Made by a program: the position numbers and the translations under genes. Positions 1 to 64,000 of a stretch of DNA of 64,000 nucleotides are shown here, one piece after another. The notes under the pieces are model-generated. The model had not been told where the DNA came from and did not search any database. It was given only the letters and a program-made list of their open reading frames with translations. The DNA is from Candidatus Agathobaculum pullistercoris (GTDB lineage: Bacteria; Bacillota; Clostridia; Oscillospirales; Butyricicoccaceae): positions 6,989-70,988 of the forward strand of contig DXFS01000019.1 of assembly GCA_019114345.1 (NCBI GenBank). The letters are read 5' to 3'. Each line of letters starts with the position of its first letter. Within the stretch, counting starts at the first letter, position 1.

Positions 1-1
1 G

Positions 2-634
2 GTGTATTCCGAGCAGACCATCCGCCGGCTGGCTGAGCTGTTGCGGGAGAAAGAAAAACAGTACGGCCACCCGGTCTACCTGATCTCGGATGAGCCCTAC
101 CGCGAGCTGGTGTACGACGGCGTACAGGTGCCATTTGTTCCGAATTTCTATGACGATACCATCGTCTGTTACTCCTATTCCAAGTCGCTTTCCCTGCCGG
201 GTGAGCGCATTGGCTATGTGCTTGTGCCGCCGCAGGCGGCGGACAGTGCCGATCTGTACGCCGCGGTATGCGGCGCGGGCCGTGCACTCGGCTATGTGTG
301 CGCGCCCAGCCTGTTCCAGCGCGTCGTGGCGCGCTGCACCGGACTGACCGGCGATCTGGCGGTGTACAAGACCAACCGGGACTTGCTGTATGACGGCCTG
401 ACCGCGATGGGCTACCGCTGTGTCAAGCCTGCGGGCGCGTTTTATCTGTTCCCGCAGACACTCGATCCGGACGACCGCGCGTTCTGCGAGCGGGCGAAGA
501 AATACGACCTGCTGGTTGTGCCGGGCACAGATTTCGGGGCTCCGGGACACATGCGTATTTCCTACTGCGTTGCGACAGATACGATCCGCCGCGCGCTGCC
601 TCTGTTCGAAAAGCTGGCGGCGGAATATCGCTAA
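2..634 (+). CDS. PLP-dependent aminotransferase class I/II (aspartate aminotransferase-like), 5' truncated
   Basis: SDEPY motif, SYSKSLSLPGERIG PLP-lysine motif, GAFYLF, C-terminal MRISY. Confidence 0.93.
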   Translation: MYSEQTIRRLAELLREKEKQYGHPVYLISDEPYRELVYDGVQVPFVPNFYDDTIVCYSYSKSLSLPGERIGYVLVPPQAADSADLYAAVCGAGRALGYVCAPSLFQRVVARCTGLTGDLAVYKTNRDLLYDGLTAMGYRCVKPAGAFYLFPQTLDPDDRAFCERAKKYDLLVVPGTDFGAPGHMRISYCVATDTIRRALPLFEKLAAEYR

Positions 635-836
635 AAACTGTTAATTTTAATGGTACATTATGGTTATTTGTGTGTAAAATGTTAATAGAAAATGTGATTA
701 TGCACAAATATATATCGTGTTTATTATACAATATTCATAAAAGCTGCCGCTTGTTTTCAGTTGTCGCGCCGTGTATGATAATGATAGAGATCAGGAAAAC
801 GGTCTCATAATATCACACAAAGGAGCGTGACAAACA

Positions 837-941
837 ATGATGAAGGGTTACTTCAACGATCTGGTTGCAGTCCGTACGCTGGATCTGAACGCGAACCGCG
901 TCAAGACGATGTCCCGCAAGGCACGTCGTGCTGCCAAGTAA
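837..941 (+). CDS. small basic protein, 34 aa (MMKGYFNDLVAVRTLDLNANRVKTMSRKARRAAK)
   Basis: AAAGGAG RBS at ~819-825; TTGTTT-17-TATGAT promoter-like sequence at 751-779; terminator downstream; too short for the ORF track. Confidence 0.6.
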   Translation: MMKGYFNDLVAVRTLDLNANRVKTMSRKARRAAK

Positions 942-1011
942 TGTGATGACATTACGGCGGCGTGGCTGCCCGAAGGAGTCGAAAAGAGAATGATAAGTGA
1001 AAGCGGTATGT

Positions 1012-1044
1012 AAAAGACCTTCCGGAATGGTTCGGAAGGTCTTT
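1012..1044. terminator. bidirectional intrinsic terminator
   Basis: AAAAGACCTTCCG-loop-CGGAAGGTCTTTT between two convergent small ORFs. Confidence 0.8.
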
Positions 1045-1052
1045 TGCTGTAT

Positions 1053-1226
1053 TTACCCGGAACGGCGGGTGCTGTACAGCGCTTCGGTGCGTTGGCGGAA
1101 ATAGGCGGCGCGCTCTGCACGCGTGGCGGGGCGGATTCGTTTTTTGCCGCAGTCCGGGCAGGAGGCCGTGTGTCCGCTGCCATGGAACAAAAAGTGGCAG
1201 CATTTGGTTTGACAACAGTAGATCAT
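1053..1226 (-). CDS. small zinc-ribbon-like protein, 57 aa
   Basis: GAGGTG RBS just before ATG at 1226; CCQTKCCHFLF...CPDCGK...RPAT pattern; ends at the shared terminator. Confidence 0.65.
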   Translation of the reverse strand: MIYCCQTKCCHFLFHGSGHTASCPDCGKKRIRPATRAERAAYFRQRTEALYSTRRSG

Positions 1227-1286
1227 GCTGTTCACCTCTCTTTATTTACAGGATAGCATATCCGATGTCCCATAAACCGTCCTTGC

Positions 1287-1315
1287 TTGCGGGAGCGTGG
1301 GAAAGATGCTATACT
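1287..1315 (+). promoter_or_regulatory. sigma-A-type promoter for the DMT/algI operon
   Basis: TTGCGG-17 bp-TATACT with TG extension. Confidence 0.5.
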
Positions 1316-1351
1316 GGCAGCATGATAATTTTTTGGAAGCAGGGGAATAAA

Positions 1352-2281
1352 ATGTCGGAACAAAAAGGCGCATTGCTGCGTCAATTATACATGCCTGCGG
1401 TGCTCTGCACCGCACTGTGGGGCAGTGCAGCCCCATGTATCAAAAGGGGTTACGAGCTGTTTGAGATCGCGGCGGACGCCTCGTTTTCCCAGCTGTTGTT
1501 TGCGGGCTGGCGGTTCGCGCTGGCCGGCGTGCTGGTGCTGGTCGCCGCAAAGCTTAAGGGGCACCGCATTTTGCCGGTGCGCAGCGAGTGGAAGCCGATC
1601 CTGTGGATCAGCCTGTTCCAGAGCATGCTTCAGTATGTGTGCTATTATATTGGGCTGTCTGCAACGACGGGGACAAAAGGATCGGTCCTCTCGGGGACAC
1701 AGACCTTTTTTGCACTCATCTTTGCCCATCTGTTCCTGCAAAACGACAAGCTTAACCGGCAGAAGGCGCTTGGCTGCATCTGCGGCTTTGCGGGCGTGCT
1801 CGTGTTGGGCCTGGGCGGGTTGAACGGTTTCAATCTTGCAGGGGATGGGCTGGTGCTGCTGTCTGCAGCATCCGCAGGAGCAGGTGCGCTGGTTTCCCGC
1901 ATCTTCACCCCGGGCCGCGACCCCATGCTGCTGACCGGCTGGCAGCTGCTGCTGGGCGGCCTGCTGCTCGGTGGGATCGGCGCTGCGGGCGGCGGTTGGC
2001 TGGGCGCGGTGACGCTGCCCGGCGTGCTGCTGCTCGGCTATATGATCGTGCTGTCTGCGGCGGCGTTTACGATCTGGACAGCGCTGCTCGGTAAGTTCCC
2101 GGTCGGCAAAGTCACGGTTTTTGGCTTCCTGATCCCGGTATTCGGTGCAGTCTTCTCCGCGCTTGTGCTGGGGGAGAATATCTTTACACTGCGCAACCTG
2201 GCGGCGCTCATGCTCGTCAGCGGCGGCATTGCGGTGGCCAACTACGTGCGGGAGGCTAAAAGCGGCACAGAGCAGGCATAA
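1352..2281 (+). CDS. DMT/EamA family transporter
   Basis: ~10 hydrophobic segments; LWGSA, AGWRF and LIPVFG...LGE EamA-type motifs; start moved to ATG 1352. Confidence 0.88.
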   Translation: MSEQKGALLRQLYMPAVLCTALWGSAAPCIKRGYELFEIAADASFSQLLFAGWRFALAGVLVLVAAKLKGHRILPVRSEWKPILWISLFQSMLQYVCYYIGLSATTGTKGSVLSGTQTFFALIFAHLFLQNDKLNRQKALGCICGFAGVLVLGLGGLNGFNLAGDGLVLLSAASAGAGALVSRIFTPGRDPMLLTGWQLLLGGLLLGGIGAAGGGWLGAVTLPGVLLLGYMIVLSAAAFTIWTALLGKFPVGKVTVFGFLIPVFGAVFSALVLGENIFTLRNLAALMLVSGGIAVANYVREAKSGTEQA

Positions 2282-2305
2282 TAAAGAGAAAAAGGAAATT
2301 ATCAC

Positions 2306-3682
2306 ATGGTTTTCAGTTCGGCGATCTTTCTGTTTGTTTTTCTGCCCGCAGTATTCCTGCTGGACCGCCTGGCGCGCGGCGTGCGGCTGAAGAACGCGCT
2401 GCTGCTCGCGGCGAGCCTGATTTTCTATGCATTCGGCCAGCCGGTGTATTTGCCGCTGCTGCTTGTGTCCGTGCTGCTTAACTACCTGTGCGGCCTGCTG
2501 GCAGCGGGGCGGTATCCCCGGCTCGGCGTGGGGATTGCAGTCGCTGGCGGGATCGGCATGCTGGCGGTATACAAATACGCGGACTTTGCCATTGGAACGG
2601 TGAACAGCCTGTTCGGACTGTCGCTGCCGCTGACCGGCATTGCGCTGCCGATCGGCATTTCGTTTTTCACCTTTCAGGGACTGTCCTACGTGATCGACGT
2701 GTACCGCGACCGGACGCTGGTCTCGCGTTCGTTTTTCAAGGTGCTGCTGTATATCTCCTATTTCCCGCAGCTGATCGCAGGACCGATCGTCAAATACCAC
2801 GATATCGAAAAGGAGATCGATGCGCGGCATACCACCCCGCAGGAGACCGCACTGGGCATCCGGCGGTTTATTTGCGGCCTTGCCAAAAAGCTGCTGCTCT
2901 CCAACGCGATGGGGCAGATGGCGGACACGGTGTTCGCCTTGCCCGCCGGGGAGATCGGCATGTTCGCCGCCTGGACGGGCGCGGTCTGTTACACCCTGCA
3001 GATCTACTTCGATTTTTCCGGCTACAGCGATATGGCCATCGGCATGGGCCGCATGTTTGGGTTTCACTTCCTGGAGAACTTCAACTATCCGTACGCTTCG
3101 ACCACGATCAAGGAGTTCTGGCGGCGGTGGCATATCTCGTTGTCGACCTGGTTCCGCGATTACCTGTATATCCCGCTGGGCGGCAACCGGAAGGGCCGCG
3201 GACGCACCTGGGTCAACCGTTTTCTTGTGTTTTTCGCCACCGGACTGTGGCACGGCGCAAGCTGGAATTTTGTGCTCTGGGGGCTGTGGCACGGCCTGTT
3301 TTCGGTGCTGGAGGACTGCGGAGCGCTGCCGGTGAAGCGGTTCAAAGGCAGGCTGACGGGGCGGGTGTATACGCTGCTCGTCGTGGTGCTGGGCTTTACG
3401 CTGTTCCGCGCGGACACGCTCGCGCAGGCGGGCGCGATGTTTGCGGCCATGTTCACCGGCGTCGGTCTGGAATGGGCAGGCACCGCGGCCGTGTGCGCGC
3501 GGCTGACGCCGGTGTTCCTGCTCACGCTGGCCTTTGCGCTGGCGCTCAGCTTTCCGGTATCCAAACGGCTCCGGCCGAAGAACGACACGGTGACGCTCGC
3601 GGGCGCATTGGTACTGCTCGTGCTGTGCATGTTCAACCTGTCGGCGGGAACCTTCAACCCGTTTATCTATTTCCGTTTCTGA
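2306..3682 (+). CDS. algI: MBOAT O-acyltransferase, AlgI/PatA family
   Basis: LPIGISFFTFQ, FPQLIAGPI, YFDFSGYSDMAIG, ENFNYPY, FWRRWHISLS, GLWHGA, C-terminal FIYFRF. Confidence 0.93.
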   Translation: MVFSSAIFLFVFLPAVFLLDRLARGVRLKNALLLAASLIFYAFGQPVYLPLLLVSVLLNYLCGLLAAGRYPRLGVGIAVAGGIGMLAVYKYADFAIGTVNSLFGLSLPLTGIALPIGISFFTFQGLSYVIDVYRDRTLVSRSFFKVLLYISYFPQLIAGPIVKYHDIEKEIDARHTTPQETALGIRRFICGLAKKLLLSNAMGQMADTVFALPAGEIGMFAAWTGAVCYTLQIYFDFSGYSDMAIGMGRMFGFHFLENFNYPYASTTIKEFWRRWHISLSTWFRDYLYIPLGGNRKGRGRTWVNRFLVFFATGLWHGASWNFVLWGLWHGLFSVLEDCGALPVKRFKGRLTGRVYTLLVVVLGFTLFRADTLAQAGAMFAAMFTGVGLEWAGTAAVCARLTPVFLLTLAFALALSFPVSKRLRPKNDTVTLAGALVLLVLCMFNLSAGTFNPFIYFRF

Positions 3683-3692
3683 GGAGGGCCGC

Positions 3693-4772
3693 ATGAAATA
3701 CAAGATTTTTACCGCAGCCTTCCTGCTGCTCTGCATCATCCCCTCGGCGGGCATGCTGTTTCTGCCGCCGACCGAGGCCGCGGCAAACGAGCGCCTGACC
3801 GCTGTGCCGCAGCTCAAAAATGAGGACGGCAGCTGGAACACCGAAGTGCTCGATCAGGTGACCGACTACATTGCCGACCATTTCGCCTTGCGGCAGGAGA
3901 TGGTGACCGCGAACGCGACGCTGCAGACCAAAGTGCTTGCCACTTCACCGGCGGAGGACGTGATCTACGGCACGGACGGCTGGCTGTACTATGCCGAGAC
4001 GCTGGACGACTACCAGAACCGCGCGACGCTGAGCGACGAAGAGGTGCGGCAGATCGCGCAGACCATAGCGGACATGCAGGCGTTCTGTGAAGCGCGCGGC
4101 GCGCGGTTCGTGTTCACGATCGCACCCAATAAAAATTCGCTCTATCCGGAGCACATGCCCGCGCGCTATTTGCAAAGCAGCGGGCAGGGCAACTATGAGA
4201 AGCTAAAGCCCCTGCTCGAGGAATACGGGGTCAACTATGCAGACCTGTTCGCCTTTTTGTCCGCGCAGGACGAGGTGCTTTACCTCCAAACCGACTCGCA
4301 CTGGACCAACCGCGGCGCGGCGCTTGCGCACGATTTCCTGATGGAGGCGCTTGGGCTGCCGCATACGGCATTCGCGCAGGCGGCATATACCACGGAAAAC
4401 ACGCATCACGGCGACCTGTATGGAATGCTCTACCCCAAGGGGACGGCGCTTGAGGAGCAGCAGCAGTATCAAACGAGCTTTACCCATGTCAGCGAGCCGC
4501 GGACAGCGGAGGATATCCTGATCCAGACCACCAGCCCGGACGCGCCGAACGGGCGGCTGCTCTTGTTCCGCGATTCGTTCGGCAATGCGCTCTATCCCTT
4601 TATGGCGGAGGACTTCCGTGAGGCGACCATCACGCGCCAGATGCCCTATCCGCTTACGCAGGTGCAGGCGGGGGACACGGTGGTCGTGGAGATTGTCGAG
4701 CGCAATCTGGCGAATTTGCTCAAATATCCCCCGGATTTCGGGAACCAAACGCAGACGGATTCCGTCGAATGA
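3693..4772 (+). CDS. AlgJ/AlgX-like SGNH O-acetyltransferase (DHHW type)
   Basis: N-terminal TM; GTDGWLYY, APNK, TDSHWT, GDL, RDSFG, IVERN; directly follows algI. Confidence 0.88.
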   Translation: MKYKIFTAAFLLLCIIPSAGMLFLPPTEAAANERLTAVPQLKNEDGSWNTEVLDQVTDYIADHFALRQEMVTANATLQTKVLATSPAEDVIYGTDGWLYYAETLDDYQNRATLSDEEVRQIAQTIADMQAFCEARGARFVFTIAPNKNSLYPEHMPARYLQSSGQGNYEKLKPLLEEYGVNYADLFAFLSAQDEVLYLQTDSHWTNRGAALAHDFLMEALGLPHTAFAQAAYTTENTHHGDLYGMLYPKGTALEEQQQYQTSFTHVSEPRTAEDILIQTTSPDAPNGRLLLFRDSFGNALYPFMAEDFREATITRQMPYPLTQVQAGDTVVVEIVERNLANLLKYPPDFGNQTQTDSVE

Positions 4773-4799
4773 ACAGAACGCTACAGGAGGATAAAGAAA

Positions 4800-5441
4800 A
4801 TGAAAAAATGGACTGCATTCCTGCTCGCACTGGCGCTGTGCGGCAGCCTGGCTGCCTGCGGTGGCGGCAATAACGCCCAAGCGGACAGTACTGAGGGCAA
4901 AACGGAAACCGTAGAGACGGTCAAGCCCGAGGATACCGCGGAGAAGGACGAACAGGCCGAAAAGGATGCGGCGGACAACGATCAGGCGGACGCGGATCAG
5001 CCCACATCACAGCAGACCCAGCAGGGCGCGGCATCCGGCTCAGGCAGCAGCACGACTGCCGGCAGCACCACCTCGTCGGGGATTGGAAGTACGTCGGGAA
5101 ATACCTCATCTAACAAGGGCAGCGGCTCTGCTGTTGCCCCCAGCACGGGCAACAGCACGGCAAGCAAACCGCAGACCAGCACGCCGGCTCCGGCACCTGC
5201 GCCCGAGCCGGAACCTGCCCCGGAGCCCGAGCCGGAACCGGCCGCCCCGACCGCTGCACAGGCCTCCGGTTATATCGGCGGCTCGGCATCCGCGCTCGAG
5301 AGTGCGCTGGGTTCGCCAAACTCCAAGAGCTATTCGCCCAGCTGCATGGGAGAGGGTGAGGACGGCATCTGGAGCTACAGCGGCTTTACCGTCTATACCT
5401 ACCGCGAGAACGGCGTCGAGACCGTGGAAGCGGTACAGTAA
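4800..5441 (+). CDS. lipoprotein with Ser/Thr/Gly- and Pro-Glu-rich linker and a small C-terminal domain
   Basis: AGGAGG RBS; signal peptide with LAAC lipobox; PAPAPEPEP repeats. Confidence 0.85.
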   Translation: MKKWTAFLLALALCGSLAACGGGNNAQADSTEGKTETVETVKPEDTAEKDEQAEKDAADNDQADADQPTSQQTQQGAASGSGSSTTAGSTTSSGIGSTSGNTSSNKGSGSAVAPSTGNSTASKPQTSTPAPAPAPEPEPAPEPEPEPAAPTAAQASGYIGGSASALESALGSPNSKSYSPSCMGEGEDGIWSYSGFTVYTYRENGVETVEAVQ

Positions 5442-5455
5442 TACATGGATGAAAC

Positions 5456-5491
5456 AAAAAGGGATCGGAAACAGCGTTTCCGATCCCTTTT
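5456..5491 (+). terminator. intrinsic terminator
   Basis: AAAAGGGATCGGAAAC-loop-GTTTCCGATCCCTTTT. Confidence 0.88.
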
Positions 5492-5502
5492 ACATGTTTG
5501 CA

Positions 5503-5561
5503 TTGACAACCGATATGGGCTGTGCTATACTGAATTAACTAAATTACTAATTTACTAATTT
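5503..5561 (+). promoter_or_regulatory. near-consensus sigma-A promoter followed by three tandem ACTAAWTT repeats
   Basis: TTGACA(5503)-17-TATACT(5526) with TG extension; repeats at 5538, 5546, 5554. Confidence 0.8.
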
Positions 5562-5584
5562 TCTTAATGGAAAGTGAGAAACAG

Positions 5585-6082
5585 ATGAAGATACCGACTA
5601 CACTTAAGCACAAACCGGTAATCACAGTAGAAAATTATGAAGAAGTAGATGGCCGTACCGCCTATCACAGCGATGCAAAGGGGTTGTCGCTCGGTCTGGC
5701 GCAGTGGAACGACCGCGGCCGTGTGGATATCTCCGCCAAGGTGTGGCGCTATACGGGCGAAAAATGGTCGCGCCAGTCCGAGGAATTGCCGCTGCACCGC
5801 GTGCTCGATCTGGCGATCCTGATCTGCCGTGCGCGCGGTTATTTTGCAGATGCCTACCGCTATCCCAAACTCTATGACGAGGAAGAGCCGCAGATCGACC
5901 GCATCGGCGTGCAGGGGGATGCGATGACCGTGTCTGTATGCACGGATAACCCGATGATCGACGAGGATATCCGGCTGTTTTCCGAAGCCCTCTCGCGGGA
6001 CGATGAGCTGCTTGCCGAGCGGCTGCATGTGCTGAGCAATCTGCTGCAGGACATGGGCTACGGCCGAAGAAAGCGGGACTGA
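5585..6082 (+). CDS. DUF6530-like conserved Firmicutes protein
   Basis: Recognised N-terminus MKIPTTLKHKPVI and GLSLGLAQWNDRG...WSRQSEELPLHRVLDLAIL. Confidence 0.75.
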   Translation: MKIPTTLKHKPVITVENYEEVDGRTAYHSDAKGLSLGLAQWNDRGRVDISAKVWRYTGEKWSRQSEELPLHRVLDLAILICRARGYFADAYRYPKLYDEEEPQIDRIGVQGDAMTVSVCTDNPMIDEDIRLFSEALSRDDELLAERLHVLSNLLQDMGYGRRKRD

Positions 6083-6096
6083 GCAAAAAAGCAGAC

Positions 6097-6130
6097 AAAA
6101 AACGCATCGCACTGCTGCGATGCGTTTTCG
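6097..6130. terminator. bidirectional terminator
   Basis: AAAACGCATCGCA-loop-TGCGATGCGTTTT between convergent genes. Confidence 0.8.
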
Positions 6131-6167
6131 TTTGTTCAAAGGCCAGCGGCTGAGTGCGGTGCGCATA

Positions 6168-6590
6168 TTAGAACAACGGCAGCTCTCCGGTGATCGGGTC
6201 CACCGTTTCAGGCAGCGCAGGTTCAAACGCCAGACAGGTATAGGTCGGTTTGCCGTGGAACTCGGTGATGCCGTTGTCACAGATCAGGGCGGAGATCAGC
6301 CCGGCTTCCTTTGCCCTGCGGTCGACCGCAAGGAGCGCCTCCTCGGAGTCTACATACAGGCATACCTTGGCCACGCCCCGCGCGAACCATTCGCTGAGCG
6401 GCGTGGCAGGCTGTCCGGACGGCAGCAGGGAGATGCCGCCGTTTTCGGCATGCACCTGCGACAGCCGCCCTTCGCGCTCGAGAGCCGCGAGGACGGCTGT
6501 CACGCAGGCATGCCCTGCCTGCGCGGCGATCTTGCCCTTGCGCATCTTCAGGTCGCGGCGCACAACGATCATCTGCTTGGGCTTGTCCAT
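6168..6590 (-). CDS. pth2: peptidyl-tRNA hydrolase type 2 (PTH2 family)
   Basis: KQMIVVRRDLKMRKGKIAAQAGHA, KVCL, DNGITE, TGELPLF. Confidence 0.9.
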   Translation of the reverse strand: MDKPKQMIVVRRDLKMRKGKIAAQAGHACVTAVLAALEREGRLSQVHAENGGISLLPSGQPATPLSEWFARGVAKVCLYVDSEEALLAVDRRAKEAGLISALICDNGITEFHGKPTYTCLAFEPALPETVDPITGELPLF

Positions 6591-6606
6591 TGCCGCCCTC
6601 CTTTGC

Positions 6607-7500
6607 TCATTCCACAGTATTGGTCAGCTTGCCGATGCCTTCGATCTCGCAGGTAACAACGTCGCCTTTTTTGAGGAATTTCGGCGGCGTAAAGCCCATG
6701 CCCACGCCCGCTGGTGTGCCGGTAGCGATGATTGTGCCTGCGCGCAGCGTCATGCCCTGCGACAGCTCGGAGATAATCTCTGCGACCGAGTGCAGCAGGT
6801 GGTCGGTGTTGCTGTTCTGCCGCACCTCGCCGTTGACAGTCGAGGAAATGGCGAGCGCGGGCGGGAACGCGATCTCGTCCGCTGTCACAATGCACGGCCC
6901 CATGGGGGTGAAGCCGTCCAGCGACTTGCCGAAATACCACTGGTTATGCTCGGTCTGCAGATTGCGGGCGGACACATCGTTGACGATCGTGTAGCCGAAG
7001 ATATAATTCGGCGCCTCGCTCTGGCTGACCTTTCTGCAATCCCTGCCGATAACCACGCCGAGTTCGACCTCATAGTCCAGTTCGGTCACCAGGCCTTCGT
7101 AGGACGGGATCGGGTCGCCGCTGCCCGTCGTCTCATAAGCACGCTTGCTGAAATAGGTCGCTTTTTCCCGGCTCAGCAGGAAGGACTGCTCATGGAAACG
7201 CGCGGATTCGACCGCATGGTCGGCATAATTGATGCCAAGGCAGACGATGTCCTGCTCCGGATGCGGGATCGGCGAGCGCAGGCGCACGTTCGTCAGCCGC
7301 AGTGCATTGCCCTCGGTCGCATTTTCCGCATCTGCGATGCGGGAAAGCTGTGCCGGGGTGATATGGCAGATCAAGTCGTGCATGTCCCTGAACTTGAGGC
7401 CGAACGCCTCAAGCGGCCACAGCATGCCGCGCCAGCCGGAACATTCTACGCCGATGCGGTCGACGCCGTCGTTGTTGATTTGATATGTATACAGCTTCAT
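6607..7500 (-). CDS. fumarylacetoacetate hydrolase family protein
   Basis: CLGINYADH, LDYEVELGVVIG, NDVSARNLQ, GKSLDGFTPMGP, ATGTPAGVG. Confidence 0.93.
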   Translation of the reverse strand: MKLYTYQINNDGVDRIGVECSGWRGMLWPLEAFGLKFRDMHDLICHITPAQLSRIADAENATEGNALRLTNVRLRSPIPHPEQDIVCLGINYADHAVESARFHEQSFLLSREKATYFSKRAYETTGSGDPIPSYEGLVTELDYEVELGVVIGRDCRKVSQSEAPNYIFGYTIVNDVSARNLQTEHNQWYFGKSLDGFTPMGPCIVTADEIAFPPALAISSTVNGEVRQNSNTDHLLHSVAEIISELSQGMTLRAGTIIATGTPAGVGMGFTPPKFLKKGDVVTCEIEGIGKLTNTVE

Positions 7501-7633
7501 TGGGTTTCACGCTCCTGTTGGTTTTTCCCGCTTCATCATAGCACATTCTGCACAAAATATAAAGCATCTGTTTGAACTTTTTCACAAAGTATGGTATCCT
7601 TTTATCAGACTGTAACAAAAGAAGGTGTGCACT

Positions 7634-7807
7634 GTGGCCGGAACTTGTGAGGACTGCGTTTACAATGTTTACGATGACGAGATGGATGAGTACATTTGCG
7701 AAGCATATCTGGACGAGGATGAGTTTTACCGCCTGATAGAACGCGGAGGAGCGTGTCCGTACTACCGTTCCGGAGATGACTACGAACTGGTGCGCCATCA
7801 AAACTAA
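7634..7807 (+). CDS. small acidic Cys-rich protein (DUF6472-like)
   Basis: CEDC...YIC...LDEDE...CPYY...DDY; upstream TTGAAC-17-TATCCT; start may be 7625 or 7634. Confidence 0.7.
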   Translation: MAGTCEDCVYNVYDDEMDEYICEAYLDEDEFYRLIERGGACPYYRSGDDYELVRHQN

Positions 7808-7821
7808 GGGGTGAAGGAAAG

Positions 7822-8403
7822 ATGACGGAGAAGGAAAAAGCGGCTGCAGGGCTGCTGTATGACGCAAACTATGATCCGGAGATCCTGCAGGAACGGGCCC
7901 GCGCAAAGGATCTGTGCCTGGACTATAACCTGACCCGCAGCAGCCAGACGGAGGAGCGTCTGCGCCTGCTTCGCACGCTGCTTGCCGTATGTCATGATGA
8001 CATTGTGATCGTACCACCGTTTTATGTGGATCTTGGTTACAATATCCGCACCGGGCAGGGCTTTTATGCCAACCATAACCTTGTGATCCTGGACGAAGCT
8101 CCCGTCACATTCGGCGACCATGTGTTCATTGGCCCGAACTGCTGCTTTTCCACAGCCGGGCACCCGGTGGATGTTGCGCAGCGCAATGCCGGGCTGGAAT
8201 ACGCCAAGCCGATCACGGTTGGAAACAATGTATGGATCGGAATGGGTGTGCAGGTGCTGCCGGGCGTGACGATCGGGGACAACGCCGTGATCGGCGCGGG
8301 CAGCGTGGTCACGAAAGACATCCCCGCAGGGATGCTGGCGGTCGGGGCGCCCTGCCGCCCGATCCGGCAGATCGCGGAAAAGCCGCGCCGTGTGATCCTG
8401 TAG
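7822..8403 (+). CDS. maa: maltose/sugar O-acetyltransferase
   Basis: TEKEKAAAGLLY N-terminus, PPFYVDLGYNI, hexapeptide repeats, GAGSVVTKDIP. Confidence 0.9.
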   Translation: MTEKEKAAAGLLYDANYDPEILQERARAKDLCLDYNLTRSSQTEERLRLLRTLLAVCHDDIVIVPPFYVDLGYNIRTGQGFYANHNLVILDEAPVTFGDHVFIGPNCCFSTAGHPVDVAQRNAGLEYAKPITVGNNVWIGMGVQVLPGVTIGDNAVIGAGSVVTKDIPAGMLAVGAPCRPIRQIAEKPRRVIL

Positions 8404-8435
8404 AGCAGAAAGCGGCTGCCGCGCAAACAGATCGG

Positions 8436-8462
8436 AAAAGCCACGCAAACGGCGTGGCTTTT
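8436..8462. terminator. bidirectional terminator
   Basis: AAAAGCCACGC-loop-GCGTGGCTTTT between maa and treC. Confidence 0.8.
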
Positions 8463-8477
8463 GACCTGTCCGGATGC

Positions 8478-10127
8478 TTATTTTGTGTGGTACAGCACCA
8501 GCGATTCGTAGGGACGCAGATGCAGCTTTGTCTGCACGGCGGAGTCCGCATAGTTGGACAGCAGGCAGGTGAAGCCGGTCAGGTCGACCGGGCAGTTCCA
8601 GTCCACCTCCTTGCGGTAGAAATTGTTGACAACCACAAGTTCTTCCTTGTCCGTGCGGCGCGTGTATGCGAGCACAGACGGATGTTCCATATCGAGCGGC
8701 GCAAAGTCGCCGTTTGCGATCACATCGTACTGCTTGCGCAGCGCGATCAGCTTGCGATAGTGGGCGAAGATGGAGCCCGGGTCGTCGACCTGGCTGGCGG
8801 CATTGATGGTTTTATGGTTGGGGTTCATGCTGATCCACGGCTCGGCCTCGGAGAAGCCGCCGCCCTCGCTCGCGTCCCACTGCATGGGCGTGCGGCTGTT
8901 GTCGCGCGAATGCACGCGCAGGATGTCGTACGCGCTGTCCTCATGCAGGCCGCGGTCACGCAGGATGTGGAAGTGATTGATGCTCTCCACGTCGCGGTAC
9001 TGGTCGAGCGAGGTAAAGCCCGCGTTGGTCATGCCGATCTCCTCGCCCTGATAGACGTAGGGCGTGCCGCGCAGGCAGTGGATGACCGTGCCCAGCATCT
9101 TGGCCGAGGGCTTCCAGTACTCGCCCTCGTCGCCGAAGCGCGAAACCACGCGCGGCTGGTCATGGTTGCACCAGAACACCGCGTTCCATGCGTTGTGGTC
9201 GCTCATGCCGGTCTGCCAGGAGAACAGGATGTCCTTGAGCTTGTGGAAATCGAACGGTACGAGCACCCATTTCTCATTGCCCACAAAGTCCACCTTGAGG
9301 TGGTGGAACGAGAACGCCATGCTCAGTTCACCGGTGTCCGCGCCTGCGTACTTGTAGCAGTTGTCCATGGTCGTGGATGACATCTCACCGACCGTGATGA
9401 TCTCCGCATCCGTGCCGAAGGTCGCCTCATTCAGCTCGTGGAGGAACTCGTGGACGCGCGGGCCGTCCGTATAGAAGCGGCGGCCGTCGCCCTCATAGTC
9501 TGATGCATAGGAACCCTTGCTGATCAGGTTGACCACGTCAAAACGGAAGCCCTTTACGCCCTTGTCCATCCAGAAGCGGATGACGTTCTGCAGCTCCCTG
9601 CGCACGCGCGGGTTTTCCCAGTTGAGGTCGGCCTGCGTCCGGTCGAACAGGTGTAGGTACCATTTTCCCTTCTCCGGCACATATTCCCATGCATTGCCGC
9701 CGAACTTGCTCTCCCAGTTGTTCGGGGGTGTGCCGTCCGGACCGCCCTCGCGCCAGATATAATAATCCTCATAGTCCGGGTCGCCGGCCAGCGCTTTTTT
9801 AAACCATTCGTGCTCGGTCGAGGTGTGGTTGAACACCATGTCGAGCATCAGGCGGATGCCGCGCTTTTCCGCTTCACGGGACAGCTCTTCCAGATCGTCC
9901 ATGGTGCCGAAGCGCGGGTCGACCGCGCAGTAGTCGGCGACGTCATAGCCGTTATCCCGTTGGGGCGAGGGATAAAACGGGTTGAGCCAGATATAGTCCA
10001 CGCCCAGCTTCTGCAGGTAATCCAGCTTGGCGGTCACGCCGCGCAGGTCGCCGAACCCGTCGCCGTTAGCGTCGTAAAAGGACTTGAAATAGCATTGGTA
10101 AACAACGCTCTTGTGGAAATCGGTCAT
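8478..10127 (-). CDS. treC: trehalose-6-phosphate hydrolase (GH13)
   Basis: DNGYDVADY, DMVFNH, GFRFDVVNLISK, TVGEMSST, NHDQPR, SRDNSRTPMQW; next to treP/treR. Confidence 0.95.
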   Translation of the reverse strand: MTDFHKSVVYQCYFKSFYDANGDGFGDLRGVTAKLDYLQKLGVDYIWLNPFYPSPQRDNGYDVADYCAVDPRFGTMDDLEELSREAEKRGIRLMLDMVFNHTSTEHEWFKKALAGDPDYEDYYIWREGGPDGTPPNNWESKFGGNAWEYVPEKGKWYLHLFDRTQADLNWENPRVRRELQNVIRFWMDKGVKGFRFDVVNLISKGSYASDYEGDGRRFYTDGPRVHEFLHELNEATFGTDAEIITVGEMSSTTMDNCYKYAGADTGELSMAFSFHHLKVDFVGNEKWVLVPFDFHKLKDILFSWQTGMSDHNAWNAVFWCNHDQPRVVSRFGDEGEYWKPSAKMLGTVIHCLRGTPYVYQGEEIGMTNAGFTSLDQYRDVESINHFHILRDRGLHEDSAYDILRVHSRDNSRTPMQWDASEGGGFSEAEPWISMNPNHKTINAASQVDDPGSIFAHYRKLIALRKQYDVIANGDFAPLDMEHPSVLAYTRRTDKEELVVVNNFYRKEVDWNCPVDLTGFTCLLSNYADSAVQTKLHLRPYESLVLYHTK

Positions 10128-10157
10128 GGTTACTACTCCCTCCTGGGTCTGCGTGTT

Positions 10158-12140
10158 TTATTCGAGCACTGCGGATACGGTTTCGCCGTGCTTGACGTCG
10201 ATGCCGGTGTTGAAGGTCATCTGCTCATGTCCGGACGGCTCGGTGACAACAAACACGGTCGTCTTGGGATGGCCTGCCGCCGCGATCTTATCTGGCGAGA
10301 AGGTGATGAGCTTGTCGCCCGCCTTGACCTTGTCGCCCTCGTGGACGAACAGGGTAAAGCCGTCGCCGTTCATGTCCACGGTGTCGATGCCGATGTGGAT
10401 GAGCAGCTCCGTGCCGTCGGCCAGCGCAAGGCCGCAGGCGTGGCGGCTGTCCTCCATGACGACCGACACATCCGCGTCCGCCGGGGCATAGATCGTGTCG
10501 CCCGTGGGTTCAAACGCCATGCCTTCGCCCATAACGCCCTGCGAGAATACCTCGTCCGGCACCTCGGAAAGCGGCAGGGTGCGGCCGTCACAGATTGCCA
10601 CAAGCTCCACGCGGAACGGTACAGTAGCGGTTTGCTCCCCTGCCTGCGCTGCCGGTGCTTCGACCGCGGCCGGAGCCGTCGCTTCTGCGACAGCGGCAGC
10701 GGGCTCGGGCTCGAGCACGCGCTCCTCACGGGACAGCTTGCGGCTGCCGACGATGTAGGTCAGCACGAACGGCACAACGATCGCCGCCGCCATCGCGAGC
10801 AGGAAGTTGAGCCAGTATTCCGGGAAGATGGACAGGATGCCCGGCAGGCCGCCCACGCCGATGCTGATCGCAGTGACGTTGGTGCCGATCGAAATCATCG
10901 CCGCGCAGGCCGAGCCGATCATGCCGCAGACCAGCGGGAAGCCGTACTTCATGTTGACACCAAACAGCGCAGGCTCAGTAACGCCGAGGTAGCAGGAAAT
11001 GCATGCCGGGATGTTGACCTGCTGCGCGCGCTCGTTGCGCTTTTGCAGGATGGACATGGCGAGCACCGCCGAGCCCTGCGCAATGTTGGACAGCGCGATC
11101 ATCGGCCAGAGGTTGGTGCCGTCATAGGTGTTGACCAGCTGCGAGTCGATCGCGTTGGTCATGTGGTGCAGGCCGGTCATGACGATCGGCGCATAGAACA
11201 GGCCGAACAAGGCCGCAAACAAAAGCTTGAAGTTGGAGTTCAGGCCCATGTTGACGATGTTTGCGATAAAGTCGCCGATCTGCCAGCCGATCGGGCCGAC
11301 GACCGTGTGCGCGATGAGTACAGCAGGAACAAGCGCGCAGAACGGTACGACCACCATGCTGATAACTTCAGGACATATTTTCTTAAAGAATTTCTCTAAG
11401 TATACCAGTACGAAGCCCGCCAGGATCGCAGCGACGACCTGGCCCTGATAGCCGATCATCTGCACCTGTGCAAAGCCGAAGTCCCAGACCGGGATCTCAG
11501 AAGCCGGAGTGGTCGCGACCGAGAAGCCGTTTAACAGCTGCGGGGAGATCAGCGTCAGGCCGAGGACGATACCGAGGATCTGGGTCGTGCCCATCTTCTT
11601 GGTGATCGACCAGGTGATGCCGACAGGCAGGAAGTGGAAGATCGCCTCGCCGATCAGCCACAGGAAGCTGTACATGCCCGCCCAGAATTGGGAGACATCT
11701 GCCAGCGACTGCGTGCGGCCGTTCAACAGGTCAACCTCGCCGATGATGTTACGGAAGCCGAGCACAAGGCCGCCGCAGATCAGCGCCGGGATGATCGGGG
11801 CAAAGATTTCGCCCAGCGCGCCCATGATGCGTTGCAGCGGGTTCTGGTTGGACTTGGCGGCCGACTTGACCGCATCCTTGCTCACGCCCTCGATGCCCGC
11901 GTACTTGGTGAATTCCTGATAGAAGTTTGCCACATCGTTGCCGATAATGACCTGATACTGGCCGGCCTGCGTGAACGTACCCTTGACCGACGGGATGGCT
12001 TCGATCGCCTTTTCATCCGCCCTTTTGGGGTCGGCCAGCACAAAACGCATACGCGTCATGCAGTGCGATACTGCCTGGATGTTTGCTTTGCCGCCAATCT
12101 TATCCAACAGTACCTTGACGTCTTCCTGGTACTTTGCCAT
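10158..12140 (-). CDS. treP: PTS trehalose-specific EIIBCA
   Basis: HCMTRMRF (EIIB Cys), ITWSITKKMG, TGLHH, GVTEPALFG, LIHIGIDTV (EIIA His); RBS before ATG 12140. Confidence 0.95.
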   Translation of the reverse strand: MAKYQEDVKVLLDKIGGKANIQAVSHCMTRMRFVLADPKRADEKAIEAIPSVKGTFTQAGQYQVIIGNDVANFYQEFTKYAGIEGVSKDAVKSAAKSNQNPLQRIMGALGEIFAPIIPALICGGLVLGFRNIIGEVDLLNGRTQSLADVSQFWAGMYSFLWLIGEAIFHFLPVGITWSITKKMGTTQILGIVLGLTLISPQLLNGFSVATTPASEIPVWDFGFAQVQMIGYQGQVVAAILAGFVLVYLEKFFKKICPEVISMVVVPFCALVPAVLIAHTVVGPIGWQIGDFIANIVNMGLNSNFKLLFAALFGLFYAPIVMTGLHHMTNAIDSQLVNTYDGTNLWPMIALSNIAQGSAVLAMSILQKRNERAQQVNIPACISCYLGVTEPALFGVNMKYGFPLVCGMIGSACAAMISIGTNVTAISIGVGGLPGILSIFPEYWLNFLLAMAAAIVVPFVLTYIVGSRKLSREERVLEPEPAAAVAEATAPAAVEAPAAQAGEQTATVPFRVELVAICDGRTLPLSEVPDEVFSQGVMGEGMAFEPTGDTIYAPADADVSVVMEDSRHACGLALADGTELLIHIGIDTVDMNGDGFTLFVHEGDKVKAGDKLITFSPDKIAAAGHPKTTVFVVTEPSGHEQMTFNTGIDVKHGETVSAVLE

Positions 12141-12170
12141 GGGTTTTCCTCCTTCTCCTCTTTCCAAGCC

Positions 12171-12190
12171 AAACTTGTTTAAACAAGTTT
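12171..12190. promoter_or_regulatory. TreR operator candidate (perfect palindrome)
   Basis: AAACTTGTTTAAACAAGTTT between divergent treP and treR; imperfect copy CTTGTTTGAACAGG at 12337-12350. Confidence 0.75.
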
Positions 12191-12456
12191 CCCATAAGCA
12201 TAGGATACATTCTTTGCACTATGAAAGCAAGAATATTGTTGTACAAAAATCAGGTGATTTTTTTAGGTGTTTTGACCGTTTCAGATTTGCAGCTCCGCGC
12301 GTCAGGGAATAAGCGCTGTAAAGGATAATAGAAAAGCTTGTTTGAACAGGGGGTTCAAAACATTTTTTTTTGTGATATAATAAAATTATCACAAGCATTC
12401 CCCTGCGGAGAAACAGTCAGTTTCCCGCAGTTACAGGCCGCATGGAGAGGTGCGTT

Positions 12457-13194
12457 ATGCCAAAGGCAAAATACGAACAGATTTATCACATTTTGAAGGA
12501 AAAAATCGAATCCGGCCAGTATCCGCCGCAGGAGCTGCTGCCGGGTGAACACACATTGATCGCTGAACTGGACTGCTCCCGCAACACACTGCGCCGCGCA
12601 GTATCAGAACTGGTGCGTGAGGGCTATGTGCAGACCATGCAGGGCAAAGGCGTGCGCAATATTTTTGAGCCGGTCCGTCAGGCGACCTTCACGCTGGGTA
12701 CCATTGAAACCTTTGCGGAATCCGCTGCGCGGAATCACTGGACCGGCCGGAGCGAGGTGCTGCTGTTCTCCGAGCTGGAGGCTAATGCTGCACTGGCAGA
12801 AAAGACGGGCTTTGCAGAGGGTACAGCACTGTATTATGTGCAGCGTCTGCACTTTTTAAACGAGCGGCCGCTGATCATGAACCACAGTTATTTCCGGCAG
12901 GACGTCGCTCGCGGTATGACGCACGAGATCGCAGAAGGATCGATCTACCGCTATCTGGAGAATGATCTCCATATTCAGATTGTCAACAGCAAGCGGCTCG
13001 TGACGGTGGAGAAGGCCACTCCCCTGGATCAGCAGTATCTGGACATGGGTGACTGCAACTGTCTGGCCGTAGTCAGCAGCCAGACGTATAATGGAGACGG
13101 CGTGATGTTTGAATATACCCAGTCGCGCCACCATCCAAACTTTTTCCGTTTCCAGGATAACGCGGTCCGCCGGCAGGGAGGCTACCCGGCCTGA
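12457..13194 (+). CDS. treR: trehalose operon repressor (GntR/UTRA)
   Basis: KYEQIY...LPGEH...SRNTLRRA...QGKG wHTH; GSIYRYLE, FEYTQSRH UTRA; divergent from treP. Confidence 0.93.
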   Translation: MPKAKYEQIYHILKEKIESGQYPPQELLPGEHTLIAELDCSRNTLRRAVSELVREGYVQTMQGKGVRNIFEPVRQATFTLGTIETFAESAARNHWTGRSEVLLFSELEANAALAEKTGFAEGTALYYVQRLHFLNERPLIMNHSYFRQDVARGMTHEIAEGSIYRYLENDLHIQIVNSKRLVTVEKATPLDQQYLDMGDCNCLAVVSSQTYNGDGVMFEYTQSRHHPNFFRFQDNAVRRQGGYPA

Positions 13195-13306
13195 GGCAGG
13201 CCCGGAACGCGGGCGTTGTGACCGGTTCGGTATGCTGCAAAGACGTCTGCAGGAGGGAAAAAACGGGGATAAGAAAAAAGCTGCCGTCCATCCGGATGGC
13301 AGCCAA

Positions 13307-13340
13307 GCGGCGGCTCTGTCAAGAGCCGCCGTATTTTTAT
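13307..13340. terminator. terminator between treR and the accessory block
   Basis: GCGGCGGCTC-loop-GAGCCGCCGT followed by a T-tract; second hairpin at ~13274-13303. Confidence 0.7.
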
Positions 13341-13346
13341 ATAGTT

Positions 13347-15239
13347 TTATTGAAGCGGAAGGGCAAAAGTGATCTGGAAACGGCCTGTCTCCGTCTCAAT
13401 ACGGCTGAAGCCGCCGGCCTGCTTCAAGATGCGATCAATGATTTTCAGACCATAGCCATGTGGTGCGAGCGGGCCGCGTTGTTTGGCCGGCCCGGTCTTT
13501 TCGTCCAATGGCATGCTGTTGGCACAGCAAAAAATAAAGAAGCCTTCTTTGACCCGGAGATCCAGGCGGATGAACCGGTCGCCGGACTGGGTATTCCGCG
13601 CAGCACGGACAGCATTATCCATCACATTCATCACCAGGGAAGTGAGATCGGGATCGGGGAGCGGAAGCGAGGCCGGCGCGGCGGCGTGCACCACTTCCAC
13701 ACGGACCTGATCCCGGAGCGCTGCCTCAAGGGTTCCGTTCAGGATGATGTCCAGCATTTGGTTGCCGCAGCGGACAACCGGCGTGATCGACCGGCTCTGG
13801 GAAACGAGAGCGTCGACATACTCCAGCGCCGGCGTATATTCCTGCTTTCGCAGCAGGGTACGCAGCACGGTCAGATGGTTTCGCATGTCATGGCGCATTT
13901 CCATTGTCTGCTCGGTCTGGATCCGCAGGGTATTATAACTGGCGCGTGCAAACTGCTCTTTGGCAAGCAGTATGGTCGTCTCTGAACGTCGGCGTACCAG
14001 GTTTTTAACGGTCTGCGCTATGACGGGAACCAGAACTGCAATAAAATACAGAGGAAGCAGCCAGACCAGAAGCGAAAGCGCAGTGGCATGTGCTGCGGTA
14101 TAGCGCAGTGGAAGCGCATACTTCTCGGGCAGGAGCTGTGTGCCGAAAAACAGGTACAAAGCGGAAAGCACGGTGCCGGCCAATATGATTAAGCAGAACT
14201 GGCGATGAAACGGCGAACCGCGATGCCAGGCCGGCATGGCAAGCAGAAAAGCCAGAAGAAGGGCGGAAAGTGTTGCATTGGCGCAGAGCTGCACATGGAT
14301 ATTCCCCTGGTATTCAGATATAGTGCTGAAAGAAACAATGGCAACCTGCAGTGCCGTTATGACAAACATCGCGGCGCGCAGGCGGCCGGTATGCTGGCAG
14401 GTAAGGAAGGCAAGCAGCAGGGCTGCTGAGGAATAGAGACACAGTGCGGTCAGATCAACCGGCAGGATGCCGAAATAGTTGCTGAAAAAAGGCGCCTGCA
14501 GGATCAGGCGGCTCATCATATTGAATGCGAGCAATGCAAGCAGCAGCAGGCTGGCATCCAGGCGGTTATAGTATACATTCCACAGAAATACCATCAGAAT
14601 AAAAATGCCCAGTGCAAACAAAAGCGCCGCCGGGATCAGGTGCCGTGCCGTTTGCGCGATCAGCTCGCTCTCGTAGGCATAGCCGCAGTACAGCGTGACA
14701 TCCGCCGGAAATACATCGGCATCCGAACCGGGTGCATCACTTCCGGCGGCGCTGGTTGACTGGGCAATGGTAAGTGTTCTTCCCTGATAGGCGGCGGGGA
14801 GGGACACCACCAGAGGATCGCTGCGATCGAGTGCAAGCATGGGGAGTGTGAAATATCCGATCCGGTTATCCAGTTCCGGACAATCGGTATAGATCAGCTC
14901 GTCATCAAGGAAAATGCTGAAGGTCCGGTTGGCAGCTCCAATACGCAGTGTGGGGCTGTCAAGCTTTTCGGTCAGCCGGCGGGAAAAATAAAAGGTCTGC
15001 CCAGGATAGTCCAGCCCGGAATAGCCACCGTAGCCGGTAGGGGTCAGCTTGGTGATGTTGCCCTCCGTGCAGGTGTATACCGTCCATCCCTTGTCGCCTT
15101 GCCAGGGCTGCCCATCTTCACCGAGGATGGAAAGGTCGTAAGAGTCGTCCTGCATGGGAGAAATATACAGGAGCAGCACGGGAGAAAAGGCGGACAATAT
15201 GATCAGCACGCACAGCACGGCAAACAGTTTCTTTTTCAA
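13347..15239 (-). CDS. membrane sensor histidine kinase, AgrC/VirS-like GHKL type, with large extracellular domain
   Basis: TTG start after GGAGG; extracellular region then ~7 TMs; RHDMRNHL H-box, NVMDNAV N-box, HGYGL G-box. Confidence 0.88.
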   Translation of the reverse strand: MKKKLFAVLCVLIILSAFSPVLLLYISPMQDDSYDLSILGEDGQPWQGDKGWTVYTCTEGNITKLTPTGYGGYSGLDYPGQTFYFSRRLTEKLDSPTLRIGAANRTFSIFLDDELIYTDCPELDNRIGYFTLPMLALDRSDPLVVSLPAAYQGRTLTIAQSTSAAGSDAPGSDADVFPADVTLYCGYAYESELIAQTARHLIPAALLFALGIFILMVFLWNVYYNRLDASLLLLALLAFNMMSRLILQAPFFSNYFGILPVDLTALCLYSSAALLLAFLTCQHTGRLRAAMFVITALQVAIVSFSTISEYQGNIHVQLCANATLSALLLAFLLAMPAWHRGSPFHRQFCLIILAGTVLSALYLFFGTQLLPEKYALPLRYTAAHATALSLLVWLLPLYFIAVLVPVIAQTVKNLVRRRSETTILLAKEQFARASYNTLRIQTEQTMEMRHDMRNHLTVLRTLLRKQEYTPALEYVDALVSQSRSITPVVRCGNQMLDIILNGTLEAALRDQVRVEVVHAAAPASLPLPDPDLTSLVMNVMDNAVRAARNTQSGDRFIRLDLRVKEGFFIFCCANSMPLDEKTGPAKQRGPLAPHGYGLKIIDRILKQAGGFSRIETETGRFQITFALPLQ

Positions 15240-15427
15240 AGCGGAATTACCTCCGGAAATGCGGGATGAACCAGGATGGGAAGAAGCGCCGCGTAAACAA
15301 ACGGGCTGTACAGGAGATACATTGGCAGGTTGCCGTTGGCTGCACGGAACAAGGCGAAGCCTCCGCACAAACAGCGGAGGCTTGCCGCGCAACGGCGAAC
15401 CGATATGGGATCGGACGCAGATTTGTT

Positions 15428-15838
15428 TTACACGAGTTTTTGCAGGGTCAGAATATTTTTTCCGTCCTTATACTCATATTTTACCGTATCCATCAGACGC
15501 TTGACCATGAAGATCCCGAGCCCGCCGATCCGGCGTTCCTCCGCCGGGAGGGTAGTATCCGGCTCAGCATTTTTCAGCGGATCATAGGGTTTGCCGGAAT
15601 CGAGAAATTCGATTGTGATCTGAGGCTGTCCCTTTGTGCTGATCTGGCACCGGATGGTTGCATCGCCCACATCAGGGCGGTAAGCATAGTTGGCAATGTT
15701 GACAAAAATTTCTTCCACAGCAATGGCGATCTGATTGCAGATCTTGGGAGGGCAGCTGATCTGGTCGAGCTCCGCCTGCACAAATTGCAGCACCGTATCG
15801 AGCTGTTCCGTCAGTGCTGGTACGGTGATTGTTTTCAT
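15428..15838 (-). CDS. anti-sigma factor / Ser kinase, RsbW/SpoIIAB-like
   Basis: AVEEIFVNIANYAY, DSGKPYDP, GGLGIFMV. Confidence 0.92.
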   Translation of the reverse strand: MKTITVPALTEQLDTVLQFVQAELDQISCPPKICNQIAIAVEEIFVNIANYAYRPDVGDATIRCQISTKGQPQITIEFLDSGKPYDPLKNAEPDTTLPAEERRIGGLGIFMVKRLMDTVKYEYKDGKNILTLQKLV

Positions 15839-17310
15839 GACTGCTCCTCCTTGGATTGAGACGGCATGTATGCACGGAACTGCAGGCCCAGCATGGTAAT
15901 ATCATCCGCCTGCGGCGCGCCGGCAGCGAAGAGGTCTACCTGAGACTTGAGGTATGGCAGCAGCTGATCAGGAGCAAGCCCCTGCGCTGCGTCTGAATTG
16001 AGCACAGCTTCCAGGCGTTTTTCACCGTAAAGCTCAAGCGCGGCGTTAGTCGCCTCGGTCACGCCGTCCGTATACAGGAACAGGCAGTCGCCCGGTTTCA
16101 GGGTCACCTGAAATTCTTTGTAGCGCATGCCTTCCATACCAGCGAGCACAAAGCCCGGGCGCAGCTTGAGCCATTCAAACCGGCCGCCCGACTGCTGGAT
16201 CAGCGGTGGATTATGCCCTGCGTTGGCATAGGTCAGTACACCGGTCCGCAGGTCCAGAATGCCGAGGTAGGCTGTGACGAACAGCCCTTCGCCGTTGTTT
16301 TCACACAGCTGTTCGTTGGCGCGGGTGAAAATTTCAGCCGGGGAAAGGCTGGACTGCGCCTGATTGCGGATAATGGTCTTTGCGATAACCATAAACAGCG
16401 CGGCCGGAACGCCCTTGCCCGATACGTCTGCAATGACGACGGCAAGATGGGTCTGGTCGATCATGAAGAAGTCGTAAAAGTCGCCGCCGACCTCTTTGGC
16501 AGGGTCCATGGTTGCGTAGACGTCAAATTCGCTCCGGTCCGGGAAAGCCGGAAAAATGTTGGGCAGCATATCCCGCTGGATATTGCTGGCAACATTGAGC
16601 TCAGCCTCGGTTTTGAGCGCGCGGGAGGACCAAAGCGCGGTGGAGAAGATCTCATAATACAGGATGACAAACACCGAGCACATAATGAGGTAGAAAATGA
16701 TGAAGTACACGCGTGTGTCCGGAAGGCCGGGCAGGATGCCGAGCGTATTGGTCAGCCGGTTGACAATGGCAAAAGCAATGAAACAGTAGACCGGGATCGG
16801 CACATAACTTTTCAGCTGTTTGCCCAGCACGGAAATAACCTGCTGCACGATGTGGCTGACAAAGTGGCGGTAGGCAAAGAACATCACGGCGAACCAAAAA
16901 GCCTTGATGCACAGGAAGATGCCGATCGTGCGCATGTTATAGGGGTTCGAGGTGTTGTCGATAAAACTGAGCGTGGTGCCGCAGAAGAAGAACGTGGTTA
17001 CATTGGCGATCAATGCGCCCATGACCGAGGTGAACACCCGCGCTGCACGTTCATCTGAATAAAGCACCATGGCTGCAGCCGGCACCAGCACCAGCAGGCT
17101 GAGCAGGTTCAGGTTATCGTCAGTAATGTTGAAGGAATAGCTGACTGCGCAGACCGCAAAGTGCAGAATGACAAACGGCAGCCAGCCCAAAAAGGTCTGC
17201 CACTTGCTCTTCCGCATCGTGAGTGTGCTGTTGGTGAGCAGGGCCGCTACCCAGAATGAAAGATTGTTTGCCAGTGACCACAACAGAGTCACGGAAAGTT
17301 CAACTTGCAT
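15835..17310 (-). CDS. membrane-bound PP2C/SpoIIE-family phosphatase (RsbU-like)
   Basis: ~6 TMs then EVGGDFYDFF, ADVSGKG, NAGHNPP, YTDGVTEA, DDIT; metal-binding Asp residues intact. Confidence 0.93.
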   Translation of the reverse strand: MQVELSVTLLWSLANNLSFWVAALLTNSTLTMRKSKWQTFLGWLPFVILHFAVCAVSYSFNITDDNLNLLSLLVLVPAAAMVLYSDERAARVFTSVMGALIANVTTFFFCGTTLSFIDNTSNPYNMRTIGIFLCIKAFWFAVMFFAYRHFVSHIVQQVISVLGKQLKSYVPIPVYCFIAFAIVNRLTNTLGILPGLPDTRVYFIIFYLIMCSVFVILYYEIFSTALWSSRALKTEAELNVASNIQRDMLPNIFPAFPDRSEFDVYATMDPAKEVGGDFYDFFMIDQTHLAVVIADVSGKGVPAALFMVIAKTIIRNQAQSSLSPAEIFTRANEQLCENNGEGLFVTAYLGILDLRTGVLTYANAGHNPPLIQQSGGRFEWLKLRPGFVLAGMEGMRYKEFQVTLKPGDCLFLYTDGVTEATNAALELYGEKRLEAVLNSDAAQGLAPDQLLPYLKSQVDLFAAGAPQADDITMLGLQFRAYMPSQSKEEQS

Positions 17311-17340
17311 GGTTGATTCCTCCTTTTATGGGGAGATGCT

Positions 17341-20300
17341 TTACTGGAATGCGCCCAGCGTATCCAGTCCGGTCAGGTATGTGGAAAGGTATTCATCCGA
17401 AATTTCGGGCCAGAGGAAGCCCTCCTGCTCGAGCGCACGAATAGAGAAGCCGCTTTCACAAGGCGTCTCGATCAGGTGACGCCCGCCGGTCACGCGGGTC
17501 AGGAAACCGTCAAGCGCGCCGCTGAATGACGGATCTTCGGCAGCATGCAGCATGAATTTATCAAAATCTTCGTCTTCCATCGTACGAACCGGATATCCCA
17601 GCGCGGAAATGTGTGTGAGCAGCTTGCTGACCGGCAGGTCGTTGCTGTCAAAAATATGGAATACCGTATATTCCTCAGCACTGCCCGCCAGGCGGCAGAT
17701 CGCCCGGGCGACCGCGTCGACCGGAGAGAAATTGATCCAGCTGCGTGCCAAAGATTGCGGGCAGCGGCCTGTCCGCACAATGGACTGCAGCAGCTTGGTA
17801 AAGCCGTTAGTGGCCTGGTTCATCTGGAATTCTCCGTCTGTGATGCGTCCCTGCAGGTTGCCGACGCGCATGATCTTGGCGCGCAAGCCGCGGGCAATCT
17901 CGAGCAGGATCAGTTTTTCAGCAGTGAATTTGCTTTCCAGATAATCGTTGGACAGATCCTGGCGGACCCACAGGCGCTGTTCACTCAGGGATACGCCGAT
18001 CTCCGCCATCTCGCGCTCGATAAAGCCGCCGACGCTCAGCGTAGAGATGTGAACCAGTGCGGCGTCATGCTTTTTGCAGAATGCAATCACATTGCGAACA
18101 CCGTCCACATTGGTCTGCCGGATCCGGTTGCCGACGCCGAAATGGCTGACATCCGCTGCGCAGTGGATGACGGTATCAATTTTGACGCCATCCGGCAGGC
18201 TGACGATTTCGTCCCGGATCAGATCGCCGTCGACAGCGAACAGGCGCTGTCCGAACGCTTCGGCAAAATTATTTTCAAAGTAGTAGAAGAGTGAGCCCTT
18301 GAGACGCTTTTCAGGCGTCAGATTATTTTTGGGACGCACCATGCAGTAAATTTTGTTGTAGCCTGTGGTGAGCAGCTCATACAGCACATGGATGCCGAGG
18401 AATCCGGTCGCGCCGGTGAGCAGTACTGTGCCAAGCGGCTGCAGGCCTTTGCGGTAGTTCCGGTTATGGCAGAGCGTGTCCCGCAGGATGGCGGCTTCTT
18501 TCGGGGTGCAGAGCTGTCCGCTTCCGGCAGGAAGGGACGGTCCGCCGTGCGGCGCTGCATCCTGATCGACGCACTGCACCAGATCGCGTACAGTGGGATG
18601 GTCAAAGACCTGCCCGTATTCCAGGTCAAACTCTTCATGTTTGGCCAGCAGCACGATTTGCGCTGCCTGAAGCGATGTGCCGCCGAGATCGAAAAAGCTG
18701 TCAGTTGCACCGATCTCATCTTCAGGTATTTTCAGCACCTGCGAGAAGATGCGGCACATAGCCCGCTCACGTGCATTGCGCGGCGGGATATAGGTGCGCT
18801 CTACCTGGATCGCCTGGTTGGCCAGCGCACGCTTGTCGATCTTGCCGTTTGAGGTGTGTGGCAGATCGGTCATGTAGACGAACAGATCGGGCACCATATA
18901 GCGCGTCAGGAAGCCGCCGGCATACTGCTTCAGTTCGTCCGCTTCGCGTGGTTCAGCAGCAGAATAGAAGCAGCACAGGTGCTCGCGGCCATCGATCAGA
19001 CGGACCAGTACCGCGCACTGGCGGATACCGGGGAAGGATTCGATGCAGCGCTCGACCTCCTTGAGCTCGATGCGCAGGCCGCGCAGTTTGACCTGCTCGT
19101 CGTTGCGGCCGCAGTAGGCGAGGTTACCGTCCGGCAGGGCATAGCCATAATCGCCGGTGAGGTATACGCGGTCGCTGACCGGGCCGTCGCGCAGATCGAT
19201 AAAACGTTCCGCAGTCAGGTCGGGACGGCCGAGATAACCGCGCGCCACGCCATAGCCCGCAACCGCGATCTCGCCGGTTGCGCCGGGCGGTACGATGCGA
19301 TGGTTTTTGTCGAGCAAATAGATCCGCGCCCCGGCAATGGTGGAACCGATGGTAATGTGTTCCCGGATGCGGCCGACTGTTGCGCCGATGGTGATCTCAG
19401 TCGGGCCGTAGCCATTGTACAGGCGTGCAGAAGTTGCCTTGTGCAATGCATCCAGCAGCGGCTGGGTAAACGCCTCGCCGGCAGCGAGGACAATATCTAC
19501 GCCGCGCATCGCCTCGCGGAAGGAAGGCTCTTCCAGATAAGCAAGCAGGCGGGAAGGCGTGCAGTGCAGGATATTGGCATCGTTCTCTGTGATATAGCGG
19601 GCAAGCGCATCCGGATTGTTCATACCGTCCTCGTCCGCAAATACAACAGGCACGCCGTTAAGCAGGGTGGAAAACAGCTCAAACATGGAGATGTCAAAGC
19701 AGATCGAACCGACGGCGACGATCCCCCTGCCGTTAGCGCAGATATCACGGTTGAATTCGTTATTGTCCGGCTGCATGAAGTTGACGATGCCGCGGTGCTC
19801 GATCATCACGCCTTTGGGCTTGCCGGTCGTGCCCGAGGTATAGATGACATAGCACAGCCAGTCCTGGCCGACTGCGGGCAGGGGGCTGTCCGGCGTCTGC
19901 GGCGGGTCAAACAGCGGTCCGGGAGCGATGACCGGACAGCCGGCATCCGGGATGTCCGCGTCCGTGATCAGCAGGCCTGCTTTGCTGTCCGTCAGGATGA
20001 AGCGGATGCGTTCTTCGGGATAGGAACCGTCAATGGGAACATAGGCTGCGCCGGCCTTGAGAATGCCGAGCAGCATCACAGGAAGCGCGGTAGTGCGCGG
20101 CATCAGAAAAGCAACATAGGACTGCGGCTTTACACCGGCAGCGATCAGGTTGCGTGCGACACGGTCGGACACCTCGTCCAATTCCTGGAAGGTATAGCTT
20201 GCCCCCTTGCCGGACAGGGCGCGCCGATCCGGGTGCTTTGCCGCCTGCGCGCGGAAACGGCTGATAATGGTCGCTTCCGGATCGACCGGCAGTACCGGGC

Positions 20301-21603
20301 CGGAGAGCAGCGCGCGCTGGCAGAGCTTGTCCTCGTCAGATAGCAACTCAATCATCCGGCAGGGCTGGGTGCAGCCGGCAATCCCCTGATCCAGAATGGT
20401 GCACAGCATTTGCGCAGTCTGTGCGATCTCGTGAGGGGTGTAGTACGCTGCCCGGTAATCCAGCTGGAAACGGTAATCGCCGTTTCCGCCCCAGTCAAGT
20501 ATATGGAGGGTGAGCAGGTTGGTCATTGCACCGCCAAAGTGCATCGCATACCGCACGGGAAGCCCATGAAGCGGCAGTGCAAAATTCTGATAGGACAGTG
20601 TAAAATGCGACAGCGTCCCCGCCGCACCTTTCCGGGACAGGTCGCCCATGATCTCGGACAGGCCATATCTTTTGTGCGCTGCGGCGAGACGGTTCTGCAC
20701 CTGTACCTCCTGGCACAGGGCGGCAAAGCTGGTCTCCGGTGTGATGTGCAGGCGGACAGGCACTGCCAGCGTATACATGCCCGCGGCATTGCGGTCCATA
20801 GCCGTATCGCGGTTCAGCCGCGGGGTGATGATGATGACGTCCTCCGTGCCCAGCATACGCGACAGATAAACCGCATAGGCGGCAAAAAATACGCAGTACG
20901 GCGTCACATTCTGTTGTGCCGCGAAAGCGCGCAGCTGACTGGAACGTGCACTGCCGACGGAATGCGACGACCATGCAATCCGGTGGCCGGGCTGATCGGG
21001 CATCGGATGCGGGAGACGGCCCGGCTCGGCGCCGCCGAGATAGTCCTGCCAGAAAAGGCGGTCGGTTGAGCGCTCCTCCTCGTTGGAGCTATCCGCTGCG
21101 GCGCGTGACAGGAAGGAGTCAAAATCAGCAGGCTCTTCACCTGCACAGAGTGCAAGCAGGCGGTCATACACAGAGGTGAAGCCATAGCCGTCCGCAACCA
21201 AATGATGCACGCGCAGCAGCAGCGCGGTCTTGCCGGGGAGTGTGTAAATGACCGCGTTGAACAGGGGGCTGTCATAAAGGTCGAAGCAGAAGCGTGCCTG
21301 CTCATCAAATACGGCGGCAAGTTCATCCTCTCCCGAAAGCGGGACGACCCGGCACGCGAAAGGCGTGTACCCGGCGTCATACTGCAGAGGTCCGTCCTTG
21401 GCACGTGTCACACGGATACGGAGCGTTTCAGTGGTCTCTACCAGCCTGTTGAGCGCGCGGTTAAGCAGCACGGGGTCGGGCGCGTTATCAAAGGTCAGCA
21501 GTACGGATTCTGTGTACAGTGCTTTGTCCGGACAGCTTTCGCTTGCAAGCCAGATCTGGTACTGCGGCCGTGTCAACGGGATACAGTTGTGATGAATGTC
21601 CAT
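17341..21603 (-). CDS. single-module NRPS, C-A-T-thioester reductase
   Basis: C: HHLVADG; A: YTSGTTGKPKG, NGYGPTE, LTGD, QVKLRGLRIEL, NGKID; T: FFDLGGTSL; R: TGATGFLG, HCAADV, YLESK. Confidence 0.95.
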   Translation of the reverse strand: MDIHHNCIPLTRPQYQIWLASESCPDKALYTESVLLTFDNAPDPVLLNRALNRLVETTETLRIRVTRAKDGPLQYDAGYTPFACRVVPLSGEDELAAVFDEQARFCFDLYDSPLFNAVIYTLPGKTALLLRVHHLVADGYGFTSVYDRLLALCAGEEPADFDSFLSRAAADSSNEEERSTDRLFWQDYLGGAEPGRLPHPMPDQPGHRIAWSSHSVGSARSSQLRAFAAQQNVTPYCVFFAAYAVYLSRMLGTEDVIIITPRLNRDTAMDRNAAGMYTLAVPVRLHITPETSFAALCQEVQVQNRLAAAHKRYGLSEIMGDLSRKGAAGTLSHFTLSYQNFALPLHGLPVRYAMHFGGAMTNLLTLHILDWGGNGDYRFQLDYRAAYYTPHEIAQTAQMLCTILDQGIAGCTQPCRMIELLSDEDKLCQRALLSGPVLPVDPEATIISRFRAQAAKHPDRRALSGKGASYTFQELDEVSDRVARNLIAAGVKPQSYVAFLMPRTTALPVMLLGILKAGAAYVPIDGSYPEERIRFILTDSKAGLLITDADIPDAGCPVIAPGPLFDPPQTPDSPLPAVGQDWLCYVIYTSGTTGKPKGVMIEHRGIVNFMQPDNNEFNRDICANGRGIVAVGSICFDISMFELFSTLLNGVPVVFADEDGMNNPDALARYITENDANILHCTPSRLLAYLEEPSFREAMRGVDIVLAAGEAFTQPLLDALHKATSARLYNGYGPTEITIGATVGRIREHITIGSTIAGARIYLLDKNHRIVPPGATGEIAVAGYGVARGYLGRPDLTAERFIDLRDGPVSDRVYLTGDYGYALPDGNLAYCGRNDEQVKLRGLRIELKEVERCIESFPGIRQCAVLVRLIDGREHLCCFYSAAEPREADELKQYAGGFLTRYMVPDLFVYMTDLPHTSNGKIDKRALANQAIQVERTYIPPRNARERAMCRIFSQVLKIPEDEIGATDSFFDLGGTSLQAAQIVLLAKHEEFDLEYGQVFDHPTVRDLVQCVDQDAAPHGGPSLPAGSGQLCTPKEAAILRDTLCHNRNYRKGLQPLGTVLLTGATGFLGIHVLYELLTTGYNKIYCMVRPKNNLTPEKRLKGSLFYYFENNFAEAFGQRLFAVDGDLIRDEIVSLPDGVKIDTVIHCAADVSHFGVGNRIRQTNVDGVRNVIAFCKKHDAALVHISTLSVGGFIEREMAEIGVSLSEQRLWVRQDLSNDYLESKFTAEKLILLEIARGLRAKIMRVGNLQGRITDGEFQMNQATNGFTKLLQSIVRTGRCPQSLARSWINFSPVDAVARAICRLAGSAEEYTVFHIFDSNDLPVSKLLTHISALGYPVRTMEDEDFDKFMLHAAEDPSFSGALDGFLTRVTGGRHLIETPCESGFSIRALEQEGFLWPEISDEYLSTYLTGLDTLGAFQ

Positions 21604-21696
21604 AAGCGTGAACTCTCCAATCTATGAAACTCGGATAGCGGAACGGCTGCCCGTTGCGCAGACAGCCGTCAATAAACCCGACAGCATACAATCCAG

Positions 21697-22002
21697 TCAG
21701 GCGGATTCAATTGTCAGGATATCGGAAAAACCCGTCATGTCAAAAACCTCCATGATCTCATCTGAAACATGGCGCAAAGTCATGGTCTGGTTGCCGGCAA
21801 CGACTGCCTTCTGGCCGGTCAGAAGAGAGCGCAGGCCGGCGCTGCTGACGTATGCCAGTTCAGAGAAGTCGAGCATAATGTTTTTCCCGCTTTTGATCTC
21901 GCTGAGCAGTGTGTCCTGAAAATCCGGAGCGGTGGTAGTGTCCAGTCGTCCGTTCAGTTTGAGGACAATCTGGCCGTTTTCCGTACTTTTGCTGATGTTC
22001 AT
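21697..22002 (-). CDS. STAS anti-anti-sigma factor (RsbV/SpoIIAA-like)
   Basis: GRLDTTTAP, LDFSELAYVSSAGLR, EVFDMTGF. Confidence 0.93.
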   Translation of the reverse strand: MNISKSTENGQIVLKLNGRLDTTTAPDFQDTLLSEIKSGKNIMLDFSELAYVSSAGLRSLLTGQKAVVAGNQTMTLRHVSDEIMEVFDMTGFSDILTIESA

Positions 22003-22034
22003 GGCAATGATAACTCCTTTTCAAATGATTGATG

Positions 22035-22499
22035 TCAGGGAAGCGGACAGGCTGTCTTCAGCTGCAACAGATAGGAAGAAAGCTCCCGCTGGATAACAAG
22101 GTAATTCTGTTTGCTCACGGGGAGAACGGTTCCGCCTGAGAGCGTGATCTGATAGCGGCATAGATTGGTCACATAAGGCAGATGTACAAGATAGCTGCGG
22201 TGGCAGCGCAGAAAAGCGCATCCGGAAAGCTGCTCCTCCAGTGCGGACAGATGGCCGCGACCGCAATAGGTCTTACCATCCAGCGTATGGACATGCAGTT
22301 CATGGTCGAATATTTCCGCGTAAAGAATCTGCTGAATGGGAAGGATCTGATCCTCGCCGCGGCTGCGCAGCGTTATAGTGCATGCAGGGCGGACCGCTTT
22401 TTGAGGGCCGGAATGCATGCGGTATCCAACGGCAGGCGCGCCAGCAGAAGCAGTATAACTGGGAGGAAACATGCAGTGGTTCACAGCAGGTATATCCAT
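22035..22499 (-). CDS. stand-alone LytTR DNA-binding protein without a receiver domain
   Basis: ILYAEIFDH, FLRCHRSYLVHL, LPVSK; no REC motifs upstream. Confidence 0.8.
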   Translation of the reverse strand: MDIPAVNHCMFPPSYTASAGAPAVGYRMHSGPQKAVRPACTITLRSRGEDQILPIQQILYAEIFDHELHVHTLDGKTYCGRGHLSALEEQLSGCAFLRCHRSYLVHLPYVTNLCRYQITLSGGTVLPVSKQNYLVIQRELSSYLLQLKTACPLP

Positions 22500-22524
22500 G
22501 GTTCTACCCCCTTTGCCAGCCTAC

Positions 22525-22570
22525 AGTATACTGGAACAAGGACGACAAAAGGACAACAAACGACTTACAA
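22525..22570 (-). promoter_or_regulatory. -10 box with upstream 11-bp direct repeats
   Basis: minus-strand TATACT at 22525-22530; AAGGACGACAA (22538) and AAGGACAACAA (22549) on plus strand. Confidence 0.55.
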
Positions 22571-23347
22571 CCTTTCCATTTTGCCGACGGAAAATTCCGC
22601 CCAGCTGTAACTGGGAAGATAATTGTGGCGGTAACTGTTGATGGCACGGGGATCCCCGTCCAGAAAACGGTAGCTGTCACAGTCGATCATGTCGGCGCGG
22701 ATGGAAATACTGTTGCGGTGCTTGACCAGGATGGAAGCGATGCCGGCCTGGCTGAGTGTATTGCGCAGGTCATGTACAATGGTCTGGAAATAGTTTTTGC
22801 GTGCGATATTGTAAACACCGTCCTCCCACAGGAGGCTGCAAGCCTCCCGAGTTGTCAGCCCGGCACCGCGCCGGTCAATCAGGCAGGCGAGCAACTCTTT
22901 GGATTTTGCGCGGTTGAATACAAGCGGTTTGCCGTTGACACATACCTCGAAGCCGCCGAAAGTATGCACCTGTATGGGACGGGAGGCGGGGGTATCGCCG
23001 TATAAAAAGGTCAGCTCGCGCTTGAGATCGCCGGAATCCACCGGTTTGAGCAGATAGCCGCTGGCATGGATGGCAAAAGCGGATACCGCATATTTTTCAT
23101 AGCCGGTTACGAAAATGATATGCAGATCGGGCTGCAGGTCCTTGAGCTGTTTTGCAAGGGCCAGACCGTTTGCACCGCCCATTTCGATGTCCAGAAACGC
23201 TGCGTCGAACGGCTCAGTCCGGGCCTGTTCCAAAGCGCGTGAGGGGCTGGAAAAACAGGCGCAGGTGCAGCCGGGCGCTGCATCCTCCAATGCAAAGCGG
23301 AGGTCGTCCAGACAAAGGGGCTCATCGTCAATCGCTAAAAAGTTCAT
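22565..23347 (-). CDS. response regulator with REC domain and SARP-like winged-helix output
   Basis: AIDDE, FLDIEM, FVTGY, YLLKP; TFGGFEV, KSKELLACL, LWED; ATGA overlap with the kinase gene. Confidence 0.88.
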   Translation of the reverse strand: MNFLAIDDEPLCLDDLRFALEDAAPGCTCACFSSPSRALEQARTEPFDAAFLDIEMGGANGLALAKQLKDLQPDLHIIFVTGYEKYAVSAFAIHASGYLLKPVDSGDLKRELTFLYGDTPASRPIQVHTFGGFEVCVNGKPLVFNRAKSKELLACLIDRRGAGLTTREACSLLWEDGVYNIARKNYFQTIVHDLRNTLSQAGIASILVKHRNSISIRADMIDCDSYRFLDGDPRAINSYRHNYLPSYSWAEFSVGKMERL

Positions 23348-24621
23348 GCGGTTTCCTCCTTGGGGATGGTAAACAGAACGACGGTTCCGTGGCCTTTTTC
23401 GGGTATGGAGATCTGCAGTGCGCCGCCGCATACGGCAGCCAGACGCTCGCGGACATTTTCCAGCCCGATATGTGTGCGGTCGTCAGGGGAGTGAGGGGAA
23501 AAGCCGACGCCGTCATCCGCAACAGAGATGTGGAAGCTGTCCGGAGTTTCCCAGGTGTGTATGGTGATTGTTCCGCCTTCCGGCTGCGGCGCGATGCCGT
23601 GCCGTACAGCGTTTTCCACAATGGGCTGCAGCGTCAGCGGAGGCAGCAGGAAATCGGTTGCGCTGATCTCATATACAACATGCAGGCGCGTGCCGAACCG
23701 CAGCTGTTCCAGGCTGATATAATGCTGCACATGCTTCAGCTCCTGTGAAAACGGGATCGGCGTACGGTTTGTGAGCGCTTCCGTATTGCCGCGCAGGAAC
23801 AGTGAAAAGTCCGAAATGGCCCGCTGGGCCAGTTGGGGATCCACTGCGCACAGGCGGCGGATGGCAGTCAGTGTATTATAGAGGAAATGTGGCTGGATCT
23901 GGCTGAGCATCATATCGATCCGCATTTCAGCAAGCTGTTTTTCCTGTTTCTGCAGCTGCAGCTCACGCTCGGATTGGATATTGATAAAAATCAGCAGAAG
24001 CGAAATGCTGATGCCGGTGTTGAGCAGTGCGATGCCGTAATGAAAAACCTGAAAGCTGTTTAGCGCCATGGGGAGGACAATATAGCAAACCAGGAAAAAA
24101 ATATCTTTCCGGCGGAGATGTTTGCGGTACACGGCAAGCAGAACGCTGTCTCCGGCAAACATCAGGAAAGGAACCAGGAGCGCCAGCCAAAGCGCACTGC
24201 CGCGGGAATACACATTGCCCGGCAATATTGTGAAATACATCCCATTCCACAGGGAGAGCAGGCTGAATAACATCTGGGCGCCGCACAATGCGGATTCCAC
24301 ATACCAGAATCCACGGTGCACGGTGACCTGCGGTCCGAGACAAGCGCAGATATAGGCGGTAAACGTCAAGAGCAGCGGACCGATACAGAAATAGAACAGC
24401 ATGCTGCCGGCGTTCAGTACTGCGGGAAACCAGGGCTTGGCATACCCCTCACATGCCCAATTCGTAATGTCTCCCAGTGAAATGATGATATTTAAGGTGC
24501 ACATCAGAATAAAGCAGCGGCTTGATGCAGTACGGCGTGTATGGCTGAACAACAGGTAGCACATCAGGATCAGGCAGAGAAGGCAACTGTACAGATCAAG
24601 GGAGATGTTCACAGAACGCAT
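23344..24621 (-). CDS. membrane histidine kinase, LytS/YesM family
   Basis: ~7 TMs; SQIQPHFLYNTL, LQPIVENAVRHG, DDGVGF, HIGLENV. Confidence 0.92.
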   Translation of the reverse strand: MRSVNISLDLYSCLLCLILMCYLLFSHTRRTASSRCFILMCTLNIIISLGDITNWACEGYAKPWFPAVLNAGSMLFYFCIGPLLLTFTAYICACLGPQVTVHRGFWYVESALCGAQMLFSLLSLWNGMYFTILPGNVYSRGSALWLALLVPFLMFAGDSVLLAVYRKHLRRKDIFFLVCYIVLPMALNSFQVFHYGIALLNTGISISLLLIFINIQSERELQLQKQEKQLAEMRIDMMLSQIQPHFLYNTLTAIRRLCAVDPQLAQRAISDFSLFLRGNTEALTNRTPIPFSQELKHVQHYISLEQLRFGTRLHVVYEISATDFLLPPLTLQPIVENAVRHGIAPQPEGGTITIHTWETPDSFHISVADDGVGFSPHSPDDRTHIGLENVRERLAAVCGGALQISIPEKGHGTVVLFTIPKEETA

Positions 24622-24767
24622 GGTCGGGCCTCGCAGAATGATAGAGTCGGCAGTGGATTGACGAAAAGAAAAATTCCTGTTCACGACAGAAAATGTCACT
24701 TTGTGCGCAAACTATGGTAAGATAAAAAAACAGGAGGAAAGCGATAAGCAACGGGGTTTGATGCAGC

Positions 24768-25490
24768 GTGGGAAAAATGGTGCGGATTGCCGCTTACATA
24801 AATGATGAAAAAATTGCCGGAAGGGTCAAAAGCCTATTGCACGCATGGGCGCAGGAGATCGGTGTGGATCTTCAGCTTGTGCTGGAAAGAGGTGTGTTGT
24901 CTGCGCTCAATGCAGAGGGATGCGCGCTTTTCCTGGTGGACAGCGCCGGTCTTGACCATAAGGATATCAGATACCTGCAGGTGATGCATGCAAAGCATCC
25001 CGACTGCGGCCTGGTGCTGCTGGCGGACGATGACCGGACGGCGATCGACGTATATCCATGCCATCCGAATGCACTGGTGCCCAAACCGGTTACATACAGC
25101 GGCTTGGACGCTGCAATGGAGCGCTGTTTCGGTTACTGGCAAAAAGGCTTGCGCTGGCTGGACCTGCCCGCACAGCACAGGCGTGTTCGGATCCCGCTTT
25201 ACCAGCTTTACTATGCGGAAGCCGCCGGACGCAGCAGTATCCTGTACCGCGCAGGGGGCGGGCTGCAGGTAAACTGCTCGCTGTCCGTTTTGGAAGCACA
25301 ATTGCCGCAGCCTCCTTTCCTGCGGGTGCAGAAGAGCTTTGTGGTGCATTTGGGGGCAATCCGCCGTATTTCCGGCGGAGAACTGATCATGTGTAACGAC
25401 AGGGTGATATCCGTTGCACGCAGCAAGCTCCGGCAGGTGCAGGAGGCGCTTGCCTCTTACCGGCGGGCACGCAGCACAGAGGAGGGATAG
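24768..25490 (+). CDS. LytTR-family response regulator with atypical receiver
   Basis: degenerate REC (YINDE, LVDSA, VPKP); LYYAEA, FLRVQKSFVVHL. Confidence 0.82.
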   Translation: MGKMVRIAAYINDEKIAGRVKSLLHAWAQEIGVDLQLVLERGVLSALNAEGCALFLVDSAGLDHKDIRYLQVMHAKHPDCGLVLLADDDRTAIDVYPCHPNALVPKPVTYSGLDAAMERCFGYWQKGLRWLDLPAQHRRVRIPLYQLYYAEAAGRSSILYRAGGGLQVNCSLSVLEAQLPQPPFLRVQKSFVVHLGAIRRISGGELIMCNDRVISVARSKLRQVQEALASYRRARSTEEG

Positions 25491-25491
25491 C

Positions 25492-26235
25492 ATGAAGATT
25501 TCCGTTGCCGTCTGTGATGATTTGGAGGAAGAGCGCCTGCAGATGGCGCGCATGCTGAAAAATTACGGGCGCCGGAATGGCGTATCGTGGAATATCGAAC
25601 TGCTGGAAAGCGGTGACGCATTTTTGGAAGTGTTTCAGCCCGGCCGATGGGATATCGTTCTGATGGATATCTACATGGATGGATTGAACGGGATGGAAGC
25701 CGCCCGCCGCCTGCGCGTCCGGGACAGCGAATGCACCCTGATTTTTGTCACCACCAGTATGGAGCACGGGATTGCCAGCTATGAGCTGCAGGCTTCGGAC
25801 TATCTGGTCAAACCGGTCGCGCAGCGGGATATGGATGCGGCGCTGGACTGGTGTCTGCATGAAAAACAGGAACATTTCCGTACGATCTCTGTGCGTTCGG
25901 AATGGGATGAAATAGAAATTCTGCTAAGGGATATCCTGTACATAGAGATCAGAAGACATACTGCATTTATCCATACAGCTGAACGGATTATCCAGACGCC
26001 GCGCGGCATGAATGCCCTGGAAGAGGAGATTGCAAGCGATAGTTTTCTCCGCTGCCACAGAAGTTTCCTGGTCAACCAGCGCCATATACTGCGTATGGAA
26101 AAACGGGATTTTGTTATGGACAACGGCGATCTTGTGCCGATTGGATCCTCCGATGCCGCGGCGACACGCCAAAAGTTCATGGACTGGCTGTTTCTGCGCA
26201 ACTGGAAAGACGGCGGTGCAGTCGGTATATTCTGA
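25492..26235 (+). CDS. LytR/AlgR (AgrA-like) response regulator
   Basis: VCDD, MDIYM, FVTTS, YLVKP; ILYIE, FLRCHRSFLVN; RBS GGAGGG. Confidence 0.93.
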   Translation: MKISVAVCDDLEEERLQMARMLKNYGRRNGVSWNIELLESGDAFLEVFQPGRWDIVLMDIYMDGLNGMEAARRLRVRDSECTLIFVTTSMEHGIASYELQASDYLVKPVAQRDMDAALDWCLHEKQEHFRTISVRSEWDEIEILLRDILYIEIRRHTAFIHTAERIIQTPRGMNALEEEIASDSFLRCHRSFLVNQRHILRMEKRDFVMDNGDLVPIGSSDAAATRQKFMDWLFLRNWKDGGAVGIF

Positions 26236-26249
26236 AATCATATAAGGAA

Positions 26250-26286
26250 GAGGGGAACGACCCGGACGGGCCGTTCCCTTTTTTTA
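26250..26286 (+). terminator. intrinsic terminator
   Basis: AGGGGAACG-ACCCGGACGGGC-CGTTCCCT followed by a T-tract. Confidence 0.75.
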
Positions 26287-26303
26287 GTTCCGGAGACACC
26301 CGG

Positions 26304-26792
26304 TCATTCCATGGCGCACAGCTCTTCGAAGGTGATGCCGGCAGAGAGCTGCAGCGCATCCCCGTGGTATTCAGCGATCTGGCTGAGAATAAAGGCGAAT
26401 GCGTCGTATACCAGTTCGGCGGACGGCTGGACGGGATACTGCTTGGGCAGCGTCACACAGTACCGGTGGTACAGCTGGTGGTTGTCCCTGCGTATGCCGA
26501 GTGAGCCGAGCAGAAAATCCATGTTCCACAAGGCAGCCGCTTTTTCCAACTCAGTGCAGGCAGCTTCGCTGACCGCATCGATCAGCGTGGTGTAGATCTG
26601 CACAACATCGAAGCCCTCGGACCCCTCGATGAAATGCAGCTCGGTAAACACCAGCTCGGTACCGTCCTCCTGCAGCGGGATGAGCATATTGACGCCGGGA
26701 TGAGCCGGCAGCCGGTTATCCGGCTGAACGTCAAAGCCTTGCCCGCGCAAAATTCCCTCAACTGCGCCTATGATTTGTTGGGATCGCTCCAT
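26304..26792 (-). CDS. acidic YbjN/CesT-like protein (candidate chaperone or immunity protein)
   Basis: ~160 aa acidic; ELEKAAALWNMDFLLGSLGI...LYHRY pattern; directly after the DUF4157 gene. Confidence 0.55.
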   Translation of the reverse strand: MERSQQIIGAVEGILRGQGFDVQPDNRLPAHPGVNMLIPLQEDGTELVFTELHFIEGSEGFDVVQIYTTLIDAVSEAACTELEKAAALWNMDFLLGSLGIRRDNHQLYHRYCVTLPKQYPVQPSAELVYDAFAFILSQIAEYHGDALQLSAGITFEELCAME

Positions 26793-26876
26793 AACGACAG
26801 ACCCTTTCTGTTTCATAAATTATCTTATTATATACCATGTTCTGCAGTAAATGCAATGCAGGAGAAGCGCGGCCAA

Positions 26877-29756
26877 TCAGCGCGCAGGCAGTTTTTTGAG
26901 TTTTTTCTTCGCCTCTTGTATAAGGGGGAGGTTCGGATCGTCCGGTGACTCGCCGGGCTGCTGCCCGGAAATGGGCGCCGGACTCGCCTGGGGCTGCTGG
27001 GGAGCGTTGAGCGGTTTCAGTTTACCCTTTGCCTGCTGCAGTGCTTCCGGAGAAACAGCCTTGTTTTTGGGAAGAGGAACCGCCTCACCTTCATCGAGGG
27101 CGTCTGGATTGTTCATCAGCTGTTCGGTCAGCTGGTTATCAGCTGCAGCCTCGGCATTGCGCTTTGCAGTTGCCGCGCGGCCCTTCTCGGTTTTGGACAT
27201 AGCAAACGCCAGCGGATTCTGCATAACCAGCTTGGCTTTACGCCAGCCGCTGAGCTTTTGGAAATCCTCCGCTTCGTTTACAAAGCTGTCGCGGGCGCGC
27301 TGGTGTTTGCGGCGCAGGGAATACCATCCGTTTTTTATGTAGTCGCCCGCGCGCTTATACCAGGGCTGGTTGGCATTGGCGGTTGCGCTGCCTTCGGGCG
27401 CGTTCGCGTCCGGCCGCTCCTTGGTGCCGGTAGCATAGTCGAATTCGTTGTAGAATTCCTTTTTCTTCTTGAATTCGTGCCACTTGATACCCGCCAGCTT
27501 GCGCTGCTCGTCGCGTTTCTTTTTGTATACCTTGTCCGCGGCACGGGCCTCCTTGCGGGCAGCTTTACGCTGCGCGCGGTCCTCCTTGGCGTTTGCCTTG
27601 GCGGCCATCTCGGCGCGCAGGCTGTCCAGCTGCGCCTTTTTTTCGGAAACATCGTGCCCGCCGTACTTATCCCCGACATTGTGGTTAATGTCATATTCCA
27701 GACGGGCTGCCTTTTTCTTCTTGAATTCGTACCACTTGATGCCCTGATCTTTAATCATCTGATCCTTTTCCGCCGAACGACGCTTGTTAGCGTCCCGGAT
27801 CTTCTGACGGTTTTCCTCGGACAGGCTGTTAAAGTGTTCGAGCGCTTTCTGTTTTTTCTCTTTTCTCTCGCGCTTGGCGATTTGCTTCTGTGCCTTTGCT
27901 TCGGCGCGTGCATGCTGGCGCTTCAGCTCGGCCTGGACCGTATGCTCTTTTTCGAACTGGTGTGCGTCGGCTGCGCCGATCTGGTCTTCCACAGAGCCGC
28001 CGCGTTCAAAGTCTGCGTTTACCTGAGCGGAGGCAGCGTCGGTATCGAGAATCTCACCTTTGTGGTTGGTGCCAATACCCATGGCGTTGGTGATGCCGCG
28101 CGCGCGTACGCCTTCCGGAGTATCCTGCGACGTGAGCTTGTTGAGCGCAGTGATGTCGCCCTGCGTTTTGTGCATGCCGGCAACCTTATTGGTTTTTGCT
28201 CCGCGCTCGCCCGAGGTGATCTGGTTGGCGATGTGCTTGGCGCGGTGGCGGATCTCGTTTTTCTTTTTTTCCGGCAGGTCGTCGCGCATACCGAGCCTGC
28301 GCTCCAGCTTGGCGCGCAGGGACAGGTTATCCAGGTTTTTCTCACGCGCTTCCTTGCGCTTCTGATCGACATGGGCATCCAGACCGACATTCACAACCGC
28401 TTTCAGAGCGGAGCCGCCGAGCTGGGTCAATTGCCCCACGCCTGGGATAAAGCCGACGGCGCCGATCCCCATATCCATGACAGCGTTCGCGCCCTTCTGG
28501 ACGCTTTCCGCTTTGCGGACCTTGGCGGCGCCTCGGGCGTTGGTCGCCATGGAGCGCAGCAGCTTGTCGTTTTTGATTTTTTCCGCGTCGCCGGATTTGG
28601 CACGCCGCTCTTCATCTTCAGCGATCATGCGGCCTGCCCGTTCGGCGGAAAGGCGGTCAGAGGTCGCGTCGTATCCTTCGATCGCGGCTTCGGTTCCCTT
28701 TGCAGCGCCATGAATGATCTGTAAGCCGTTGGCGGCGGCTCCGAGTTTGTCGCCGACAGATTCCGATACCGAACTGAATTGCCCGACGATGTTTTTAGCT
28801 GTTCCGGCGGCGTCCGAGCCCCAGTCGGCGAGGTGCTTGTTAAAGGCCAGCCCTTTCTCGAACTTGTTTTTGTTTGCATCCGTCAGATCGGCTTTCATAT
28901 CCTTCGCCGTATCATAAGTGTTCTTCACAGTGCCGATGGAACTGAAGAGCGCTGAGGCGTGCCCCATAGCGGTGGAATCATTTAATACGCCTGCTTTTTT
29001 GCCTAACTTGCCGAGCACATAGCTTTTGTCCTCCCATTGGGAGGCAAGCGCCTCTACGGTCGAGCTGAAATTGTTAAACTGGTCGGTCGCCTTCAACCCG
29101 ACGTGCAGCAGGTTTCCGCCAAGGGTGTCCCCGCCGATGCCGTCCGCGCCCAGACGGCGGTCGGTCGCAGAGGGGCGGTTCTCCGGCCCATAGGGGACAG
29201 GCTCCGGCTTGTGCCTGCGCCTGCGCCGCGCCTGTACCGGGCCGGACATGCCCGCGGATGCGCAAACTGCCGCCGCACCGGGGGTCGCAGCTGCGCCCGG
29301 GTAGATGCTCTGCCCCATGGCGGCCATCATGCCCTCACGGTCGGCGCGGGATTCGAGCGAGTGGTTCTCCAGCAGGCCGGAGCCGCGGACCTCGCCGCGT
29401 GCCTGGCTGACGACGTGGCTCAGCTCATGGCCCAGCAGCGCCTGCCCGTGCATGGAGACAAGGTCAAGCTGTCCGGGGGCAAAGGCGATATGGCTGCCCT
29501 GCGCAAGCGCGTCCGCGCCTGCGTCCGCAACCGCCTGGCTTTCATACAGCTTGACGCCCGATAGGTCGGCGCCGAACGCATTTTCCATTTTGGACTGGAT
29601 CGCCGCAGGCAGATCGACACGGCGGCCGGATTGCTCAACCTGGGACAGGTCGGTTACCCCGCGCAGCGCATCCTGCTGCGGCGCCTGGGTGGCTGCGGCG
29701 CGTCTGTGCGGCACGGCACGCGCGGAAGGCATTGCTTTCTTTTGATAGGTTTGCAT
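26877..29756 (-). CDS. DUF4157 (eCIS-core domain) effector, ~959 aa
   Basis: LPAAIQSKMENAFGADLSGVKL...ALAQGSHIAFAPG...LLGHELSHVVSQ...LESRAD then PVQA; long charged C-terminus. Confidence 0.88.
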   Translation of the reverse strand: MQTYQKKAMPSARAVPHRRAAATQAPQQDALRGVTDLSQVEQSGRRVDLPAAIQSKMENAFGADLSGVKLYESQAVADAGADALAQGSHIAFAPGQLDLVSMHGQALLGHELSHVVSQARGEVRGSGLLENHSLESRADREGMMAAMGQSIYPGAAATPGAAAVCASAGMSGPVQARRRRRHKPEPVPYGPENRPSATDRRLGADGIGGDTLGGNLLHVGLKATDQFNNFSSTVEALASQWEDKSYVLGKLGKKAGVLNDSTAMGHASALFSSIGTVKNTYDTAKDMKADLTDANKNKFEKGLAFNKHLADWGSDAAGTAKNIVGQFSSVSESVGDKLGAAANGLQIIHGAAKGTEAAIEGYDATSDRLSAERAGRMIAEDEERRAKSGDAEKIKNDKLLRSMATNARGAAKVRKAESVQKGANAVMDMGIGAVGFIPGVGQLTQLGGSALKAVVNVGLDAHVDQKRKEAREKNLDNLSLRAKLERRLGMRDDLPEKKKNEIRHRAKHIANQITSGERGAKTNKVAGMHKTQGDITALNKLTSQDTPEGVRARGITNAMGIGTNHKGEILDTDAASAQVNADFERGGSVEDQIGAADAHQFEKEHTVQAELKRQHARAEAKAQKQIAKRERKEKKQKALEHFNSLSEENRQKIRDANKRRSAEKDQMIKDQGIKWYEFKKKKAARLEYDINHNVGDKYGGHDVSEKKAQLDSLRAEMAAKANAKEDRAQRKAARKEARAADKVYKKKRDEQRKLAGIKWHEFKKKKEFYNEFDYATGTKERPDANAPEGSATANANQPWYKRAGDYIKNGWYSLRRKHQRARDSFVNEAEDFQKLSGWRKAKLVMQNPLAFAMSKTEKGRAATAKRNAEAAADNQLTEQLMNNPDALDEGEAVPLPKNKAVSPEALQQAKGKLKPLNAPQQPQASPAPISGQQPGESPDDPNLPLIQEAKKKLKKLPAR

Positions 29757-30047
29757 AGCTGTCACCCTTTTCTCGGTTGATGGGTTCTCTGCGGAAGGGG
29801 CATTATCGCGCGAAACGTTTCCGGCATGGTACAGGACAGGGCGGAAACGGCAGGAATGCACAATGCTGCGGATTATTCTATTGTCATTATAGCATAGCGG
29901 CATTTGCGGGTGTCGTGCATGTTGCTACACTTTCGGGCCGTTTGTGCGTAATTGCTTAAAACCGGATTTTTTTTCGGGTACAATCAAAACAGCGGAGGCG
30001 GGAGCCTGCGCTAAATCGGTCAGGATACCTGGTGGGGGCGTTCATCA

Positions 30048-30410
30048 ATGAAGCTGGCGGTATGCACCGCGCAGGCGGAGGAGCGAGACCGGCTGTGCGA
30101 ATGGCTTGGACAGTATTGCAGACTTTGCAGCTTGCCCATGACAGTGGAATGTATCGATACGCCGCAACAGCTGTCCCGGCAGATGCCGGGCGCGATACAG
30201 ATCGCTTATATCGGCTTTGGGAGCAGTGCGGGCTTTTTGGCTGCCCGCGCGCTTCGCGAACGCGACCGCGCCTGCCGCATCATCCTGATCGACGATACCA
30301 CACAGTATGCCATACAGGGGCTTCACCTGCATTTTGCAGACTTCATCCTGCGGCCGGTGGAGTTCCGACATGTGACGCGCAGTATGCGTCTGGCGCTGGA
30401 GCGGTTCTGA
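30048..30410 (+). CDS. stand-alone pseudo-receiver domain protein
   Basis: MKLAVC...IAYIG...IILID...YAIQG...DFILRP parallels AgrA-type REC but lacks the acidic pair and phospho-Asp, and has R in place of K. Confidence 0.72.
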   Translation: MKLAVCTAQAEERDRLCEWLGQYCRLCSLPMTVECIDTPQQLSRQMPGAIQIAYIGFGSSAGFLAARALRERDRACRIILIDDTTQYAIQGLHLHFADFILRPVEFRHVTRSMRLALERF

Positions 30411-30433
30411 AGCAAACGCGGGGAGGGCTGGTT

Positions 30434-31480
30434 TTGCAGCATGCTTGGGTAAAACGCAGGCAGAAGCAGGCGGCTCCGCCGGCGGCTTCGGAAAAGGATA
30501 CGCGCCGCCAGCTTGCCTGGGCGGCAGGCAGCGAGTATTTTGCAAACCGCGATCCGCTGTATCACGTGACGGAAAGCTTTCAGCAGACCTTCGACGAGAT
30601 TGGACGGCGCCATGCAGCTGAGATGGCCGGAGAGACCGTCGGCGGATTTGCCCGTACGGAGCAGGCTGCACAGCCGCCGGGCAGGGCGGAGGCGCAGACC
30701 GGGATGGCCAAGGACCCGCAGAAGCCCGATCCGACAAGCGCCAAAGAACTCTACCAGATGCGCTGGCCGGATAACCAGGACATGGTGCGGCGCTTTTCCG
30801 AAACGGCATTCCAGCGCGGGACGCTGGCCGGTGCGGTGATGGCGGGGACGGGCAAGATGATGCTGGTCTCCTGCCTCAAGCGTACGGTCGGGCAGTCCCA
30901 GCCGGTCCGGGAGCAGCAGCGGCGGCTGTTTGAGGGCGGTTCGCAGCAGCGCATTATCCCCGGACACGGGCCGGACAACGTGGTGTTCAACCGCGGCTTT
31001 GCGGACAGTGCGGTCGGTCTGGTGGTCGATACGCTCGCGGAGGCACGGCAGGTGGTGGAATCCATGGCCGACCTTGCGGCCGGCAAAAGCGACATGGGTA
31101 AGGAGGGCGGCGCACAGACGCTGCGCAAGATGTACCCGTTTTTGGATGACAGCCGTGAGAGGGAACTGGCAGCGCAGTACAGCGCGCGCCTGCGGGAGAG
31201 CAGCGACGCCGGGGAACGGCAGCTGCTGCAAAACGCCCATGTGCGCGTGCAGGCGCTGATCGGCAAGAAAGCCCAGATGCGAAATGAATTTATCAACAAG
31301 CTGCGCCTGATTGCGGACCGCGCGACCGAAGCGCTTACCTTATTTGAGACCCCAGGTTTTGCCGACGAGCTGGTGCAGGCGGTCAACCAGACCGAAGCGC
31401 CGCCCGAGCCGCCGGACCAGCCGGAGGGCGATGGGCAGGACAAGCCGGAAGACGGGGAGGATGGCAATGCAGCAGACTGA
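30434..31480 (+). CDS. hypothetical helical protein
   Basis: GGAGG then in-frame TTG at 30434; overlaps the next gene. Confidence 0.7.
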   Translation: MQHAWVKRRQKQAAPPAASEKDTRRQLAWAAGSEYFANRDPLYHVTESFQQTFDEIGRRHAAEMAGETVGGFARTEQAAQPPGRAEAQTGMAKDPQKPDPTSAKELYQMRWPDNQDMVRRFSETAFQRGTLAGAVMAGTGKMMLVSCLKRTVGQSQPVREQQRRLFEGGSQQRIIPGHGPDNVVFNRGFADSAVGLVVDTLAEARQVVESMADLAAGKSDMGKEGGAQTLRKMYPFLDDSRERELAAQYSARLRESSDAGERQLLQNAHVRVQALIGKKAQMRNEFINKLRLIADRATEALTLFETPGFADELVQAVNQTEAPPEPPDQPEGDGQDKPEDGEDGNAAD

Positions 31481-31883
31481 ACAGAGCGTTGCAAAAACAT
31501 CCGAGCTGCATCCCAAGCAGGAGCAGAAGGACGCTAGGCAGCAGAAAACGGAGAGCGGGCAGCAGACGCTGCTGCTGGCCCTGCGAGCCATGCAGGCGGG
31601 CGTACCGCTGACCAGTTTACCCGCTGCGATGGTGCTTGCGCTTTCCGCACAGCTGGGCAACAGCGCGCTGCTTGACCTGATGGCGCAGCAGGGGAAACAG
31701 ATCGAAACAGTCACGGCGCTTCCGCCGCCGGGTGCGGTGCAGACAGTGCCGAAGGATATTGCGGCAGCGCCCGCTGCTGCGGCAGACCCGCCCGACTGGG
31801 CGGCGATGCCCGCGGTACAGGCCGCGCCGGTCAGCCCGGCCGGACTTGCTGCACAGGGAGGTGCTCCATATGCAGGAGGATGA
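31467..31883 (+). CDS. small protein with an LxxxxGNxA motif and Pro/Ala-rich tail
   Basis: GGAGG RBS; VLALSAQLGNSALLDLM. Confidence 0.65.
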   Translation: MQQTEQSVAKTSELHPKQEQKDARQQKTESGQQTLLLALRAMQAGVPLTSLPAAMVLALSAQLGNSALLDLMAQQGKQIETVTALPPPGAVQTVPKDIAAAPAAAADPPDWAAMPAVQAAPVSPAGLAAQGGAPYAGG

Positions 31884-32265
31884 ATGCCGCAGGCTGCTGG
31901 AAGCGCTGCTGCGCGACAGCGGCGTGCAGTGGGAGCAAAGCGGCGAATGGACGCGCTTCCGCTTCCGCGAGGGTGCGATGGTGTGGGAGCTCGCCTGCCG
32001 GTGCAGGCAGGGCGAGGTGCTAGTGTACAGCCGTTATCCCATGGCTGCGTACGACCGGGCGGCAGCACTCAGCATGTGCAGCGAGGCAAACGGCGCGCTC
32101 ACGCGCGGCGCGATGTTCCTGCAGGGCGAAACGCCGGTATTCCGCATCCGTGCCGATCTGGGAGACCCCTACGGCGCGCGTGAGCGGCTGGCGGAGACGC
32201 TGGAATACAGTGCGGCGGCGATGGCCCGCTATTGGGGCGGGTTCCAGAAAGCCTGCCGCGCATGA
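31870..32265 (+). CDS. YbjN/CesT-like small protein
   Basis: GGAGGTG RBS; LVYSRYP...AALSMCSEANGALTRGAMFL...VFRIR pattern. Confidence 0.6.
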   Translation: MQEDECRRLLEALLRDSGVQWEQSGEWTRFRFREGAMVWELACRCRQGEVLVYSRYPMAAYDRAAALSMCSEANGALTRGAMFLQGETPVFRIRADLGDPYGARERLAETLEYSAAAMARYWGGFQKACRA

Positions 32266-32287
32266 CAACTTTTTTGTGCGGGATCGG

Positions 32288-32335
32288 GTTTGAGAAATAA
32301 ACCGGGCGACCCGAGGCCTGGTTTATTTCTCAAAC
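32288..32335. repeat. long inverted repeat upstream of the sheath gene
   Basis: GTTTGAGAAATAAACC ... GGTTTATTTCTCAAAC (16-bp perfect arms). Confidence 0.85.
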
Positions 32336-32432
32336 ATCCGCGAAACATAGAAGCAGACCCAAGTATTATTCAGAAAGGAGGGGAGCTTCACGGCCGGGCC
32401 CCCAGCCAACAACAATGGCGTGAAGCAAAAAC

Positions 32433-34232
32433 ATGGCAGAATATTTATCCCCAGGTGTGTATGTGGAGGAGTATGACTCAGGCGCGACCCCGATGCAGGG
32501 CGTCAGCACCAGCACGGCGGGTTTTGTCGGCCTGGCGGAGCGCGGCCCTGTGATCGGCCAGCCGCAGCTGGTCACCAGCTTTGCCGACTACACGCGCATG
32601 TATGGCGGCTACCTGAGCAAGGCAGGCTATGGCGATGCCCGTTATCTGCCCTATGCGGTCGAGCAGTTCTTCATGAACGGCGGCGCGCGCGCCTATATCA
32701 TGCGTGCAGTGCCGGGTGATGCGAAAGCAGCCAGCCTGACGACCGGCGTGCTGCGCGTGACCGCGGCGAACCCGGGCGCATGGGCGGAAAAAATGCGCGT
32801 GACCGTGGTACCGTCCAGCAAGGCGAAGACCCAGGTGTTCGATGTGGACGGCGCCGACCTGACGCTCAAGAATGCAGACGGCTTCAATGCGGGCGATGTC
32901 GTCGAACTGTTCGACGGCAAGACCACCGCGTATGCGACTATCAAGAGCGTGCTCGATAAGGTTATTACGCTGGACGCTCCCTGTACGCTGGCAGTTGCCG
33001 ACACCAAGGTCGGCACCAGCAAGTACATCCGTACCTGCGAGATCACCATCACCGCCCGTCTGGACGACACGGTGGAGACCTATGAAAACCTGTCCCTCAA
33101 GCCGGAGGCGCTCAACTATGCTCCGGTCAAGACCGCAAAGAGCGATCTGATCCGCGTTGAGGTACTGCCGGGCAAGCCGGCGGCAGCCGCTGCGCCTGCG
33201 CCTGTGGCAAAGGATGAGAACAAGGACAACAAGGATAAGAAGGACGCCCCGGCGGCGGCACCGGCTCCGGCCAAGGCTGCCGGCATTACGCCGTACGACC
33301 TGTGCGCCGGTGTGGGCGAGGGCATGGTGCTCACGCTCGAAGGTGGCAGCGACGGCTCGGTCCTGAACGTCACCCCGGACGCTTACATCGGCGCGGACGA
33401 CGGCCCGGGCAAGCGCACCGGCCTGCAGGCGTTCCAGGAGAACGGCGTGGTATCCGTGCTGGCGATCCCCGGCGTGACCTCGCCTGAGGTACAGGCGGCG
33501 CTGATCGGTTTCTGCGAGAACCGCAAGAGCTGCTTTGCTCTCCTCGATGTGCCGATGGACCTGAAAAAGACGAACGACGTTGCGACCTTCCGCGATATGT
33601 ATGACTCGACCTATGCGGCAATGTACCATCCGTGGCTGCAGATGTTCGACGCAGGTGCAAAGCGCACAGATTACTTCCCGCCCTCCGGCGCGATGGCCGG
33701 CATCTATGCCCGCAGCGACAACAGCCGCGGCGTACATAAGGCCCCGGCGAACGAGGTTGTCCGCGGCTGCACCGGCCTGTCCTGCAACTATAACGTGGGC
33801 GAGCAGGATATCCTCAACCCGATCGGCGTCAACCTGATCCGTGCGCTGCCCGGACAGGGCATCCGCGTATGGGGCGCGCGCACCATCAGCTCGAACGGGC
33901 TGTGGAAGTACGTCAACGTACGCCGCCTGTTCATCTATATCGAGGAGTCGATCAAGGCGAACACCAACTGGGTGGTATTTGAGCCCAACAGTGAGACGCT
34001 TTGGAGCCGCGTGACCCGCACGATCGAGACCTTCCTTGCGACCTGCTGGCGCGACGGCGCGCTGGCTGGTTCCAGCCCGGAACAGGCGTTCTTTGTGGAA
34101 TGCGGCCCGACGACTATGACCCAGGATGATATCGACAACGGCCGTCTGATCTGCCAGATCGGTATCGCTCCGGTCAAGCCTGCTGAGTTCGTGATCTTCC
34201 GCATCACGCAGAAGACCGCGACCGGCGAATAA
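32433..34232 (+). CDS. contractile tail sheath protein (Afp2/3/4-like)
   Basis: YLSPGVYVEE, FFMNGG, PPSGAMAGIYARSD...GVHKAPAN, VWGART, YVNVRR, VFEPN, PVKPAEF. Confidence 0.96.
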   Translation: MAEYLSPGVYVEEYDSGATPMQGVSTSTAGFVGLAERGPVIGQPQLVTSFADYTRMYGGYLSKAGYGDARYLPYAVEQFFMNGGARAYIMRAVPGDAKAASLTTGVLRVTAANPGAWAEKMRVTVVPSSKAKTQVFDVDGADLTLKNADGFNAGDVVELFDGKTTAYATIKSVLDKVITLDAPCTLAVADTKVGTSKYIRTCEITITARLDDTVETYENLSLKPEALNYAPVKTAKSDLIRVEVLPGKPAAAAAPAPVAKDENKDNKDKKDAPAAAPAPAKAAGITPYDLCAGVGEGMVLTLEGGSDGSVLNVTPDAYIGADDGPGKRTGLQAFQENGVVSVLAIPGVTSPEVQAALIGFCENRKSCFALLDVPMDLKKTNDVATFRDMYDSTYAAMYHPWLQMFDAGAKRTDYFPPSGAMAGIYARSDNSRGVHKAPANEVVRGCTGLSCNYNVGEQDILNPIGVNLIRALPGQGIRVWGARTISSNGLWKYVNVRRLFIYIEESIKANTNWVVFEPNSETLWSRVTRTIETFLATCWRDGALAGSSPEQAFFVECGPTTMTQDDIDNGRLICQIGIAPVKPAEFVIFRITQKTATGE

Positions 34233-34267
34233 ATAAAGCCCACTGCTGGCAGAAAGGACGAACATAA

Positions 34268-34747
34268 ATGGCAATCAATTATCCATATAGAGTATTTCGA
34301 TACCAGGTCGAGATCGACGGTATCAGCCGCGCGGGCTTTTCCGAGGTTTCGGGCATGAGCTCTTCGGTCGATGCGGTCGAATACCGCGAGGGCGACGACC
34401 TGCGCAACACCCCGCGCAAGCTCGCGGGCCTGACCAAGTTTGGCAACGTCACCCTGCGCTGGGGCGTATCCGACGATTCCGACTTCCTCGACTGGGTATA
34501 CTCGGTCGCGCCGACCAACACCGCGCCCCCGACCGGCATGGTGCGCCACAATGTGACCATCACCCTGATCGACGACGCAGGCAACCCGGGTCCGTCCTGG
34601 AACCTGATCAACGCGTGGCCGGTGGGCTACACCGTGCCGGACCTCAACGGCATGGGCGGCGAGGTTGCGATCCAGTCGCTCGAGCTGTGCCACGAGGGTC
34701 TCGAGCATACGCCGGGCGGCGTAGCGGGCGAGCCCTCCACGATCTGA
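34268..34747 (+). CDS. tail tube protein, T4 gp19-like (Afp1-like)
   Basis: FRYQVEIDG, GFSEVSG, EYREG, NVTLRWG, WNLINAWP, LELCHEGL. Confidence 0.95.
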   Translation: MAINYPYRVFRYQVEIDGISRAGFSEVSGMSSSVDAVEYREGDDLRNTPRKLAGLTKFGNVTLRWGVSDDSDFLDWVYSVAPTNTAPPTGMVRHNVTITLIDDAGNPGPSWNLINAWPVGYTVPDLNGMGGEVAIQSLELCHEGLEHTPGGVAGEPSTI

Positions 34748-34873
34748 TTTTCACCGCTTTGTTGTTTCGGCCAAGTGCCCCGGCTTTCCGCCGGGGCGGC
34801 CGGAAGCGCGCGGGAGGCCGCTTGACAAAGCGCCCGCGCACTTCCGACCCTTTTAACCGAAAGGAGAAGCCAA

Positions 34874-35233
34874 ATGGAAACCGAATTTGAGTTTGAACTG
34901 CCGCGCGGCTATGTCGATCAGAACGGCGACGTGCACCGCCGCGGAACCATGCGTCTGGCGACGGCGGCGGACGAGATCCTGCCCCTGCGCGACCCGCGCG
35001 TGCAGCAGAATTCCGGCTATCTGACCATCATCCTGCTCTCGCGCGTGATCACGCGGCTGGGCACGCTCAGCAGCATCAATACGCGGGTGATCGAGAACCT
35101 GTTTACCATGGATCTTGCGTATCTGCAGGACCTGTACCAGCGGATCAACATGTCCGAGCTGCCGGTCTATAAGGTGACCTGCCCGCACTGTAATCAGGAG
35201 ATCGAGGTGCCGCTGGATTTTTTGTTGAGCTAG
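34874..35233 (+). CDS. tail assembly chaperone (G/gpE-like)
   Basis: FELPRGYVD...MRLATAADEI...LLSRVITRLG...DLAYLQDLYQRIN, CPHC; follows the tube gene. Confidence 0.85.
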   Translation: METEFEFELPRGYVDQNGDVHRRGTMRLATAADEILPLRDPRVQQNSGYLTIILLSRVITRLGTLSSINTRVIENLFTMDLAYLQDLYQRINMSELPVYKVTCPHCNQEIEVPLDFLLS

Positions 35234-35238
35234 GACTG

Positions 35239-35418
35239 GTGCTGTACCCGCAGGAGCGCATGTATCAGGAGATGACGTTCCTGTCGTACTACCTGCACTG
35301 GTCCCGGGACGAGGTCATGGGCCTGAACCATCTGGAACGCCGCAGGTGGTGCAGGGAGGTCTCGGCCGTCAACAAAAAGCTCAGCAATACCGAGCAGAAT
35401 ACCTTTGAATTTCGCTGA
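35239..35418 (+). CDS. DUF6760-like ORF in the -1 frame (T/gpE'-like extension)
   Basis: LYPQERMYQEMTFLSYYLHWSRDEVMGLNHLERRRWCREVS; open from the TTTTTTG site at 35218; absent from the ORF track. Confidence 0.82.
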   Translation: MLYPQERMYQEMTFLSYYLHWSRDEVMGLNHLERRRWCREVSAVNKKLSNTEQNTFEFR

Positions 35419-35438
35419 AATAAGGGAGGCTGGTCAAT

Positions 35439-35921
35439 ATGGGCATCACCTATCAGGAACCCTTTAAGGCTTTCCGGTTTTTGGTGGAGGTGGAGAGTGG
35501 CGGCGTGGCTGTCGCGGCGTTCTCCGAGTTTTCCGGCGTAAAAATGGAGGTCGATACGGTGCAGGCGCGCTCCGGGAACGATAACCGGGGCGTGCAGGAG
35601 TATATCCCCGTGCTGACCCGCTTTGCCCCTGTCACGCTGACCAAGGGCGTTGTGGGGGACAATGATTTTCTGGACTGGCTCTTCTCCGCAGCTGCAGGGC
35701 CGGAGACCGGGCCAAACGGGGCGAACCTGCGCCGCACGCTCAATATTGTGGCGCTGGATGATAAAGGCAACCGCGGCGTGACTTGGTCGCTGAAAGATGC
35801 GCTGCCGATCGGCTATGAGCTGACGCCGATGAGCGGCGGGCGCAGCGAGGTGCTTTCTGAAAGCCTGACCTTTGCGATCACCGGCATGGAGCGCATCACG
35901 CATGAGCCGCCCCAGCCATAA
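35439..35921 (+). CDS. second tube-like protein (gp19 family, Afp5-like)
   Basis: AFRFLVEV, FSEFSG, VTLTKG, WSLKDALP. Confidence 0.88.
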   Translation: MGITYQEPFKAFRFLVEVESGGVAVAAFSEFSGVKMEVDTVQARSGNDNRGVQEYIPVLTRFAPVTLTKGVVGDNDFLDWLFSAAAGPETGPNGANLRRTLNIVALDDKGNRGVTWSLKDALPIGYELTPMSGGRSEVLSESLTFAITGMERITHEPPQP

Positions 35922-35966
35922 ACATAACGAACAGCCCCGCCGGGATACAAGGAGGTGTACTGCGGC

Positions 35967-36386
35967 ATGGCGTATTTGTCGGGCGCTTATTTCGAGGTGC
36001 TTCTGATCGGCACAGGCGCTGTGCTGGAGGGGAAATTTACCTCGGTTTCCGGACTGGATATGGAGATTGAATACGAGGTGTTCAACGAAGGCGGGCTGAA
36101 CTACCCGCGGTTCTTTTTCAAGCAGAACAAGCCGCAGGTGCTTGTGCTCGAACAGGGCACAGTGACCAGCGTGGATTCGGTCTCGCTGCTGATGAACATG
36201 TGTAATCTGGGCATGTCCATCCCGCTGGCGGGCACGGTCATTCTCAAGGACAGCTTCGGCACACCGCAGCGCACCTGGTCGATTGTGGGCGCGTACCTGC
36301 AGAAGTATGTGGGTCCGTCGCTGAACAGCAACCAGGCCGCACTGGCGGTCAGCCGGATCGAACTGATATACAATGGGTGCTGCTGA
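35967..36386 (+). CDS. third tube-like protein (gp19 family)
   Basis: FTSVSGLDMEIE...EGGLN, LVLEQG, KYVGPSLNS, IELIY. Confidence 0.85.
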   Translation: MAYLSGAYFEVLLIGTGAVLEGKFTSVSGLDMEIEYEVFNEGGLNYPRFFFKQNKPQVLVLEQGTVTSVDSVSLLMNMCNLGMSIPLAGTVILKDSFGTPQRTWSIVGAYLQKYVGPSLNSNQAALAVSRIELIYNGCC

Positions 36387-39300
36387 TGGATTCGATTGCC
36401 GTAACAAAACCGGATATGGCGGTGACAAAAAGGGACAGGCTGGGCCTGTCTCTATTTGGGCTGCTGTCGCTGGCGTTCGGCGATGAGGTGCGCACCCGCA
36501 GCGCATGGCAGACCGGGCTGTACCGCGAGGTGCCGCTCGAGCTGCTGGAGGAGGACGAACCTGTCCCGGTATCCGGGAGTGAACGGGAGCTGCATCTGGA
36601 TGTGGATCTCAAGGTGGTTCTGGAAAACCTGAAGCAGGAGCACAAGCAGGCGGATAAGCGGCAGAAGCAGGCGGCAGAGCGCATTTTGGAGCGGGTTTAC
36701 CTGCTTGAGCGCCGCATCAGCGAGGCTGCACCCGCCGGGGCGCACATCAACGTGCGGATCGACCCGCCGCAGGCAGGACAGGCTGCAGCCCCAAATGGAC
36801 AGACCGCAAACATGCCTGCCGCTGTAAAGAAGAACGGGGCAGTAAATGAAGCGCAGGCCGTTCGGGAAAAGGAAATCTTATCGGTCATACGGACGGCATT
36901 GGCCGAAAAAGACGCGCAGCAGCGGCTGCAGGCAGCGCAGATGGCAGAAAAAGAGCAGGCCGGCCGTGCGGCATACATCACCCGCGTTATGCACCGCAGG
37001 CAGATCGGCACTCAGGCTGCAGCCGCTGTGCGGCAAGCGCGCCGCGCCGCAGACGGCAGCTTGTGGCGAACCGTGAAGCAGGAGCAGATGGGACGGCTTT
37101 CCGCCCCGCTTACGCCGGTTTCGTGGAGCACCGCCGCCCCGGCCGGCGAGGGATGGACACCCCGCTGGCAGGAGGAGCATCCGGGCTTTGCCTCCAAAAA
37201 GGAGACAGGCGGCGGGCAGGCCGCAGGCGGGAGCATCCTGCTGCCTGACCAGCTCCGCCTGCGCAGGCAGCGCGCACTGCAGCAGGCTGCAGAAGCGGCT
37301 GCGGAGCCGTTTGCAGCTGGCATGCGTACGGCAGAGGGATCGCTGGCTCATCCGGACAACGCCGCACTGGAGGCGGCTGGCATCCGGCAGGACGAGACAG
37401 TGCGGCTGTTAGTACAGCGGCTGGATCGTGCAGTCGAGCAGGCGGTCAGGCGGCCGGTACGGCGGGAAACCGCCGCCACAGCCGAGGGCGCCTCGCCTGT
37501 GCAGCAGAAAAGCCCGGCAGAGGATGCCCGCATGGAGCAGCCCAGTGGGAAAACGGACGGTACCCGTCCGGCACAGGGGCGTACAGCTTCTGCAGGGCAG
37601 GAAGTGCGAGCGGAAAAACAAACCGCTGCCGTACATGCGGAACCGGATGCAGTACCTGCTGCTGCGGTCTCCGGATCGGCGGCAGCCCGGACAGGGACAG
37701 CCGCAGCCGGGGCAGAGCATCCCGGCACAGCGGATCAGAACGAGCGTCCGGCGCAGCGTGCACAGGGTGGAACAGATACAGCAATGCAGGCGGTTCCGTC
37801 GGGGGCTGCTGCACCGCAGACGGGATTGCCGCAGGAAGCGCTGCTGCACCGCATAGATGGACAGGACAGCGTACAACACGTCGGCAAACTGGACGGCAGA
37901 GCATCTGTACAAGGACAGGCCGATCAAGTTACACCAAAAGCACAGGAAGGCAAGCGAGCTGTCAAGATACATATGCAACAACCGGATGACGCATCCCGTC
38001 GGAGCGAGCAGTCTGTCAGCGGAACTTCAGCTGCATCCGCCGGTCAGACAGATGCCCGGACGGCTTCTGCTGCAGTCCGGATGGAGCAGCACGGTGCAGC
38101 AGTGCAAACAGCCCAAACGGAGCAGTATGAGCGGGAAACAATAGGCACAGAGCGTCAGGCGGCCTTGCCGGGTGCTGCTGCACCACAGGCGGCGCTGCCG
38201 CCGGAAGCGCTGCTGTACCGCGCGGAAATGCAGGACAGCAGCCCGGCTGCGCAGAGGGGAACATCATCTGCGCCGGGACAGGAGCGTCCGGAGAACAGGA
38301 CGCTGCCCGGACGGGACAAACCGCGTGGGGCGGATACAGCGCCTTTGGCAGACCCCCTAGCGGGGACAGCACCGCAGAAAGCGGCTGCCCCGGAAGCAGG
38401 GACAGCCCCCTCCCTTATGCCAGCAGGCCAAAACGCGCAAAAACCTTCCGGTACGGATCGGCAGGAGCAGGAGACCGATGCGGTGCCGCAGGCAAAGACA
38501 GCACCGCGCGCCTATGCTGCACCAAATGAGCAGCCCGCACTTCCGGCTGCGCCTTTGATCCACCGGGAGACTGCATTTGACCTGGAACAGAATAACCAGC
38601 CGGGGCAGACTGTGCCCGGGCTGGGGGAAGAACGGTCCGCACCTGTACCCAAACAGGCACAGCCCCACCCGGAGCGGGCCGCTGGACGGCAAGCCGATAC
38701 ACGGCTGGCCGGAGCAGTAGGCCGGGCTAGGGATGCCTCCTCAGCGCAGCAGCCCGCCGGGGCAGATGCAGCAGCGCAGACGGACAGCCACACAGCAGAA
38801 CGGCCGATGCATACAGCTGTTTTGCCGCAGAAAAGCGGCGGGGCACAGGCGCAGACAGCTTCCGAACGTGCGCTGCCTGTAAAAACAGAAGGGGTGGAGG
38901 GCTATGCTGCGTCCGAGCCTTTGACATGGCGGACGGATGCGGAGCCTTCCGCGCCGCAGGAGCAGCGCACGGAAACGGCGGGCAAGGCCCAGAACGCTGC
39001 CGCAGCGCCTGCCGACACCGCATATGCAGAGGGAAAACAGCAAACAACAGCCGTTCTGTCCCATAAGGGGCGGACGGACGAGATCGAATATTCCACAGCG
39101 CATCCCAGCCGCAGCATAACAGGAAAACCGTTGTCTGGACACGGTCCGGCGCCGGGAAACGCAGGTGGTGCCGCGCAGGCGGATGCCGGACTGGTTTACC
39201 GGACGGATACGGCACAGCTGCAGACGGCAGCGCAGGAACGGCAAAACGGTCTGCCTGTACAGGCCAAAGCGATCGTGACGGCCGCCGCGGGACACGGACA

Positions 39301-39877
39301 GCCGTCGGATCGGCTGCGTACGGCGCTGCGCCGTTCGACGGAGGAAATCCTGGCCCGGCCCATGAAACCGGTGCAGACCACGCTGGTTCGTCCACAACAG
39401 GCAGGCAATACAGCAGCGGTGCGTCCGATCGAGACATTTACTGATGCTGCTTTGCAGCCGGGAGAAACGGCTTCCCGGCGCGCGGCAGTAATGGACGGGA
39501 ACGAGCTGTCCTACCTGCCGCTGCAGCCTGCGGAGCAGAAAACGGATCAAAAAGCATCCTCCCAGGCAAGCGCACTGCCGGATTGGGCGCAGCGTTTTCT
39601 GCAGCAGCCGGCGGGTGCAGACAGGCAGAACACGCAGCGTTTTTCGGCGGTGCAGCAGCAGTCGGCGGCTGTGCCGCCGGGGCAGATCGAATGGACGGCG
39701 CCGGGCGCCGTGCCGAAGGCAGCGCCGATCGTCTTCCGCGAAAACAAACAGCCGGAAGCGCAGCACCCCGCAGCGCCAGCGCGTCTGAGCGACAGCGAGC
39801 TGCGCCGCGCGGCGGATAAGGTATACCGCATGATCGAGGATCGCCTGCGCCGTGAGCTGCGGCGCAGCGGAAAGTAA
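36386..39877 (+). CDS. large Ala/Gln/Pro-rich low-complexity protein (candidate tape measure/scaffold)
   Basis: TGATG coupling; position between tubes and the LysM gene; C-terminal LRRAADKVYRMIEDRLRRELRRSG helix. Confidence 0.7.
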   Translation: MDSIAVTKPDMAVTKRDRLGLSLFGLLSLAFGDEVRTRSAWQTGLYREVPLELLEEDEPVPVSGSERELHLDVDLKVVLENLKQEHKQADKRQKQAAERILERVYLLERRISEAAPAGAHINVRIDPPQAGQAAAPNGQTANMPAAVKKNGAVNEAQAVREKEILSVIRTALAEKDAQQRLQAAQMAEKEQAGRAAYITRVMHRRQIGTQAAAAVRQARRAADGSLWRTVKQEQMGRLSAPLTPVSWSTAAPAGEGWTPRWQEEHPGFASKKETGGGQAAGGSILLPDQLRLRRQRALQQAAEAAAEPFAAGMRTAEGSLAHPDNAALEAAGIRQDETVRLLVQRLDRAVEQAVRRPVRRETAATAEGASPVQQKSPAEDARMEQPSGKTDGTRPAQGRTASAGQEVRAEKQTAAVHAEPDAVPAAAVSGSAAARTGTAAAGAEHPGTADQNERPAQRAQGGTDTAMQAVPSGAAAPQTGLPQEALLHRIDGQDSVQHVGKLDGRASVQGQADQVTPKAQEGKRAVKIHMQQPDDASRRSEQSVSGTSAASAGQTDARTASAAVRMEQHGAAVQTAQTEQYERETIGTERQAALPGAAAPQAALPPEALLYRAEMQDSSPAAQRGTSSAPGQERPENRTLPGRDKPRGADTAPLADPLAGTAPQKAAAPEAGTAPSLMPAGQNAQKPSGTDRQEQETDAVPQAKTAPRAYAAPNEQPALPAAPLIHRETAFDLEQNNQPGQTVPGLGEERSAPVPKQAQPHPERAAGRQADTRLAGAVGRARDASSAQQPAGADAAAQTDSHTAERPMHTAVLPQKSGGAQAQTASERALPVKTEGVEGYAASEPLTWRTDAEPSAPQEQRTETAGKAQNAAAAPADTAYAEGKQQTTAVLSHKGRTDEIEYSTAHPSRSITGKPLSGHGPAPGNAGGAAQADAGLVYRTDTAQLQTAAQERQNGLPVQAKAIVTAAAGHGQPSDRLRTALRRSTEEILARPMKPVQTTLVRPQQAGNTAAVRPIETFTDAALQPGETASRRAAVMDGNELSYLPLQPAEQKTDQKASSQASALPDWAQRFLQQPAGADRQNTQRFSAVQQQSAAVPPGQIEWTAPGAVPKAAPIVFRENKQPEAQHPAAPARLSDSELRRAADKVYRMIEDRLRRELRRSGK

Positions 39878-39892
39878 GCAGAAAGGAGCCGG

Positions 39893-40630
39893 ATGATGTT
39901 CGTTGGCGTACCCAATCCCAATATCCTGATGCCTCTGGAAAAGATGACCATCACAGTAACAGAAGGCAAAAAAAAGGGAGAGAAAATCACGGTCCTTTAC
40001 AACCCGGAACAATACGTGCAGTCGCGCAGCGTGAACATGACAAAAGAAAACGCGTTCGGAGCGAATGGGCAGGAGTCGCAGATTCCATCCGGAGATTCAG
40101 AAACACTGAGCTTTACCTTGTTTTTCGATACCATGTCCGCAGGTGCGGAGGTTGGCGGGGACGAGATAGAACGGACGGTATTCGCCGCCAACAGCCTGCT
40201 GCCGTCGGCGGCAAAGATGGATGTGCGCAAGTATACAAAGAAAATCTATAATTTGATGCGCTTCGATGCCTCTATCCATTCCATTCCGCCGCTTAAGCTG
40301 GAATGGGCATCCCTGCAGTTTTATGGTTATCTGGCGCAGTGTACCCAGACTTTTACCAAGTTTAGCGAGATGGGTACGCCGGTGCGGGCGACGATGGAGT
40401 GCGTTTTCCATCAGGTCACAAACCTGCTCAAGGACGCGGAAATGGATCCGCTTGAATCGCCGGATACGACCAAGTACCGCACGGTGGTGCAGGGGGATTC
40501 CCTTTGGGCAATGGCAATAAAAGAATACGGCCAGCCTGAACAGTGGCGCACGATTGCAACAGCAAACGGACTGTCGAACCCGCGCCGCCTGCGTTCGGGA
40601 GAACGGCTCGTCCTGCCGGCGATTGACTGA
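39893..40630 (+). CDS. tube initiator with LysM domain (Afp7-like)
   Basis: YNPEQY, LSFTLFFDT, PP..LEW, FTKF...GTPVRA; VVQGDSLWAMA...WRTIA.ANG LysM. Confidence 0.92.
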   Translation: MMFVGVPNPNILMPLEKMTITVTEGKKKGEKITVLYNPEQYVQSRSVNMTKENAFGANGQESQIPSGDSETLSFTLFFDTMSAGAEVGGDEIERTVFAANSLLPSAAKMDVRKYTKKIYNLMRFDASIHSIPPLKLEWASLQFYGYLAQCTQTFTKFSEMGTPVRATMECVFHQVTNLLKDAEMDPLESPDTTKYRTVVQGDSLWAMAIKEYGQPEQWRTIATANGLSNPRRLRSGERLVLPAID

Positions 40631-40654
40631 TAACACGGAAGGAGGCGGACGGAA

Positions 40655-41755
40655 TTGGATACATCGAGCTATACCTACAAGGCGCTCCAAAAAAAATATG
40701 TCAATTTTATCACGCCCGCCCTCGAAGTCACAATCGGCAATACCACCTATTCCAGCAAGGAGATCCCGATCCTCAATCTGGAGGTCGAGCTGACTGCGGA
40801 CGGCAGCGCAGGCGGATGCACTTTCACAGTTGACAGCCAGTATAAGGCCGAGGCAAGCCGGTGGAAAAACGATTTTGACAAATCGGTCAAAATCGGCGCC
40901 AAGCTGGCGGTCAAGGGCGGCTATGTCAAAATGGAGGAGATCTTCTACGGATATATTGACGACTATTCTTTTGCCTACAGCGGTGAGGAAGGACCGAATA
41001 TCGAGATAACCGGTATAGACGGCCTTGGCTATTTGATGAGCATGAGGGAACCGCTGTATGCGGGACAGCAGAAGGCAAAAAACATTGTGGAAGACATATT
41101 GAGCAAAAGCGTAGCGGCCGGCTATGCCAAAAAAGCAAAAGTGGGCATGCTTTCCGGCTTTGAGACTCCCATTATCAAAGAGCAGATCGATGACTGGAGC
41201 TTTTTGAACCTGATGGCCGGGCGGTATGGGGCGACCCTGTTTGTTGTGGATGGGGAACTGATTTTTGACGATGTCGTCTCTGATACCAAGCCACTGCTCA
41301 AGCTGGCAGTTGGCGCAGGCCTGCGCAGCTTTACAAAACGCGTTTCACTGGCGCACCAGGTCGGCAAGGTAGAGATCTGGGGACGGGATGTGAACCAGAA
41401 GCCGATCAAAGGGGTGGCGGATGCGGTTACAGTTGGCGGAGCAGAGGGAAAATCTGCGGCGCAGCTGGTTTCCGGCCTGAAATCGGCGGTGCTGCGCGAA
41501 TACAGCGAATACGTCCGCACACAAAAAGAGTGCGAATTGATGGCACAGAACCGCCTCAACGGGATCGCAATGGGGCTGGTGTCGGGCGAAGGCACCTGCA
41601 TCGGCATCCCGGAGATCATTCCCGGGCGTTACATCGAAATCGACGGGCTGGACGACAGCACAAACGGAAGCTATTTTATCAGCCGCGTCAAACACCGGTT
41701 TGACAGTGCAGGATATTCCACCACGTTTGAAGTCAAGGGGGCGAAAACCAAATGA
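40655..41755 (+). CDS. baseplate hub, late-control D/gp27-like (VgrG N-half)
   Basis: GGY, EQIDDWSFL..MA.RYG, GIPEIIPG, GSYFISRVKHRF...GYSTTF. Confidence 0.88.
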   Translation: MDTSSYTYKALQKKYVNFITPALEVTIGNTTYSSKEIPILNLEVELTADGSAGGCTFTVDSQYKAEASRWKNDFDKSVKIGAKLAVKGGYVKMEEIFYGYIDDYSFAYSGEEGPNIEITGIDGLGYLMSMREPLYAGQQKAKNIVEDILSKSVAAGYAKKAKVGMLSGFETPIIKEQIDDWSFLNLMAGRYGATLFVVDGELIFDDVVSDTKPLLKLAVGAGLRSFTKRVSLAHQVGKVEIWGRDVNQKPIKGVADAVTVGGAEGKSAAQLVSGLKSAVLREYSEYVRTQKECELMAQNRLNGIAMGLVSGEGTCIGIPEIIPGRYIEIDGLDDSTNGSYFISRVKHRFDSAGYSTTFEVKGAKTK

Positions 41756-42549
41756 GTATCGCAGAACAGCTGGATTCGCTTTCCCGTGAGATGGGGATGG
41801 GCCTGCGCCGCGGCATGGACCGCCGCGGGCTGACACTCGCCAAAGTAACCAACGTGACTGATCCGGAAAAGTTCAACCGGGTCAAGTGCCTGCCGATCGG
41901 ATCGGAAAATACAGAAAGCAAAGAGGAAACCGACTGGTGCTATGTGATGGCGCCCGCGGGCGGCATGGAGCGGGGTATTTTCTGGTTCCCGCGGCTGGAT
42001 GATCTGGTCGTCCTGGCTTATCTGGACGATGATCCCCACCGCCCGCTGGTGATCGGCAGCCTGTGGACGACGGAAGTCAAACCGCCCTATACCATCGAGG
42101 AGGGCAAGGTGCAGGAGTATGCCATGCGTACCCCTTCCAAAATCGAGCTGCTGATGCATGATGAGGAGAAAAAGCACAAGGTCACGCTGACCCTGCCCTC
42201 CGGCACGACACTGGTGCTGGACGATGAAACACAGAAAGTCGAGCTGCGGGATAAAGAAAGCAAAAACGCCCTGCTGATGGATCTGAAAGAAGGGAACATC
42301 TCGCTTACGGCGGCAAACAAGATCGAGCTTTCTGCCGGCGGCGAGGCAACCGTTACGCTGGAGAAAGCAGGAAACATTACAATTAAGGCCAGCCAGAAAG
42401 TCGCCATGGAAGGCGTCAATGTAGAAGAAAAGGCAAGCGCAAACCTCAAATTGGAGGGAGCGACGGCTGCGGTCAAGTCGAGCGGAACGCTTGAGCTGAC
42501 CGCCACCGGGAATACGACGCTCAAAGGGCTGATGGTCAACATCAACTAA
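41752..42549 (+). CDS. spike protein, gpV/gp5 OB-fold plus beta-repeats (VgrG C-half)
   Basis: AKVTNVTDPE..RVK, TDWC, FPRLDDLV, PLVIGSLW, C-terminal LKGLMVNIN. Confidence 0.9.
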   Translation: MSIAEQLDSLSREMGMGLRRGMDRRGLTLAKVTNVTDPEKFNRVKCLPIGSENTESKEETDWCYVMAPAGGMERGIFWFPRLDDLVVLAYLDDDPHRPLVIGSLWTTEVKPPYTIEEGKVQEYAMRTPSKIELLMHDEEKKHKVTLTLPSGTTLVLDDETQKVELRDKESKNALLMDLKEGNISLTAANKIELSAGGEATVTLEKAGNITIKASQKVAMEGVNVEEKASANLKLEGATAAVKSSGTLELTATGNTTLKGLMVNIN

Positions 42550-42603
42550 CCAGGGCGGACAGGAGCTTCGCGCGGCACAGGCCGCGGAAAGGAGTGGAAG
42601 CAA

Positions 42604-43023
42604 GTGAACGGCAAGGAGTTTTTGGGCCGGGGGCTGAAGTTCCCGCTGCAGGTGGACCCGCGGACCGGAAAATTCGCCATGGTCGGGCAGGAAGAGGATA
42701 TCCGCGAGGCCATCGGCATCATCCTGAATACCGTACAGGGCGAGCGCGTGATGCGGCCGGGCTTTGGCTCCAACGTGATCGAATACACCTTTGCCGCCGC
42801 CTCCAGCTCCATGCTGAACAGCATCGCCTACGAGGTGCGTGAGCAGCTGCTGCTCCAGGAGCCCCGCATTGAGGACGTGGAGGTGGACTGCCGCGAAATG
42901 AACCGGATGACCGGGGCAATCGTGGTAGAGGTCAGCTATACGGTGCGCAGTACCAACAACCGTTATAACCATGTTTATCCGTTTTACATGACAGAAGGCT
43001 CGGAGGGGGGTAACGTGCTGTGA
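42604..43023 (+). CDS. gp25/GPW baseplate protein (Afp9-like)
   Basis: FLGRGLKFP, GERVMRPGFG, EPRI, VYPFY. Confidence 0.94.
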   Translation: MNGKEFLGRGLKFPLQVDPRTGKFAMVGQEEDIREAIGIILNTVQGERVMRPGFGSNVIEYTFAAASSSMLNSIAYEVREQLLLQEPRIEDVEVDCREMNRMTGAIVVEVSYTVRSTNNRYNHVYPFYMTEGSEGGNVL

Positions 43024-45911
43024 AAACCCCTTCGCTGGATCCGCGCACGCTGGAAGAGCTGCGGCGGGAGGTCAGGGCGCTTGCCGCATCCTATACGCCG
43101 GAATGGCGCTTTGAGGATACACAGAATGACCCGGGCGCGGCGTTGGCCGAACTGTTCTGCGGGATGTTTGAGCAGACGGTCGACCGCATGAATTCCGTGC
43201 CGGAAAAGCTGTATACCGAGTTTCTCAACCTGATCGGCTTCCGCCTGCCGGCCCCGGCTCCCGCATCGGGTACGATGCAGTTCACCGCGCATGAAACCGT
43301 GGAGAAGCCGGTACGCGTGCCTGCAGGCACGCAGGTGTTTACGCCGGACGGACAGGGCGACAACATCATTTACGAAACCGAACGCGTGATTGAGGCTACG
43401 CCTGCGCGTCTGCTGGATATTTTTTACGTCGACGGTACGGGTGACCGGCTGGAACGGACCGACCTGTCGCGGCCGCAGCGCTTCTTTACCCCATGCGGGG
43501 AAAACCTGCAGCGCCACCGCTTCTGGTTCAGCCAGCAGGATGTGCTGCGGCTGGACTGCCCGTGTACGGTGGAGATTGAGCTGCGGCAAAGTGCGCGCTA
43601 TCTCGAAGAGGAAAGCGCCAAGCTTCTGGAGAAAATGCAGTGGACCTATCTGCACGAGGGTGAAAGCCTCCCGTTTGATGCGGTGCGGGCGGAAAACGGC
43701 AGGCTGATGCTGGAAAAGCGCAGCAGTCTGTCGGTCGATACAGATGCGGCAGGCCGGCGCGCGATCTGCTGCGCGGGGCAGCCTGAAGCTGCGCTGACGA
43801 TCGAGGGAATCAGCCTGCGCTCTGCGCCGCTTGCGCGCTGCCGGGCAGACCTGCTGTTTTCCGGCGACCTTCCTATCGAATTGCCGGAGGGCGGGTACTG
43901 CTTCGGCAGGCAGCCTATGCCGTATGCGCTGTTTTATATCCGCTCGGATACAGTGCTGACCAAGCGCGGAGCGACGGCCAACCTGCGGCTGGACATCACG
44001 CCGATTGTGGACGATCCGCCGGAACAGCCGCCGCAGTACAACTTTACGCAAGCGATCATCGACAAAAAGGGCGCGGTCGAGCGCAAGCCGGACGACGTTT
44101 CTATCTCGGCCGTGGTATGGGAGTACTATAACGGAACCGGATGGAGGCGGCTGGAGACCGAAGGCGACCGGAACCCGTTCTCCTGCAAGCGGGACGGCGT
44201 GCTGGAAACCCGCTTTACCGTACCGGCGGATATCGCGCCGTGCGAGGTCAACGCGGAGGAGGGCATGTACATCCGCGTGCGCGTGGCGGAGGTGGAAAAC
44301 CGCTTTTCCGACTATGCGCGCTGGATCGTGCCGTTTGTGCGCGAGGCGGAGTTTGCATGGGCGTATGACACCCTTGTGCCCGCAGCGCAGTGCGGAGCAG
44401 AGAACAACGGCTGCAGCACGGAGATCGGGGAAGCGGACCGCGTTACAGACCTGCACCTGCCCGCGCTTGAGCCGATGGAGCAGGCGCCGCGCGCCATGTA
44501 TCTGCGGTTTGACCAGTCGCCGCATGCGATGCCGCTTTCCCTGCTGTTTGAGGTTGTCGGCCGGGTGCCGCTGACCGACAAGCTGATGTGGGAATGCTGT
44601 ACGGGCGGGCGGTTTGAGGCGGTTGCCGCCGTCGATCTGACGGGCAACCTGCACCACACCGGACAGGTGATGCTGTACCTGCCGGAGCGGCTGCCGCGCG
44701 TCTCCCTGTTTGGGGAGGAGGGCTGCTGGCTGCGCGTGAGCCGCAGCTCAGGCTTTCAGGGGCCGGAGCCGTGTGTCGCGTCGGTGCAGCTGAATACCGT
44801 GACCGCAAGGCAGCTGCAGCGGGAGCCGGAGCTGTATTTTAACACTGCCCCCTATGATGCGGGCAAGACGGTCACCCTGCTGCGGACACCGGTGGCCTCC
44901 TGCGAGGTCTGGGTAGATGAAGCGGGCGCTCTGCCGCTGGCGGATGCACAGCTTCTGGCGGAGCAGCAGCCGGAGGATGTGCGGCTGGAATGGGCGGACA
45001 GTGTGTTGACGCACTGCTGGGTGCGGTGGCGTCAATGCGACGATCTGGCGCTTGCCGCGCCGGATGCGCGTGCGTTCGTGCTGGATCCCTATGAAGGGAC
45101 GGTATCCTTTGGCGACGGGAGGCGCGGCCGCGTACCGGCGCCGGGCGACCGCACAGTCTGTGTCCGCTATGTCAGCGGCGGCGGCACGCGCGGCAATGTG
45201 CCCGCAGGACAGGTGAATTCCCTGGTCGGCGCGCTGCCCCGCATCAGCGGTGTTGTGAATATCACGCCGATGAGCGGCGGCACTGACCGCTTCCCGCAGG
45301 AACGGATCGAAGCGGTCGGAAACAAGCGCCTGCGCCACCGCGGCCGCGCGGCGGGCGCAAGCGATTTTGAAGAGCTTGTGCTGGAAGCCTTTCCGCAGGT
45401 GCTGCATGTCAGATGCTTTTCCGGCAGGGATGAAAAGGGAAACACGGCGCCCGGGCACGTCACGGTGGTTGTGACGGGCGTGGACGACGGCAGCGCCGCG
45501 GACCGGCTGTGCGACCGGGTCTATGCGTTTCTTGCCGAGCGGTGCAGCTGCTGTCTGACCGCTGAGGGCAGGCTGCATGTTTGCCCGGCAACCGTGATTA
45601 CCGTGAGCACACGCATTTCGGTTGAACTGGAGGATCTTGACCAGGCGGCAGAGATCCAGCGGGAGGTCATCCGGCGGATCGAATCGCTGATCGAGGACAT
45701 CTGGCGCCGCCGCCGGATCGGCAGCCAGATCCGTACGGACGAGCTGTGGCGCGTGGTGCGGGATACGCCGGGCGTACATGTGATCGACCGGATACTGACC
45801 GAGGGCGCATTCGACGAGGACGGCCGCGCACGGCTTGTCCCATTGGAGCATGATGCAGAATTCCCGTATGCAGTGGTGCGCAGCGGCGTGCACTATGTGC
45901 GGGTGCGATAG
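43020..45911 (+). CDS. baseplate J/gp47-like wedge protein
   Basis: PSLDPR, YTPEW, DPG.AL, VSFGDGRRGRVP, GG.RGNV, GGTD, RA...DFE. Confidence 0.92.
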   Translation: MKTPSLDPRTLEELRREVRALAASYTPEWRFEDTQNDPGAALAELFCGMFEQTVDRMNSVPEKLYTEFLNLIGFRLPAPAPASGTMQFTAHETVEKPVRVPAGTQVFTPDGQGDNIIYETERVIEATPARLLDIFYVDGTGDRLERTDLSRPQRFFTPCGENLQRHRFWFSQQDVLRLDCPCTVEIELRQSARYLEEESAKLLEKMQWTYLHEGESLPFDAVRAENGRLMLEKRSSLSVDTDAAGRRAICCAGQPEAALTIEGISLRSAPLARCRADLLFSGDLPIELPEGGYCFGRQPMPYALFYIRSDTVLTKRGATANLRLDITPIVDDPPEQPPQYNFTQAIIDKKGAVERKPDDVSISAVVWEYYNGTGWRRLETEGDRNPFSCKRDGVLETRFTVPADIAPCEVNAEEGMYIRVRVAEVENRFSDYARWIVPFVREAEFAWAYDTLVPAAQCGAENNGCSTEIGEADRVTDLHLPALEPMEQAPRAMYLRFDQSPHAMPLSLLFEVVGRVPLTDKLMWECCTGGRFEAVAAVDLTGNLHHTGQVMLYLPERLPRVSLFGEEGCWLRVSRSSGFQGPEPCVASVQLNTVTARQLQREPELYFNTAPYDAGKTVTLLRTPVASCEVWVDEAGALPLADAQLLAEQQPEDVRLEWADSVLTHCWVRWRQCDDLALAAPDARAFVLDPYEGTVSFGDGRRGRVPAPGDRTVCVRYVSGGGTRGNVPAGQVNSLVGALPRISGVVNITPMSGGTDRFPQERIEAVGNKRLRHRGRAAGASDFEELVLEAFPQVLHVRCFSGRDEKGNTAPGHVTVVVTGVDDGSAADRLCDRVYAFLAERCSCCLTAEGRLHVCPATVITVSTRISVELEDLDQAAEIQREVIRRIESLIEDIWRRRRIGSQIRTDELWRVVRDTPGVHVIDRILTEGAFDEDGRARLVPLEHDAEFPYAVVRSGVHYVRVR

Positions 45912-45941
45912 AAAAACAGATCAGGAAGGGAGGGTCGGCCT

Positions 45942-47999
45942 GTGCTGATCCCGCGCAAGCTGGATGACCAGCGTTTTGAAGATATCCTGCACGAGGCGGT
46001 CGGCCGCCTGCCGTGGCTGTGTCCGCAGTGGACGGATCATAACGCCCATGACCCGGGCATCACGATCCTGGAGCTGATGGCCTGGTATAAGGAAATGCAG
46101 CAGTACCAGATGGACCAGCTCACCCCCTCCCTCCGGCGGGGCCTGCTGGCGCTTGCCGGGGTGCGCCCGGCGCTGCCGCAGCCGGCAGTCTGCGCGCTGG
46201 AGACAGACACTGCGCAGGAGCGGCCCGCACTCAGCCGGCTGACCAGCCGGCAGGAGGTATGCTTCGAGCTGCTTGAGCCGGTCGTCCAGCGCCGCACGGT
46301 GCTTGAGCGCGTGCAGATCGAGCAGGAGGACAGTCGCACAGATGTGACCGACCTGCTGGCAGGACGCATGGAACTCAGGCCCTTTGTATTCAGCGGACAG
46401 CGCGGCAGCGTGCTGCGGCTGGGCTTTTCCGGTGAGCCGGGGCAGGAGCTGCGGCTGTGGTTCGATATCACGCCGCCGATGGGGGCGGAGCGCAACCCGT
46501 TTGCCCCGGATCAGGATCCGCCGCGGGAAATTGCGTGGACTTTTGAAGGGTCAGCGTCGGTACAGCCGCTGTCCGATGAAACCTATGCGTTCAGCCGGAG
46601 CGGCTATGTGCGCCTTGCCGCGCCGGAGGACTGGCCCGCGGATGCGGATGGACTGCGCTGGCTGCGGCTGGCGCTCGCGCGTGCGGGCTGCGAGGAGCAG
46701 CCGCGGCTGTGCGGCGTCTCCGACCGACGGTACCAGGCGGCGCAGCAGCAGACCCGCGCCCGCAGCCACTGGTTCACCGTAGAGGCCGGGGCCGGGCAGC
46801 GTGTTGCGCTCGAGGATGCGCTTGCCCGCACGGCGGAGCTCGCGGTGTTCCGGCGCACGGCGCAGGGCTGGGAACAGCTCGCGCAGTATCAGGAGGAAAT
46901 CAGCGGGCAGGCGCGCGCCCTGGTGCTGGACGCGCAGGGCGTAGCTGCGGACGGCGAAGCCAATATACTGGTGGTCTGCCTGGACCCGGTCAGGGTGCAT
47001 GACCTGCTGTTTGATACAATGGGCCGGCCGGGGGAGGAGCTGTACCTCAACTTGGACGGGCAGACCGTGCTCCCGCAGCACTTCCGCCTGCTCTGCCAGA
47101 CACTCGAACCGGACGGCGCGGTCCGCCCGGCAGTGTGGCACTGTGTGGACGATCTGTATGCCTGCGGTCCGCGCGACCGGGTGTTTGCCTACGACCCGGT
47201 GCGGGAGACGATCTCCTTCGGCAACGGGCAGTATGGTGCGATGGTTGTGCCGGGCAAGGGTTCTGTGCTGGTGATGGATTTGGTGGTGTCCCAGTGCAGC
47301 ATGGGTAACATCCCGGCAGATGTCGGCCTGTATTTCGAGGACGGCGGGCAACCGGCCGGCAATACCGCCGCCTGCGGCGGGCAGGACGGCGAGTCCCTTG
47401 CAGAGGCGGGGCAGCGGCTGCTGCGGCAGCTGCGCCACACGGGCAAGTGCCTCTCCGCTGCCGATTATGAGGAACAGGCGCGGCGGACGCCCGGCCTGCG
47501 TGTTGCGGCGGCGAAAGCCCTGCCGGACTATGACCCGCAGGCGCCGGTAGGCGCGCGCGGTCGCGCGATGGTGACCGTGGTGGTGCTCCCGGCTTCAGAG
47601 GAAAAACGGCCTGCGCCGGATGCGCGCTTTCTGGCGGCGGTATCCCGCCAGCTGGAACGGCACCGGACGATCGGCGTGCGCACGCAGGTGATCGGCCCGC
47701 GGTATGTGGACGTTGATATAGCGGTGCAGGTGCGCACCAACGGGACGCTGGAGGGACAGACGGTTGTATCTGCCCTGGAAGCGTGCCTGTCGGTCGAGCG
47801 GGCCGATATCGGTGCACCGGTGCGCCGGAACGATATTCTGGCGCTGCTGCAAAAGCTGCCCGGTGTGCTGGAAGTACAGCGGCTGGAGCTGCGCGGCGCG
47901 GGGCAGAATGTGTACCAGACTGCGGCGGGCGACATCCGCGTGCCGCCGGATGCGGTTGCCGTTCTGCGGCGCGCGGATGTGGAGCTGGTCCGCATATAG
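45942..47999 (+). CDS. second baseplate J-like wedge protein
   Basis: LDDQRF, PQWTDHNAHDPGITILEL, SFGNG, GGQDGE, DYE. Confidence 0.92.
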   Translation: MLIPRKLDDQRFEDILHEAVGRLPWLCPQWTDHNAHDPGITILELMAWYKEMQQYQMDQLTPSLRRGLLALAGVRPALPQPAVCALETDTAQERPALSRLTSRQEVCFELLEPVVQRRTVLERVQIEQEDSRTDVTDLLAGRMELRPFVFSGQRGSVLRLGFSGEPGQELRLWFDITPPMGAERNPFAPDQDPPREIAWTFEGSASVQPLSDETYAFSRSGYVRLAAPEDWPADADGLRWLRLALARAGCEEQPRLCGVSDRRYQAAQQQTRARSHWFTVEAGAGQRVALEDALARTAELAVFRRTAQGWEQLAQYQEEISGQARALVLDAQGVAADGEANILVVCLDPVRVHDLLFDTMGRPGEELYLNLDGQTVLPQHFRLLCQTLEPDGAVRPAVWHCVDDLYACGPRDRVFAYDPVRETISFGNGQYGAMVVPGKGSVLVMDLVVSQCSMGNIPADVGLYFEDGGQPAGNTAACGGQDGESLAEAGQRLLRQLRHTGKCLSAADYEEQARRTPGLRVAAAKALPDYDPQAPVGARGRAMVTVVVLPASEEKRPAPDARFLAAVSRQLERHRTIGVRTQVIGPRYVDVDIAVQVRTNGTLEGQTVVSALEACLSVERADIGAPVRRNDILALLQKLPGVLEVQRLELRGAGQNVYQTAAGDIRVPPDAVAVLRRADVELVRI

Positions 48000-48031
48000 C
48001 GGCCGCCAAGATCCCGTAAAGGAGGGAAAAC

Positions 48032-49129
48032 GTGAGCGCGATTCAGGATTTCATGACATTATGCTGCCGTGAGCAGTGGCGGAACGGGCTGTTCCACCAT
48101 GTTTCATGCGAGGGCGATGTACTGGCGCTGCAGCCGCAGCACCATACCGGAGCGTTCTGCCTGCCGCCCGTGGACAGCGGGGAGAAGGGTTTTGCGTGGA
48201 GCAGGCTGATCGTGGACGCTGAGCTGCCGCAGGACAGCGGGCTGCGCATTTATACCCGCTGCGCGGACGAGCCGGACTGGAAGGCATGGGAGGAGCTGCG
48301 GGCAGCCTTTGCCGCGCAGGAGGAGGAAAATCCCCTGCCGCTGCTGCGCCGCTGCTACGGAACGCCTGAGCCGTCCGGCACGGACTGCTGGCTTTCCGGA
48401 ACCGGCCGCTACCTTTGGGTCGCGTTTGAGCTGACGGCAACCGGGGCGTGCATGCCTTCCGTCACAGCGCTGCACCTGCGCATGGGCGGCGACCACATGC
48501 TCGACTATCTGCCGTCGATCTACCGGGGAGACGATTTCACCCGGCGCTATCTTTCCATTTACAACAGCATGTTTCAGGATATGGAGGATGCGGTGGAGGC
48601 CCTGCCGCGGCAGCTGGACGCGGCAAGCGCATCGGATGAAATGCTGGGCTGCCTGGCGCAGTGGGTGTGCATCGAGCCGGGGGAAAAGGATGTGCGTGCG
48701 CGTATCCGTACCGCGCTCGGTGACTTTGAATCCATGTATACCGTGGAAGGGGTCAAGCGCAGTGTATACCGCCTGACCGGACGGATGCCGCTGATTATAG
48801 AACACTTTTCGGTAGACCCCAACCGGGCGGACTGCCGGAACCCTGTGCTGTACCGCAAGCTGTACGGCGATAACCCCTACCGCTTTTTCATCCTGCTGGA
48901 TGAGAATGCCTTTGCCAGCCGCGACCGGATGGAATGGTTCCTGACGCGGATGCAGGACCTGATCCCGGCGGGAACAGAGCTGGAATTGGTAATGCTCAAG
49001 CAATGCGTGCAGCTGGACTGGCACACCTATTTGGGCGTGAACTCACGCGTGGGCAGCTATATCCCTGCGGTGATCGACGAAAACGTCACGATTCATTATG
49101 ATACAACGATCGGAGGAGCCACAACATGA
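48032..49129 (+). CDS. P2 gpI-like baseplate/tail protein
   Basis: YLPSIYR...FTRRYLSIY, LAQWV, TVEGV, IPAGT. Confidence 0.85.
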   Translation: MSAIQDFMTLCCREQWRNGLFHHVSCEGDVLALQPQHHTGAFCLPPVDSGEKGFAWSRLIVDAELPQDSGLRIYTRCADEPDWKAWEELRAAFAAQEEENPLPLLRRCYGTPEPSGTDCWLSGTGRYLWVAFELTATGACMPSVTALHLRMGGDHMLDYLPSIYRGDDFTRRYLSIYNSMFQDMEDAVEALPRQLDAASASDEMLGCLAQWVCIEPGEKDVRARIRTALGDFESMYTVEGVKRSVYRLTGRMPLIIEHFSVDPNRADCRNPVLYRKLYGDNPYRFFILLDENAFASRDRMEWFLTRMQDLIPAGTELELVMLKQCVQLDWHTYLGVNSRVGSYIPAVIDENVTIHYDTTIGGATT

Positions 49130-50907
49130 GCAATGCTGATTTTTTCCCCATGGAGCGGAACCGGTATTTTTACGGAAAGCTGCTGACCGTGCGCGATTTT
49201 GAGATCGAGCAGCACTATAACCGCAGCAAAACCCAGCTGTTCAACCGGCTGCGCTTTGGCGCGGGCGTGGTGTGCGGCCTTGGCGTTGCGGCGAGCGACG
49301 ATACGACCCTGCTGATCGAAAGCGGCATGGCGCTGGATTACCAGGGACGCATGATCGTGCTTGAGGAACCCATGCTGCGCAAGCTGCAGATGATCGAGGG
49401 ACAGGAAGAGCTGCTCGGGCAGAGCACCGGCTACCTCTGTATGACCTATGACGAGACCGATATCGAGCCGGTCAATGCGGTGGGCGCAGATACAGGCGAG
49501 AGCCGGCAGTTCAATATGACGCGCGAGGGCTGCCGCGTGTACCTGACCGCCCAGCCGCCCGAATACCAGGGCCTGCTGGAGGCCTCCGGGCGCGAGAATG
49601 TGACCGTGCTGTATGCCTCGAACGAGCTGACGCTCGTGCTGTCCGTGCCGTCCAATGTATGCAGCGGACAGGAATTTGAGGTACAGATGCTGGTGGTCAA
49701 AAACGAAAAGACGCCGCCTGTCCACTTCCGTCTGGACGGCGAGAGCGCATTTGTAGAAAGCGAAAACGGCCGCGTGTGCATGGAGTTCAGTGAAAGCCCG
49801 GAGGAAAAGCGCCGCGTCTATACGGCGGTGTTTACGCTCCGCGCACGCCAGCTGCGCGATGTGGACAGCCAGCTGTTCCCCTCCGGCGGCGAGCTTGACC
49901 TGGAACTGGGCAGCCACCGGTATAAGAACTACATAGAGGTCGAGGCCAAGGTGCACCTGTGCAGCGATCAGGCGGATATGGATGCGCGCGTGCGCACGGC
50001 GGACAATCTGGACCGCCGCCTGCTCGGCCGCGACATCCCGATCTATCTGGCAAAGCTTGAGCTGATCAACTCATCGGGCGGCGTGTTCCTGAGCGGCGTG
50101 ACCAATCTGCCGTTCGGACAGGCGCTCGGCCGCCAGGCCGGGCAGGCCATCGGGGGTGGCGGGCCGCAGTCGGTCACGACCTCGGTGCGCAGTCTGGAGT
50201 ACTGGCAGAAGCCAGACGTCAAAGCGGTCTATCAGGCGGCGACCGGGGCGCTCCATTTCGATTTCGGCATCCCGTCCCCGGAACAGTATGATTATGCGGT
50301 CGCACACGGCACGGTGGACCTGACCCTGCCGGGCGGCATCCGCGTCAACAGCCGCGTCTACTCGGACGAGATCGCGCACGGGCTGGGGCCCGGTGCGGTG
50401 GATATCCGCCTGAGCGTGGAATTCGAGGACAGGGCAAACGAGGGCGAGACAGCGCTGCTGTACGGCAACAGCGAGGTGTTCAAGGGCAAGAATGCGCCGG
50501 GGACGCCGCCCTGGGCGGAAGCCGCTGCGCTGGTCTATCCGGAGCGCGGCACCATGCGCATCGGCCTGTGGCTGCATGACAGCGTGGACGGCAACCGCCT
50601 GACCGTGCATTATTTCGCGCAGAAGCCCGAGCGGGACACCAGCCGCATTCTGGCGCAGCGCAAGGTGAGCATCAGCGTCACGCCGGAGTTTTCGCGTGTC
50701 AGCTGCCGCGGCACGCTGCGCTTTGAAGCCGATGTGGTCGGCAGCGAGGATAAGAGCGTGCGCTGGCAGGTGCGTGAGGAGAACGGCGGCGTGATCGACC
50801 GCAACGGCATCTATCAGGCGCCCGAGCTGGCAGGTACCTATGAGATCATCGCTACCGCGGGCGTGGATGAGACGGTGACGGCAAGCGCGTTCGTCATTGT
50901 GGAGTAA
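49126..50907 (+). CDS. tail fibre/shoulder protein (Afp13-like N-terminus) with C-terminal Ig-like domain
   Basis: RNRYFYGKLLTVRDFEIEQ.Y...GVVCGL...GMALD..GR.I; C-terminal VRW...GVIDRNGIYQAP...GTYEIIAT. Confidence 0.85.
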   Translation: MSNADFFPMERNRYFYGKLLTVRDFEIEQHYNRSKTQLFNRLRFGAGVVCGLGVAASDDTTLLIESGMALDYQGRMIVLEEPMLRKLQMIEGQEELLGQSTGYLCMTYDETDIEPVNAVGADTGESRQFNMTREGCRVYLTAQPPEYQGLLEASGRENVTVLYASNELTLVLSVPSNVCSGQEFEVQMLVVKNEKTPPVHFRLDGESAFVESENGRVCMEFSESPEEKRRVYTAVFTLRARQLRDVDSQLFPSGGELDLELGSHRYKNYIEVEAKVHLCSDQADMDARVRTADNLDRRLLGRDIPIYLAKLELINSSGGVFLSGVTNLPFGQALGRQAGQAIGGGGPQSVTTSVRSLEYWQKPDVKAVYQAATGALHFDFGIPSPEQYDYAVAHGTVDLTLPGGIRVNSRVYSDEIAHGLGPGAVDIRLSVEFEDRANEGETALLYGNSEVFKGKNAPGTPPWAEAAALVYPERGTMRIGLWLHDSVDGNRLTVHYFAQKPERDTSRILAQRKVSISVTPEFSRVSCRGTLRFEADVVGSEDKSVRWQVREENGGVIDRNGIYQAPELAGTYEIIATAGVDETVTASAFVIVE

Positions 50908-50934
50908 AGGAAAAAGACGGGAAAGGAGGGGCGC

Positions 50935-51663
50935 ATGGAAACAGTAATGGTACGCGGGCGGTATAAGATCGTTCGCGTGTTGGAGGCGGGAAACGATTAT
51001 GCCTTTGCGGAGGCCGTGGATATCACGGAGCGTGAAACCCCTGTGCGCCTGCTCAATATCTATGAGGGGACATGGCTGCCCATCTATGCGCGGATCTTCT
51101 CCGAGATAAGGGATTGCCCGGCCTTCTGCGAGGCGTTCCTGGCGGAGGAGAGCCTGGCTGCGGTGTTCCTGCCCTGCGGCGGCGTGCCGATTGACCGCGT
51201 GTTTTACCGCGGCGCCGACTGGCCGTGGCGCGACCGGCTGGAATTTACCGAGCAGCTGCTGCATCAGGCGCTGGCCATGGCAAACCTGCCGCCGGCGGTC
51301 AGCTGCGCGGCGCTGCTGGCAGATAATGTGCGGGTGGATGTAGACGAAAAGCGCATTTCGCTGCGGTTCCGCATCCGTCCAATGGAGGATATGAACGCGC
51401 GCGAGCTGGCGCTGCTCGCCTCCGACCATGCGCGCAAGATCCTGGCGCCCCGGTTCCGGCAGGGGGATGCGGAATATGCATTCTGCCGTCGGCTGGAGCG
51501 GGGGGAGTTCCTGTCCATCGTCCTGCTGTACGCGGGCTGGCACAGGGCGATGGAGGAGATCAGGGCGGAATACGAAGCGCTCGACCGGAAAAATGCGTTC
51601 AAGCGCTGGTTTACATTCCTGTGGAAAAATGTGAAGAGGTTCTTCAGAAAAAACCGGAGGTAA
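50935..51663 (+). CDS. kinase-fold-like protein lacking catalytic motifs (candidate pseudokinase)
   Basis: GRYKIVRVLEAG...AVD N-lobe and L..DNV.V; no VAIK, HRD or DFG; basic amphipathic C-terminus. Confidence 0.55.
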   Translation: METVMVRGRYKIVRVLEAGNDYAFAEAVDITERETPVRLLNIYEGTWLPIYARIFSEIRDCPAFCEAFLAEESLAAVFLPCGGVPIDRVFYRGADWPWRDRLEFTEQLLHQALAMANLPPAVSCAALLADNVRVDVDEKRISLRFRIRPMEDMNARELALLASDHARKILAPRFRQGDAEYAFCRRLERGEFLSIVLLYAGWHRAMEEIRAEYEALDRKNAFKRWFTFLWKNVKRFFRKNRR

Positions 51664-51667
51664 GGCT

Positions 51668-54262
51668 GTGGGTGCGGCACGAAACAAGATATCATTTATA
51701 ATTATCGGCGTATTGGCCGCGTTTGTGCTGGCGCTGTTTTTTCAGCCGCTCGCGGCGGACTGTGTGTCCGTTCTGGCGAACGGCTGGGGGACAAGGCGGT
51801 ACCTTGCTGCGGCGGCAGGCGGTGAGTCGGTCGCGGCGGTCAGCCGCGAGGACGAGGCCTTCCGCGTGACGACGGGCACGCTGGACGGCAGGCGCACGGA
51901 CGAGTGGACGGTGCATTTGCCGGTTTCGGCAGAAACATGTACGGTCGCCGGGCTGTATCCGGCGGCAGACGGGGCGGTGTGGCTCGGCGTTTATGAGCCG
52001 GCGGACAGCGCGTCGGAAAACCTGACGGTTTACCGCATACCGGCTGACGGGGAGACAGAACGCCTGCTCGTGTACCCCTGCTCCGGTGAAACGGCTGCAG
52101 AGCGCAGGCAGGGGACGTTCCTGTCCAGCTTCAGCGAGCAGGACGGCGAGGTCCGGTTTGCGCTGGTAGACGACGGCACGGCGCAGGTATACCGCTACGG
52201 CGGCGCGGGAAGCGGGCTGCAGCAGGGCGAAATACAGCCTGCCTATGATGCGTCCACGGCAGCCGTGCTGGCGGATGGGAGCATCGCGCTCGGCGGCACG
52301 GAGTGGCTGGAGCTGGATGGGAGAAGCGTGGACTTTTCCCTGGACAACTGCATAGTGACGAATTTGACACAGGTTGGCGCGGGTCTTTTTTACATAGACG
52401 GTGCCAGCCTAAAGGTGTTTTATTGCGACCTGACCGGGACCGAGTGCGCAGAGGTGTTTGACCTGGGGCGCAGCACGGCGCTGGACGGGCTGAACAGCCT
52501 GTCGATCGGCCGGGACGGCAGCGTACTGCTGCTGCGCGACGGGCATACGCTGGAACTGGTGACAGAAAGCCGCACGGTTTCGCTGAACAGCGTGCTGTAC
52601 CGCTCCGGGGCAGCCGGTATTGCGATCCTGGCTGGCCTGCTGATCGGCTGGCTGCTGGTGACCGCGCTTATCTGGTATCTGCTGTGCGGACGGCGGCGCA
52701 GCTATCTGCCGCTGGCGGTCGGCGCAGGCGGCAAGCTGGCTGTGTGCGCGCTGGTGATCGGCGCGCTGGTGAGCGGGCTTGTGGTCAGGCCGATGGTGCG
52801 CAGCAACATGGCGCGCGAGGTGGAAAACGTGCTGGCAGGCGCTGCCGTACTGGCGGCGGACAGCGGCGTATCGGCCGAAGAACTGCCTGCGCAGATCGTG
52901 GACAGCCTAACGGCGCTGTCCTCAGGCGATTATGCAGCGGTGACAGCTGCGGTTTATGAACAGAGCGGTGACGGCTGGCTGGTACGCGGCGACAGCGGCA
53001 CGCTGCCGGCAGGGAGCCGGGCGGCGCTTTCGCCGGGCTTTTCCGAAACGCTTGCACAGCAGGCGGTGCAGGACGGCAGTGCCTTTTCGCAGGAAGGGAA
53101 CACCTTCCGGCTCTGCCTGTACCGCGACGGGCAGGTGCTTTATGTGATGGTTGCGGACGGCGCGCTGGGCGCGCGTCTGGACGCCGGTATTTCGCGCAGC
53201 GTGTCCGGCCTGTGGGCGGGCATCGCGCTGCTTTGGGCGGCGGCGGTGATCACGTTGCTGCTGGTTGGACGCAACCTCGGGCGCGTCGGCCGTGCGATGG
53301 AGCAGCTGTCCGGCGGGGATATGGAGACGCGGCTCGCCCTGTCCACAGGGGATGAGGTAGAGGCGCTGGCCACATCGTTCAACAGTATGGCACGCGCCAT
53401 GCAGCGGCAGGAGGACAACCTCGCCGGGCTGATCCGTGCCTATCTGCGGTTCGTGCCCGAGCGCGTGCTGGCGCTGCTGGGGAAGGAATCCGTCCTCGAT
53501 GTCGACAAACGGACGTTTGCCGCGCGGCGCATGTCTGCGATGATGGTATGGTTCGAGTTCCCGGAACGGGTGTATGACAACTCCACGCGCGCCCTGTTTG
53601 AAAGCATCAATGAAGTGATCGAGCGGACTGCTGCGATCGTAGCGCGCAAGGGCGGCACGGTGTTCAACTTTGCCTATAACGGCTATGACGTTGTACTGGA
53701 CGGCGGGGAGGCCGAGGCGGTCAGCACGGCGGTAGCCGTACAGCAGGAGGTGCTCTCGCTCAACGAGCAGCGCGCGATCGACGGCCTGCCGACGGTCACG
53801 CTCCGCATTGCGCTGGATGTTGGCGAAGTGATGATCGGCATTGTCGGCGACGAGAACCAGATGGAACCAGCCACGATTTCATCGAGCTTTACGACGGCGC
53901 GCCACCTGATCGGCCTGGCAGGGAGGCTCGAGGCCGGTATCCTGTGCACCGAGAATGTGATCGCGGGTGCAGCGGGCTACGGAAGCCGCTATATGGGCAA
54001 GACCCGGCAGGGAGACGACATGCTTCGCGTTTATGAGATATTCGACGGGGATCCGTACGGCATACGCCGGGGCAAGGAGACATCCGGCCGGCAGTTCTCG
54101 CAGGGCGTATTCGCGCTGTACAGCCACGATTTTGCGGCAGCCAAGCGGATCTTCCTCGAGTTGGTGCACGACCATCCGGGCGACGGCGGAGCGCGGTATT
54201 ACCTGTATCTGGCCGACCGGCTTGCGGGACAGCCGGATCAGGAAGTCAGCCTGGAAGATTGA
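51668..54262 (+). CDS. multi-pass membrane sensor with HAMP and degenerate class III nucleotide cyclase domain
   Basis: TMs; GDEVEALATSFNSM HAMP; YLRFVPE..L.LLG, GEVMIGIVG, VYEIFDGD. Confidence 0.82.
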   Translation: MGAARNKISFIIIGVLAAFVLALFFQPLAADCVSVLANGWGTRRYLAAAAGGESVAAVSREDEAFRVTTGTLDGRRTDEWTVHLPVSAETCTVAGLYPAADGAVWLGVYEPADSASENLTVYRIPADGETERLLVYPCSGETAAERRQGTFLSSFSEQDGEVRFALVDDGTAQVYRYGGAGSGLQQGEIQPAYDASTAAVLADGSIALGGTEWLELDGRSVDFSLDNCIVTNLTQVGAGLFYIDGASLKVFYCDLTGTECAEVFDLGRSTALDGLNSLSIGRDGSVLLLRDGHTLELVTESRTVSLNSVLYRSGAAGIAILAGLLIGWLLVTALIWYLLCGRRRSYLPLAVGAGGKLAVCALVIGALVSGLVVRPMVRSNMAREVENVLAGAAVLAADSGVSAEELPAQIVDSLTALSSGDYAAVTAAVYEQSGDGWLVRGDSGTLPAGSRAALSPGFSETLAQQAVQDGSAFSQEGNTFRLCLYRDGQVLYVMVADGALGARLDAGISRSVSGLWAGIALLWAAAVITLLLVGRNLGRVGRAMEQLSGGDMETRLALSTGDEVEALATSFNSMARAMQRQEDNLAGLIRAYLRFVPERVLALLGKESVLDVDKRTFAARRMSAMMVWFEFPERVYDNSTRALFESINEVIERTAAIVARKGGTVFNFAYNGYDVVLDGGEAEAVSTAVAVQQEVLSLNEQRAIDGLPTVTLRIALDVGEVMIGIVGDENQMEPATISSSFTTARHLIGLAGRLEAGILCTENVIAGAAGYGSRYMGKTRQGDDMLRVYEIFDGDPYGIRRGKETSGRQFSQGVFALYSHDFAAAKRIFLELVHDHPGDGGARYYLYLADRLAGQPDQEVSLED

Positions 54263-54285
54263 GGGCGGACAGGAGGCCTGCATAA

Positions 54286-54705
54286 ATGGGATTGACACAG
54301 CTTGATATCATCCGGAAACAGATCGAGTCCGCTGCGAAAAACCGCGCCGCGGGCGAGGCGGCAAAGCTGCGGCGGAAAACCAGCCTGATCGGGGAGATCA
54401 GCCGGTTGACCGGCAAGGCAAACCGAACGATTGACCAGGCGGGGCGCGAAGCGGTGCGCTGGCGCGCAGGCCGCCGGCCGGATGTTCTGGAAGATGAGAC
54501 GGAATGGGATGAGCCGGATGAAGGCGCGGAGGCACCGCACATCTGTGCGGACGGCTATGTGCGCCGCTCGCCCGAGCAGCCGCTGTATACGCCGCCGGAC
54601 TACCGGCGCAGGCTGCTGCGCCGGGCCGCGGGAATTGCAGTAGCCGTGCTGCTGGCGCTGGCTGTGCTGTGGCTGCTGGTCCATTATTCCGTTCTAAGCA
54701 TTTGA
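54286..54705 (+). CDS. small protein with C-terminal membrane anchor
   Basis: AGGAGG RBS; GYVRRSP.QP; one C-terminal TM. Confidence 0.72.
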   Translation: MGLTQLDIIRKQIESAAKNRAAGEAAKLRRKTSLIGEISRLTGKANRTIDQAGREAVRWRAGRRPDVLEDETEWDEPDEGAEAPHICADGYVRRSPEQPLYTPPDYRRRLLRRAAGIAVAVLLALAVLWLLVHYSVLSI

Positions 54706-54751
54706 GGCACATACCGCGTAAGCGGTCCATATATCTGGGGAGGAACACGTT

Positions 54752-57130
54752 TTGCTGAGCCATTTGCTGACACAACTGCTGCGGTCCTTCGGAATTTTTT
54801 TCCGTACGATCCGTGCGTTTTTTACCCGCCGGCTGGTGGGTCTGTGGGCGCGTCTCAAGCGGCTCACCAATTTTTCGCGCCAGGCCACAAAGGTGGCTGC
54901 GGATTCGCTGCAGTCCGCGGCGGCAATCGCAAAAAAGCCGACCTCGCGCGGCGATTACGTGGAAACCGGGCGATTGTTCATCTCCAAAAAGTTTTTGCTC
55001 ACGATTGCGGTCGGCATTATCGTGCTGGCGCTGCTGGCATATTTTGTGGCATGGCCGTTTATCCTGAGCCATTTCTTCACCGCGCATTTTTATGTGGAGG
55101 ATTCCCGTATTGATAACTGGACCGGGCGCGTGGTTGTTTATTCGGATGAGGCAAAAACCATCCCGCTCTACGAGGGCAGGCTGGAGGACGGCCTGCTGCA
55201 GGGTCAGGGAAAGGAATACGATGAAACCGGGCTGCTCACCTATGAGGGGGCATTTGTAGACGGCCAGCGGGAAGGAAAGGGTACTGCCTATGAGGCGGGG
55301 ATCCTTTTGTACGAAGGCGACTTTGCCGCCGGGGTTTATGAGGGGCAGGGTACGCTGTATCAGGACGGTGTGCTGCTGTACGAAGGCAGCTTTTCCGGCG
55401 GTGTGCAGTCCGGTGAGGGCACGGAGTATTACGGAAGCGGCAGCGTGCGCTACAAGGGAGCGTTCGCAGACGGCCTGTATGAGGGCCAGGGAACGGAATA
55501 CGACGAGCAGGGCGCCAAAGTGTATGAAGGCAGCTTTTCGCAGGGGCTTTACAGCGGCGAAGGCAGCCTGTATCCGGCGGAAAACGAACGGATCGACGCG
55601 ACTTTTGCAGAGGGCGAACCGGATGGGGCGATCCAGTGGTATAAGTCGGACAAGCTGTATTATGACGGCGAGGCAGACGGCATTACGCCTTCGGGCTTCG
55701 GCACCCTGTATACCCAGAGCGGCAAGACTGCCTATGTGGGGCAGATGGCGAACGGCACGGTCGACGGCACCTGGCTGGTGACGCTGACCGCAGATGAGTT
55801 CCGCGAGGCGCTTGGGGAAAGCAGCACCATTGACTATGACGATGTGAACGGCGGCTTTGTGATTTACTCACCATCCATCGGCCTGTCCGCGCTGTGCAGC
55901 TATCAGACGGCGGACAGTGATCCGGCGGTACATACGGTCTATCTGTCTGCGCCGCGCGAATCCCGTTTTGCGCTGCTGCCGGGACAGGATGGGGTGTCGC
56001 TGACAGACTGGCCGAACCCCACTGTGAGCACACGGAGATACAGCGAGACCGACGGCGTGAACCTGGACTCCGGCACATATTCCAGCGAGGTATATGAGCT
56101 GGACGGCTGCCGCGCCGAGGTGCTGCGTAAAAATGATGAAGCGGTTCTGCTCAGCTGGGCGCTGACCAGCGCCATGCCGGACTCGGATGTAACGAGCACC
56201 TCGCAGGAGGCGCAGGCGGCCGAGGAAGAGCAGAAACAACTGGAGGAATTCCTGGAATCCCTCAGCAATATGTCCGGCACAGGAGCAACACAGACCACAT
56301 CGGAAAATCCCTATTACGGGCAAACCGCAGTGTCAGATGCGCTGGCCGGCTGTATGAACACGCAGGAGGCGGAGGCAGCGGTCGATGCACTGCTGACCTA
56401 TTGGGAGAATGCAGAGAGACGGCTTGCACTGGAGAACAATCTAACGCGCACGCAGGAACTGCTGCGCGATGCGCAGCGTGCCGAGGCAAGCGGCACGGGC
56501 AGCGCGGATGCGGTGGCTGAGCTGGAGGCCCAGCAGAATACGCTGAACAGCCAGATCAACAGCTGCATTGTTGAAATGTCCAAGGCTTCCATGGAGGCTG
56601 CAGATGCCGGCGTGAGCGATCCGTCCCTGTATGCATTAAACGAACTCTCTGTTCTGTTTAATCCGATGACGCTGGATACGGATGATCTGGCGTTGGTTGC
56701 GACGGCCTATGCGCAGGCGCTCGCAGGGGAAAGCGGGACGCAGACCGGCACGGGCGATGCAGCATCCGGCGATGAAACCGAGGCGGAATCGTCCGTGGAC
56801 GGGGAGGCGATCCGGCTGTCCCTGCAGACCTCGCTGGCCGACCTTGCTGCTGCATATAACGAAGTGCAGAGCGCGATTACTGCGTATGAGCAGGCGGCAG
56901 ATGCCGCATCGTCTGCAGCCGGGGCGTATTCGATGGGCACCGGAACGAAGGCGGACTGGTATGATGCCCTGTCCGCGCGCACGGACAGCCAGGTTTCCAT
57001 CTATGCTGCGCTGCGCGCATTTACCAGCCAGGTCAACGCGCTTAACAGCATGACCGGCGGCTGGGTATCGCGCACGCAGGGGTGGATGACAGATGCGCTG
57101 CTGCCGCTTTACAACACGGCCGCGCAATAA
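54752..57130 (+). CDS. membrane-anchored MORN-repeat protein with TolC/OEP-like helical C-terminus
   Basis: one TM; ~8 YEGxFxxGxxxGxG repeats; two helical segments resembling OEP repeats. Confidence 0.8.
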   Translation: MLSHLLTQLLRSFGIFFRTIRAFFTRRLVGLWARLKRLTNFSRQATKVAADSLQSAAAIAKKPTSRGDYVETGRLFISKKFLLTIAVGIIVLALLAYFVAWPFILSHFFTAHFYVEDSRIDNWTGRVVVYSDEAKTIPLYEGRLEDGLLQGQGKEYDETGLLTYEGAFVDGQREGKGTAYEAGILLYEGDFAAGVYEGQGTLYQDGVLLYEGSFSGGVQSGEGTEYYGSGSVRYKGAFADGLYEGQGTEYDEQGAKVYEGSFSQGLYSGEGSLYPAENERIDATFAEGEPDGAIQWYKSDKLYYDGEADGITPSGFGTLYTQSGKTAYVGQMANGTVDGTWLVTLTADEFREALGESSTIDYDDVNGGFVIYSPSIGLSALCSYQTADSDPAVHTVYLSAPRESRFALLPGQDGVSLTDWPNPTVSTRRYSETDGVNLDSGTYSSEVYELDGCRAEVLRKNDEAVLLSWALTSAMPDSDVTSTSQEAQAAEEEQKQLEEFLESLSNMSGTGATQTTSENPYYGQTAVSDALAGCMNTQEAEAAVDALLTYWENAERRLALENNLTRTQELLRDAQRAEASGTGSADAVAELEAQQNTLNSQINSCIVEMSKASMEAADAGVSDPSLYALNELSVLFNPMTLDTDDLALVATAYAQALAGESGTQTGTGDAASGDETEAESSVDGEAIRLSLQTSLADLAAAYNEVQSAITAYEQAADAASSAAGAYSMGTGTKADWYDALSARTDSQVSIYAALRAFTSQVNALNSMTGGWVSRTQGWMTDALLPLYNTAAQ

Positions 57131-57144
57131 GGGAAAGGAAGTGA

Positions 57145-58464
57145 ATGGGCTTGGCTGATTACACCGCCATTGTCGAGGCAGGCAACGCAGTGGTAGACCT
57201 GCTGCGCGACAACCTGACCCCTGAGCCGCTGGGCAACCGCGAACTGATCGCGCTGTGCTCCCCGCATGAGAGCGAAAACAACCAGCTGACGCTGTATCTG
57301 TATCACATCGAGGAAGAAAACCAGAACATGACAAGCGGTTACTACCAGCTGGACCAGACGACCCAGCGCCGCGCAGCAGCGCAGTTTACGCTGCGCTATC
57401 TGGTGACCGCACATTCCAAGGCGCCGGTGCAGCTCCGGCAGGCTGACCAGCACCGCATTGTCGGCGCGGCAATCCAGACCCTGCGCGACAATCCGGTCAT
57501 GCCACAGCAGTACCTTGCGGGTTCGCTTGCGGAGGAGCATGCGCAGCTGCATCTGGCGGTGGAAAAGGTGCCGCTCGAGCAGCTGCTCAAGATCTGGAAC
57601 AACACGTCAAAGGAATATAAGCTGTCCTTTGTGCTGATGGTCACCGGCGTGACGATTGCCTCCAAGCGGAAGCGTCAGGTCACGCGCATCACAGACTTCG
57701 AGGTCTCGGTCAATCCGGAGACACACGAGAGCCTGGTGCAGCGCAGCGTCAGCGCCGTGCTGCGGCTGCGGGACGGCTTCCTGGGCACGCCGATCGAAAA
57801 CGGCGGCGCGCTGTTCCGTATCGACGGGATTCCCAGCCAGCCGCAGGCCAAGCCGGGCGGGTACCGGGTTTGGACCGGCCTCGCGGAAGGACGGCACACC
57901 CTGTCGGTCAGCATGCGCGGTTTCCAGACCGAGGAACTCATCGTGGATATCCGGCCCGGTCAGGTGTGGGAAGGCAGCGCCGACCTCAAGCCCGGGCTGG
58001 GCTATCCGTTTGGAAAGGATGCGGTCACCGTGCGCCTGACCGTGACGCGCGGCGGGCAGCCGTTGGCGGACCAGCCGGTATGGCTGGCCGTGGCTGACCC
58101 TGCACCGCTCAAGCTTGCGCAGGATAAGGCGGAAAAGGGTGCGCAGACGCTGCGCCTGTTCTGCAGGGGAGAGGCGAGCGCGCTGCCCGTGCCGGGCGTA
58201 TTCCTGCTGGAGGAAGGGAAAGCGCCCGAGCTGGTGACACTGCAAGCGGTTGAAGGAGAGGACGGCCGGCTCGCCGTGCCGCTGGCGCATGCGCACGCGC
58301 GCGGCAAGGCACTCCTGCCTGCACAGCAGTACCGGACGGACGGGCAGGGCCGCATCAGCGTGATGCTGCGCGAGGCGGTAAGGCTCGCCGTGTTCTGCAA
58401 TGGCAGCATACAATATGCCGAACCCGGGACAGAAGGGGAGCAGACGATCACCCTTCGGTTTTGA
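57145..58464 (+). CDS. cap/tail terminator Afp16/Pvc16 (DUF4255) with C-terminal extension
   Basis: LTLYLYHIEE, LRYLVTAH, LRDNP, IW...YKLS, then ~250 aa beta-rich extension. Confidence 0.88.
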   Translation: MGLADYTAIVEAGNAVVDLLRDNLTPEPLGNRELIALCSPHESENNQLTLYLYHIEEENQNMTSGYYQLDQTTQRRAAAQFTLRYLVTAHSKAPVQLRQADQHRIVGAAIQTLRDNPVMPQQYLAGSLAEEHAQLHLAVEKVPLEQLLKIWNNTSKEYKLSFVLMVTGVTIASKRKRQVTRITDFEVSVNPETHESLVQRSVSAVLRLRDGFLGTPIENGGALFRIDGIPSQPQAKPGGYRVWTGLAEGRHTLSVSMRGFQTEELIVDIRPGQVWEGSADLKPGLGYPFGKDAVTVRLTVTRGGQPLADQPVWLAVADPAPLKLAQDKAEKGAQTLRLFCRGEASALPVPGVFLLEEGKAPELVTLQAVEGEDGRLAVPLAHAHARGKALLPAQQYRTDGQGRISVMLREAVRLAVFCNGSIQYAEPGTEGEQTITLRF

Positions 58465-58479
58465 TAAGGAGAAAACACC

Positions 58480-58857
58480 ATGGCAAATCCAGTAGTCAAC
58501 ACAGCGGTATGCACCTGTTCGTTCGGCACCCTGCCGATGGTGCTGCCCGTCACCTCACAGCAGACTGTCACAATGTGCGGCATGACGGCAGCGACCATTA
58601 TGGATAACAAATGCACGACCTTTGGCATGTGTTCCTGCCCGGCAAACCCGGCAGTCGCCGCAGCGACCGCCGCAGCGATGGGCGTGCTCACCCCAAGCGC
58701 CTGCATCCCGGTGACCCCGGCGCCGTGGGCGCCCGGCGTGCCGACCGTGACGGTCTGCGGCAAGCTGCTGCTCAATAACACCAGCAAGCTGATGTGCCAG
58801 TACGGCGGCGTGATCCAGGTGAGCATGACGCCGGCGATGACGATCAAAACGCCGTAA
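58480..58857 (+). CDS. PAAR-like spike tip (DUF4280)
   Basis: CSFG, FGMC...NPAVAAATAAAMGVLTP..CIP...W.PG, LMCQYGGVI. Confidence 0.93.
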   Translation: MANPVVNTAVCTCSFGTLPMVLPVTSQQTVTMCGMTAATIMDNKCTTFGMCSCPANPAVAAATAAAMGVLTPSACIPVTPAPWAPGVPTVTVCGKLLLNNTSKLMCQYGGVIQVSMTPAMTIKTP

Positions 58858-58873
58858 AAGAGGAGGGGACGCA

Positions 58874-61030
58874 ATGCGGGCGGAGGAGATCCGGCCGGTC
58901 GATCTGACGACCGGCGCAGGCTATGACAGCCAGTGGGCGCTGATGCGCGACCTGTTCGTCTGGCTCGACCTGCGGCTGTACTATTTCTATGCGCACCATC
59001 AATGGCTCGGCCCGTCGAGCGAGATGAAAAATATGCTCGGGCTGGTCGTGACGCGCGAGGAATTTGAGCACCAGCTGGCCAAATCCGCCCAGATGGGGCT
59101 GGAGGAGGAGCTGGAACCGGAGGAAAGCGCCCAGCTTGGGGAGGCGCAGGCGGCGATTGCCCTGCGGCTGGGACGCACGGGCGATGCGGATATCCCGGTG
59201 CTGCACCTGTTCCAGCGATGCGGGCTGGATGCGTTCGAGCAGAACTGCGTCATACTTGCGTATGCGGCGGTGCTCGACCGCAAGTATGAAAAGCTGCTCG
59301 CCTACCTGCAGGACGACATGACCCGCAAAAGCCCGGGCACTGCGCTGGCGGTACAGCTGTTTATGCCGAAGGGCGGCAATATGGAGCAGTATCTGGCACG
59401 GTTCACCCGTCAGGGACGGTTTTCCCGCCTGTTTGAGCGCGAAGCGCTTGCACGGGGCGAGCTCGTGCTGCACCCGCTGACGCTGGAATACCTTTCGGGC
59501 GGGACGATCGCAGACCGCCAGGGGATGACGGTTTTTGACGGCGCAGTGCGCCGTCCGGACGGCCCGCTCATCGTGCAGGGGGACGCCGCGCGGCGGCTGG
59601 ACCGCATGATGGAGGAGCAGCTGCCCTGTGTGCTCTGCCTGTCCGGCGGGGCGGGCAGCGGCAAACGCTTCCAGATCGAGCACCTGCTTGCACGGCAGAA
59701 AAAGCGCGGCATATTCGCCGATCTGGAAGGGGAGGGCTGGCGCGAGCGCGCCGGGCAGGCGGCGCTTGCAGCCTGCCTGCTGGACGCCTACTTGTGCTTT
59801 TACCATCTGGACAGGGAAAATGAAGCGGGCGATCGGATCGCCGCGCCGCAGCAGATGGTGGATGTGCTCTGCGGCATGGAAACCGGAAAAGACCGGTTAT
59901 TCCTGCTTTCCCGCCTGCCGGTGCGGGCGCGGGTGCAGCAGCTGACTGTGGATTTGGAACTGCCGCCGCTCACGGAAAGCGAGCGGCTTGAGCTGTTCCG
60001 AACCCATCTGCGGGGCAGCCGTCTCGCCCCCGATGTGACAGCCGAAGAGCTGGCGGCGAAATTCCATTTTTCGCCGCAGCAGATCCGGCAGGCCTGCCGG
60101 CAGGCGGCGGGCATGGCAGAGCTGGACGGGAACGATATGCTGGACGGCGTGCAGCTGCATGCCGCCTGCTACCGGCAGGTGGTGCACAAGCTGGGCGACC
60201 TGGCGCACCGCGTACCGGCGGCGTACACCTGGGACGACGTGGTGATGCCCGCCGCGCAGAAGCGGCTGATGCAGCAGGCCTGCGGGCATATCCGGTACCA
60301 GTACCGCGTGTATCATCAGTGGGGATTTGAAAAAAAGGTCGCCTATGGCCGCGGCCTGTCCATCCTGTTCGCGGGCGCGCCCGGCACGGGCAAAACCATG
60401 TGTGCGCAGGTGATCGCGCGCCAGCTCAACATGGAGATGTATAAGATCAATATTTCGCAGATCGTCAGCAAATACATCGGCGAGACCGAGAAAAACCTGC
60501 AGGCGGTGTTTGCGGAGGCGAAAAACTCCAATTGCATTCTGTTTTTTGACGAATGTGACGCGCTGTTCGGCAAGCGCAGCGAGGTAAAGGATTCGCACGA
60601 CCGCAATGCAAACGTCGAGGTCGCGTATCTGCTGCAGCAGATCGAGGAATACGACGGGGTGTGCATCCTGGCGACCAACCTGATCGGCAATATCGATGAG
60701 GCGTTCATGCGGCGCATCACCTATGTGGTGCATTTCCCGTTCCCGGACCGCCGCATGCGCGAGGATATTTACCGGCGCATGATACCGCCCGCCGCCCCGC
60801 TGGCTGAGGATATCGACTGGGGCTTCCTGGCGGAGAAGTTCGAGCTGTCCGGCGGACATATCAAAAATATCGTGCTGTCGGCCGCATTCATGGCGGCAGG
60901 CGAAAACAGCCCGATCGGCATGCGGCACCTGCTGCGCGCCGCGGTGGGCGAAATGAAGAAAAATGAGATCGTTGTCGTGCGGGAGGAGCTCCGGGAGTAT
61001 GCCGACCTGCTGGAGGACGAGGGGGAATAG
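58874..61030 (+). CDS. AAA+ ATPase (Afp15-like)
   Basis: YLQDD, degenerate first P-loop GGAGSGKR; GAPGTGKT, SKYIGETEKNL, FFDECDALFGKRSEVKDSHDR.AN, LSGGHIKN. Confidence 0.95.
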   Translation: MRAEEIRPVDLTTGAGYDSQWALMRDLFVWLDLRLYYFYAHHQWLGPSSEMKNMLGLVVTREEFEHQLAKSAQMGLEEELEPEESAQLGEAQAAIALRLGRTGDADIPVLHLFQRCGLDAFEQNCVILAYAAVLDRKYEKLLAYLQDDMTRKSPGTALAVQLFMPKGGNMEQYLARFTRQGRFSRLFEREALARGELVLHPLTLEYLSGGTIADRQGMTVFDGAVRRPDGPLIVQGDAARRLDRMMEEQLPCVLCLSGGAGSGKRFQIEHLLARQKKRGIFADLEGEGWRERAGQAALAACLLDAYLCFYHLDRENEAGDRIAAPQQMVDVLCGMETGKDRLFLLSRLPVRARVQQLTVDLELPPLTESERLELFRTHLRGSRLAPDVTAEELAAKFHFSPQQIRQACRQAAGMAELDGNDMLDGVQLHAACYRQVVHKLGDLAHRVPAAYTWDDVVMPAAQKRLMQQACGHIRYQYRVYHQWGFEKKVAYGRGLSILFAGAPGTGKTMCAQVIARQLNMEMYKINISQIVSKYIGETEKNLQAVFAEAKNSNCILFFDECDALFGKRSEVKDSHDRNANVEVAYLLQQIEEYDGVCILATNLIGNIDEAFMRRITYVVHFPFPDRRMREDIYRRMIPPAAPLAEDIDWGFLAEKFELSGGHIKNIVLSAAFMAAGENSPIGMRHLLRAAVGEMKKNEIVVVREELREYADLLEDEGE

Positions 61031-61053
61031 GCCCCTGACGGAGAGGATGCAAG

Positions 61054-62571
61054 ATGAAAAAGCAACAACGCAATACACTGGCCGGCAGGCTGGCGCCGCG
61101 GTGCGTGCTGTCGGTCCTGGCGCTGACGGCGGTGGATATCCTGCTGGCGGCTGCCCTGCGGCCGGCCGACGGGATGATCGCCGTATGCATTGGAATGGTG
61201 GCTGCGGGAGCTGCGCTGGCAGCGTGGTGGCTGCACCTGCTCCGGGGCGGGGAGGACGGCGGGCTGGACAGTTTGCGCGCGGCGGTCGAGCGCTGTGCTG
61301 CGGATGAGGCGGACAGACTCCCGTCTGAACTGACCGGACGCACCGATGAGATCGGCGCGCTGGCACAGGCTGTCCAGCGCCTTGCGGAACGGGAGGACGG
61401 ACGGCTGGAGCAGGCCTGCCTTTCCGCCGCACGGGAGGCGGAAGAGCGCGCGAGGCGCGGCATGGCGGAGGAGATTTGCCGGTCTGCGCTGCCGCAGGTG
61501 CTGCCGGATATCCCCAGCCGCGCGAACTTTGAGGTAAACGGGCTGATCGAACAGGGTACAGGCAGGGACAGCCGGTTCTACGATTATTTCTTTATCGACC
61601 CCGGCCTGCTGTGTATCGTGCTGGGGCAGACGCCGGGCGGCGGCGTGGCGGAGGCGCTGTTCATGGTCATCGCACAGACGACCATCCGCAGCCGGCTGCG
61701 TCAGGGCCGGTCACTCGAAGAGACGATGGCGGATGTGAACACCCAGCTTTACGATCTGGGAAATCAGTTCAGCCTGAATGCGCTGGTTGCAACGCTCGGC
61801 ACGGCGGACGGCCGGTTCACCTATGTCAACGCAGGGCAGCAGCAGCCGCTGCTCATGCGCAATGAGGACCGCTATGAATGGCTGGAATCGCCGGTCTATG
61901 CGCCGCTGGGCATGAATGAGAATGTATCCTACCGCTCGCAGGAGCTGCGCTTTAAGCAGGGTGACCGGATTTTCCTGCATACGGCGGGGCTGGCGAACCT
62001 GCAGGACCGGGACGGCGAGGCCTATGGCGGGCAGCAGCTGCGCGCGGACCTGAACACCAGCCGCAGCAAAAACCTGGATGGCGGGGAGCTGCTGCGCTTT
62101 GTTGCCGATAAGGCGCTGGTGCACTGCGGCTCCAGCACGGAAAACGGTGGCTTTGCCATGCTCACGCTGCTGTTCTGCAAGGGCGATAAGGAACTGGCCC
62201 ACTGCGATGTGCCCGCGCGGCCGGAGTATGCATCTGAGGTGACGGAGTTCCTCAAAAAGCAGTTCGAGGACAACGGCATCGACAAGCGCCACTATGCGCG
62301 CGAAGCGGTCGTGGTGGATGAAGTGTTTGCGCTCTGCTGCCGCAAGGCGGAGCCGGACAGCCATGTGATGGTGGAGTGCGGCGTTGCGCCGGACGCCCAG
62401 ATGGTGAACATCCGGGTGACCGCCGTGCTGGGCGGCGTGGACCCGATGGAAAGCACGGATGCTGATCCGACGGAAAACGCGGTCAGCTTTATCCGGGACA
62501 ACGCAGATTACATCACTTTCAAACCGGGAGAGGAGCGGGACACGATCACGATCGTGTGCTTCCTGAGCTGA
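61054..62571 (+). CDS. 2-TM/HAMP-like + degenerate PP2C (SpoIIE) + degenerate anti-sigma HATPase fusion
   Basis: FYDYFFID, ALFMVIAQTTIR, YVNAG; catalytic motifs replaced; C-terminal VVDEVF...DPM domain. Confidence 0.82.
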   Translation: MKKQQRNTLAGRLAPRCVLSVLALTAVDILLAAALRPADGMIAVCIGMVAAGAALAAWWLHLLRGGEDGGLDSLRAAVERCAADEADRLPSELTGRTDEIGALAQAVQRLAEREDGRLEQACLSAAREAEERARRGMAEEICRSALPQVLPDIPSRANFEVNGLIEQGTGRDSRFYDYFFIDPGLLCIVLGQTPGGGVAEALFMVIAQTTIRSRLRQGRSLEETMADVNTQLYDLGNQFSLNALVATLGTADGRFTYVNAGQQQPLLMRNEDRYEWLESPVYAPLGMNENVSYRSQELRFKQGDRIFLHTAGLANLQDRDGEAYGGQQLRADLNTSRSKNLDGGELLRFVADKALVHCGSSTENGGFAMLTLLFCKGDKELAHCDVPARPEYASEVTEFLKKQFEDNGIDKRHYAREAVVVDEVFALCCRKAEPDSHVMVECGVAPDAQMVNIRVTAVLGGVDPMESTDADPTENAVSFIRDNADYITFKPGEERDTITIVCFLS

Positions 62572-62583
62572 ACAGATTATGCT

Positions 62584-62613
62584 GTGCGCCGCATTATGCG
62601 GCGCATATTTTTT
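62584..62613 (+). terminator. intrinsic terminator closing the CIS operon
   Basis: TGCGCCGCA-TTA-TGCGGCGCA followed by TATTTTTT. Confidence 0.8.
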
Positions 62614-62721
62614 GCTGCAGGCTGTGCGTCCGGATTTACAATAAAGATCCTTTCGTGCTATAATAGAGCAAAGCACAGCGCGCCGCGCTGCGCCAACGGA
62701 CAAAAAAGGAGTGACCGCGCT

Positions 62722-63621
62722 ATGGAAAAGCAGATGTTTGGCAATGCACAGATCCTGTCCTGGCTGCAGTATTTTTCGGATAATACCCAGGTCGATCTGG
62801 AAAAGGTCAAAATTTTGGATATCACCCGCAAGAACAAGAACCTGATCCCGACCGTGGAATCCCATGATGCGGTGCTCGTTTTCACCGAGGCCGGTCATGC
62901 GGATATTTTCTATCGCATGTGGGGCGCGGGTTTGGGCGAGTGTGATGTGTGGTACAACAACGGCTCGGAACCCTCCGGACCCATGCTGCACGACAAGGTG
63001 CGCGATATGATCAACCGCGGCATCAATGCGTCCGCTGCCATGCTTATCCTCAACCCGAACGCGCGTTCGACCTATAAGATCGGTATGCAGAATGCGAACT
63101 TTTCGCGCGGCTCGATCCATTACGTCGGCAGCGAGATCCGTGCGGTCATCTTAAACAAAATGCACATTGCGGCGGACGATACGGTGTGCATCGTCTCGGG
63201 CGAGTCGATCGCGGTCGAGTCTGCGATCATCGCGGGCGAGGGCACGGTCATTGCGGTGGAGTACAACCAGAACGACCGCCGCACGATGGAGGAAAACATC
63301 GAGCAGTTCGGCCTGAACAACATCGCGATCATCGACCATGTGGACGATGAGACCATGAAGGGGCTGCCGGTGCCGTCGCTGGCGTTCCTTGTCGCGTCCG
63401 CCAGCATGGAGCAGGAGATCGAATGCCTGCTGCGCCTCAACCCGCATATGGAATTTGTGATTTACACACTGGACTTCCGCTGCGCGGCTTCCATTCCGGA
63501 AATTTTCGCGCGCTATGGCATCGGTGAAACCGAGGTGATCCAGATCGCGGTCTCCCGCCTGACGGGCAAGCACACGTTTGCCGCAGAGCCCGCGCCGTGG
63601 CTGATTTCGGGTAAGGCGTAA
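62722..63621 (+). CDS. precorrin-6B methyltransferase-like protein (CbiE/CbiT-related, divergent)
   Basis: EIRAVILNKM, SIAVESA...GTVIAVE, NIEQFG, IQIAVSR...PWLISG; promoter TTTACA-18-TATAAT at 62635-62664. Confidence 0.7.
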   Translation: MEKQMFGNAQILSWLQYFSDNTQVDLEKVKILDITRKNKNLIPTVESHDAVLVFTEAGHADIFYRMWGAGLGECDVWYNNGSEPSGPMLHDKVRDMINRGINASAAMLILNPNARSTYKIGMQNANFSRGSIHYVGSEIRAVILNKMHIAADDTVCIVSGESIAVESAIIAGEGTVIAVEYNQNDRRTMEENIEQFGLNNIAIIDHVDDETMKGLPVPSLAFLVASASMEQEIECLLRLNPHMEFVIYTLDFRCAASIPEIFARYGIGETEVIQIAVSRLTGKHTFAAEPAPWLISGKA

Positions 63622-63694
63622 ATCAGGGAAAAGCATGGTCGGCTTTTGTGCGTGTCCGTACGGCAGAAACATTTGTTTTTGTGCGAAATGCCGA

Positions 63695-63723
63695 TTGACA
63701 GCGTTTCTTCTCTTTACTATAAT
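63695..63723 (+). promoter_or_regulatory. consensus sigma-A promoter
   Basis: TTGACA-17 bp-TATAAT. Confidence 0.9.
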
Positions 63724-63744
63724 AAAGCTCAGAACAATCAAATC

Positions 63745-63999
63745 ATCCAAAGATGATGAGGGAGACAGTAGGTTCCGAACCGAACGCCGCAGCGAGCCGG
63801 GGCATGGTGCAAGCCCGGCGCCAGTAGGCCGTTACCGAATATCACTCCGGAGTTGCAGCCCGAACCCTTTTTGAAAGTAGGTGCTGACGGTTTTTCCCCG
63901 TTACAGGAAGCGCGTATGTTGGTATGCAGTAACGGGTGGTAGAACGATAGCAAAACAAGGCTTTCGTCCCTTTACGGGGGACGGAAGCCTTTTCTTTTC
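63745..63999 (+). ncRNA. T-box riboswitch leader (probable specifier ATC, Ile)
   Basis: AGTAG and GAG...GGTGCAAG stem I motifs; GAAT-ATC-A specifier loop; AACGGGTGGTAGAACG T-box; terminator GGCTTTCGTCCC/GGGACGGAAGCC-TTTT. Confidence 0.85.
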
Positions 64000-64000
64000 A

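Follow-up and report, generated by a model that had tools for sequence, protein, structure and literature searches.

How is a contractile injection system (CIS) of a Gram-positive gut commensal deployed, and which signals control it? The window analysed here, a 64,000-nucleotide stretch of a Butyricicoccaceae genome, holds a complete and selected CIS at 32433–61030, and the literature that we searched contains no Bacillota CIS with a demonstrated mode of action. The reading that we prefer, tentatively and with somewhat less than even confidence, is that this CIS assembles in the cytoplasm, docks on the producer's own membrane via a four-gene module and fires outward, with DUF4157 effectors delivered into a neighbour in contact.

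An earlier note on this DNA had listed a full set of CIS structural genes, and every part that it named was found in its place. On the plus strand, the sheath gene (Cis2, 32433–34232) is followed by a gp19 tube gene (34268–34747), a tail-assembly chaperone gene (34874–35418), two more gp19 tube/initiator genes (35439–36386), a long low-complexity gene of variable length whose position suggests a tape-measure-like protein (36377–39877), Afp7/LysM, a split VgrG and gp25 (39893–43023, with the GPD hub at 40655–41755 and the OB-fold spike at 41752–42549), two Cis11 (baseplate J) genes with Cis12 (43020–49129) and Cis13 (49126–50907). The Cis16 (Pvc16) cap gene (57145–58464), fused here to a gene that most relatives keep separate, and DUF4280 (PAAR-like) with the Cis15 AAA ATPase (58480–61030) complete the set. 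A frameshift is predicted in the tail-assembly chaperone ORF (34874–35233), which contains a slippery heptamer (T TTT TTG, 35218–35224) and is extended in the −1 frame by DUF6760. The earlier list was right in what it named but had omitted a membrane module (50935–57130), two genes for chaperone-like proteins, a conserved gene of unassigned function and the frameshifted tail chaperone. The CIS genes are under purifying selection, with dN/dS values of 0.04–0.25 across the locus and 0.41 for the tape-measure-like gene.

With its sheath, tube, VgrG, gp25, baseplate J, Pvc16 cap, AAA ATPase and DUF4157 marker (with HExxH), and with neither capsid nor terminase, the locus belongs to the Afp/PVC-type structural class. 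It is not a canonical T6SS of subtype i: the sheath is single and phage-type, and Pfam and NCBIfam gave no TssJLM, ClpV or TssB/TssC. The absence of holin, endolysin, capsid, terminase, TssJLM and ClpV from the locus had been noted before and holds for all these families; holins and endolysins are also missing from 132 flank proteins. One PHROG "endolysin" match in the locus is merely the LysM domain of Afp7.

The DUF4157 (eCIS_core) protein reported beside the CIS genes is indeed present on the minus strand (26877–29756, start re-called at ATG 29756). This putative effector carries an HELSH motif and varies in its C-terminal region; just seven close homologues were found. All its atlas matches score below 0.9, that of an RTX region (0.84) being a lead only. 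In related loci, DUF4157 genes number from zero to four or more, with unrelated C-termini. The small gene after the effector (26304–26816, minus strand) has no family match, and its sequence and position suggest a chaperone or immunity protein. Between effector and sheath, the plus strand encodes an orphan receiver-domain protein (30048–30410), a 348-aa protein conserved in 14/17 loci (30434–31480), whose fold was not recognised and which has no useful match in the atlas, PDB, Pfam or PHROG, a low-complexity 138-aa protein (31467–31883) and a YbjN/T3SS-chaperone-like protein (31870–32265), for which 17 of 29 homologues match PF10722.

The module 3′ of cis13, also on the plus strand, is the most conserved part of the locus. 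Its first product (50935–51663) is a predicted pseudokinase, with a protein-kinase fold and no recognisable catalytic motifs; homologues in divergent clades have a TM helix, and one of them has LysM as well. The fold search pointed to a Hanks-type fold of the generic kind (Z up to 13.9); EssB, considered because a T7SS EssB/YukC pseudokinase was a candidate identity, was not among the fold matches listed. A four-TM receptor follows (51668–54262); it combines HAMP with a domain that resembles class III cyclases but is devoid of the catalytic Asp residues (a pseudo-cyclase). Next comes a small single-TM protein (54286–54705). The fourth product is a MORN protein (54752–57130), single-pass as judged from hydropathy and a structure model, with a basic N-terminal helix, a TM segment (81–99), a MORN rod, a beta domain and a C-terminal predicted TolC/OEP fold (residues 525–781).

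In the predicted model, this C-terminus forms the two-repeat helical barrel of TolC/OEP proteins (Z 15.6 over 249 residues, rmsd 3.6). Six further efflux channels score Z 13–15, and unrelated helical matches do not exceed 7.2; the Pfam OEP match is weak (E 0.002). The domain resembles the channels 8ZAR, 4MT4 and 5AZO (Z 13–16) but, unlike them, has ~260 residues that are modelled as helix throughout, is joined to a MORN rod anchored in the membrane, and lies in a locus that has no HlyD or ABC partner. The model contains no outer-membrane beta-barrel strands, residues 525–792 being helical, and the host is not known to have an outer membrane. The lumen of a TolC trimer is ~3.5 nm wide and the CIS tube ~7–8 nm, so that a trimeric TolC-like domain is unlikely to be the needle channel. 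Clade B has a separate OEP gene 3′ of MORN (PF02321, E 2e-9), and adjacent module genes encode LysM, SLH and Cu-amine-oxidase-N domains. Not every MORN protein carries the TolC-like domain: those of L138, L159, L170, L175, L018 and L025 gave no sign of it.

The HAMP receptor and MORN genes occur in all 17 related loci; they also adjoin divergent CIS clades, whose baseplates are ~25% identical, and are found in Brevibacillus. A receptor profile strongly matched 28 of 38 sheath-positive genomes (7 of the 28 being in the profile) and one of 10 sheath-negative congeners, a genome that turned out to be CIS-bearing. The literature that we searched holds no description of this module, although the dbeCIS/eCIStem lists and supplements may hold such loci.

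This system occurs widely among gut Clostridia (28/164 genomes of the family), and cultured isolates carry the lineage (L099, L104, L068, L064). The best solved match of the sheath is 9EZM, the membrane-bound haloarchaeal T6SS (E 3e-114), followed by the Streptomyces CIS (8BKY/8BL4), with PVC and Afp at about half the score; the Streptomyces CIS is also the best solved match of the baseplate. According to the available text of PMC11566945, Bacillota hold the nearest kin of the haloarchaeal T6SS-like CIS, which has two cis11 genes. Like the Halogeometricum borinquense system of clade IIa described there, the present locus has a related sheath, two cis11 genes and a conserved membrane gene in the cluster. 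It differs in having a host with a peptidoglycan wall instead of an S-layer, a four-gene module with MORN and TolC-like parts instead of a six-TM anchor, and a tape-measure-like gene, for which the archaeal system showed no counterpart. With the Streptomyces coelicolor cytoplasmic CIS (8BKY, 9GTP), the locus shares a Gram-positive host and a single-pass membrane protein encoded after the baseplate. The protein there is CisA, for which the accessible description (10.1101/2024.06.25.600559) gives a sensor-like outside domain; this domain is solute-binding-like, whereas it is MORN plus TolC-like here, and the present locus also has Cis13 and polymorphic DUF4157 cargo.

Since the operon lacks lysis genes but carries conserved membrane proteins, one of them predicted to be TolC-like, the CIS may well fire while docked to its own envelope. 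This reading is supported by the solved sheaths nearest to it, which are membrane-bound or cytoplasmic systems, by the retention of the HAMP receptor and MORN genes in divergent CIS clades, by the TolC fold together with the OEP gene of clade B and the LysM, SLH and Cu-amine-oxidase-N neighbours, and by the conservation of Cis13, whose median identity among related loci is 70%, against 49–54% for baseplate genes. In the proposed mechanism, the CIS would assemble in the producer's cytoplasm and the four-gene module would serve as its dock on the producer's own membrane. Cis13, for which a PDB sequence search gave no match, might bind the module in the way that TssK contacts the membrane complex of the T6SS, as its unusual conservation suggests. 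The MORN rod and TolC-like domain could span or brace the cell wall, while the enzyme-dead receptor, kinase and phosphatase may act as scaffolds or triggers. YbjN-type chaperones might load the effectors, a STAS–PP2C–RsbW switch and LytTR regulators might set expression or firing, and the DUF4157 effectors would be fired outward into a cell in contact. The envelope attachment that the earlier note had considered possible is thus plausible and now has named candidate membrane parts, but the docking itself is inferred.

A serious rival, if on balance a rather unlikely one, is an ordinary extracellular CIS released by cell lysis (sporulation, autolysin or prophage), with Cis13 as a host- or microbe-binding fibre and membrane genes that just sense signals. 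Receptor-binding proteins tend to diversify, whereas Cis13 is more conserved than the baseplate; moreover, the membrane module stays within the structural operon across clades with ~25% baseplate identity, no lysis genes are linked, and the nearest solved sheaths act from the cell interior. However, lysis needs no linked genes, since the host has sporulation sigma factors and three of five genomes carry holins elsewhere, unlinked to the CIS. The full Afp/PVC-type set favours release as well: the tape-measure-like gene, the cap and Cis15 are traits of free particles and weaken the docking reading, as do the patchy occurrence of the TolC-like domain, the narrow TolC lumen and the genome G063, which keeps the machine with no DUF4157 gene in the stretch read. 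Bacillota loci are catalogued as eCIS in the consulted portions of PMC8213781 and PMC12923769, and the core genes, DUF4157 HExxH, Pvc16 and Cis15 are those of eCIS of the Afp/PVC type that have eBAP3 fibres and DUF4157 effectors; the same portions do not describe a membrane module or partner switch for eCIS, and here no lysis genes are linked. Within its available sections, PMC12923769 treats eBAP3, the type of Cis13, as a tail fibre (with an An92 isolate among its examples), reports PVC particles directed to a human cell line by an eBAP3 fragment from Paenibacillus, and disputes a purely intracellular role in Bacillota, all of which weighs against docking; it also likens eBAP3 to TssK.

A more specific form of the docking reading, which we regard as unlikely, would be a T6SS-like weapon native to gut Clostridia: a MORN rod with a TolC-fold ring at its tip would span the peptidoglycan as the Gram-positive equivalent of TssJLM, contact would cause enzyme-dead sensors to trigger firing, and the weapon would be armed by a sigma-less switch whose small-molecule input (the product of an NRPS, or a MATE transceptor) can be exchanged.

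It is improbable that the CIS, docked as in Streptomyces, fires into the envelope or cytoplasm of its own cell and kills the producer under stress. The position and topology of the MORN protein are those of CisA (in the available text of 10.1101/2024.06.25.600559), Streptomyces supplies some of the nearest solved matches to both sheath and baseplate, and many stress-type sensors are linked. However, the variable number of DUF4157 genes, with their unrelated C-termini, better fits an arms race with other cells. In addition, these Clostridia are not known to be multicellular.

As to control, the two histidine kinases, five regulator genes and STAS/PP2C/RsbW genes listed previously are all present. 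The minus strand encodes an accessory membrane GHKL histidine kinase (HK1, 13347–15392, matched in 4/17 loci), an RsbW/SpoIIAB-like kinase (HATPase_c_2, 15428–15838), a membrane SpoIIE/PP2C phosphatase with 4/4 metal-binding Asp (15835–17310), a STAS anti-anti-sigma-like protein (21697–22002), a LytTR regulator (22035–22499), a response regulator (22565–23431) and a species-specific LytS-type kinase (HK2, 23344–24699, in 0/17 related loci). A LytTR pair on the plus strand (24768–26235; genes 24768–25490 and 25414–26235) lies beside the CIS in 13–14 of 17 loci and, with the orphan receiver, brings the regulators to five. The PP2C paralogues said to support a link between the two ends are both SpoIIE-type, but the right-hand one, a membrane HAMP–PP2C–HATPase fusion (61054–62571, plus strand), is a pseudophosphatase with 0/4 metal-binding Asp. 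This dead PP2C closes the CIS operon in 16/17 loci, and STAS is present in 9/17.

The proposed partner-switch link is largely borne out: in G087, G088 and G090, the switch genes of both ends form a single contiguous cassette directly 3′ of the AAA gene, and a similar cassette lies 3′ of a divergent CIS clade. However, the module is not exclusive to the CIS: six of seven fetched sheath-negative contexts carry STAS, PP2C and RsbW but no CIS gene within the stretch read, and RsbW had no match in 12 sheath-positive genomes of the family. The association of RsbW with the CIS (17/29 vs. 10/135, Fisher test, p 4e-9) is overstated, as kin are not independent. Like RsbU–RsbV–RsbW and SpoIIE–SpoIIAA–SpoIIAB, the operon combines an active-type membrane PP2C, STAS and an anti-sigma-type Ser/Thr kinase; it differs in having no linked sigma factor, a dead PP2C–HATPase fusion as partner and an inserted NRPS or MATE–HATPase gene. 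No sigma factor was found in the locus or on contig C81 (genome 77% complete), and the best SigBFG match is on C19, next to a different STAS gene. A switch–CIS linkage is not described in the literature searched, with the same proviso on dbeCIS/eCIStem lists and supplements.

The NRPS gene (17341–21603, minus strand) is present as noted, a single C-A-T-R module inside the STAS–PP2C–RsbW operon, with intact catalytic motifs and a dN/dS of 0.09; a PPTase is encoded unlinked in four of five genomes and was not found in G000. Gut clostridial reductase-ended NRPSs, with the same host range and C-A-T-R ending, make peptide aldehydes (Guo 2017, as cited in the available text of PMC10794557), but here the single module sits in a signalling operon. 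Its orthologue occurs in 8/164 family genomes, all within one CIS subclade, and its link to the CIS is weak. The NRPS-bearing loci form one clade in a quick tree of Bacillota sheaths only, which indicates a single acquisition, and in 7 of 9 STAS-bearing loci a MATE–HATPase gene, mutually exclusive with the NRPS, takes its place; the NRPS is probably an optional input that replaced the MATE gene in one subclade. That an NRPS signal controls the CIS through the partner switch, with the ~49 kb as one unit, is very doubtful: all 8 NRPS-bearing family genomes have this CIS, against an NRPS in 0/136 sheath-negative ones, the gene is selected within the switch operon, and the CIS contig of G078 bears a second, non-orthologous reductase-ended NRPS beside STAS, PP2C and MATE, but ~8 kb of housekeeping genes separate the two modules there, 6/7 other NRPS relatives lack such neighbours, the NRPS was not found in 46/50 other CIS genomes, no sigma factor is linked, and the NRPS/signalling and CIS halves are divergently transcribed. 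On this distribution, an obligate NRPS–CIS link is rejected. Together with the failure to find HK2 in related loci and the switch cassettes of sheath-negative genomes, it leaves the block as one obligate unit under an NRPS signal, a strong form of the earlier view, unsupported.

The terminator-like hairpins described at both ends are present on the plus strand, each with an 11-bp stem (left, 13307–13332; right border, 62583–62613, hairpin 62583–62607). The left scan yielded about as many terminators as expected by chance (20 vs. 20.5 in shuffles), the right scan modestly more (21 vs. 13.3). The supposed cbiT-like housekeeping flank is instead a SAM methyltransferase (41.6 bits vs. the CbiT cut-off of 219) that was not found in three of five relatives. 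Contigs from two chicken-gut RNA libraries fell on 29001–49000 as 60 and 18 pieces and on 9001–29000 as 28 and 37 pieces, thus covering both halves; DNA carry-over may have contributed, and these counts are given no weight as a sign of expression.

The consulted part of PMC8213781 describes eCIS as depleted in human-microbiome isolates, whereas animal gut Clostridia commonly carry the lineage seen here; the available text of PMC11566945 traces the nearest characterised relative to Bacillota. Because the lineage is frequent among gut Clostridia and cultured isolates have it, its mode of action can be tested now. If the CIS is envelope-docked, it would be a contact weapon for Gram-positive gut commensals, would show how a thick wall can accommodate a needle mounted across it, and would give TolC-like proteins a role in cells that lack an outer membrane; if lysis releases it, it would still be an abundant gut injector, uncharacterised so far, whose cargo is polymorphic.

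Pfam and NCBIfam scans recovered every structural and signalling part that the earlier note had named for the contractile injection system (CIS, 32433-61030, + strand) and its neighbourhood; a YbjN-type chaperone gene and a conserved gene of no known family, neither of them in that note, are also present. All genes from 32433 to 62571 lie on the + strand, with intergenic gaps of at most 205 bases and a hairpin at the 3′ end, and all signalling genes from 13347 to 24699 lie on the − strand. The same gene order is kept across independent assemblies of the species, and purifying selection was found in all 21 genes compared with the genome G023 (dN/dS of 0.04-0.41, per gene, from this single genome pair). 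In that comparison, dS was about 0.7-1.2 for the signalling half (13347-29756), and most values from the CIS half (30434-62571) fell at 0.4-0.6, which may reflect codon bias or a different history. The stretches 1265-4772 and 8478-13194 hold ordinary content: EamA, MBOAT and AlgX-like acyl-transfer genes, a trehalose-type PTS, a hydrolase and a GntR regulator.

In the stretch 35218-35418, the end of the tail-assembly chaperone gene has a slippery heptamer, and DUF6760 is encoded in the −1 frame; by a lenient test, 77 of 84 homologues share such a slippery pattern. From these sequences, a programmed −1 frameshift like that of the phage G/GT chaperones is likely. The DUF4157 protein, whose domain is tied to eCIS toxins in PMC8213781, keeps the HELSH motif and ends in a helical and then Lys-rich region with few relatives; the number of DUF4157 genes in related loci ranges from zero to several, and their tails are unrelated. 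One such protein (L059:1503-3830) weakly resembles PI3/PI4 kinases (E 0.005), which hints at host-directed cargo.

Four membrane-related genes, absent from the earlier note, lie between cis13 and cis16 (50935-57130). The first (50935-51663, +) encodes a putative pseudokinase with a protein kinase fold in the predicted model (pLDDT 92, Z up to 13.9), and no catalytic motifs were seen in its consensus. The receptor gene (51668-54262, +) encodes a HAMP-domain protein predicted to have four TM helices; its class III cyclase-like domain (E 2e-14) has substitutions at the metal-binding Asp positions. The product of the MORN gene (54752-57130, +) is a single-pass protein with a MORN rod, the last 260 residues of which have a predicted TolC-like fold (Z 15.6, 249 aligned, rmsd 3.6 for the TolC match, and Z 13-15 for six further efflux channels). 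Of 17 loci, each read over 40-75 kb, all carry the receptor and MORN genes, 16 the pseudokinase and 11 the small TM gene; a receptor profile matched 28 of 38 sheath-positive genomes strongly and three weakly, leaving seven without a match. The TolC-like domain profile matched 18 loci, 14 of which had been used to build it, and in the single locus checked from clade B, a divergent CIS clade, the domain is a separate gene; profile and domain comparison did not find it in six other MORN proteins. Sequence conservation is higher in Cis13 than in the baseplate.

Several neighbouring arrangements were also observed. cis16 and the next gene (57145-58464) form one fused ORF here and in G023 and two ORFs in most other loci. 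In clade B (L027-L028, G024:C11:19240-23910), two secreted proteins are encoded after MORN: an OEP protein of 686 aa and a coiled-coil protein of 863 aa with no family assigned. HlyD and ABC (C39 peptidase) genes adjoin the CIS in G170 (L171:12207-20000) and G099 (L135:16666-19195) and apparently also in G180 (L175:15785-19966); exporters of this kind could be partners of the TolC-like domain in some lineages.

Sheath searches gave matches in 28 of 164 family genomes and, at E 1e-40 or better, in 11 of 300 other Bacillota genomes; the closest sheaths are those of Agathobaculum and Butyricicoccus records (Butyricicoccaceae). Such sheath-only counts underestimate prevalence, since G028, negative in the sheath search, has CIS genes of clade B spread over two contigs (L187, L188). 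A genome-contig scan gave at least 544 stretches with a match, the best 79 loci of which lie in Oscillospiraceae, Lachnospiraceae, Christensenellaceae, Paenibacillus and Brevibacillus. The genes flanking the CIS vary from genome to genome; the methyltransferase gene on the right adjoins it in G155 too, but had no match in three of five relatives. A reduced locus (G063:C4, L118-L120) retains the core machine and the NRPS, receptor and MORN genes, but its tape-measure region is short, and DUF4157, the receiver, the chaperone, the pseudokinase and 30434-31480 were not matched there.

The closest solved sheaths are those of the haloarchaeal T6SS and the Streptomyces CIS, both of which act from inside the cell according to PMC11566945 and 10.1101/2024.06.25.600559, respectively. 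In agreement with the earlier note, lysis families had no match in the locus, nor in the 132 proteins scanned of 156 selected from the flanks. Since the nearest sheaths are inside-acting, no lysis family was found and the membrane module is conserved, we tentatively favour a CIS docked at the envelope with outward delivery. An extracellular CIS, which PMC12923769 supports, is a serious but somewhat less probable rival, and a self-killing CIS is less probable still. Bacillota CIS loci are already catalogued as eCIS in PMC12923769 and PMC8213781. The literature searched gave no description of the membrane module, of its TolC-like domain or of the linkage to a partner switch.

The right-hand PP2C (61054-62571) lacks all four metal-binding Asp, and most orthologues keep 0-2; most copies of the left type (15835-17310) have four. 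In 16 of 17 loci the dead PP2C is the last gene of the operon; nine of the 17 have STAS and ten an RsbW-like match. In G087, G088 and G090, the genes form one contiguous cassette (AAA, STAS, MATE-HATPase, dead PP2C, active PP2C, RsbW); therefore, the partner-switch genes at the two ends of the block here represent one split cassette, as the suggested link between the PP2C and anti-sigma paralogues had anticipated. The link of the partner switch to the CIS is largely supported. The cassette recurs beside the CIS in a divergent clade (G011, G013, G015, G029, G028), with STAS and RsbW immediately 3′ of cis12 and PP2C wherever the stretch extends far enough, but it also occurs alone: an RsbW match was missing in 12 of 28 sheath-positive family genomes and present in 11 of 136 sheath-negative ones, and, while one of these 11 turned out to be CIS-bearing, six of the seven other contexts read had a STAS/PP2C/RsbW cassette without CIS genes in the stretch covered. 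No sigma factor linked to the locus was found. In one sheath-negative genome (L191, G205:C77), HK2 (23344-24699 here), a response regulator, STAS, PP2C and RsbW lie together, and a cassette of this type is a possible source of the left arm.

The NRPS (17341-21603) has orthologues (64-100%) in eight of 164 family genomes, all within the nine having a sheath at 86% or more, and the seven NRPS-bearing loci form a single clade in a quick tree (100% support). Elsewhere, an orthologue was found in four of 50 other CIS genomes, all Butyricicoccus records; in the remaining 46, no full-length match exceeded 34%. This distribution does not support the proposal that the whole ~49 kb is one obligate unit, and a single unit controlled by an NRPS signal is the least probable reading. 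Among nine STAS-bearing loci, two have the NRPS, seven have MATE and none has both. In G078, an unrelated three-module reductase NRPS lies beside STAS, PP2C and MATE, separated from the CIS regulators by ~8 kb of housekeeping genes; six other NRPS relatives had no STAS, PP2C or MATE neighbours. The orthologue distribution, the tree, the alternation with MATE and the contexts of the NRPS relatives indicate that the NRPS is tied to the partner switch within a single lineage and that the CIS as a class does not need it.

Follow-up and report, generated by a model that had tools for sequence, protein, structure and literature searches.

A conserved set of membrane protein genes in a clade of contractile injection system loci from Bacillota, and its possible role as an envelope dock

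Why should an operon for a contractile injection system (CIS) carry four genes for membrane proteins amid its structural genes? The question is raised by a stretch of 64,000 nucleotides (hereafter the window) from Candidatus Agathobaculum pullistercoris (Butyricicoccaceae, gut Clostridia), in which four intact genes, A to D, form a membrane cassette between a gene encoding a Cis13-like protein (match to NF053767, E 1.9e-25, under the family cut-off) and the gene for Pvc16 (Pvc16_N, E 5.5e-27) of a complete, subtype IIa-like operon (Table 1). All four lie on the plus strand and each has a ribosome-binding site; they are separated by 4 (A/B), 23 (B/C) and 46 bp (C/D), with 27 bp from the Cis13-like gene to A and 14 bp from D to Pvc16. 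A preliminary description of this DNA had placed four genes with gaps of 4–46 bp between a "fibre" and the cap, and had read them as a membrane complex of a cell-attached machine; all four reading frames were confirmed.

Table 1. Features of the window. The labels "tape-measure" (1166 aa) and "chaperone" (119 aa) are presumed from gene position and general knowledge, with no family match.
Feature	Position	Strand	Description or evidence
DUF4157 (eCIS_core) protein, candidate effector	26877..29903	-	Pfam E 1.7e-18
CIS core	32433..49129	+	Pfam and NCBIfam scans; sheath, three tube-family genes, 119-aa chaperone-like gene, 1166-aa tape-measure-like gene, CIS_tube/LysM, split hub and spike, gp25, two baseplate J, Cis12-like
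Cis13-like protein, 593 aa	49126..50907	+	NF053767 match at residues 9-148
Gene A, 242 aa	50935..51663	+	Predicted Hanks-fold pseudokinase, about residues 1-210; C-terminal amphipathic helix 221-239
Gene B, 864 aa	51668..54262	+	4 TM, HAMP, predicted dead class III cyclase
Gene C, 139 aa	54286..54705	+	Tail-anchored; conserved motif DGYxRxSPxQ
Gene D, 792 aa	54752..57130	+	Amphipathic N-terminus, TM, MORN, DUF4309/YjgB-like, TolC-like domain
D, middle alpha/beta domain (residues 334-472)	55751..56167	+	DUF4309/YjgB-like
D, C-terminal helical domain (residues 524-792)	56321..57127	+	TolC/outer-membrane-factor-like
Pvc16 cap (fused to second domain), DUF4280 spike-tip-like gene, Afp15-like AAA ATPase	57145..61030	+	
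HAMP-SpoIIE(PP2C)-HATPase-like gene, 2 TM	61054..62571	+	Last gene of operon

The machine itself is of the Afp/PVC type, with sheath, tubes, LysM/CIS_tube protein, spike, gp25, baseplate J, AAA ATPase and Pvc16, and it shares with eCIS subtype IIa of dbeCIS (Chen et al. 2019, PMC6899500) two afp11 copies, a split afp8 and divergent afp12 and afp13. Features of extracellular systems are kept in the operon, namely the Pvc16 cap, the tape-measure-like gene and the Afp15-like ATPase. Pfam and NCBIfam scans of the locus detected no TssK, TssL or TssM, and the corresponding families (PF05936, PF09850 and PF14331) had no match in the genome (77.4% complete), while the E. coli positive control worked. 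In place of a TssB/TssC sheath pair and ClpV, neither of which was found in the locus, there are one Phage_sheath_1 gene and one single-AAA Afp15-like ATPase. Family scans of the window operon revealed no peptidoglycan hydrolase, and its Pfam scan no adaptor or ABC/RND pump gene. The last gene of the operon is syntenic in close relatives and is followed by a terminator-like hairpin at 62583-62607. The DUF4157 gene is the only such match in the 77%-complete genome; its relatives share a common N-terminus followed by differing C-termini and adjoin the loci, and the protein has no relative among solved structures.

The set of kinase motifs comprises a Gly-rich loop, the β3 Lys, the catalytic Asp and DFG. 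Among 65 homologues of A, with catalytic positions taken from the Stk1 alignment, none has GxGxxG, Lys at 40/41 or Asp at 126, and a DFG-like motif occurs anywhere in just three. The AlphaFold model of A (pLDDT 90.6) nevertheless resembles Hanks kinases (VIA Z 13.8, rmsd 3.0, 192 aligned residues; Foldseek E 1.2e-7) and the best sequence match is Stk1/PknB, so that sequences and model together clearly predict a pseudokinase. The tail FKRWFTFLWKNVKRFFRK has a hydrophobic moment of 0.83, at the 99.98th percentile of 18-mers from 26 proteins of the locus, which agrees, as does the fold, with the kinase-like protein with an amphipathic tail described earlier. Most homologues of A run on into a TM of their own and five of the 65 carry LysM. 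The comparison with EssB/YukC, the pseudokinase of the T7SSb secretion machinery of Bacillota, stood for architecture, since EssB is likewise a pseudokinase followed by a TM, and failed for family membership: YukC (PF10140) is not among the 25 families listed, out of 45, for the 65 homologues, and it has no match in the genome (77.4% complete), which does hold gene A. Among the 50 matches listed by each of two fold searches with A, EssB does not appear. The nearest named Atlas clusters are YukC-like at 0.89-0.90, which is a lead only, and the predicted outside part of A is a short tail or LysM, whereas EssB has a helical domain. Query A1 found nothing among the sequences of solved structures, and A had no match in phages.

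Protein B consists of a TM, a predicted extracellular beta-propeller, two TMs, a second predicted extracellular domain, a further TM, HAMP, a class III cyclase domain and a helical C-terminal tail. The four TMs are seen by hydropathy and HAMP at E 5.6e-9; the cyclase homology is seen with the family profile (2w01, E 1e-15; CyaB, 2.6e-13), and B homologues match Guanylate_cyc. Active class III cyclases have two metal-binding Asp and an Asn/Arg pair; at these sites B has W628, N671, T742 and H746, and both Asp are kept in none of 32 homologues. By sequence and models, the cyclase domain is predicted to be dead, in line with the multi-TM HAMP pseudo-cyclase first proposed; the N-terminal beta-propeller had been overlooked. 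Protein C has a single C-terminal TM with five K/R ahead of it and none behind, as expected of the small tail-anchored protein that had been described. It is present in 11 of the 12 loci in which A lacks a TM and in none of the 22 in which A bears one. An origin of C as a duplicate of the D N-terminus is a lead only (hhalign probability 14%, E 0.002).

Protein D fits its description as a TM-MORN protein with an amphipathic N-terminus (99.5th percentile), with one TM at about residues 82-104 and MORN repeats at E 1e-13. Its middle domain is similar to 4ygt with a middling score (VIA Z 8.4, rmsd 3.5, 119 aligned), and a D homologue matches DUF4309 (E 0.014). The C-terminal part, whose TolC-like alpha-barrel had also been overlooked, has as its seven top VIA matches exclusively outer-membrane-factor (OMF) channels (Z 13.5-15.8, 231-249 aligned; next 8.4), with a Foldseek match to TolC at E 4.4e-7, Pfam OEP at E 0.002 and tandem OEP helical repeats; sequence and models thus agree on a predicted TolC-like helical domain. 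Unlike in TolC, whose helical fold it shares, no beta-barrel is modelled (no strand of at least three residues after model residue 142), and the domain lies behind a TM-MORN stalk, without pump partners in the operon. Among 38 loci the TolC-like domain is fused to D in 12, forms a separate secreted-type protein in 7 and is missing in 19; since, in addition, fused and separate forms align weakly (hhalign probability 1.5%), they could not be treated as one family, and the domain is ruled out as a universal conduit. A 426-aa protein of locus G529, maybe TolC-like (probability 7%), was left out of this count, and secreted proteins of 397-432 aa located 3′ of D in G094, G106 and G161 are not TolC-like; those of G106 and G161 match Cu_amine_oxidN1.

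The gene upstream of the cassette had been called a fibre. Its product ends in an Ig (Big_2-like) domain, with Big_2 found in 5 of 29 homologues, and it does not behave as a variable fibre: its identity is 70-95% across the ten closest loci (50-88% for baseplate J1), its dN/dS of 0.05-0.11 is the lowest among 11 genes compared, and its length ranges from 427 to 637 aa over the 38 loci, in contrast with Clostridium-type loci, which have three long fibres of up to 1923 aa with Peptidase_S74. Because it is more conserved than the baseplate and steady in length, we read it here as a probable baseplate-to-membrane adaptor rather than a receptor-binding fibre. Gene A lies directly 3′ of the adaptor gene, an adjacency that holds even when A is inverted (G161 and G628); an interpretation of this inversion as a phase-variation switch was rejected, as no clean inverted repeats flank it. 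A predicted complex of adaptor and A scored 0.34 (best control 0.00), with runs agreeing in at least 88% of contacts and partner pLDDT of at least 82, a weak pass of the kind that, with this tool, is more often wrong than right unless the pair was likely beforehand. The pass mark is reached by 116 of 157 solved pairs and 2 of 215 mismatched pairs; passes at 0.60 or under account for just 18 of the 157 solved pairs, yet for both mismatches. Against the sequences of solved structures, the adaptor profile retrieved only an Ig domain (E 0.011) and the tCIS protein All3314 (E 0.14). In the Atlas, the adaptor corresponds to unnamed Bacillota clusters; in plasmids it has two partial matches, of which the one from Paenibacillus belongs to a CIS whose fibre is longer and whose fetched 30 kb contain none of the cassette genes.

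The distribution of the cassette follows that of the adaptor. Among the 38 loci with a Cis13-like gene of about 590 aa, A is found in 34, B in 35, D in 37 and all three in 32, and none of seven loci with other fibres has A, B or D. For the 27 loci found by the Pvc16 marker alone, one of which stops at a contig edge within B, the counts are 24, 25 and 26. The loci are related, so that these counts are not independent events. A was not found in G046, G200, G765 and G005. In a sample of 401 Oscillospirales genomes, Pvc16 is present in 19 and A in 17; the 16 matches of A at E 1.6e-15 or better are all in Pvc16 genomes, and the remaining one (E 4.4e-6) falls in an ORF of 952 aa around which no CIS gene occurs within about 8 kb. 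In a baseplate-J tree, cassette loci form one side of a branch (27 versus 8 rows, SH-aLRT 98), in a quick LG+G4 analysis of our own loci, with neither bootstrap nor dbeCIS reference rows, in which long branches and uneven letter composition were flagged. Relatives preserve the order and spacing of the genes, and each of the four has a dN/dS within 0.10-0.29 (versus four relatives), which argues that the cassette is more than a chance assemblage. These data support the view that it represents a conserved group of membrane proteins, apparently specific to CIS and restricted to a single CIS clade, and this much of the proposed membrane complex stands. The statement that canonical Afp/PVC-type loci have no such cassette holds for the seven other-fibre Bacillota loci; in the adaptor-type clade, however, the cassette is the rule. 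SLH proteins follow B in G754 and G089, and G200 has an AMIN protein.

Lysis genes did not discriminate between the two types of loci. No holin or endolysin family was found near either at E 1e-5 (102 of 138 unannotated flanking ORFs, plus four from L131), and absence near both says nothing; a LysM-only gene, a YkuD gene and a PG_binding/C39 gene lie near three cassette-free loci. Chicken gut RNA runs contain the stretch, as contigs only. In run X1, genes and intergenic DNA are evenly covered, which looks like DNA carry-over, and in run X8 depth is 18-21 on contigs over the sheath and first tube and about 2-7 elsewhere; contig depth cannot rank genes, and a claim of expression was dropped.

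The best explanation for the cassette, to which we would give an even chance, is that A to D dock and trigger, at the envelope, a CIS that is attached to the cell and fires outward. The four membrane or membrane-binding proteins would make up a dock set in the membrane and wall of their own cell, to which the machine would be attached inside the cell and from which it would fire like a type VI secretion system (T6SS). The Cis13-like protein could act in a TssK-like manner, bridging the baseplate wedge to A at the cytoplasmic face, as the weak complex prediction suggests. The amphipathic helix of A, together with C, would keep A at the membrane, C perhaps standing in for the TM carried by most A homologues, and in some relatives LysM on A or the SLH/AMIN neighbours could tie the dock to the wall or S-layer. 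D would span the wall via its MORN repeats, its TolC-like helices lining or bracing the exit. A 12-helix ring has a lumen near 28 Å by simple geometry, whereas a CIS tube measures roughly 80 Å; a normal TolC trimer has too little room for the tube, so that the ring would have to be larger or be opened in some step. B may sense an outside cue and transmit it through HAMP to the dead cyclase domain, acting as a conformational trigger without second messenger, and the DUF4157 proteins with swapped C-termini would be cargo.

The LysM, SLH and AMIN domains and the TolC-like domain point to an envelope location. The dock is further favoured by the co-occurrence of A, B and D with the adaptor-type gene, the baseplate-J branch, the behaviour of the adaptor, its fixed adjacency to A and, weakly, their predicted complex, and, with their variable tails, the DUF4157 genes beside the loci would suit delivery to other cells. 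It is weakened by the mismatch between lumen and tube, by the loci devoid of the TolC-like part or of A, by the lack of a peptidoglycan hydrolase match in the window operon, by the extracellular features kept and by B-like HAMP-cyclase genes away from CIS cores (G469 and G877). There is a precedent in haloarchaea, where clade-specific membrane proteins mark the T6SS mode (PMC11566945), while the only characterised CIS of a monoderm bacterium that we found is cytoplasmic (PMC10066040).

That system, CIS-Sc of Streptomyces coelicolor, inspires the main rival, which we find doubtful: the cassette would be a membrane receptor and trigger of a cytoplasmic CIS, and free particles, briefly recruited to the membrane on a stress or contact signal, would fire into their own envelope (for death, release or development) and not into a neighbour. 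The sensor-like build of B, with its two predicted outside domains, HAMP and dead cyclase, suits such a trigger, as does the absence of the TolC-like part from half of the loci; co-occurrence and the weak complex result fit equally well. CisA, a proposed sensor and trigger, is bitopic; its gene occupies the tail-fibre position, at the fibre end of the baseplate genes, and contraction in situ requires the protein (PMC12237407). To the authors of the CIS-Sc study, it is difficult to see how a machine could fire across a thick wall (PMC10066040). However, CIS-Sc is a subtype IId system without tail-fibre gene, with free-floating particles and self-killing, and CisA is a single protein with a disordered N-terminus whose architecture is matched by none of A to D, whereas here three or four conserved membrane genes encode long predicted extracellular parts. 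The TolC-like domain and the wall-binding domains exceed the needs of a cytoplasmic trigger, variable-tailed DUF4157 genes suit competition, and suicide would presumably pay less in the unicellular gut and soil Bacillota that carry these loci.

An unlikely alternative is a separate, co-regulated surface apparatus through whose TolC-like channel particles or an accessory protein would be exported, displayed or tethered outside the cell, the CIS being extracellular. TolC-like proteins do exist in monoderm Firmicutes, often alongside efflux-pump partners (PMC8809574), TolC-like genes on another contig of the same genome adjoin efflux-type genes (pump labels by inspection), and the G094 locus holds a HlyD/ABC set. 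The window operon, as noted, yielded no adaptor or pump gene, an assembled particle cannot pass a channel of TolC size, and the Cis13-like protein varies too little for a fibre that binds targets.

Pseudo-enzymes are often signalling scaffolds, and genes for HAMP sensors, pseudokinases, PP2C phosphatases and STAS proteins are found repeatedly within the loci and next to them, as would suit a purely regulatory chain in which B, A and the downstream SpoIIE/HATPase/STAS proteins control expression or assembly of a lysis-released extracellular CIS with no particle contact. We consider this improbable, for it leaves unexplained D with its MORN and TolC-like parts, the wall-binding domains, the fixed adjacency of adaptor and A and the change of fibre type across the clade, and the SpoIIE genes are confined to the closest subclade. 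That the genes are mere passengers inserted in the operon and unlinked to the CIS is very improbable: B-like genes do occur outside CIS loci, but 382 genomes without Pvc16 contain no strong match of A, and the cassette is under purifying selection and was retained through several gene-order changes.

The loci are already catalogued. In eCIStem (Geller et al. 2021, PMC8213781), Oscillibacter valericigenes OBV_26190-26150 has the same gene order and sizes, matching or MORN-bearing loci occur in this species and nine Paenibacillus genomes, and Cohnella panacarvi is listed with MORN and HAMP-cyclase genes. There, eCIS loci show an enrichment for MORN (17 genes, odds ratio 14, one phylum), which is labelled "Eukaryotic domain" in the supplement, with no mention in the main text. 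Both surveys, as far as their accessible parts go, file these loci as extracellular CIS, and the same parts contain no description of a membrane cassette, pseudokinase or TolC-like domain (PMC6899500, PMC8213781); we found no description of the cassette itself in the literature searched.

Several known systems resemble the proposed dock. In the haloarchaeal T6SS of Halogeometricum borinquense (PMC11566945), an eCIS-type machine sits on the cytoplasmic membrane of a cell without outer membrane, the T6SS mode tracks with a clade-specific membrane protein, and the closest Cis11 relatives are from Bacillota; as in subtype iv and archaeal T6SS, genes for clade-specific membrane proteins are linked to the CIS locus here. 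The archaeal system has one 6-TM candidate anchor, with nothing seen outside the membrane and no peptidoglycan to cross, whereas the present set comprises three or four proteins for which large extracellular parts are predicted. With the T6SS complex of TssJLM, TssK and TagL it would share the logic of baseplate adaptor, inner-membrane partners, wall-binding domain and trans-envelope part; the machine differs in its Afp/PVC type with Pvc16 and Afp15 and in the absence of TssK/L/M matches from the 77%-complete genome. The T6SS-iv of Aureispira (bioRxiv 10.1101/2024.01.29.577165) is likewise eCIS-type with its own non-TssJLM trans-envelope complex, whose outside antennae are proposed to trigger firing, but its host is diderm and the text does not mention TolC.

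More tentatively than the dock itself, we suggest that a widespread Bacillota clade (Clostridia, with Paenibacillus and Cohnella added on the basis of eCIStem gene labels) may have built a T6SS-like system from an eCIS, with a TssK-like adaptor, a pseudokinase scaffold, a HAMP pseudo-cyclase trigger, and MORN stalks with a barrel-less TolC ring through peptidoglycan. If true, walled Gram-positive bacteria would here have their first contact-dependent contractile weapon, whose membrane complex would be unrelated to TssJLM; type VI secretion has been described for diderm bacteria and some archaea (PMC12237407). Gut CIS are mainly from Bacteroidota according to a metagenomic survey (PMC12210884), and about 4% of the sampled Oscillospirales genomes (16/401) carry the cassette-type CIS; an unrecognised weapon may therefore exist in butyrate-producing gut Clostridia. 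The cassette names candidate parts for firing through the Gram-positive wall that are testable in cultured strains, among which Agathobaculum ammoniilyticum carries it. Even if the CisA-like reading were true, the cassette would be a new CIS trigger at the membrane made of several proteins, in which three parts have been recycled: a kinase and a cyclase that are both dead, and a TolC lacking its barrel.

Scans with Pfam and NCBIfam profiles delineate a complete contractile injection system (CIS) operon of the Afp/PVC type, in which genes for a sheath, three tube-family proteins, a CIS_tube/LysM protein, a split hub and spike, gp25, two baseplate J proteins and Cis12-like and Cis13-like proteins precede four genes, A to D, which are followed by Pvc16, DUF4280 and an AAA ATPase (Table). 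With two afp11 copies and a split afp8, the operon matches dbeCIS subtype IIa as defined in section 10 of PMC6899500. Gene calls, profiles and models bear out and extend the preliminary description of a four-gene membrane cassette inside the structural operon. All four genes are single-copy in this 77%-complete assembly, and the nearest named relatives of A lie on Agathobaculum and Butyricicoccus contigs (83–87% identity). A HAMP-SpoIIE gene starts 23 bp past the operon end and precedes a terminator-like hairpin; a SpoIIE/HATPase gene ends the operon in the close subclade, STAS genes adjoin several CIS loci (SpoIIE/STAS examples in loci L029, L054, L062, L088 and L096), and the two may form a partner-switching module regulating these CIS. 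Ahead of the sheath gene lie three genes that belong to no known family and are kept in genomes G002, G081 and G104; the last (∼131 aa, from position 31870) may, to judge by eye, adopt a YbjN/CesT-type chaperone fold.

Location of the features discussed, in the window unless a contig (C) of the same genome or a fetched stretch around a relative's locus (L) is named
Feature	Location	Strand	Remark
Single-module NRPS	17341-21603	-	C-A-PCP-reductase; upstream of two-component genes
170-aa gene	26304-26816	-	after the DUF4157 gene; only in closest relative
DUF4157 candidate effector	26877-29903	-	divergent, upstream of CIS operon
Three genes upstream of sheath	30032-32265	+	
CIS operon	32433-61030		
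Cis13-like gene	49126-50907	+	
A	50935-51663	+	
B	51668-54262	+	
C	54286-54705	+	
D	54752-57130	+	
SpoIIE/HATPase gene	61054-62571		
Inverted A	L116:8240-9493; L079:10180-11079		
Kinase-like protein	L127:5774-8632		952 aa
TolC-like set	C97:1684-8799		
ABC_sub_bind proteins (two stretches with a long MFS protein)	L058:3220-6584; L123:14712-18361; L064:9014-10216; L080:3908-5104		
Secreted helical proteins	L055:6332-9175; L061:13778-19924; L084:18633-19826; L116:13640-14938; L128:5217-6491		after D or TolC-like gene
Toxin-type domains	L096:16897-19884; L049:9946-13977; L121:15437-17032; L131:17495-18583		

CIS loci were collected through Pvc16 in genome samples of the class (12/399), phylum (10/401) and order (19/401), and also through D within the family (matches in 32/164 genomes, many MORN-only) and through A; their genes were mapped with local profiles. 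The comparison of synteny across Bacillota CIS loci that had been proposed ties the cassette to the ∼590-aa Cis13-like gene: of the 38 loci with this gene, 34 carry A, 35 B and 37 D, and 32 have the full trio, whereas none of the three occurs within the fetched flanks of seven loci with other fibres. Left out of these counts are six more Pvc16 loci whose fetched DNA shows no Cis13-like gene; they comprise contig ends, isolated Pvc16 genes and loci of other types. Eleven of the 38 loci came from the searches with A or D, so the 27 retrieved with Pvc16 alone give a fairer count (A 24, B 25, D 26). Among the misses, one locus stops within B at a contig edge (G1037) and two seem decayed (G005 and G1147b). 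In a fixed sample of 401 genomes, all 16 strong matches to A fall within the 19 Pvc16 genomes, the other 382 yielding one weak match. Some rows of the profiles were taken from these genomes, inflating their scores without explaining the absences. A quick baseplate-J tree places the cassette loci on one side of a branch (27 versus 8; SH-aLRT 98). The set is kept despite changes of order: B can lie behind DUF4280, and two unrelated loci have A in its usual place but inverted, neither with clear flanking inverted repeats.

The Cis13-like protein had been described as a fibre. It is 70–95% identical in the ten closest loci, more than both baseplate J proteins, hub and spike in each; among 11 genes compared, its own shows the lowest dN/dS (0.05–0.11), its length range is narrow and its profile matches 790 clusters. 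Since a target-binding fibre should vary, this protein behaves rather as an internal adaptor. Clostridium-type loci have three long fibres with Peptidase_S74 in its place. A complex of the adaptor with residues 1–222 of A is weakly predicted (0.34 versus 0.00 for the best control), with at least 88% of contacts shared between runs and a partner pLDDT of at least 82. The mark used was reached by 116/157 solved and 2/215 mismatched pairs, but only 18 of the 157 solved pairs, as against both mismatched ones, reached it with a score of 0.60 or under. The prediction shifts the odds for a contact only a little.

Protein A matches no Pfam or NCBIfam family. Its AlphaFold model (pLDDT 90.6, 111 sequences) has the fold of Hanks kinases (Foldseek E 1.2e-7; VIA Z 13.8, rmsd 3.0, 192 aligned), and a profile of 65 family members retrieves Staphylococcus aureus Stk1/PknB (E 2.6e-4). 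The GxGxxG motif, the beta3 Lys and the catalytic Asp are each missing from all 65 homologues, which makes A a pseudokinase. The amphipathic tail reported earlier aligns with the helix just before a true transmembrane segment (TM) of most homologues; 22 of the 34 A genes of adaptor loci encode this TM, and 5/65 homologues carry LysM. The proposed likeness to EssB/YukC holds for architecture and not for family: YukC-like clusters are the nearest named Atlas leads (0.89–0.90), and no YukC family match turned up among the families listed for the 65 homologues of A or in this 77%-complete genome. The only weak match to A outside CIS genomes is a kinase-like protein whose neighbours resemble a Tad/Flp pilus set. 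Protein C, as previously noted, is tail-anchored, with five K/R ahead of its TM. It occurs in 11/12 loci with a TM-less A and in 0/22 loci with a TM-bearing A; one locus (G046) lacks both A and C. The 11 C-bearing loci form one subclade of the quick baseplate-J tree and so amount to roughly one gain plus one joint loss rather than 11 events. On the simplest reading, C replaces the membrane anchor of A.

Protein B, predicted to be a HAMP pseudo-cyclase, has four TMs by hydropathy and a HAMP domain; its family profile, built on an alignment with one wrong row among 28, matches beta-propellers within its 300 N-terminal positions (E 3.8e-23) and the class III cyclase 2w01 (E 1e-15). The canonical Asp, Asp, Asn and Arg of class III cyclases are replaced by W, N, T and H, the second Asp position being located by alignment to 2w01, and none of 32 homologues retains both Asp. 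If the N-terminus is cytoplasmic, the TM count would place both the propeller and the TM3–TM4 domain outside the cell. An ABC_sub_bind protein recurs beside cassette-bearing CIS loci; two of these loci also encode an unusually long MFS protein (747–803 aa), one with an N-terminal part weakly matching the second outside domain of B (E 3e-5).

Protein D has the expected amphipathic N-terminus, TM (3 K/R before, 1 after) and MORN repeats, together with a TolC-like domain that the preliminary description had missed. In a model of residues 330–792 (pLDDT 84.6), an alpha/beta domain resembles DUF4309/YjgB (Z 8.4). The seven best VIA matches of the helical domain are all outer-membrane-factor channels (Z 13.5–15.8, 231–249 aligned; next match 8.4), TolC is retrieved by Foldseek (E 4.4e-7), and the modelled domain contains no beta strands. 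It is present in 19/38 adaptor loci, fused in 12; in the other seven, D is shorter and a following gene of its own encodes the OEP repeats (E 1.5e-11 to 1.4e-4) together with a hydrophobic segment at the N-terminus. Monoderm Firmicutes do have TolC-like proteins, mostly with pump partners (PMC8809574). By inspection, contig C97 encodes two secreted TolC-like proteins beside adaptor-like and RND-like genes, likely an ordinary efflux set and possibly the kind of source from which the domain of D came.

Among the clues to an envelope link, two loci encode SLH proteins behind B and another an AMIN protein, and several have genes for secreted Cu_amine_oxidN1 proteins after D. In many loci, the gene behind D or behind the TolC-like gene specifies a secreted helical protein, which in several cases ends in a Cu_amine_oxidN1 domain; this is a fifth cassette part, missing from the window. 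In the DUF4157 protein, the middle part is rich in glycine and mildly hydrophobic, and the C-terminal half is charged; its relatives share the N-terminus and diverge behind it, a polymorphic-cargo pattern. The adjacent 170-aa gene, with no family match, could encode an immunity protein or a chaperone. ADP-ribosyltransferase, GH-E nuclease, SsdA-like deaminase and VgrG3-like C-terminal domains adjoin other Bacillota CIS loci.

Membrane attachment of eCIS-type machines is described for haloarchaea (PMC11566945) and Aureispira (10.1101/2024.01.29.577165), and transiently for Streptomyces (PMC12237407, PMC10066040). The portion of the eCIStem supplement consulted catalogues the loci and lists MORN as eCIS-enriched; by labels and sizes alone, Oscillibacter valericigenes matches in gene order and sizes, and Cohnella has MORN and HAMP-cyclase genes. 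Searches of largely open-access literature, including the accessible parts of PMC8213781, PMC12210884, PMC10117717, PMC13721041, PMC8809574 and 10.1101/2025.07.29.667580, turned up neither an account of the cassette nor one of a walled Gram-positive bacterium with a T6SS mode; supplementary figures of dbeCIS that deal with subtype-specific genes, and supplements on bioRxiv, may show some cassette genes.

The conserved cassette lends partial support to the earlier interpretation, a membrane complex. The accompanying cell-attached, outward-firing machine, with the cassette as a stable dock, is a reading to which sequences and models lend roughly even odds. Against it stand the presence of the TolC-like part in only half of the loci, the expectation that a TolC-like trimer would be too narrow for the CIS tube, and a scan of the window operon that found no wall hydrolase. 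A trigger like CisA, acting transiently and directed inward, appears rather improbable, fitting less well with the large predicted extracellular parts and the variable cargo, for which reasons we prefer the dock. TssK, TssL and TssM were not found in the 77%-complete genome, so this CIS is not a member of T6SS i–iii; at most, it resembles a T6SS in its mode of working. With dock and trigger taken together, the cassette quite probably ties the CIS to the envelope of its own cell.
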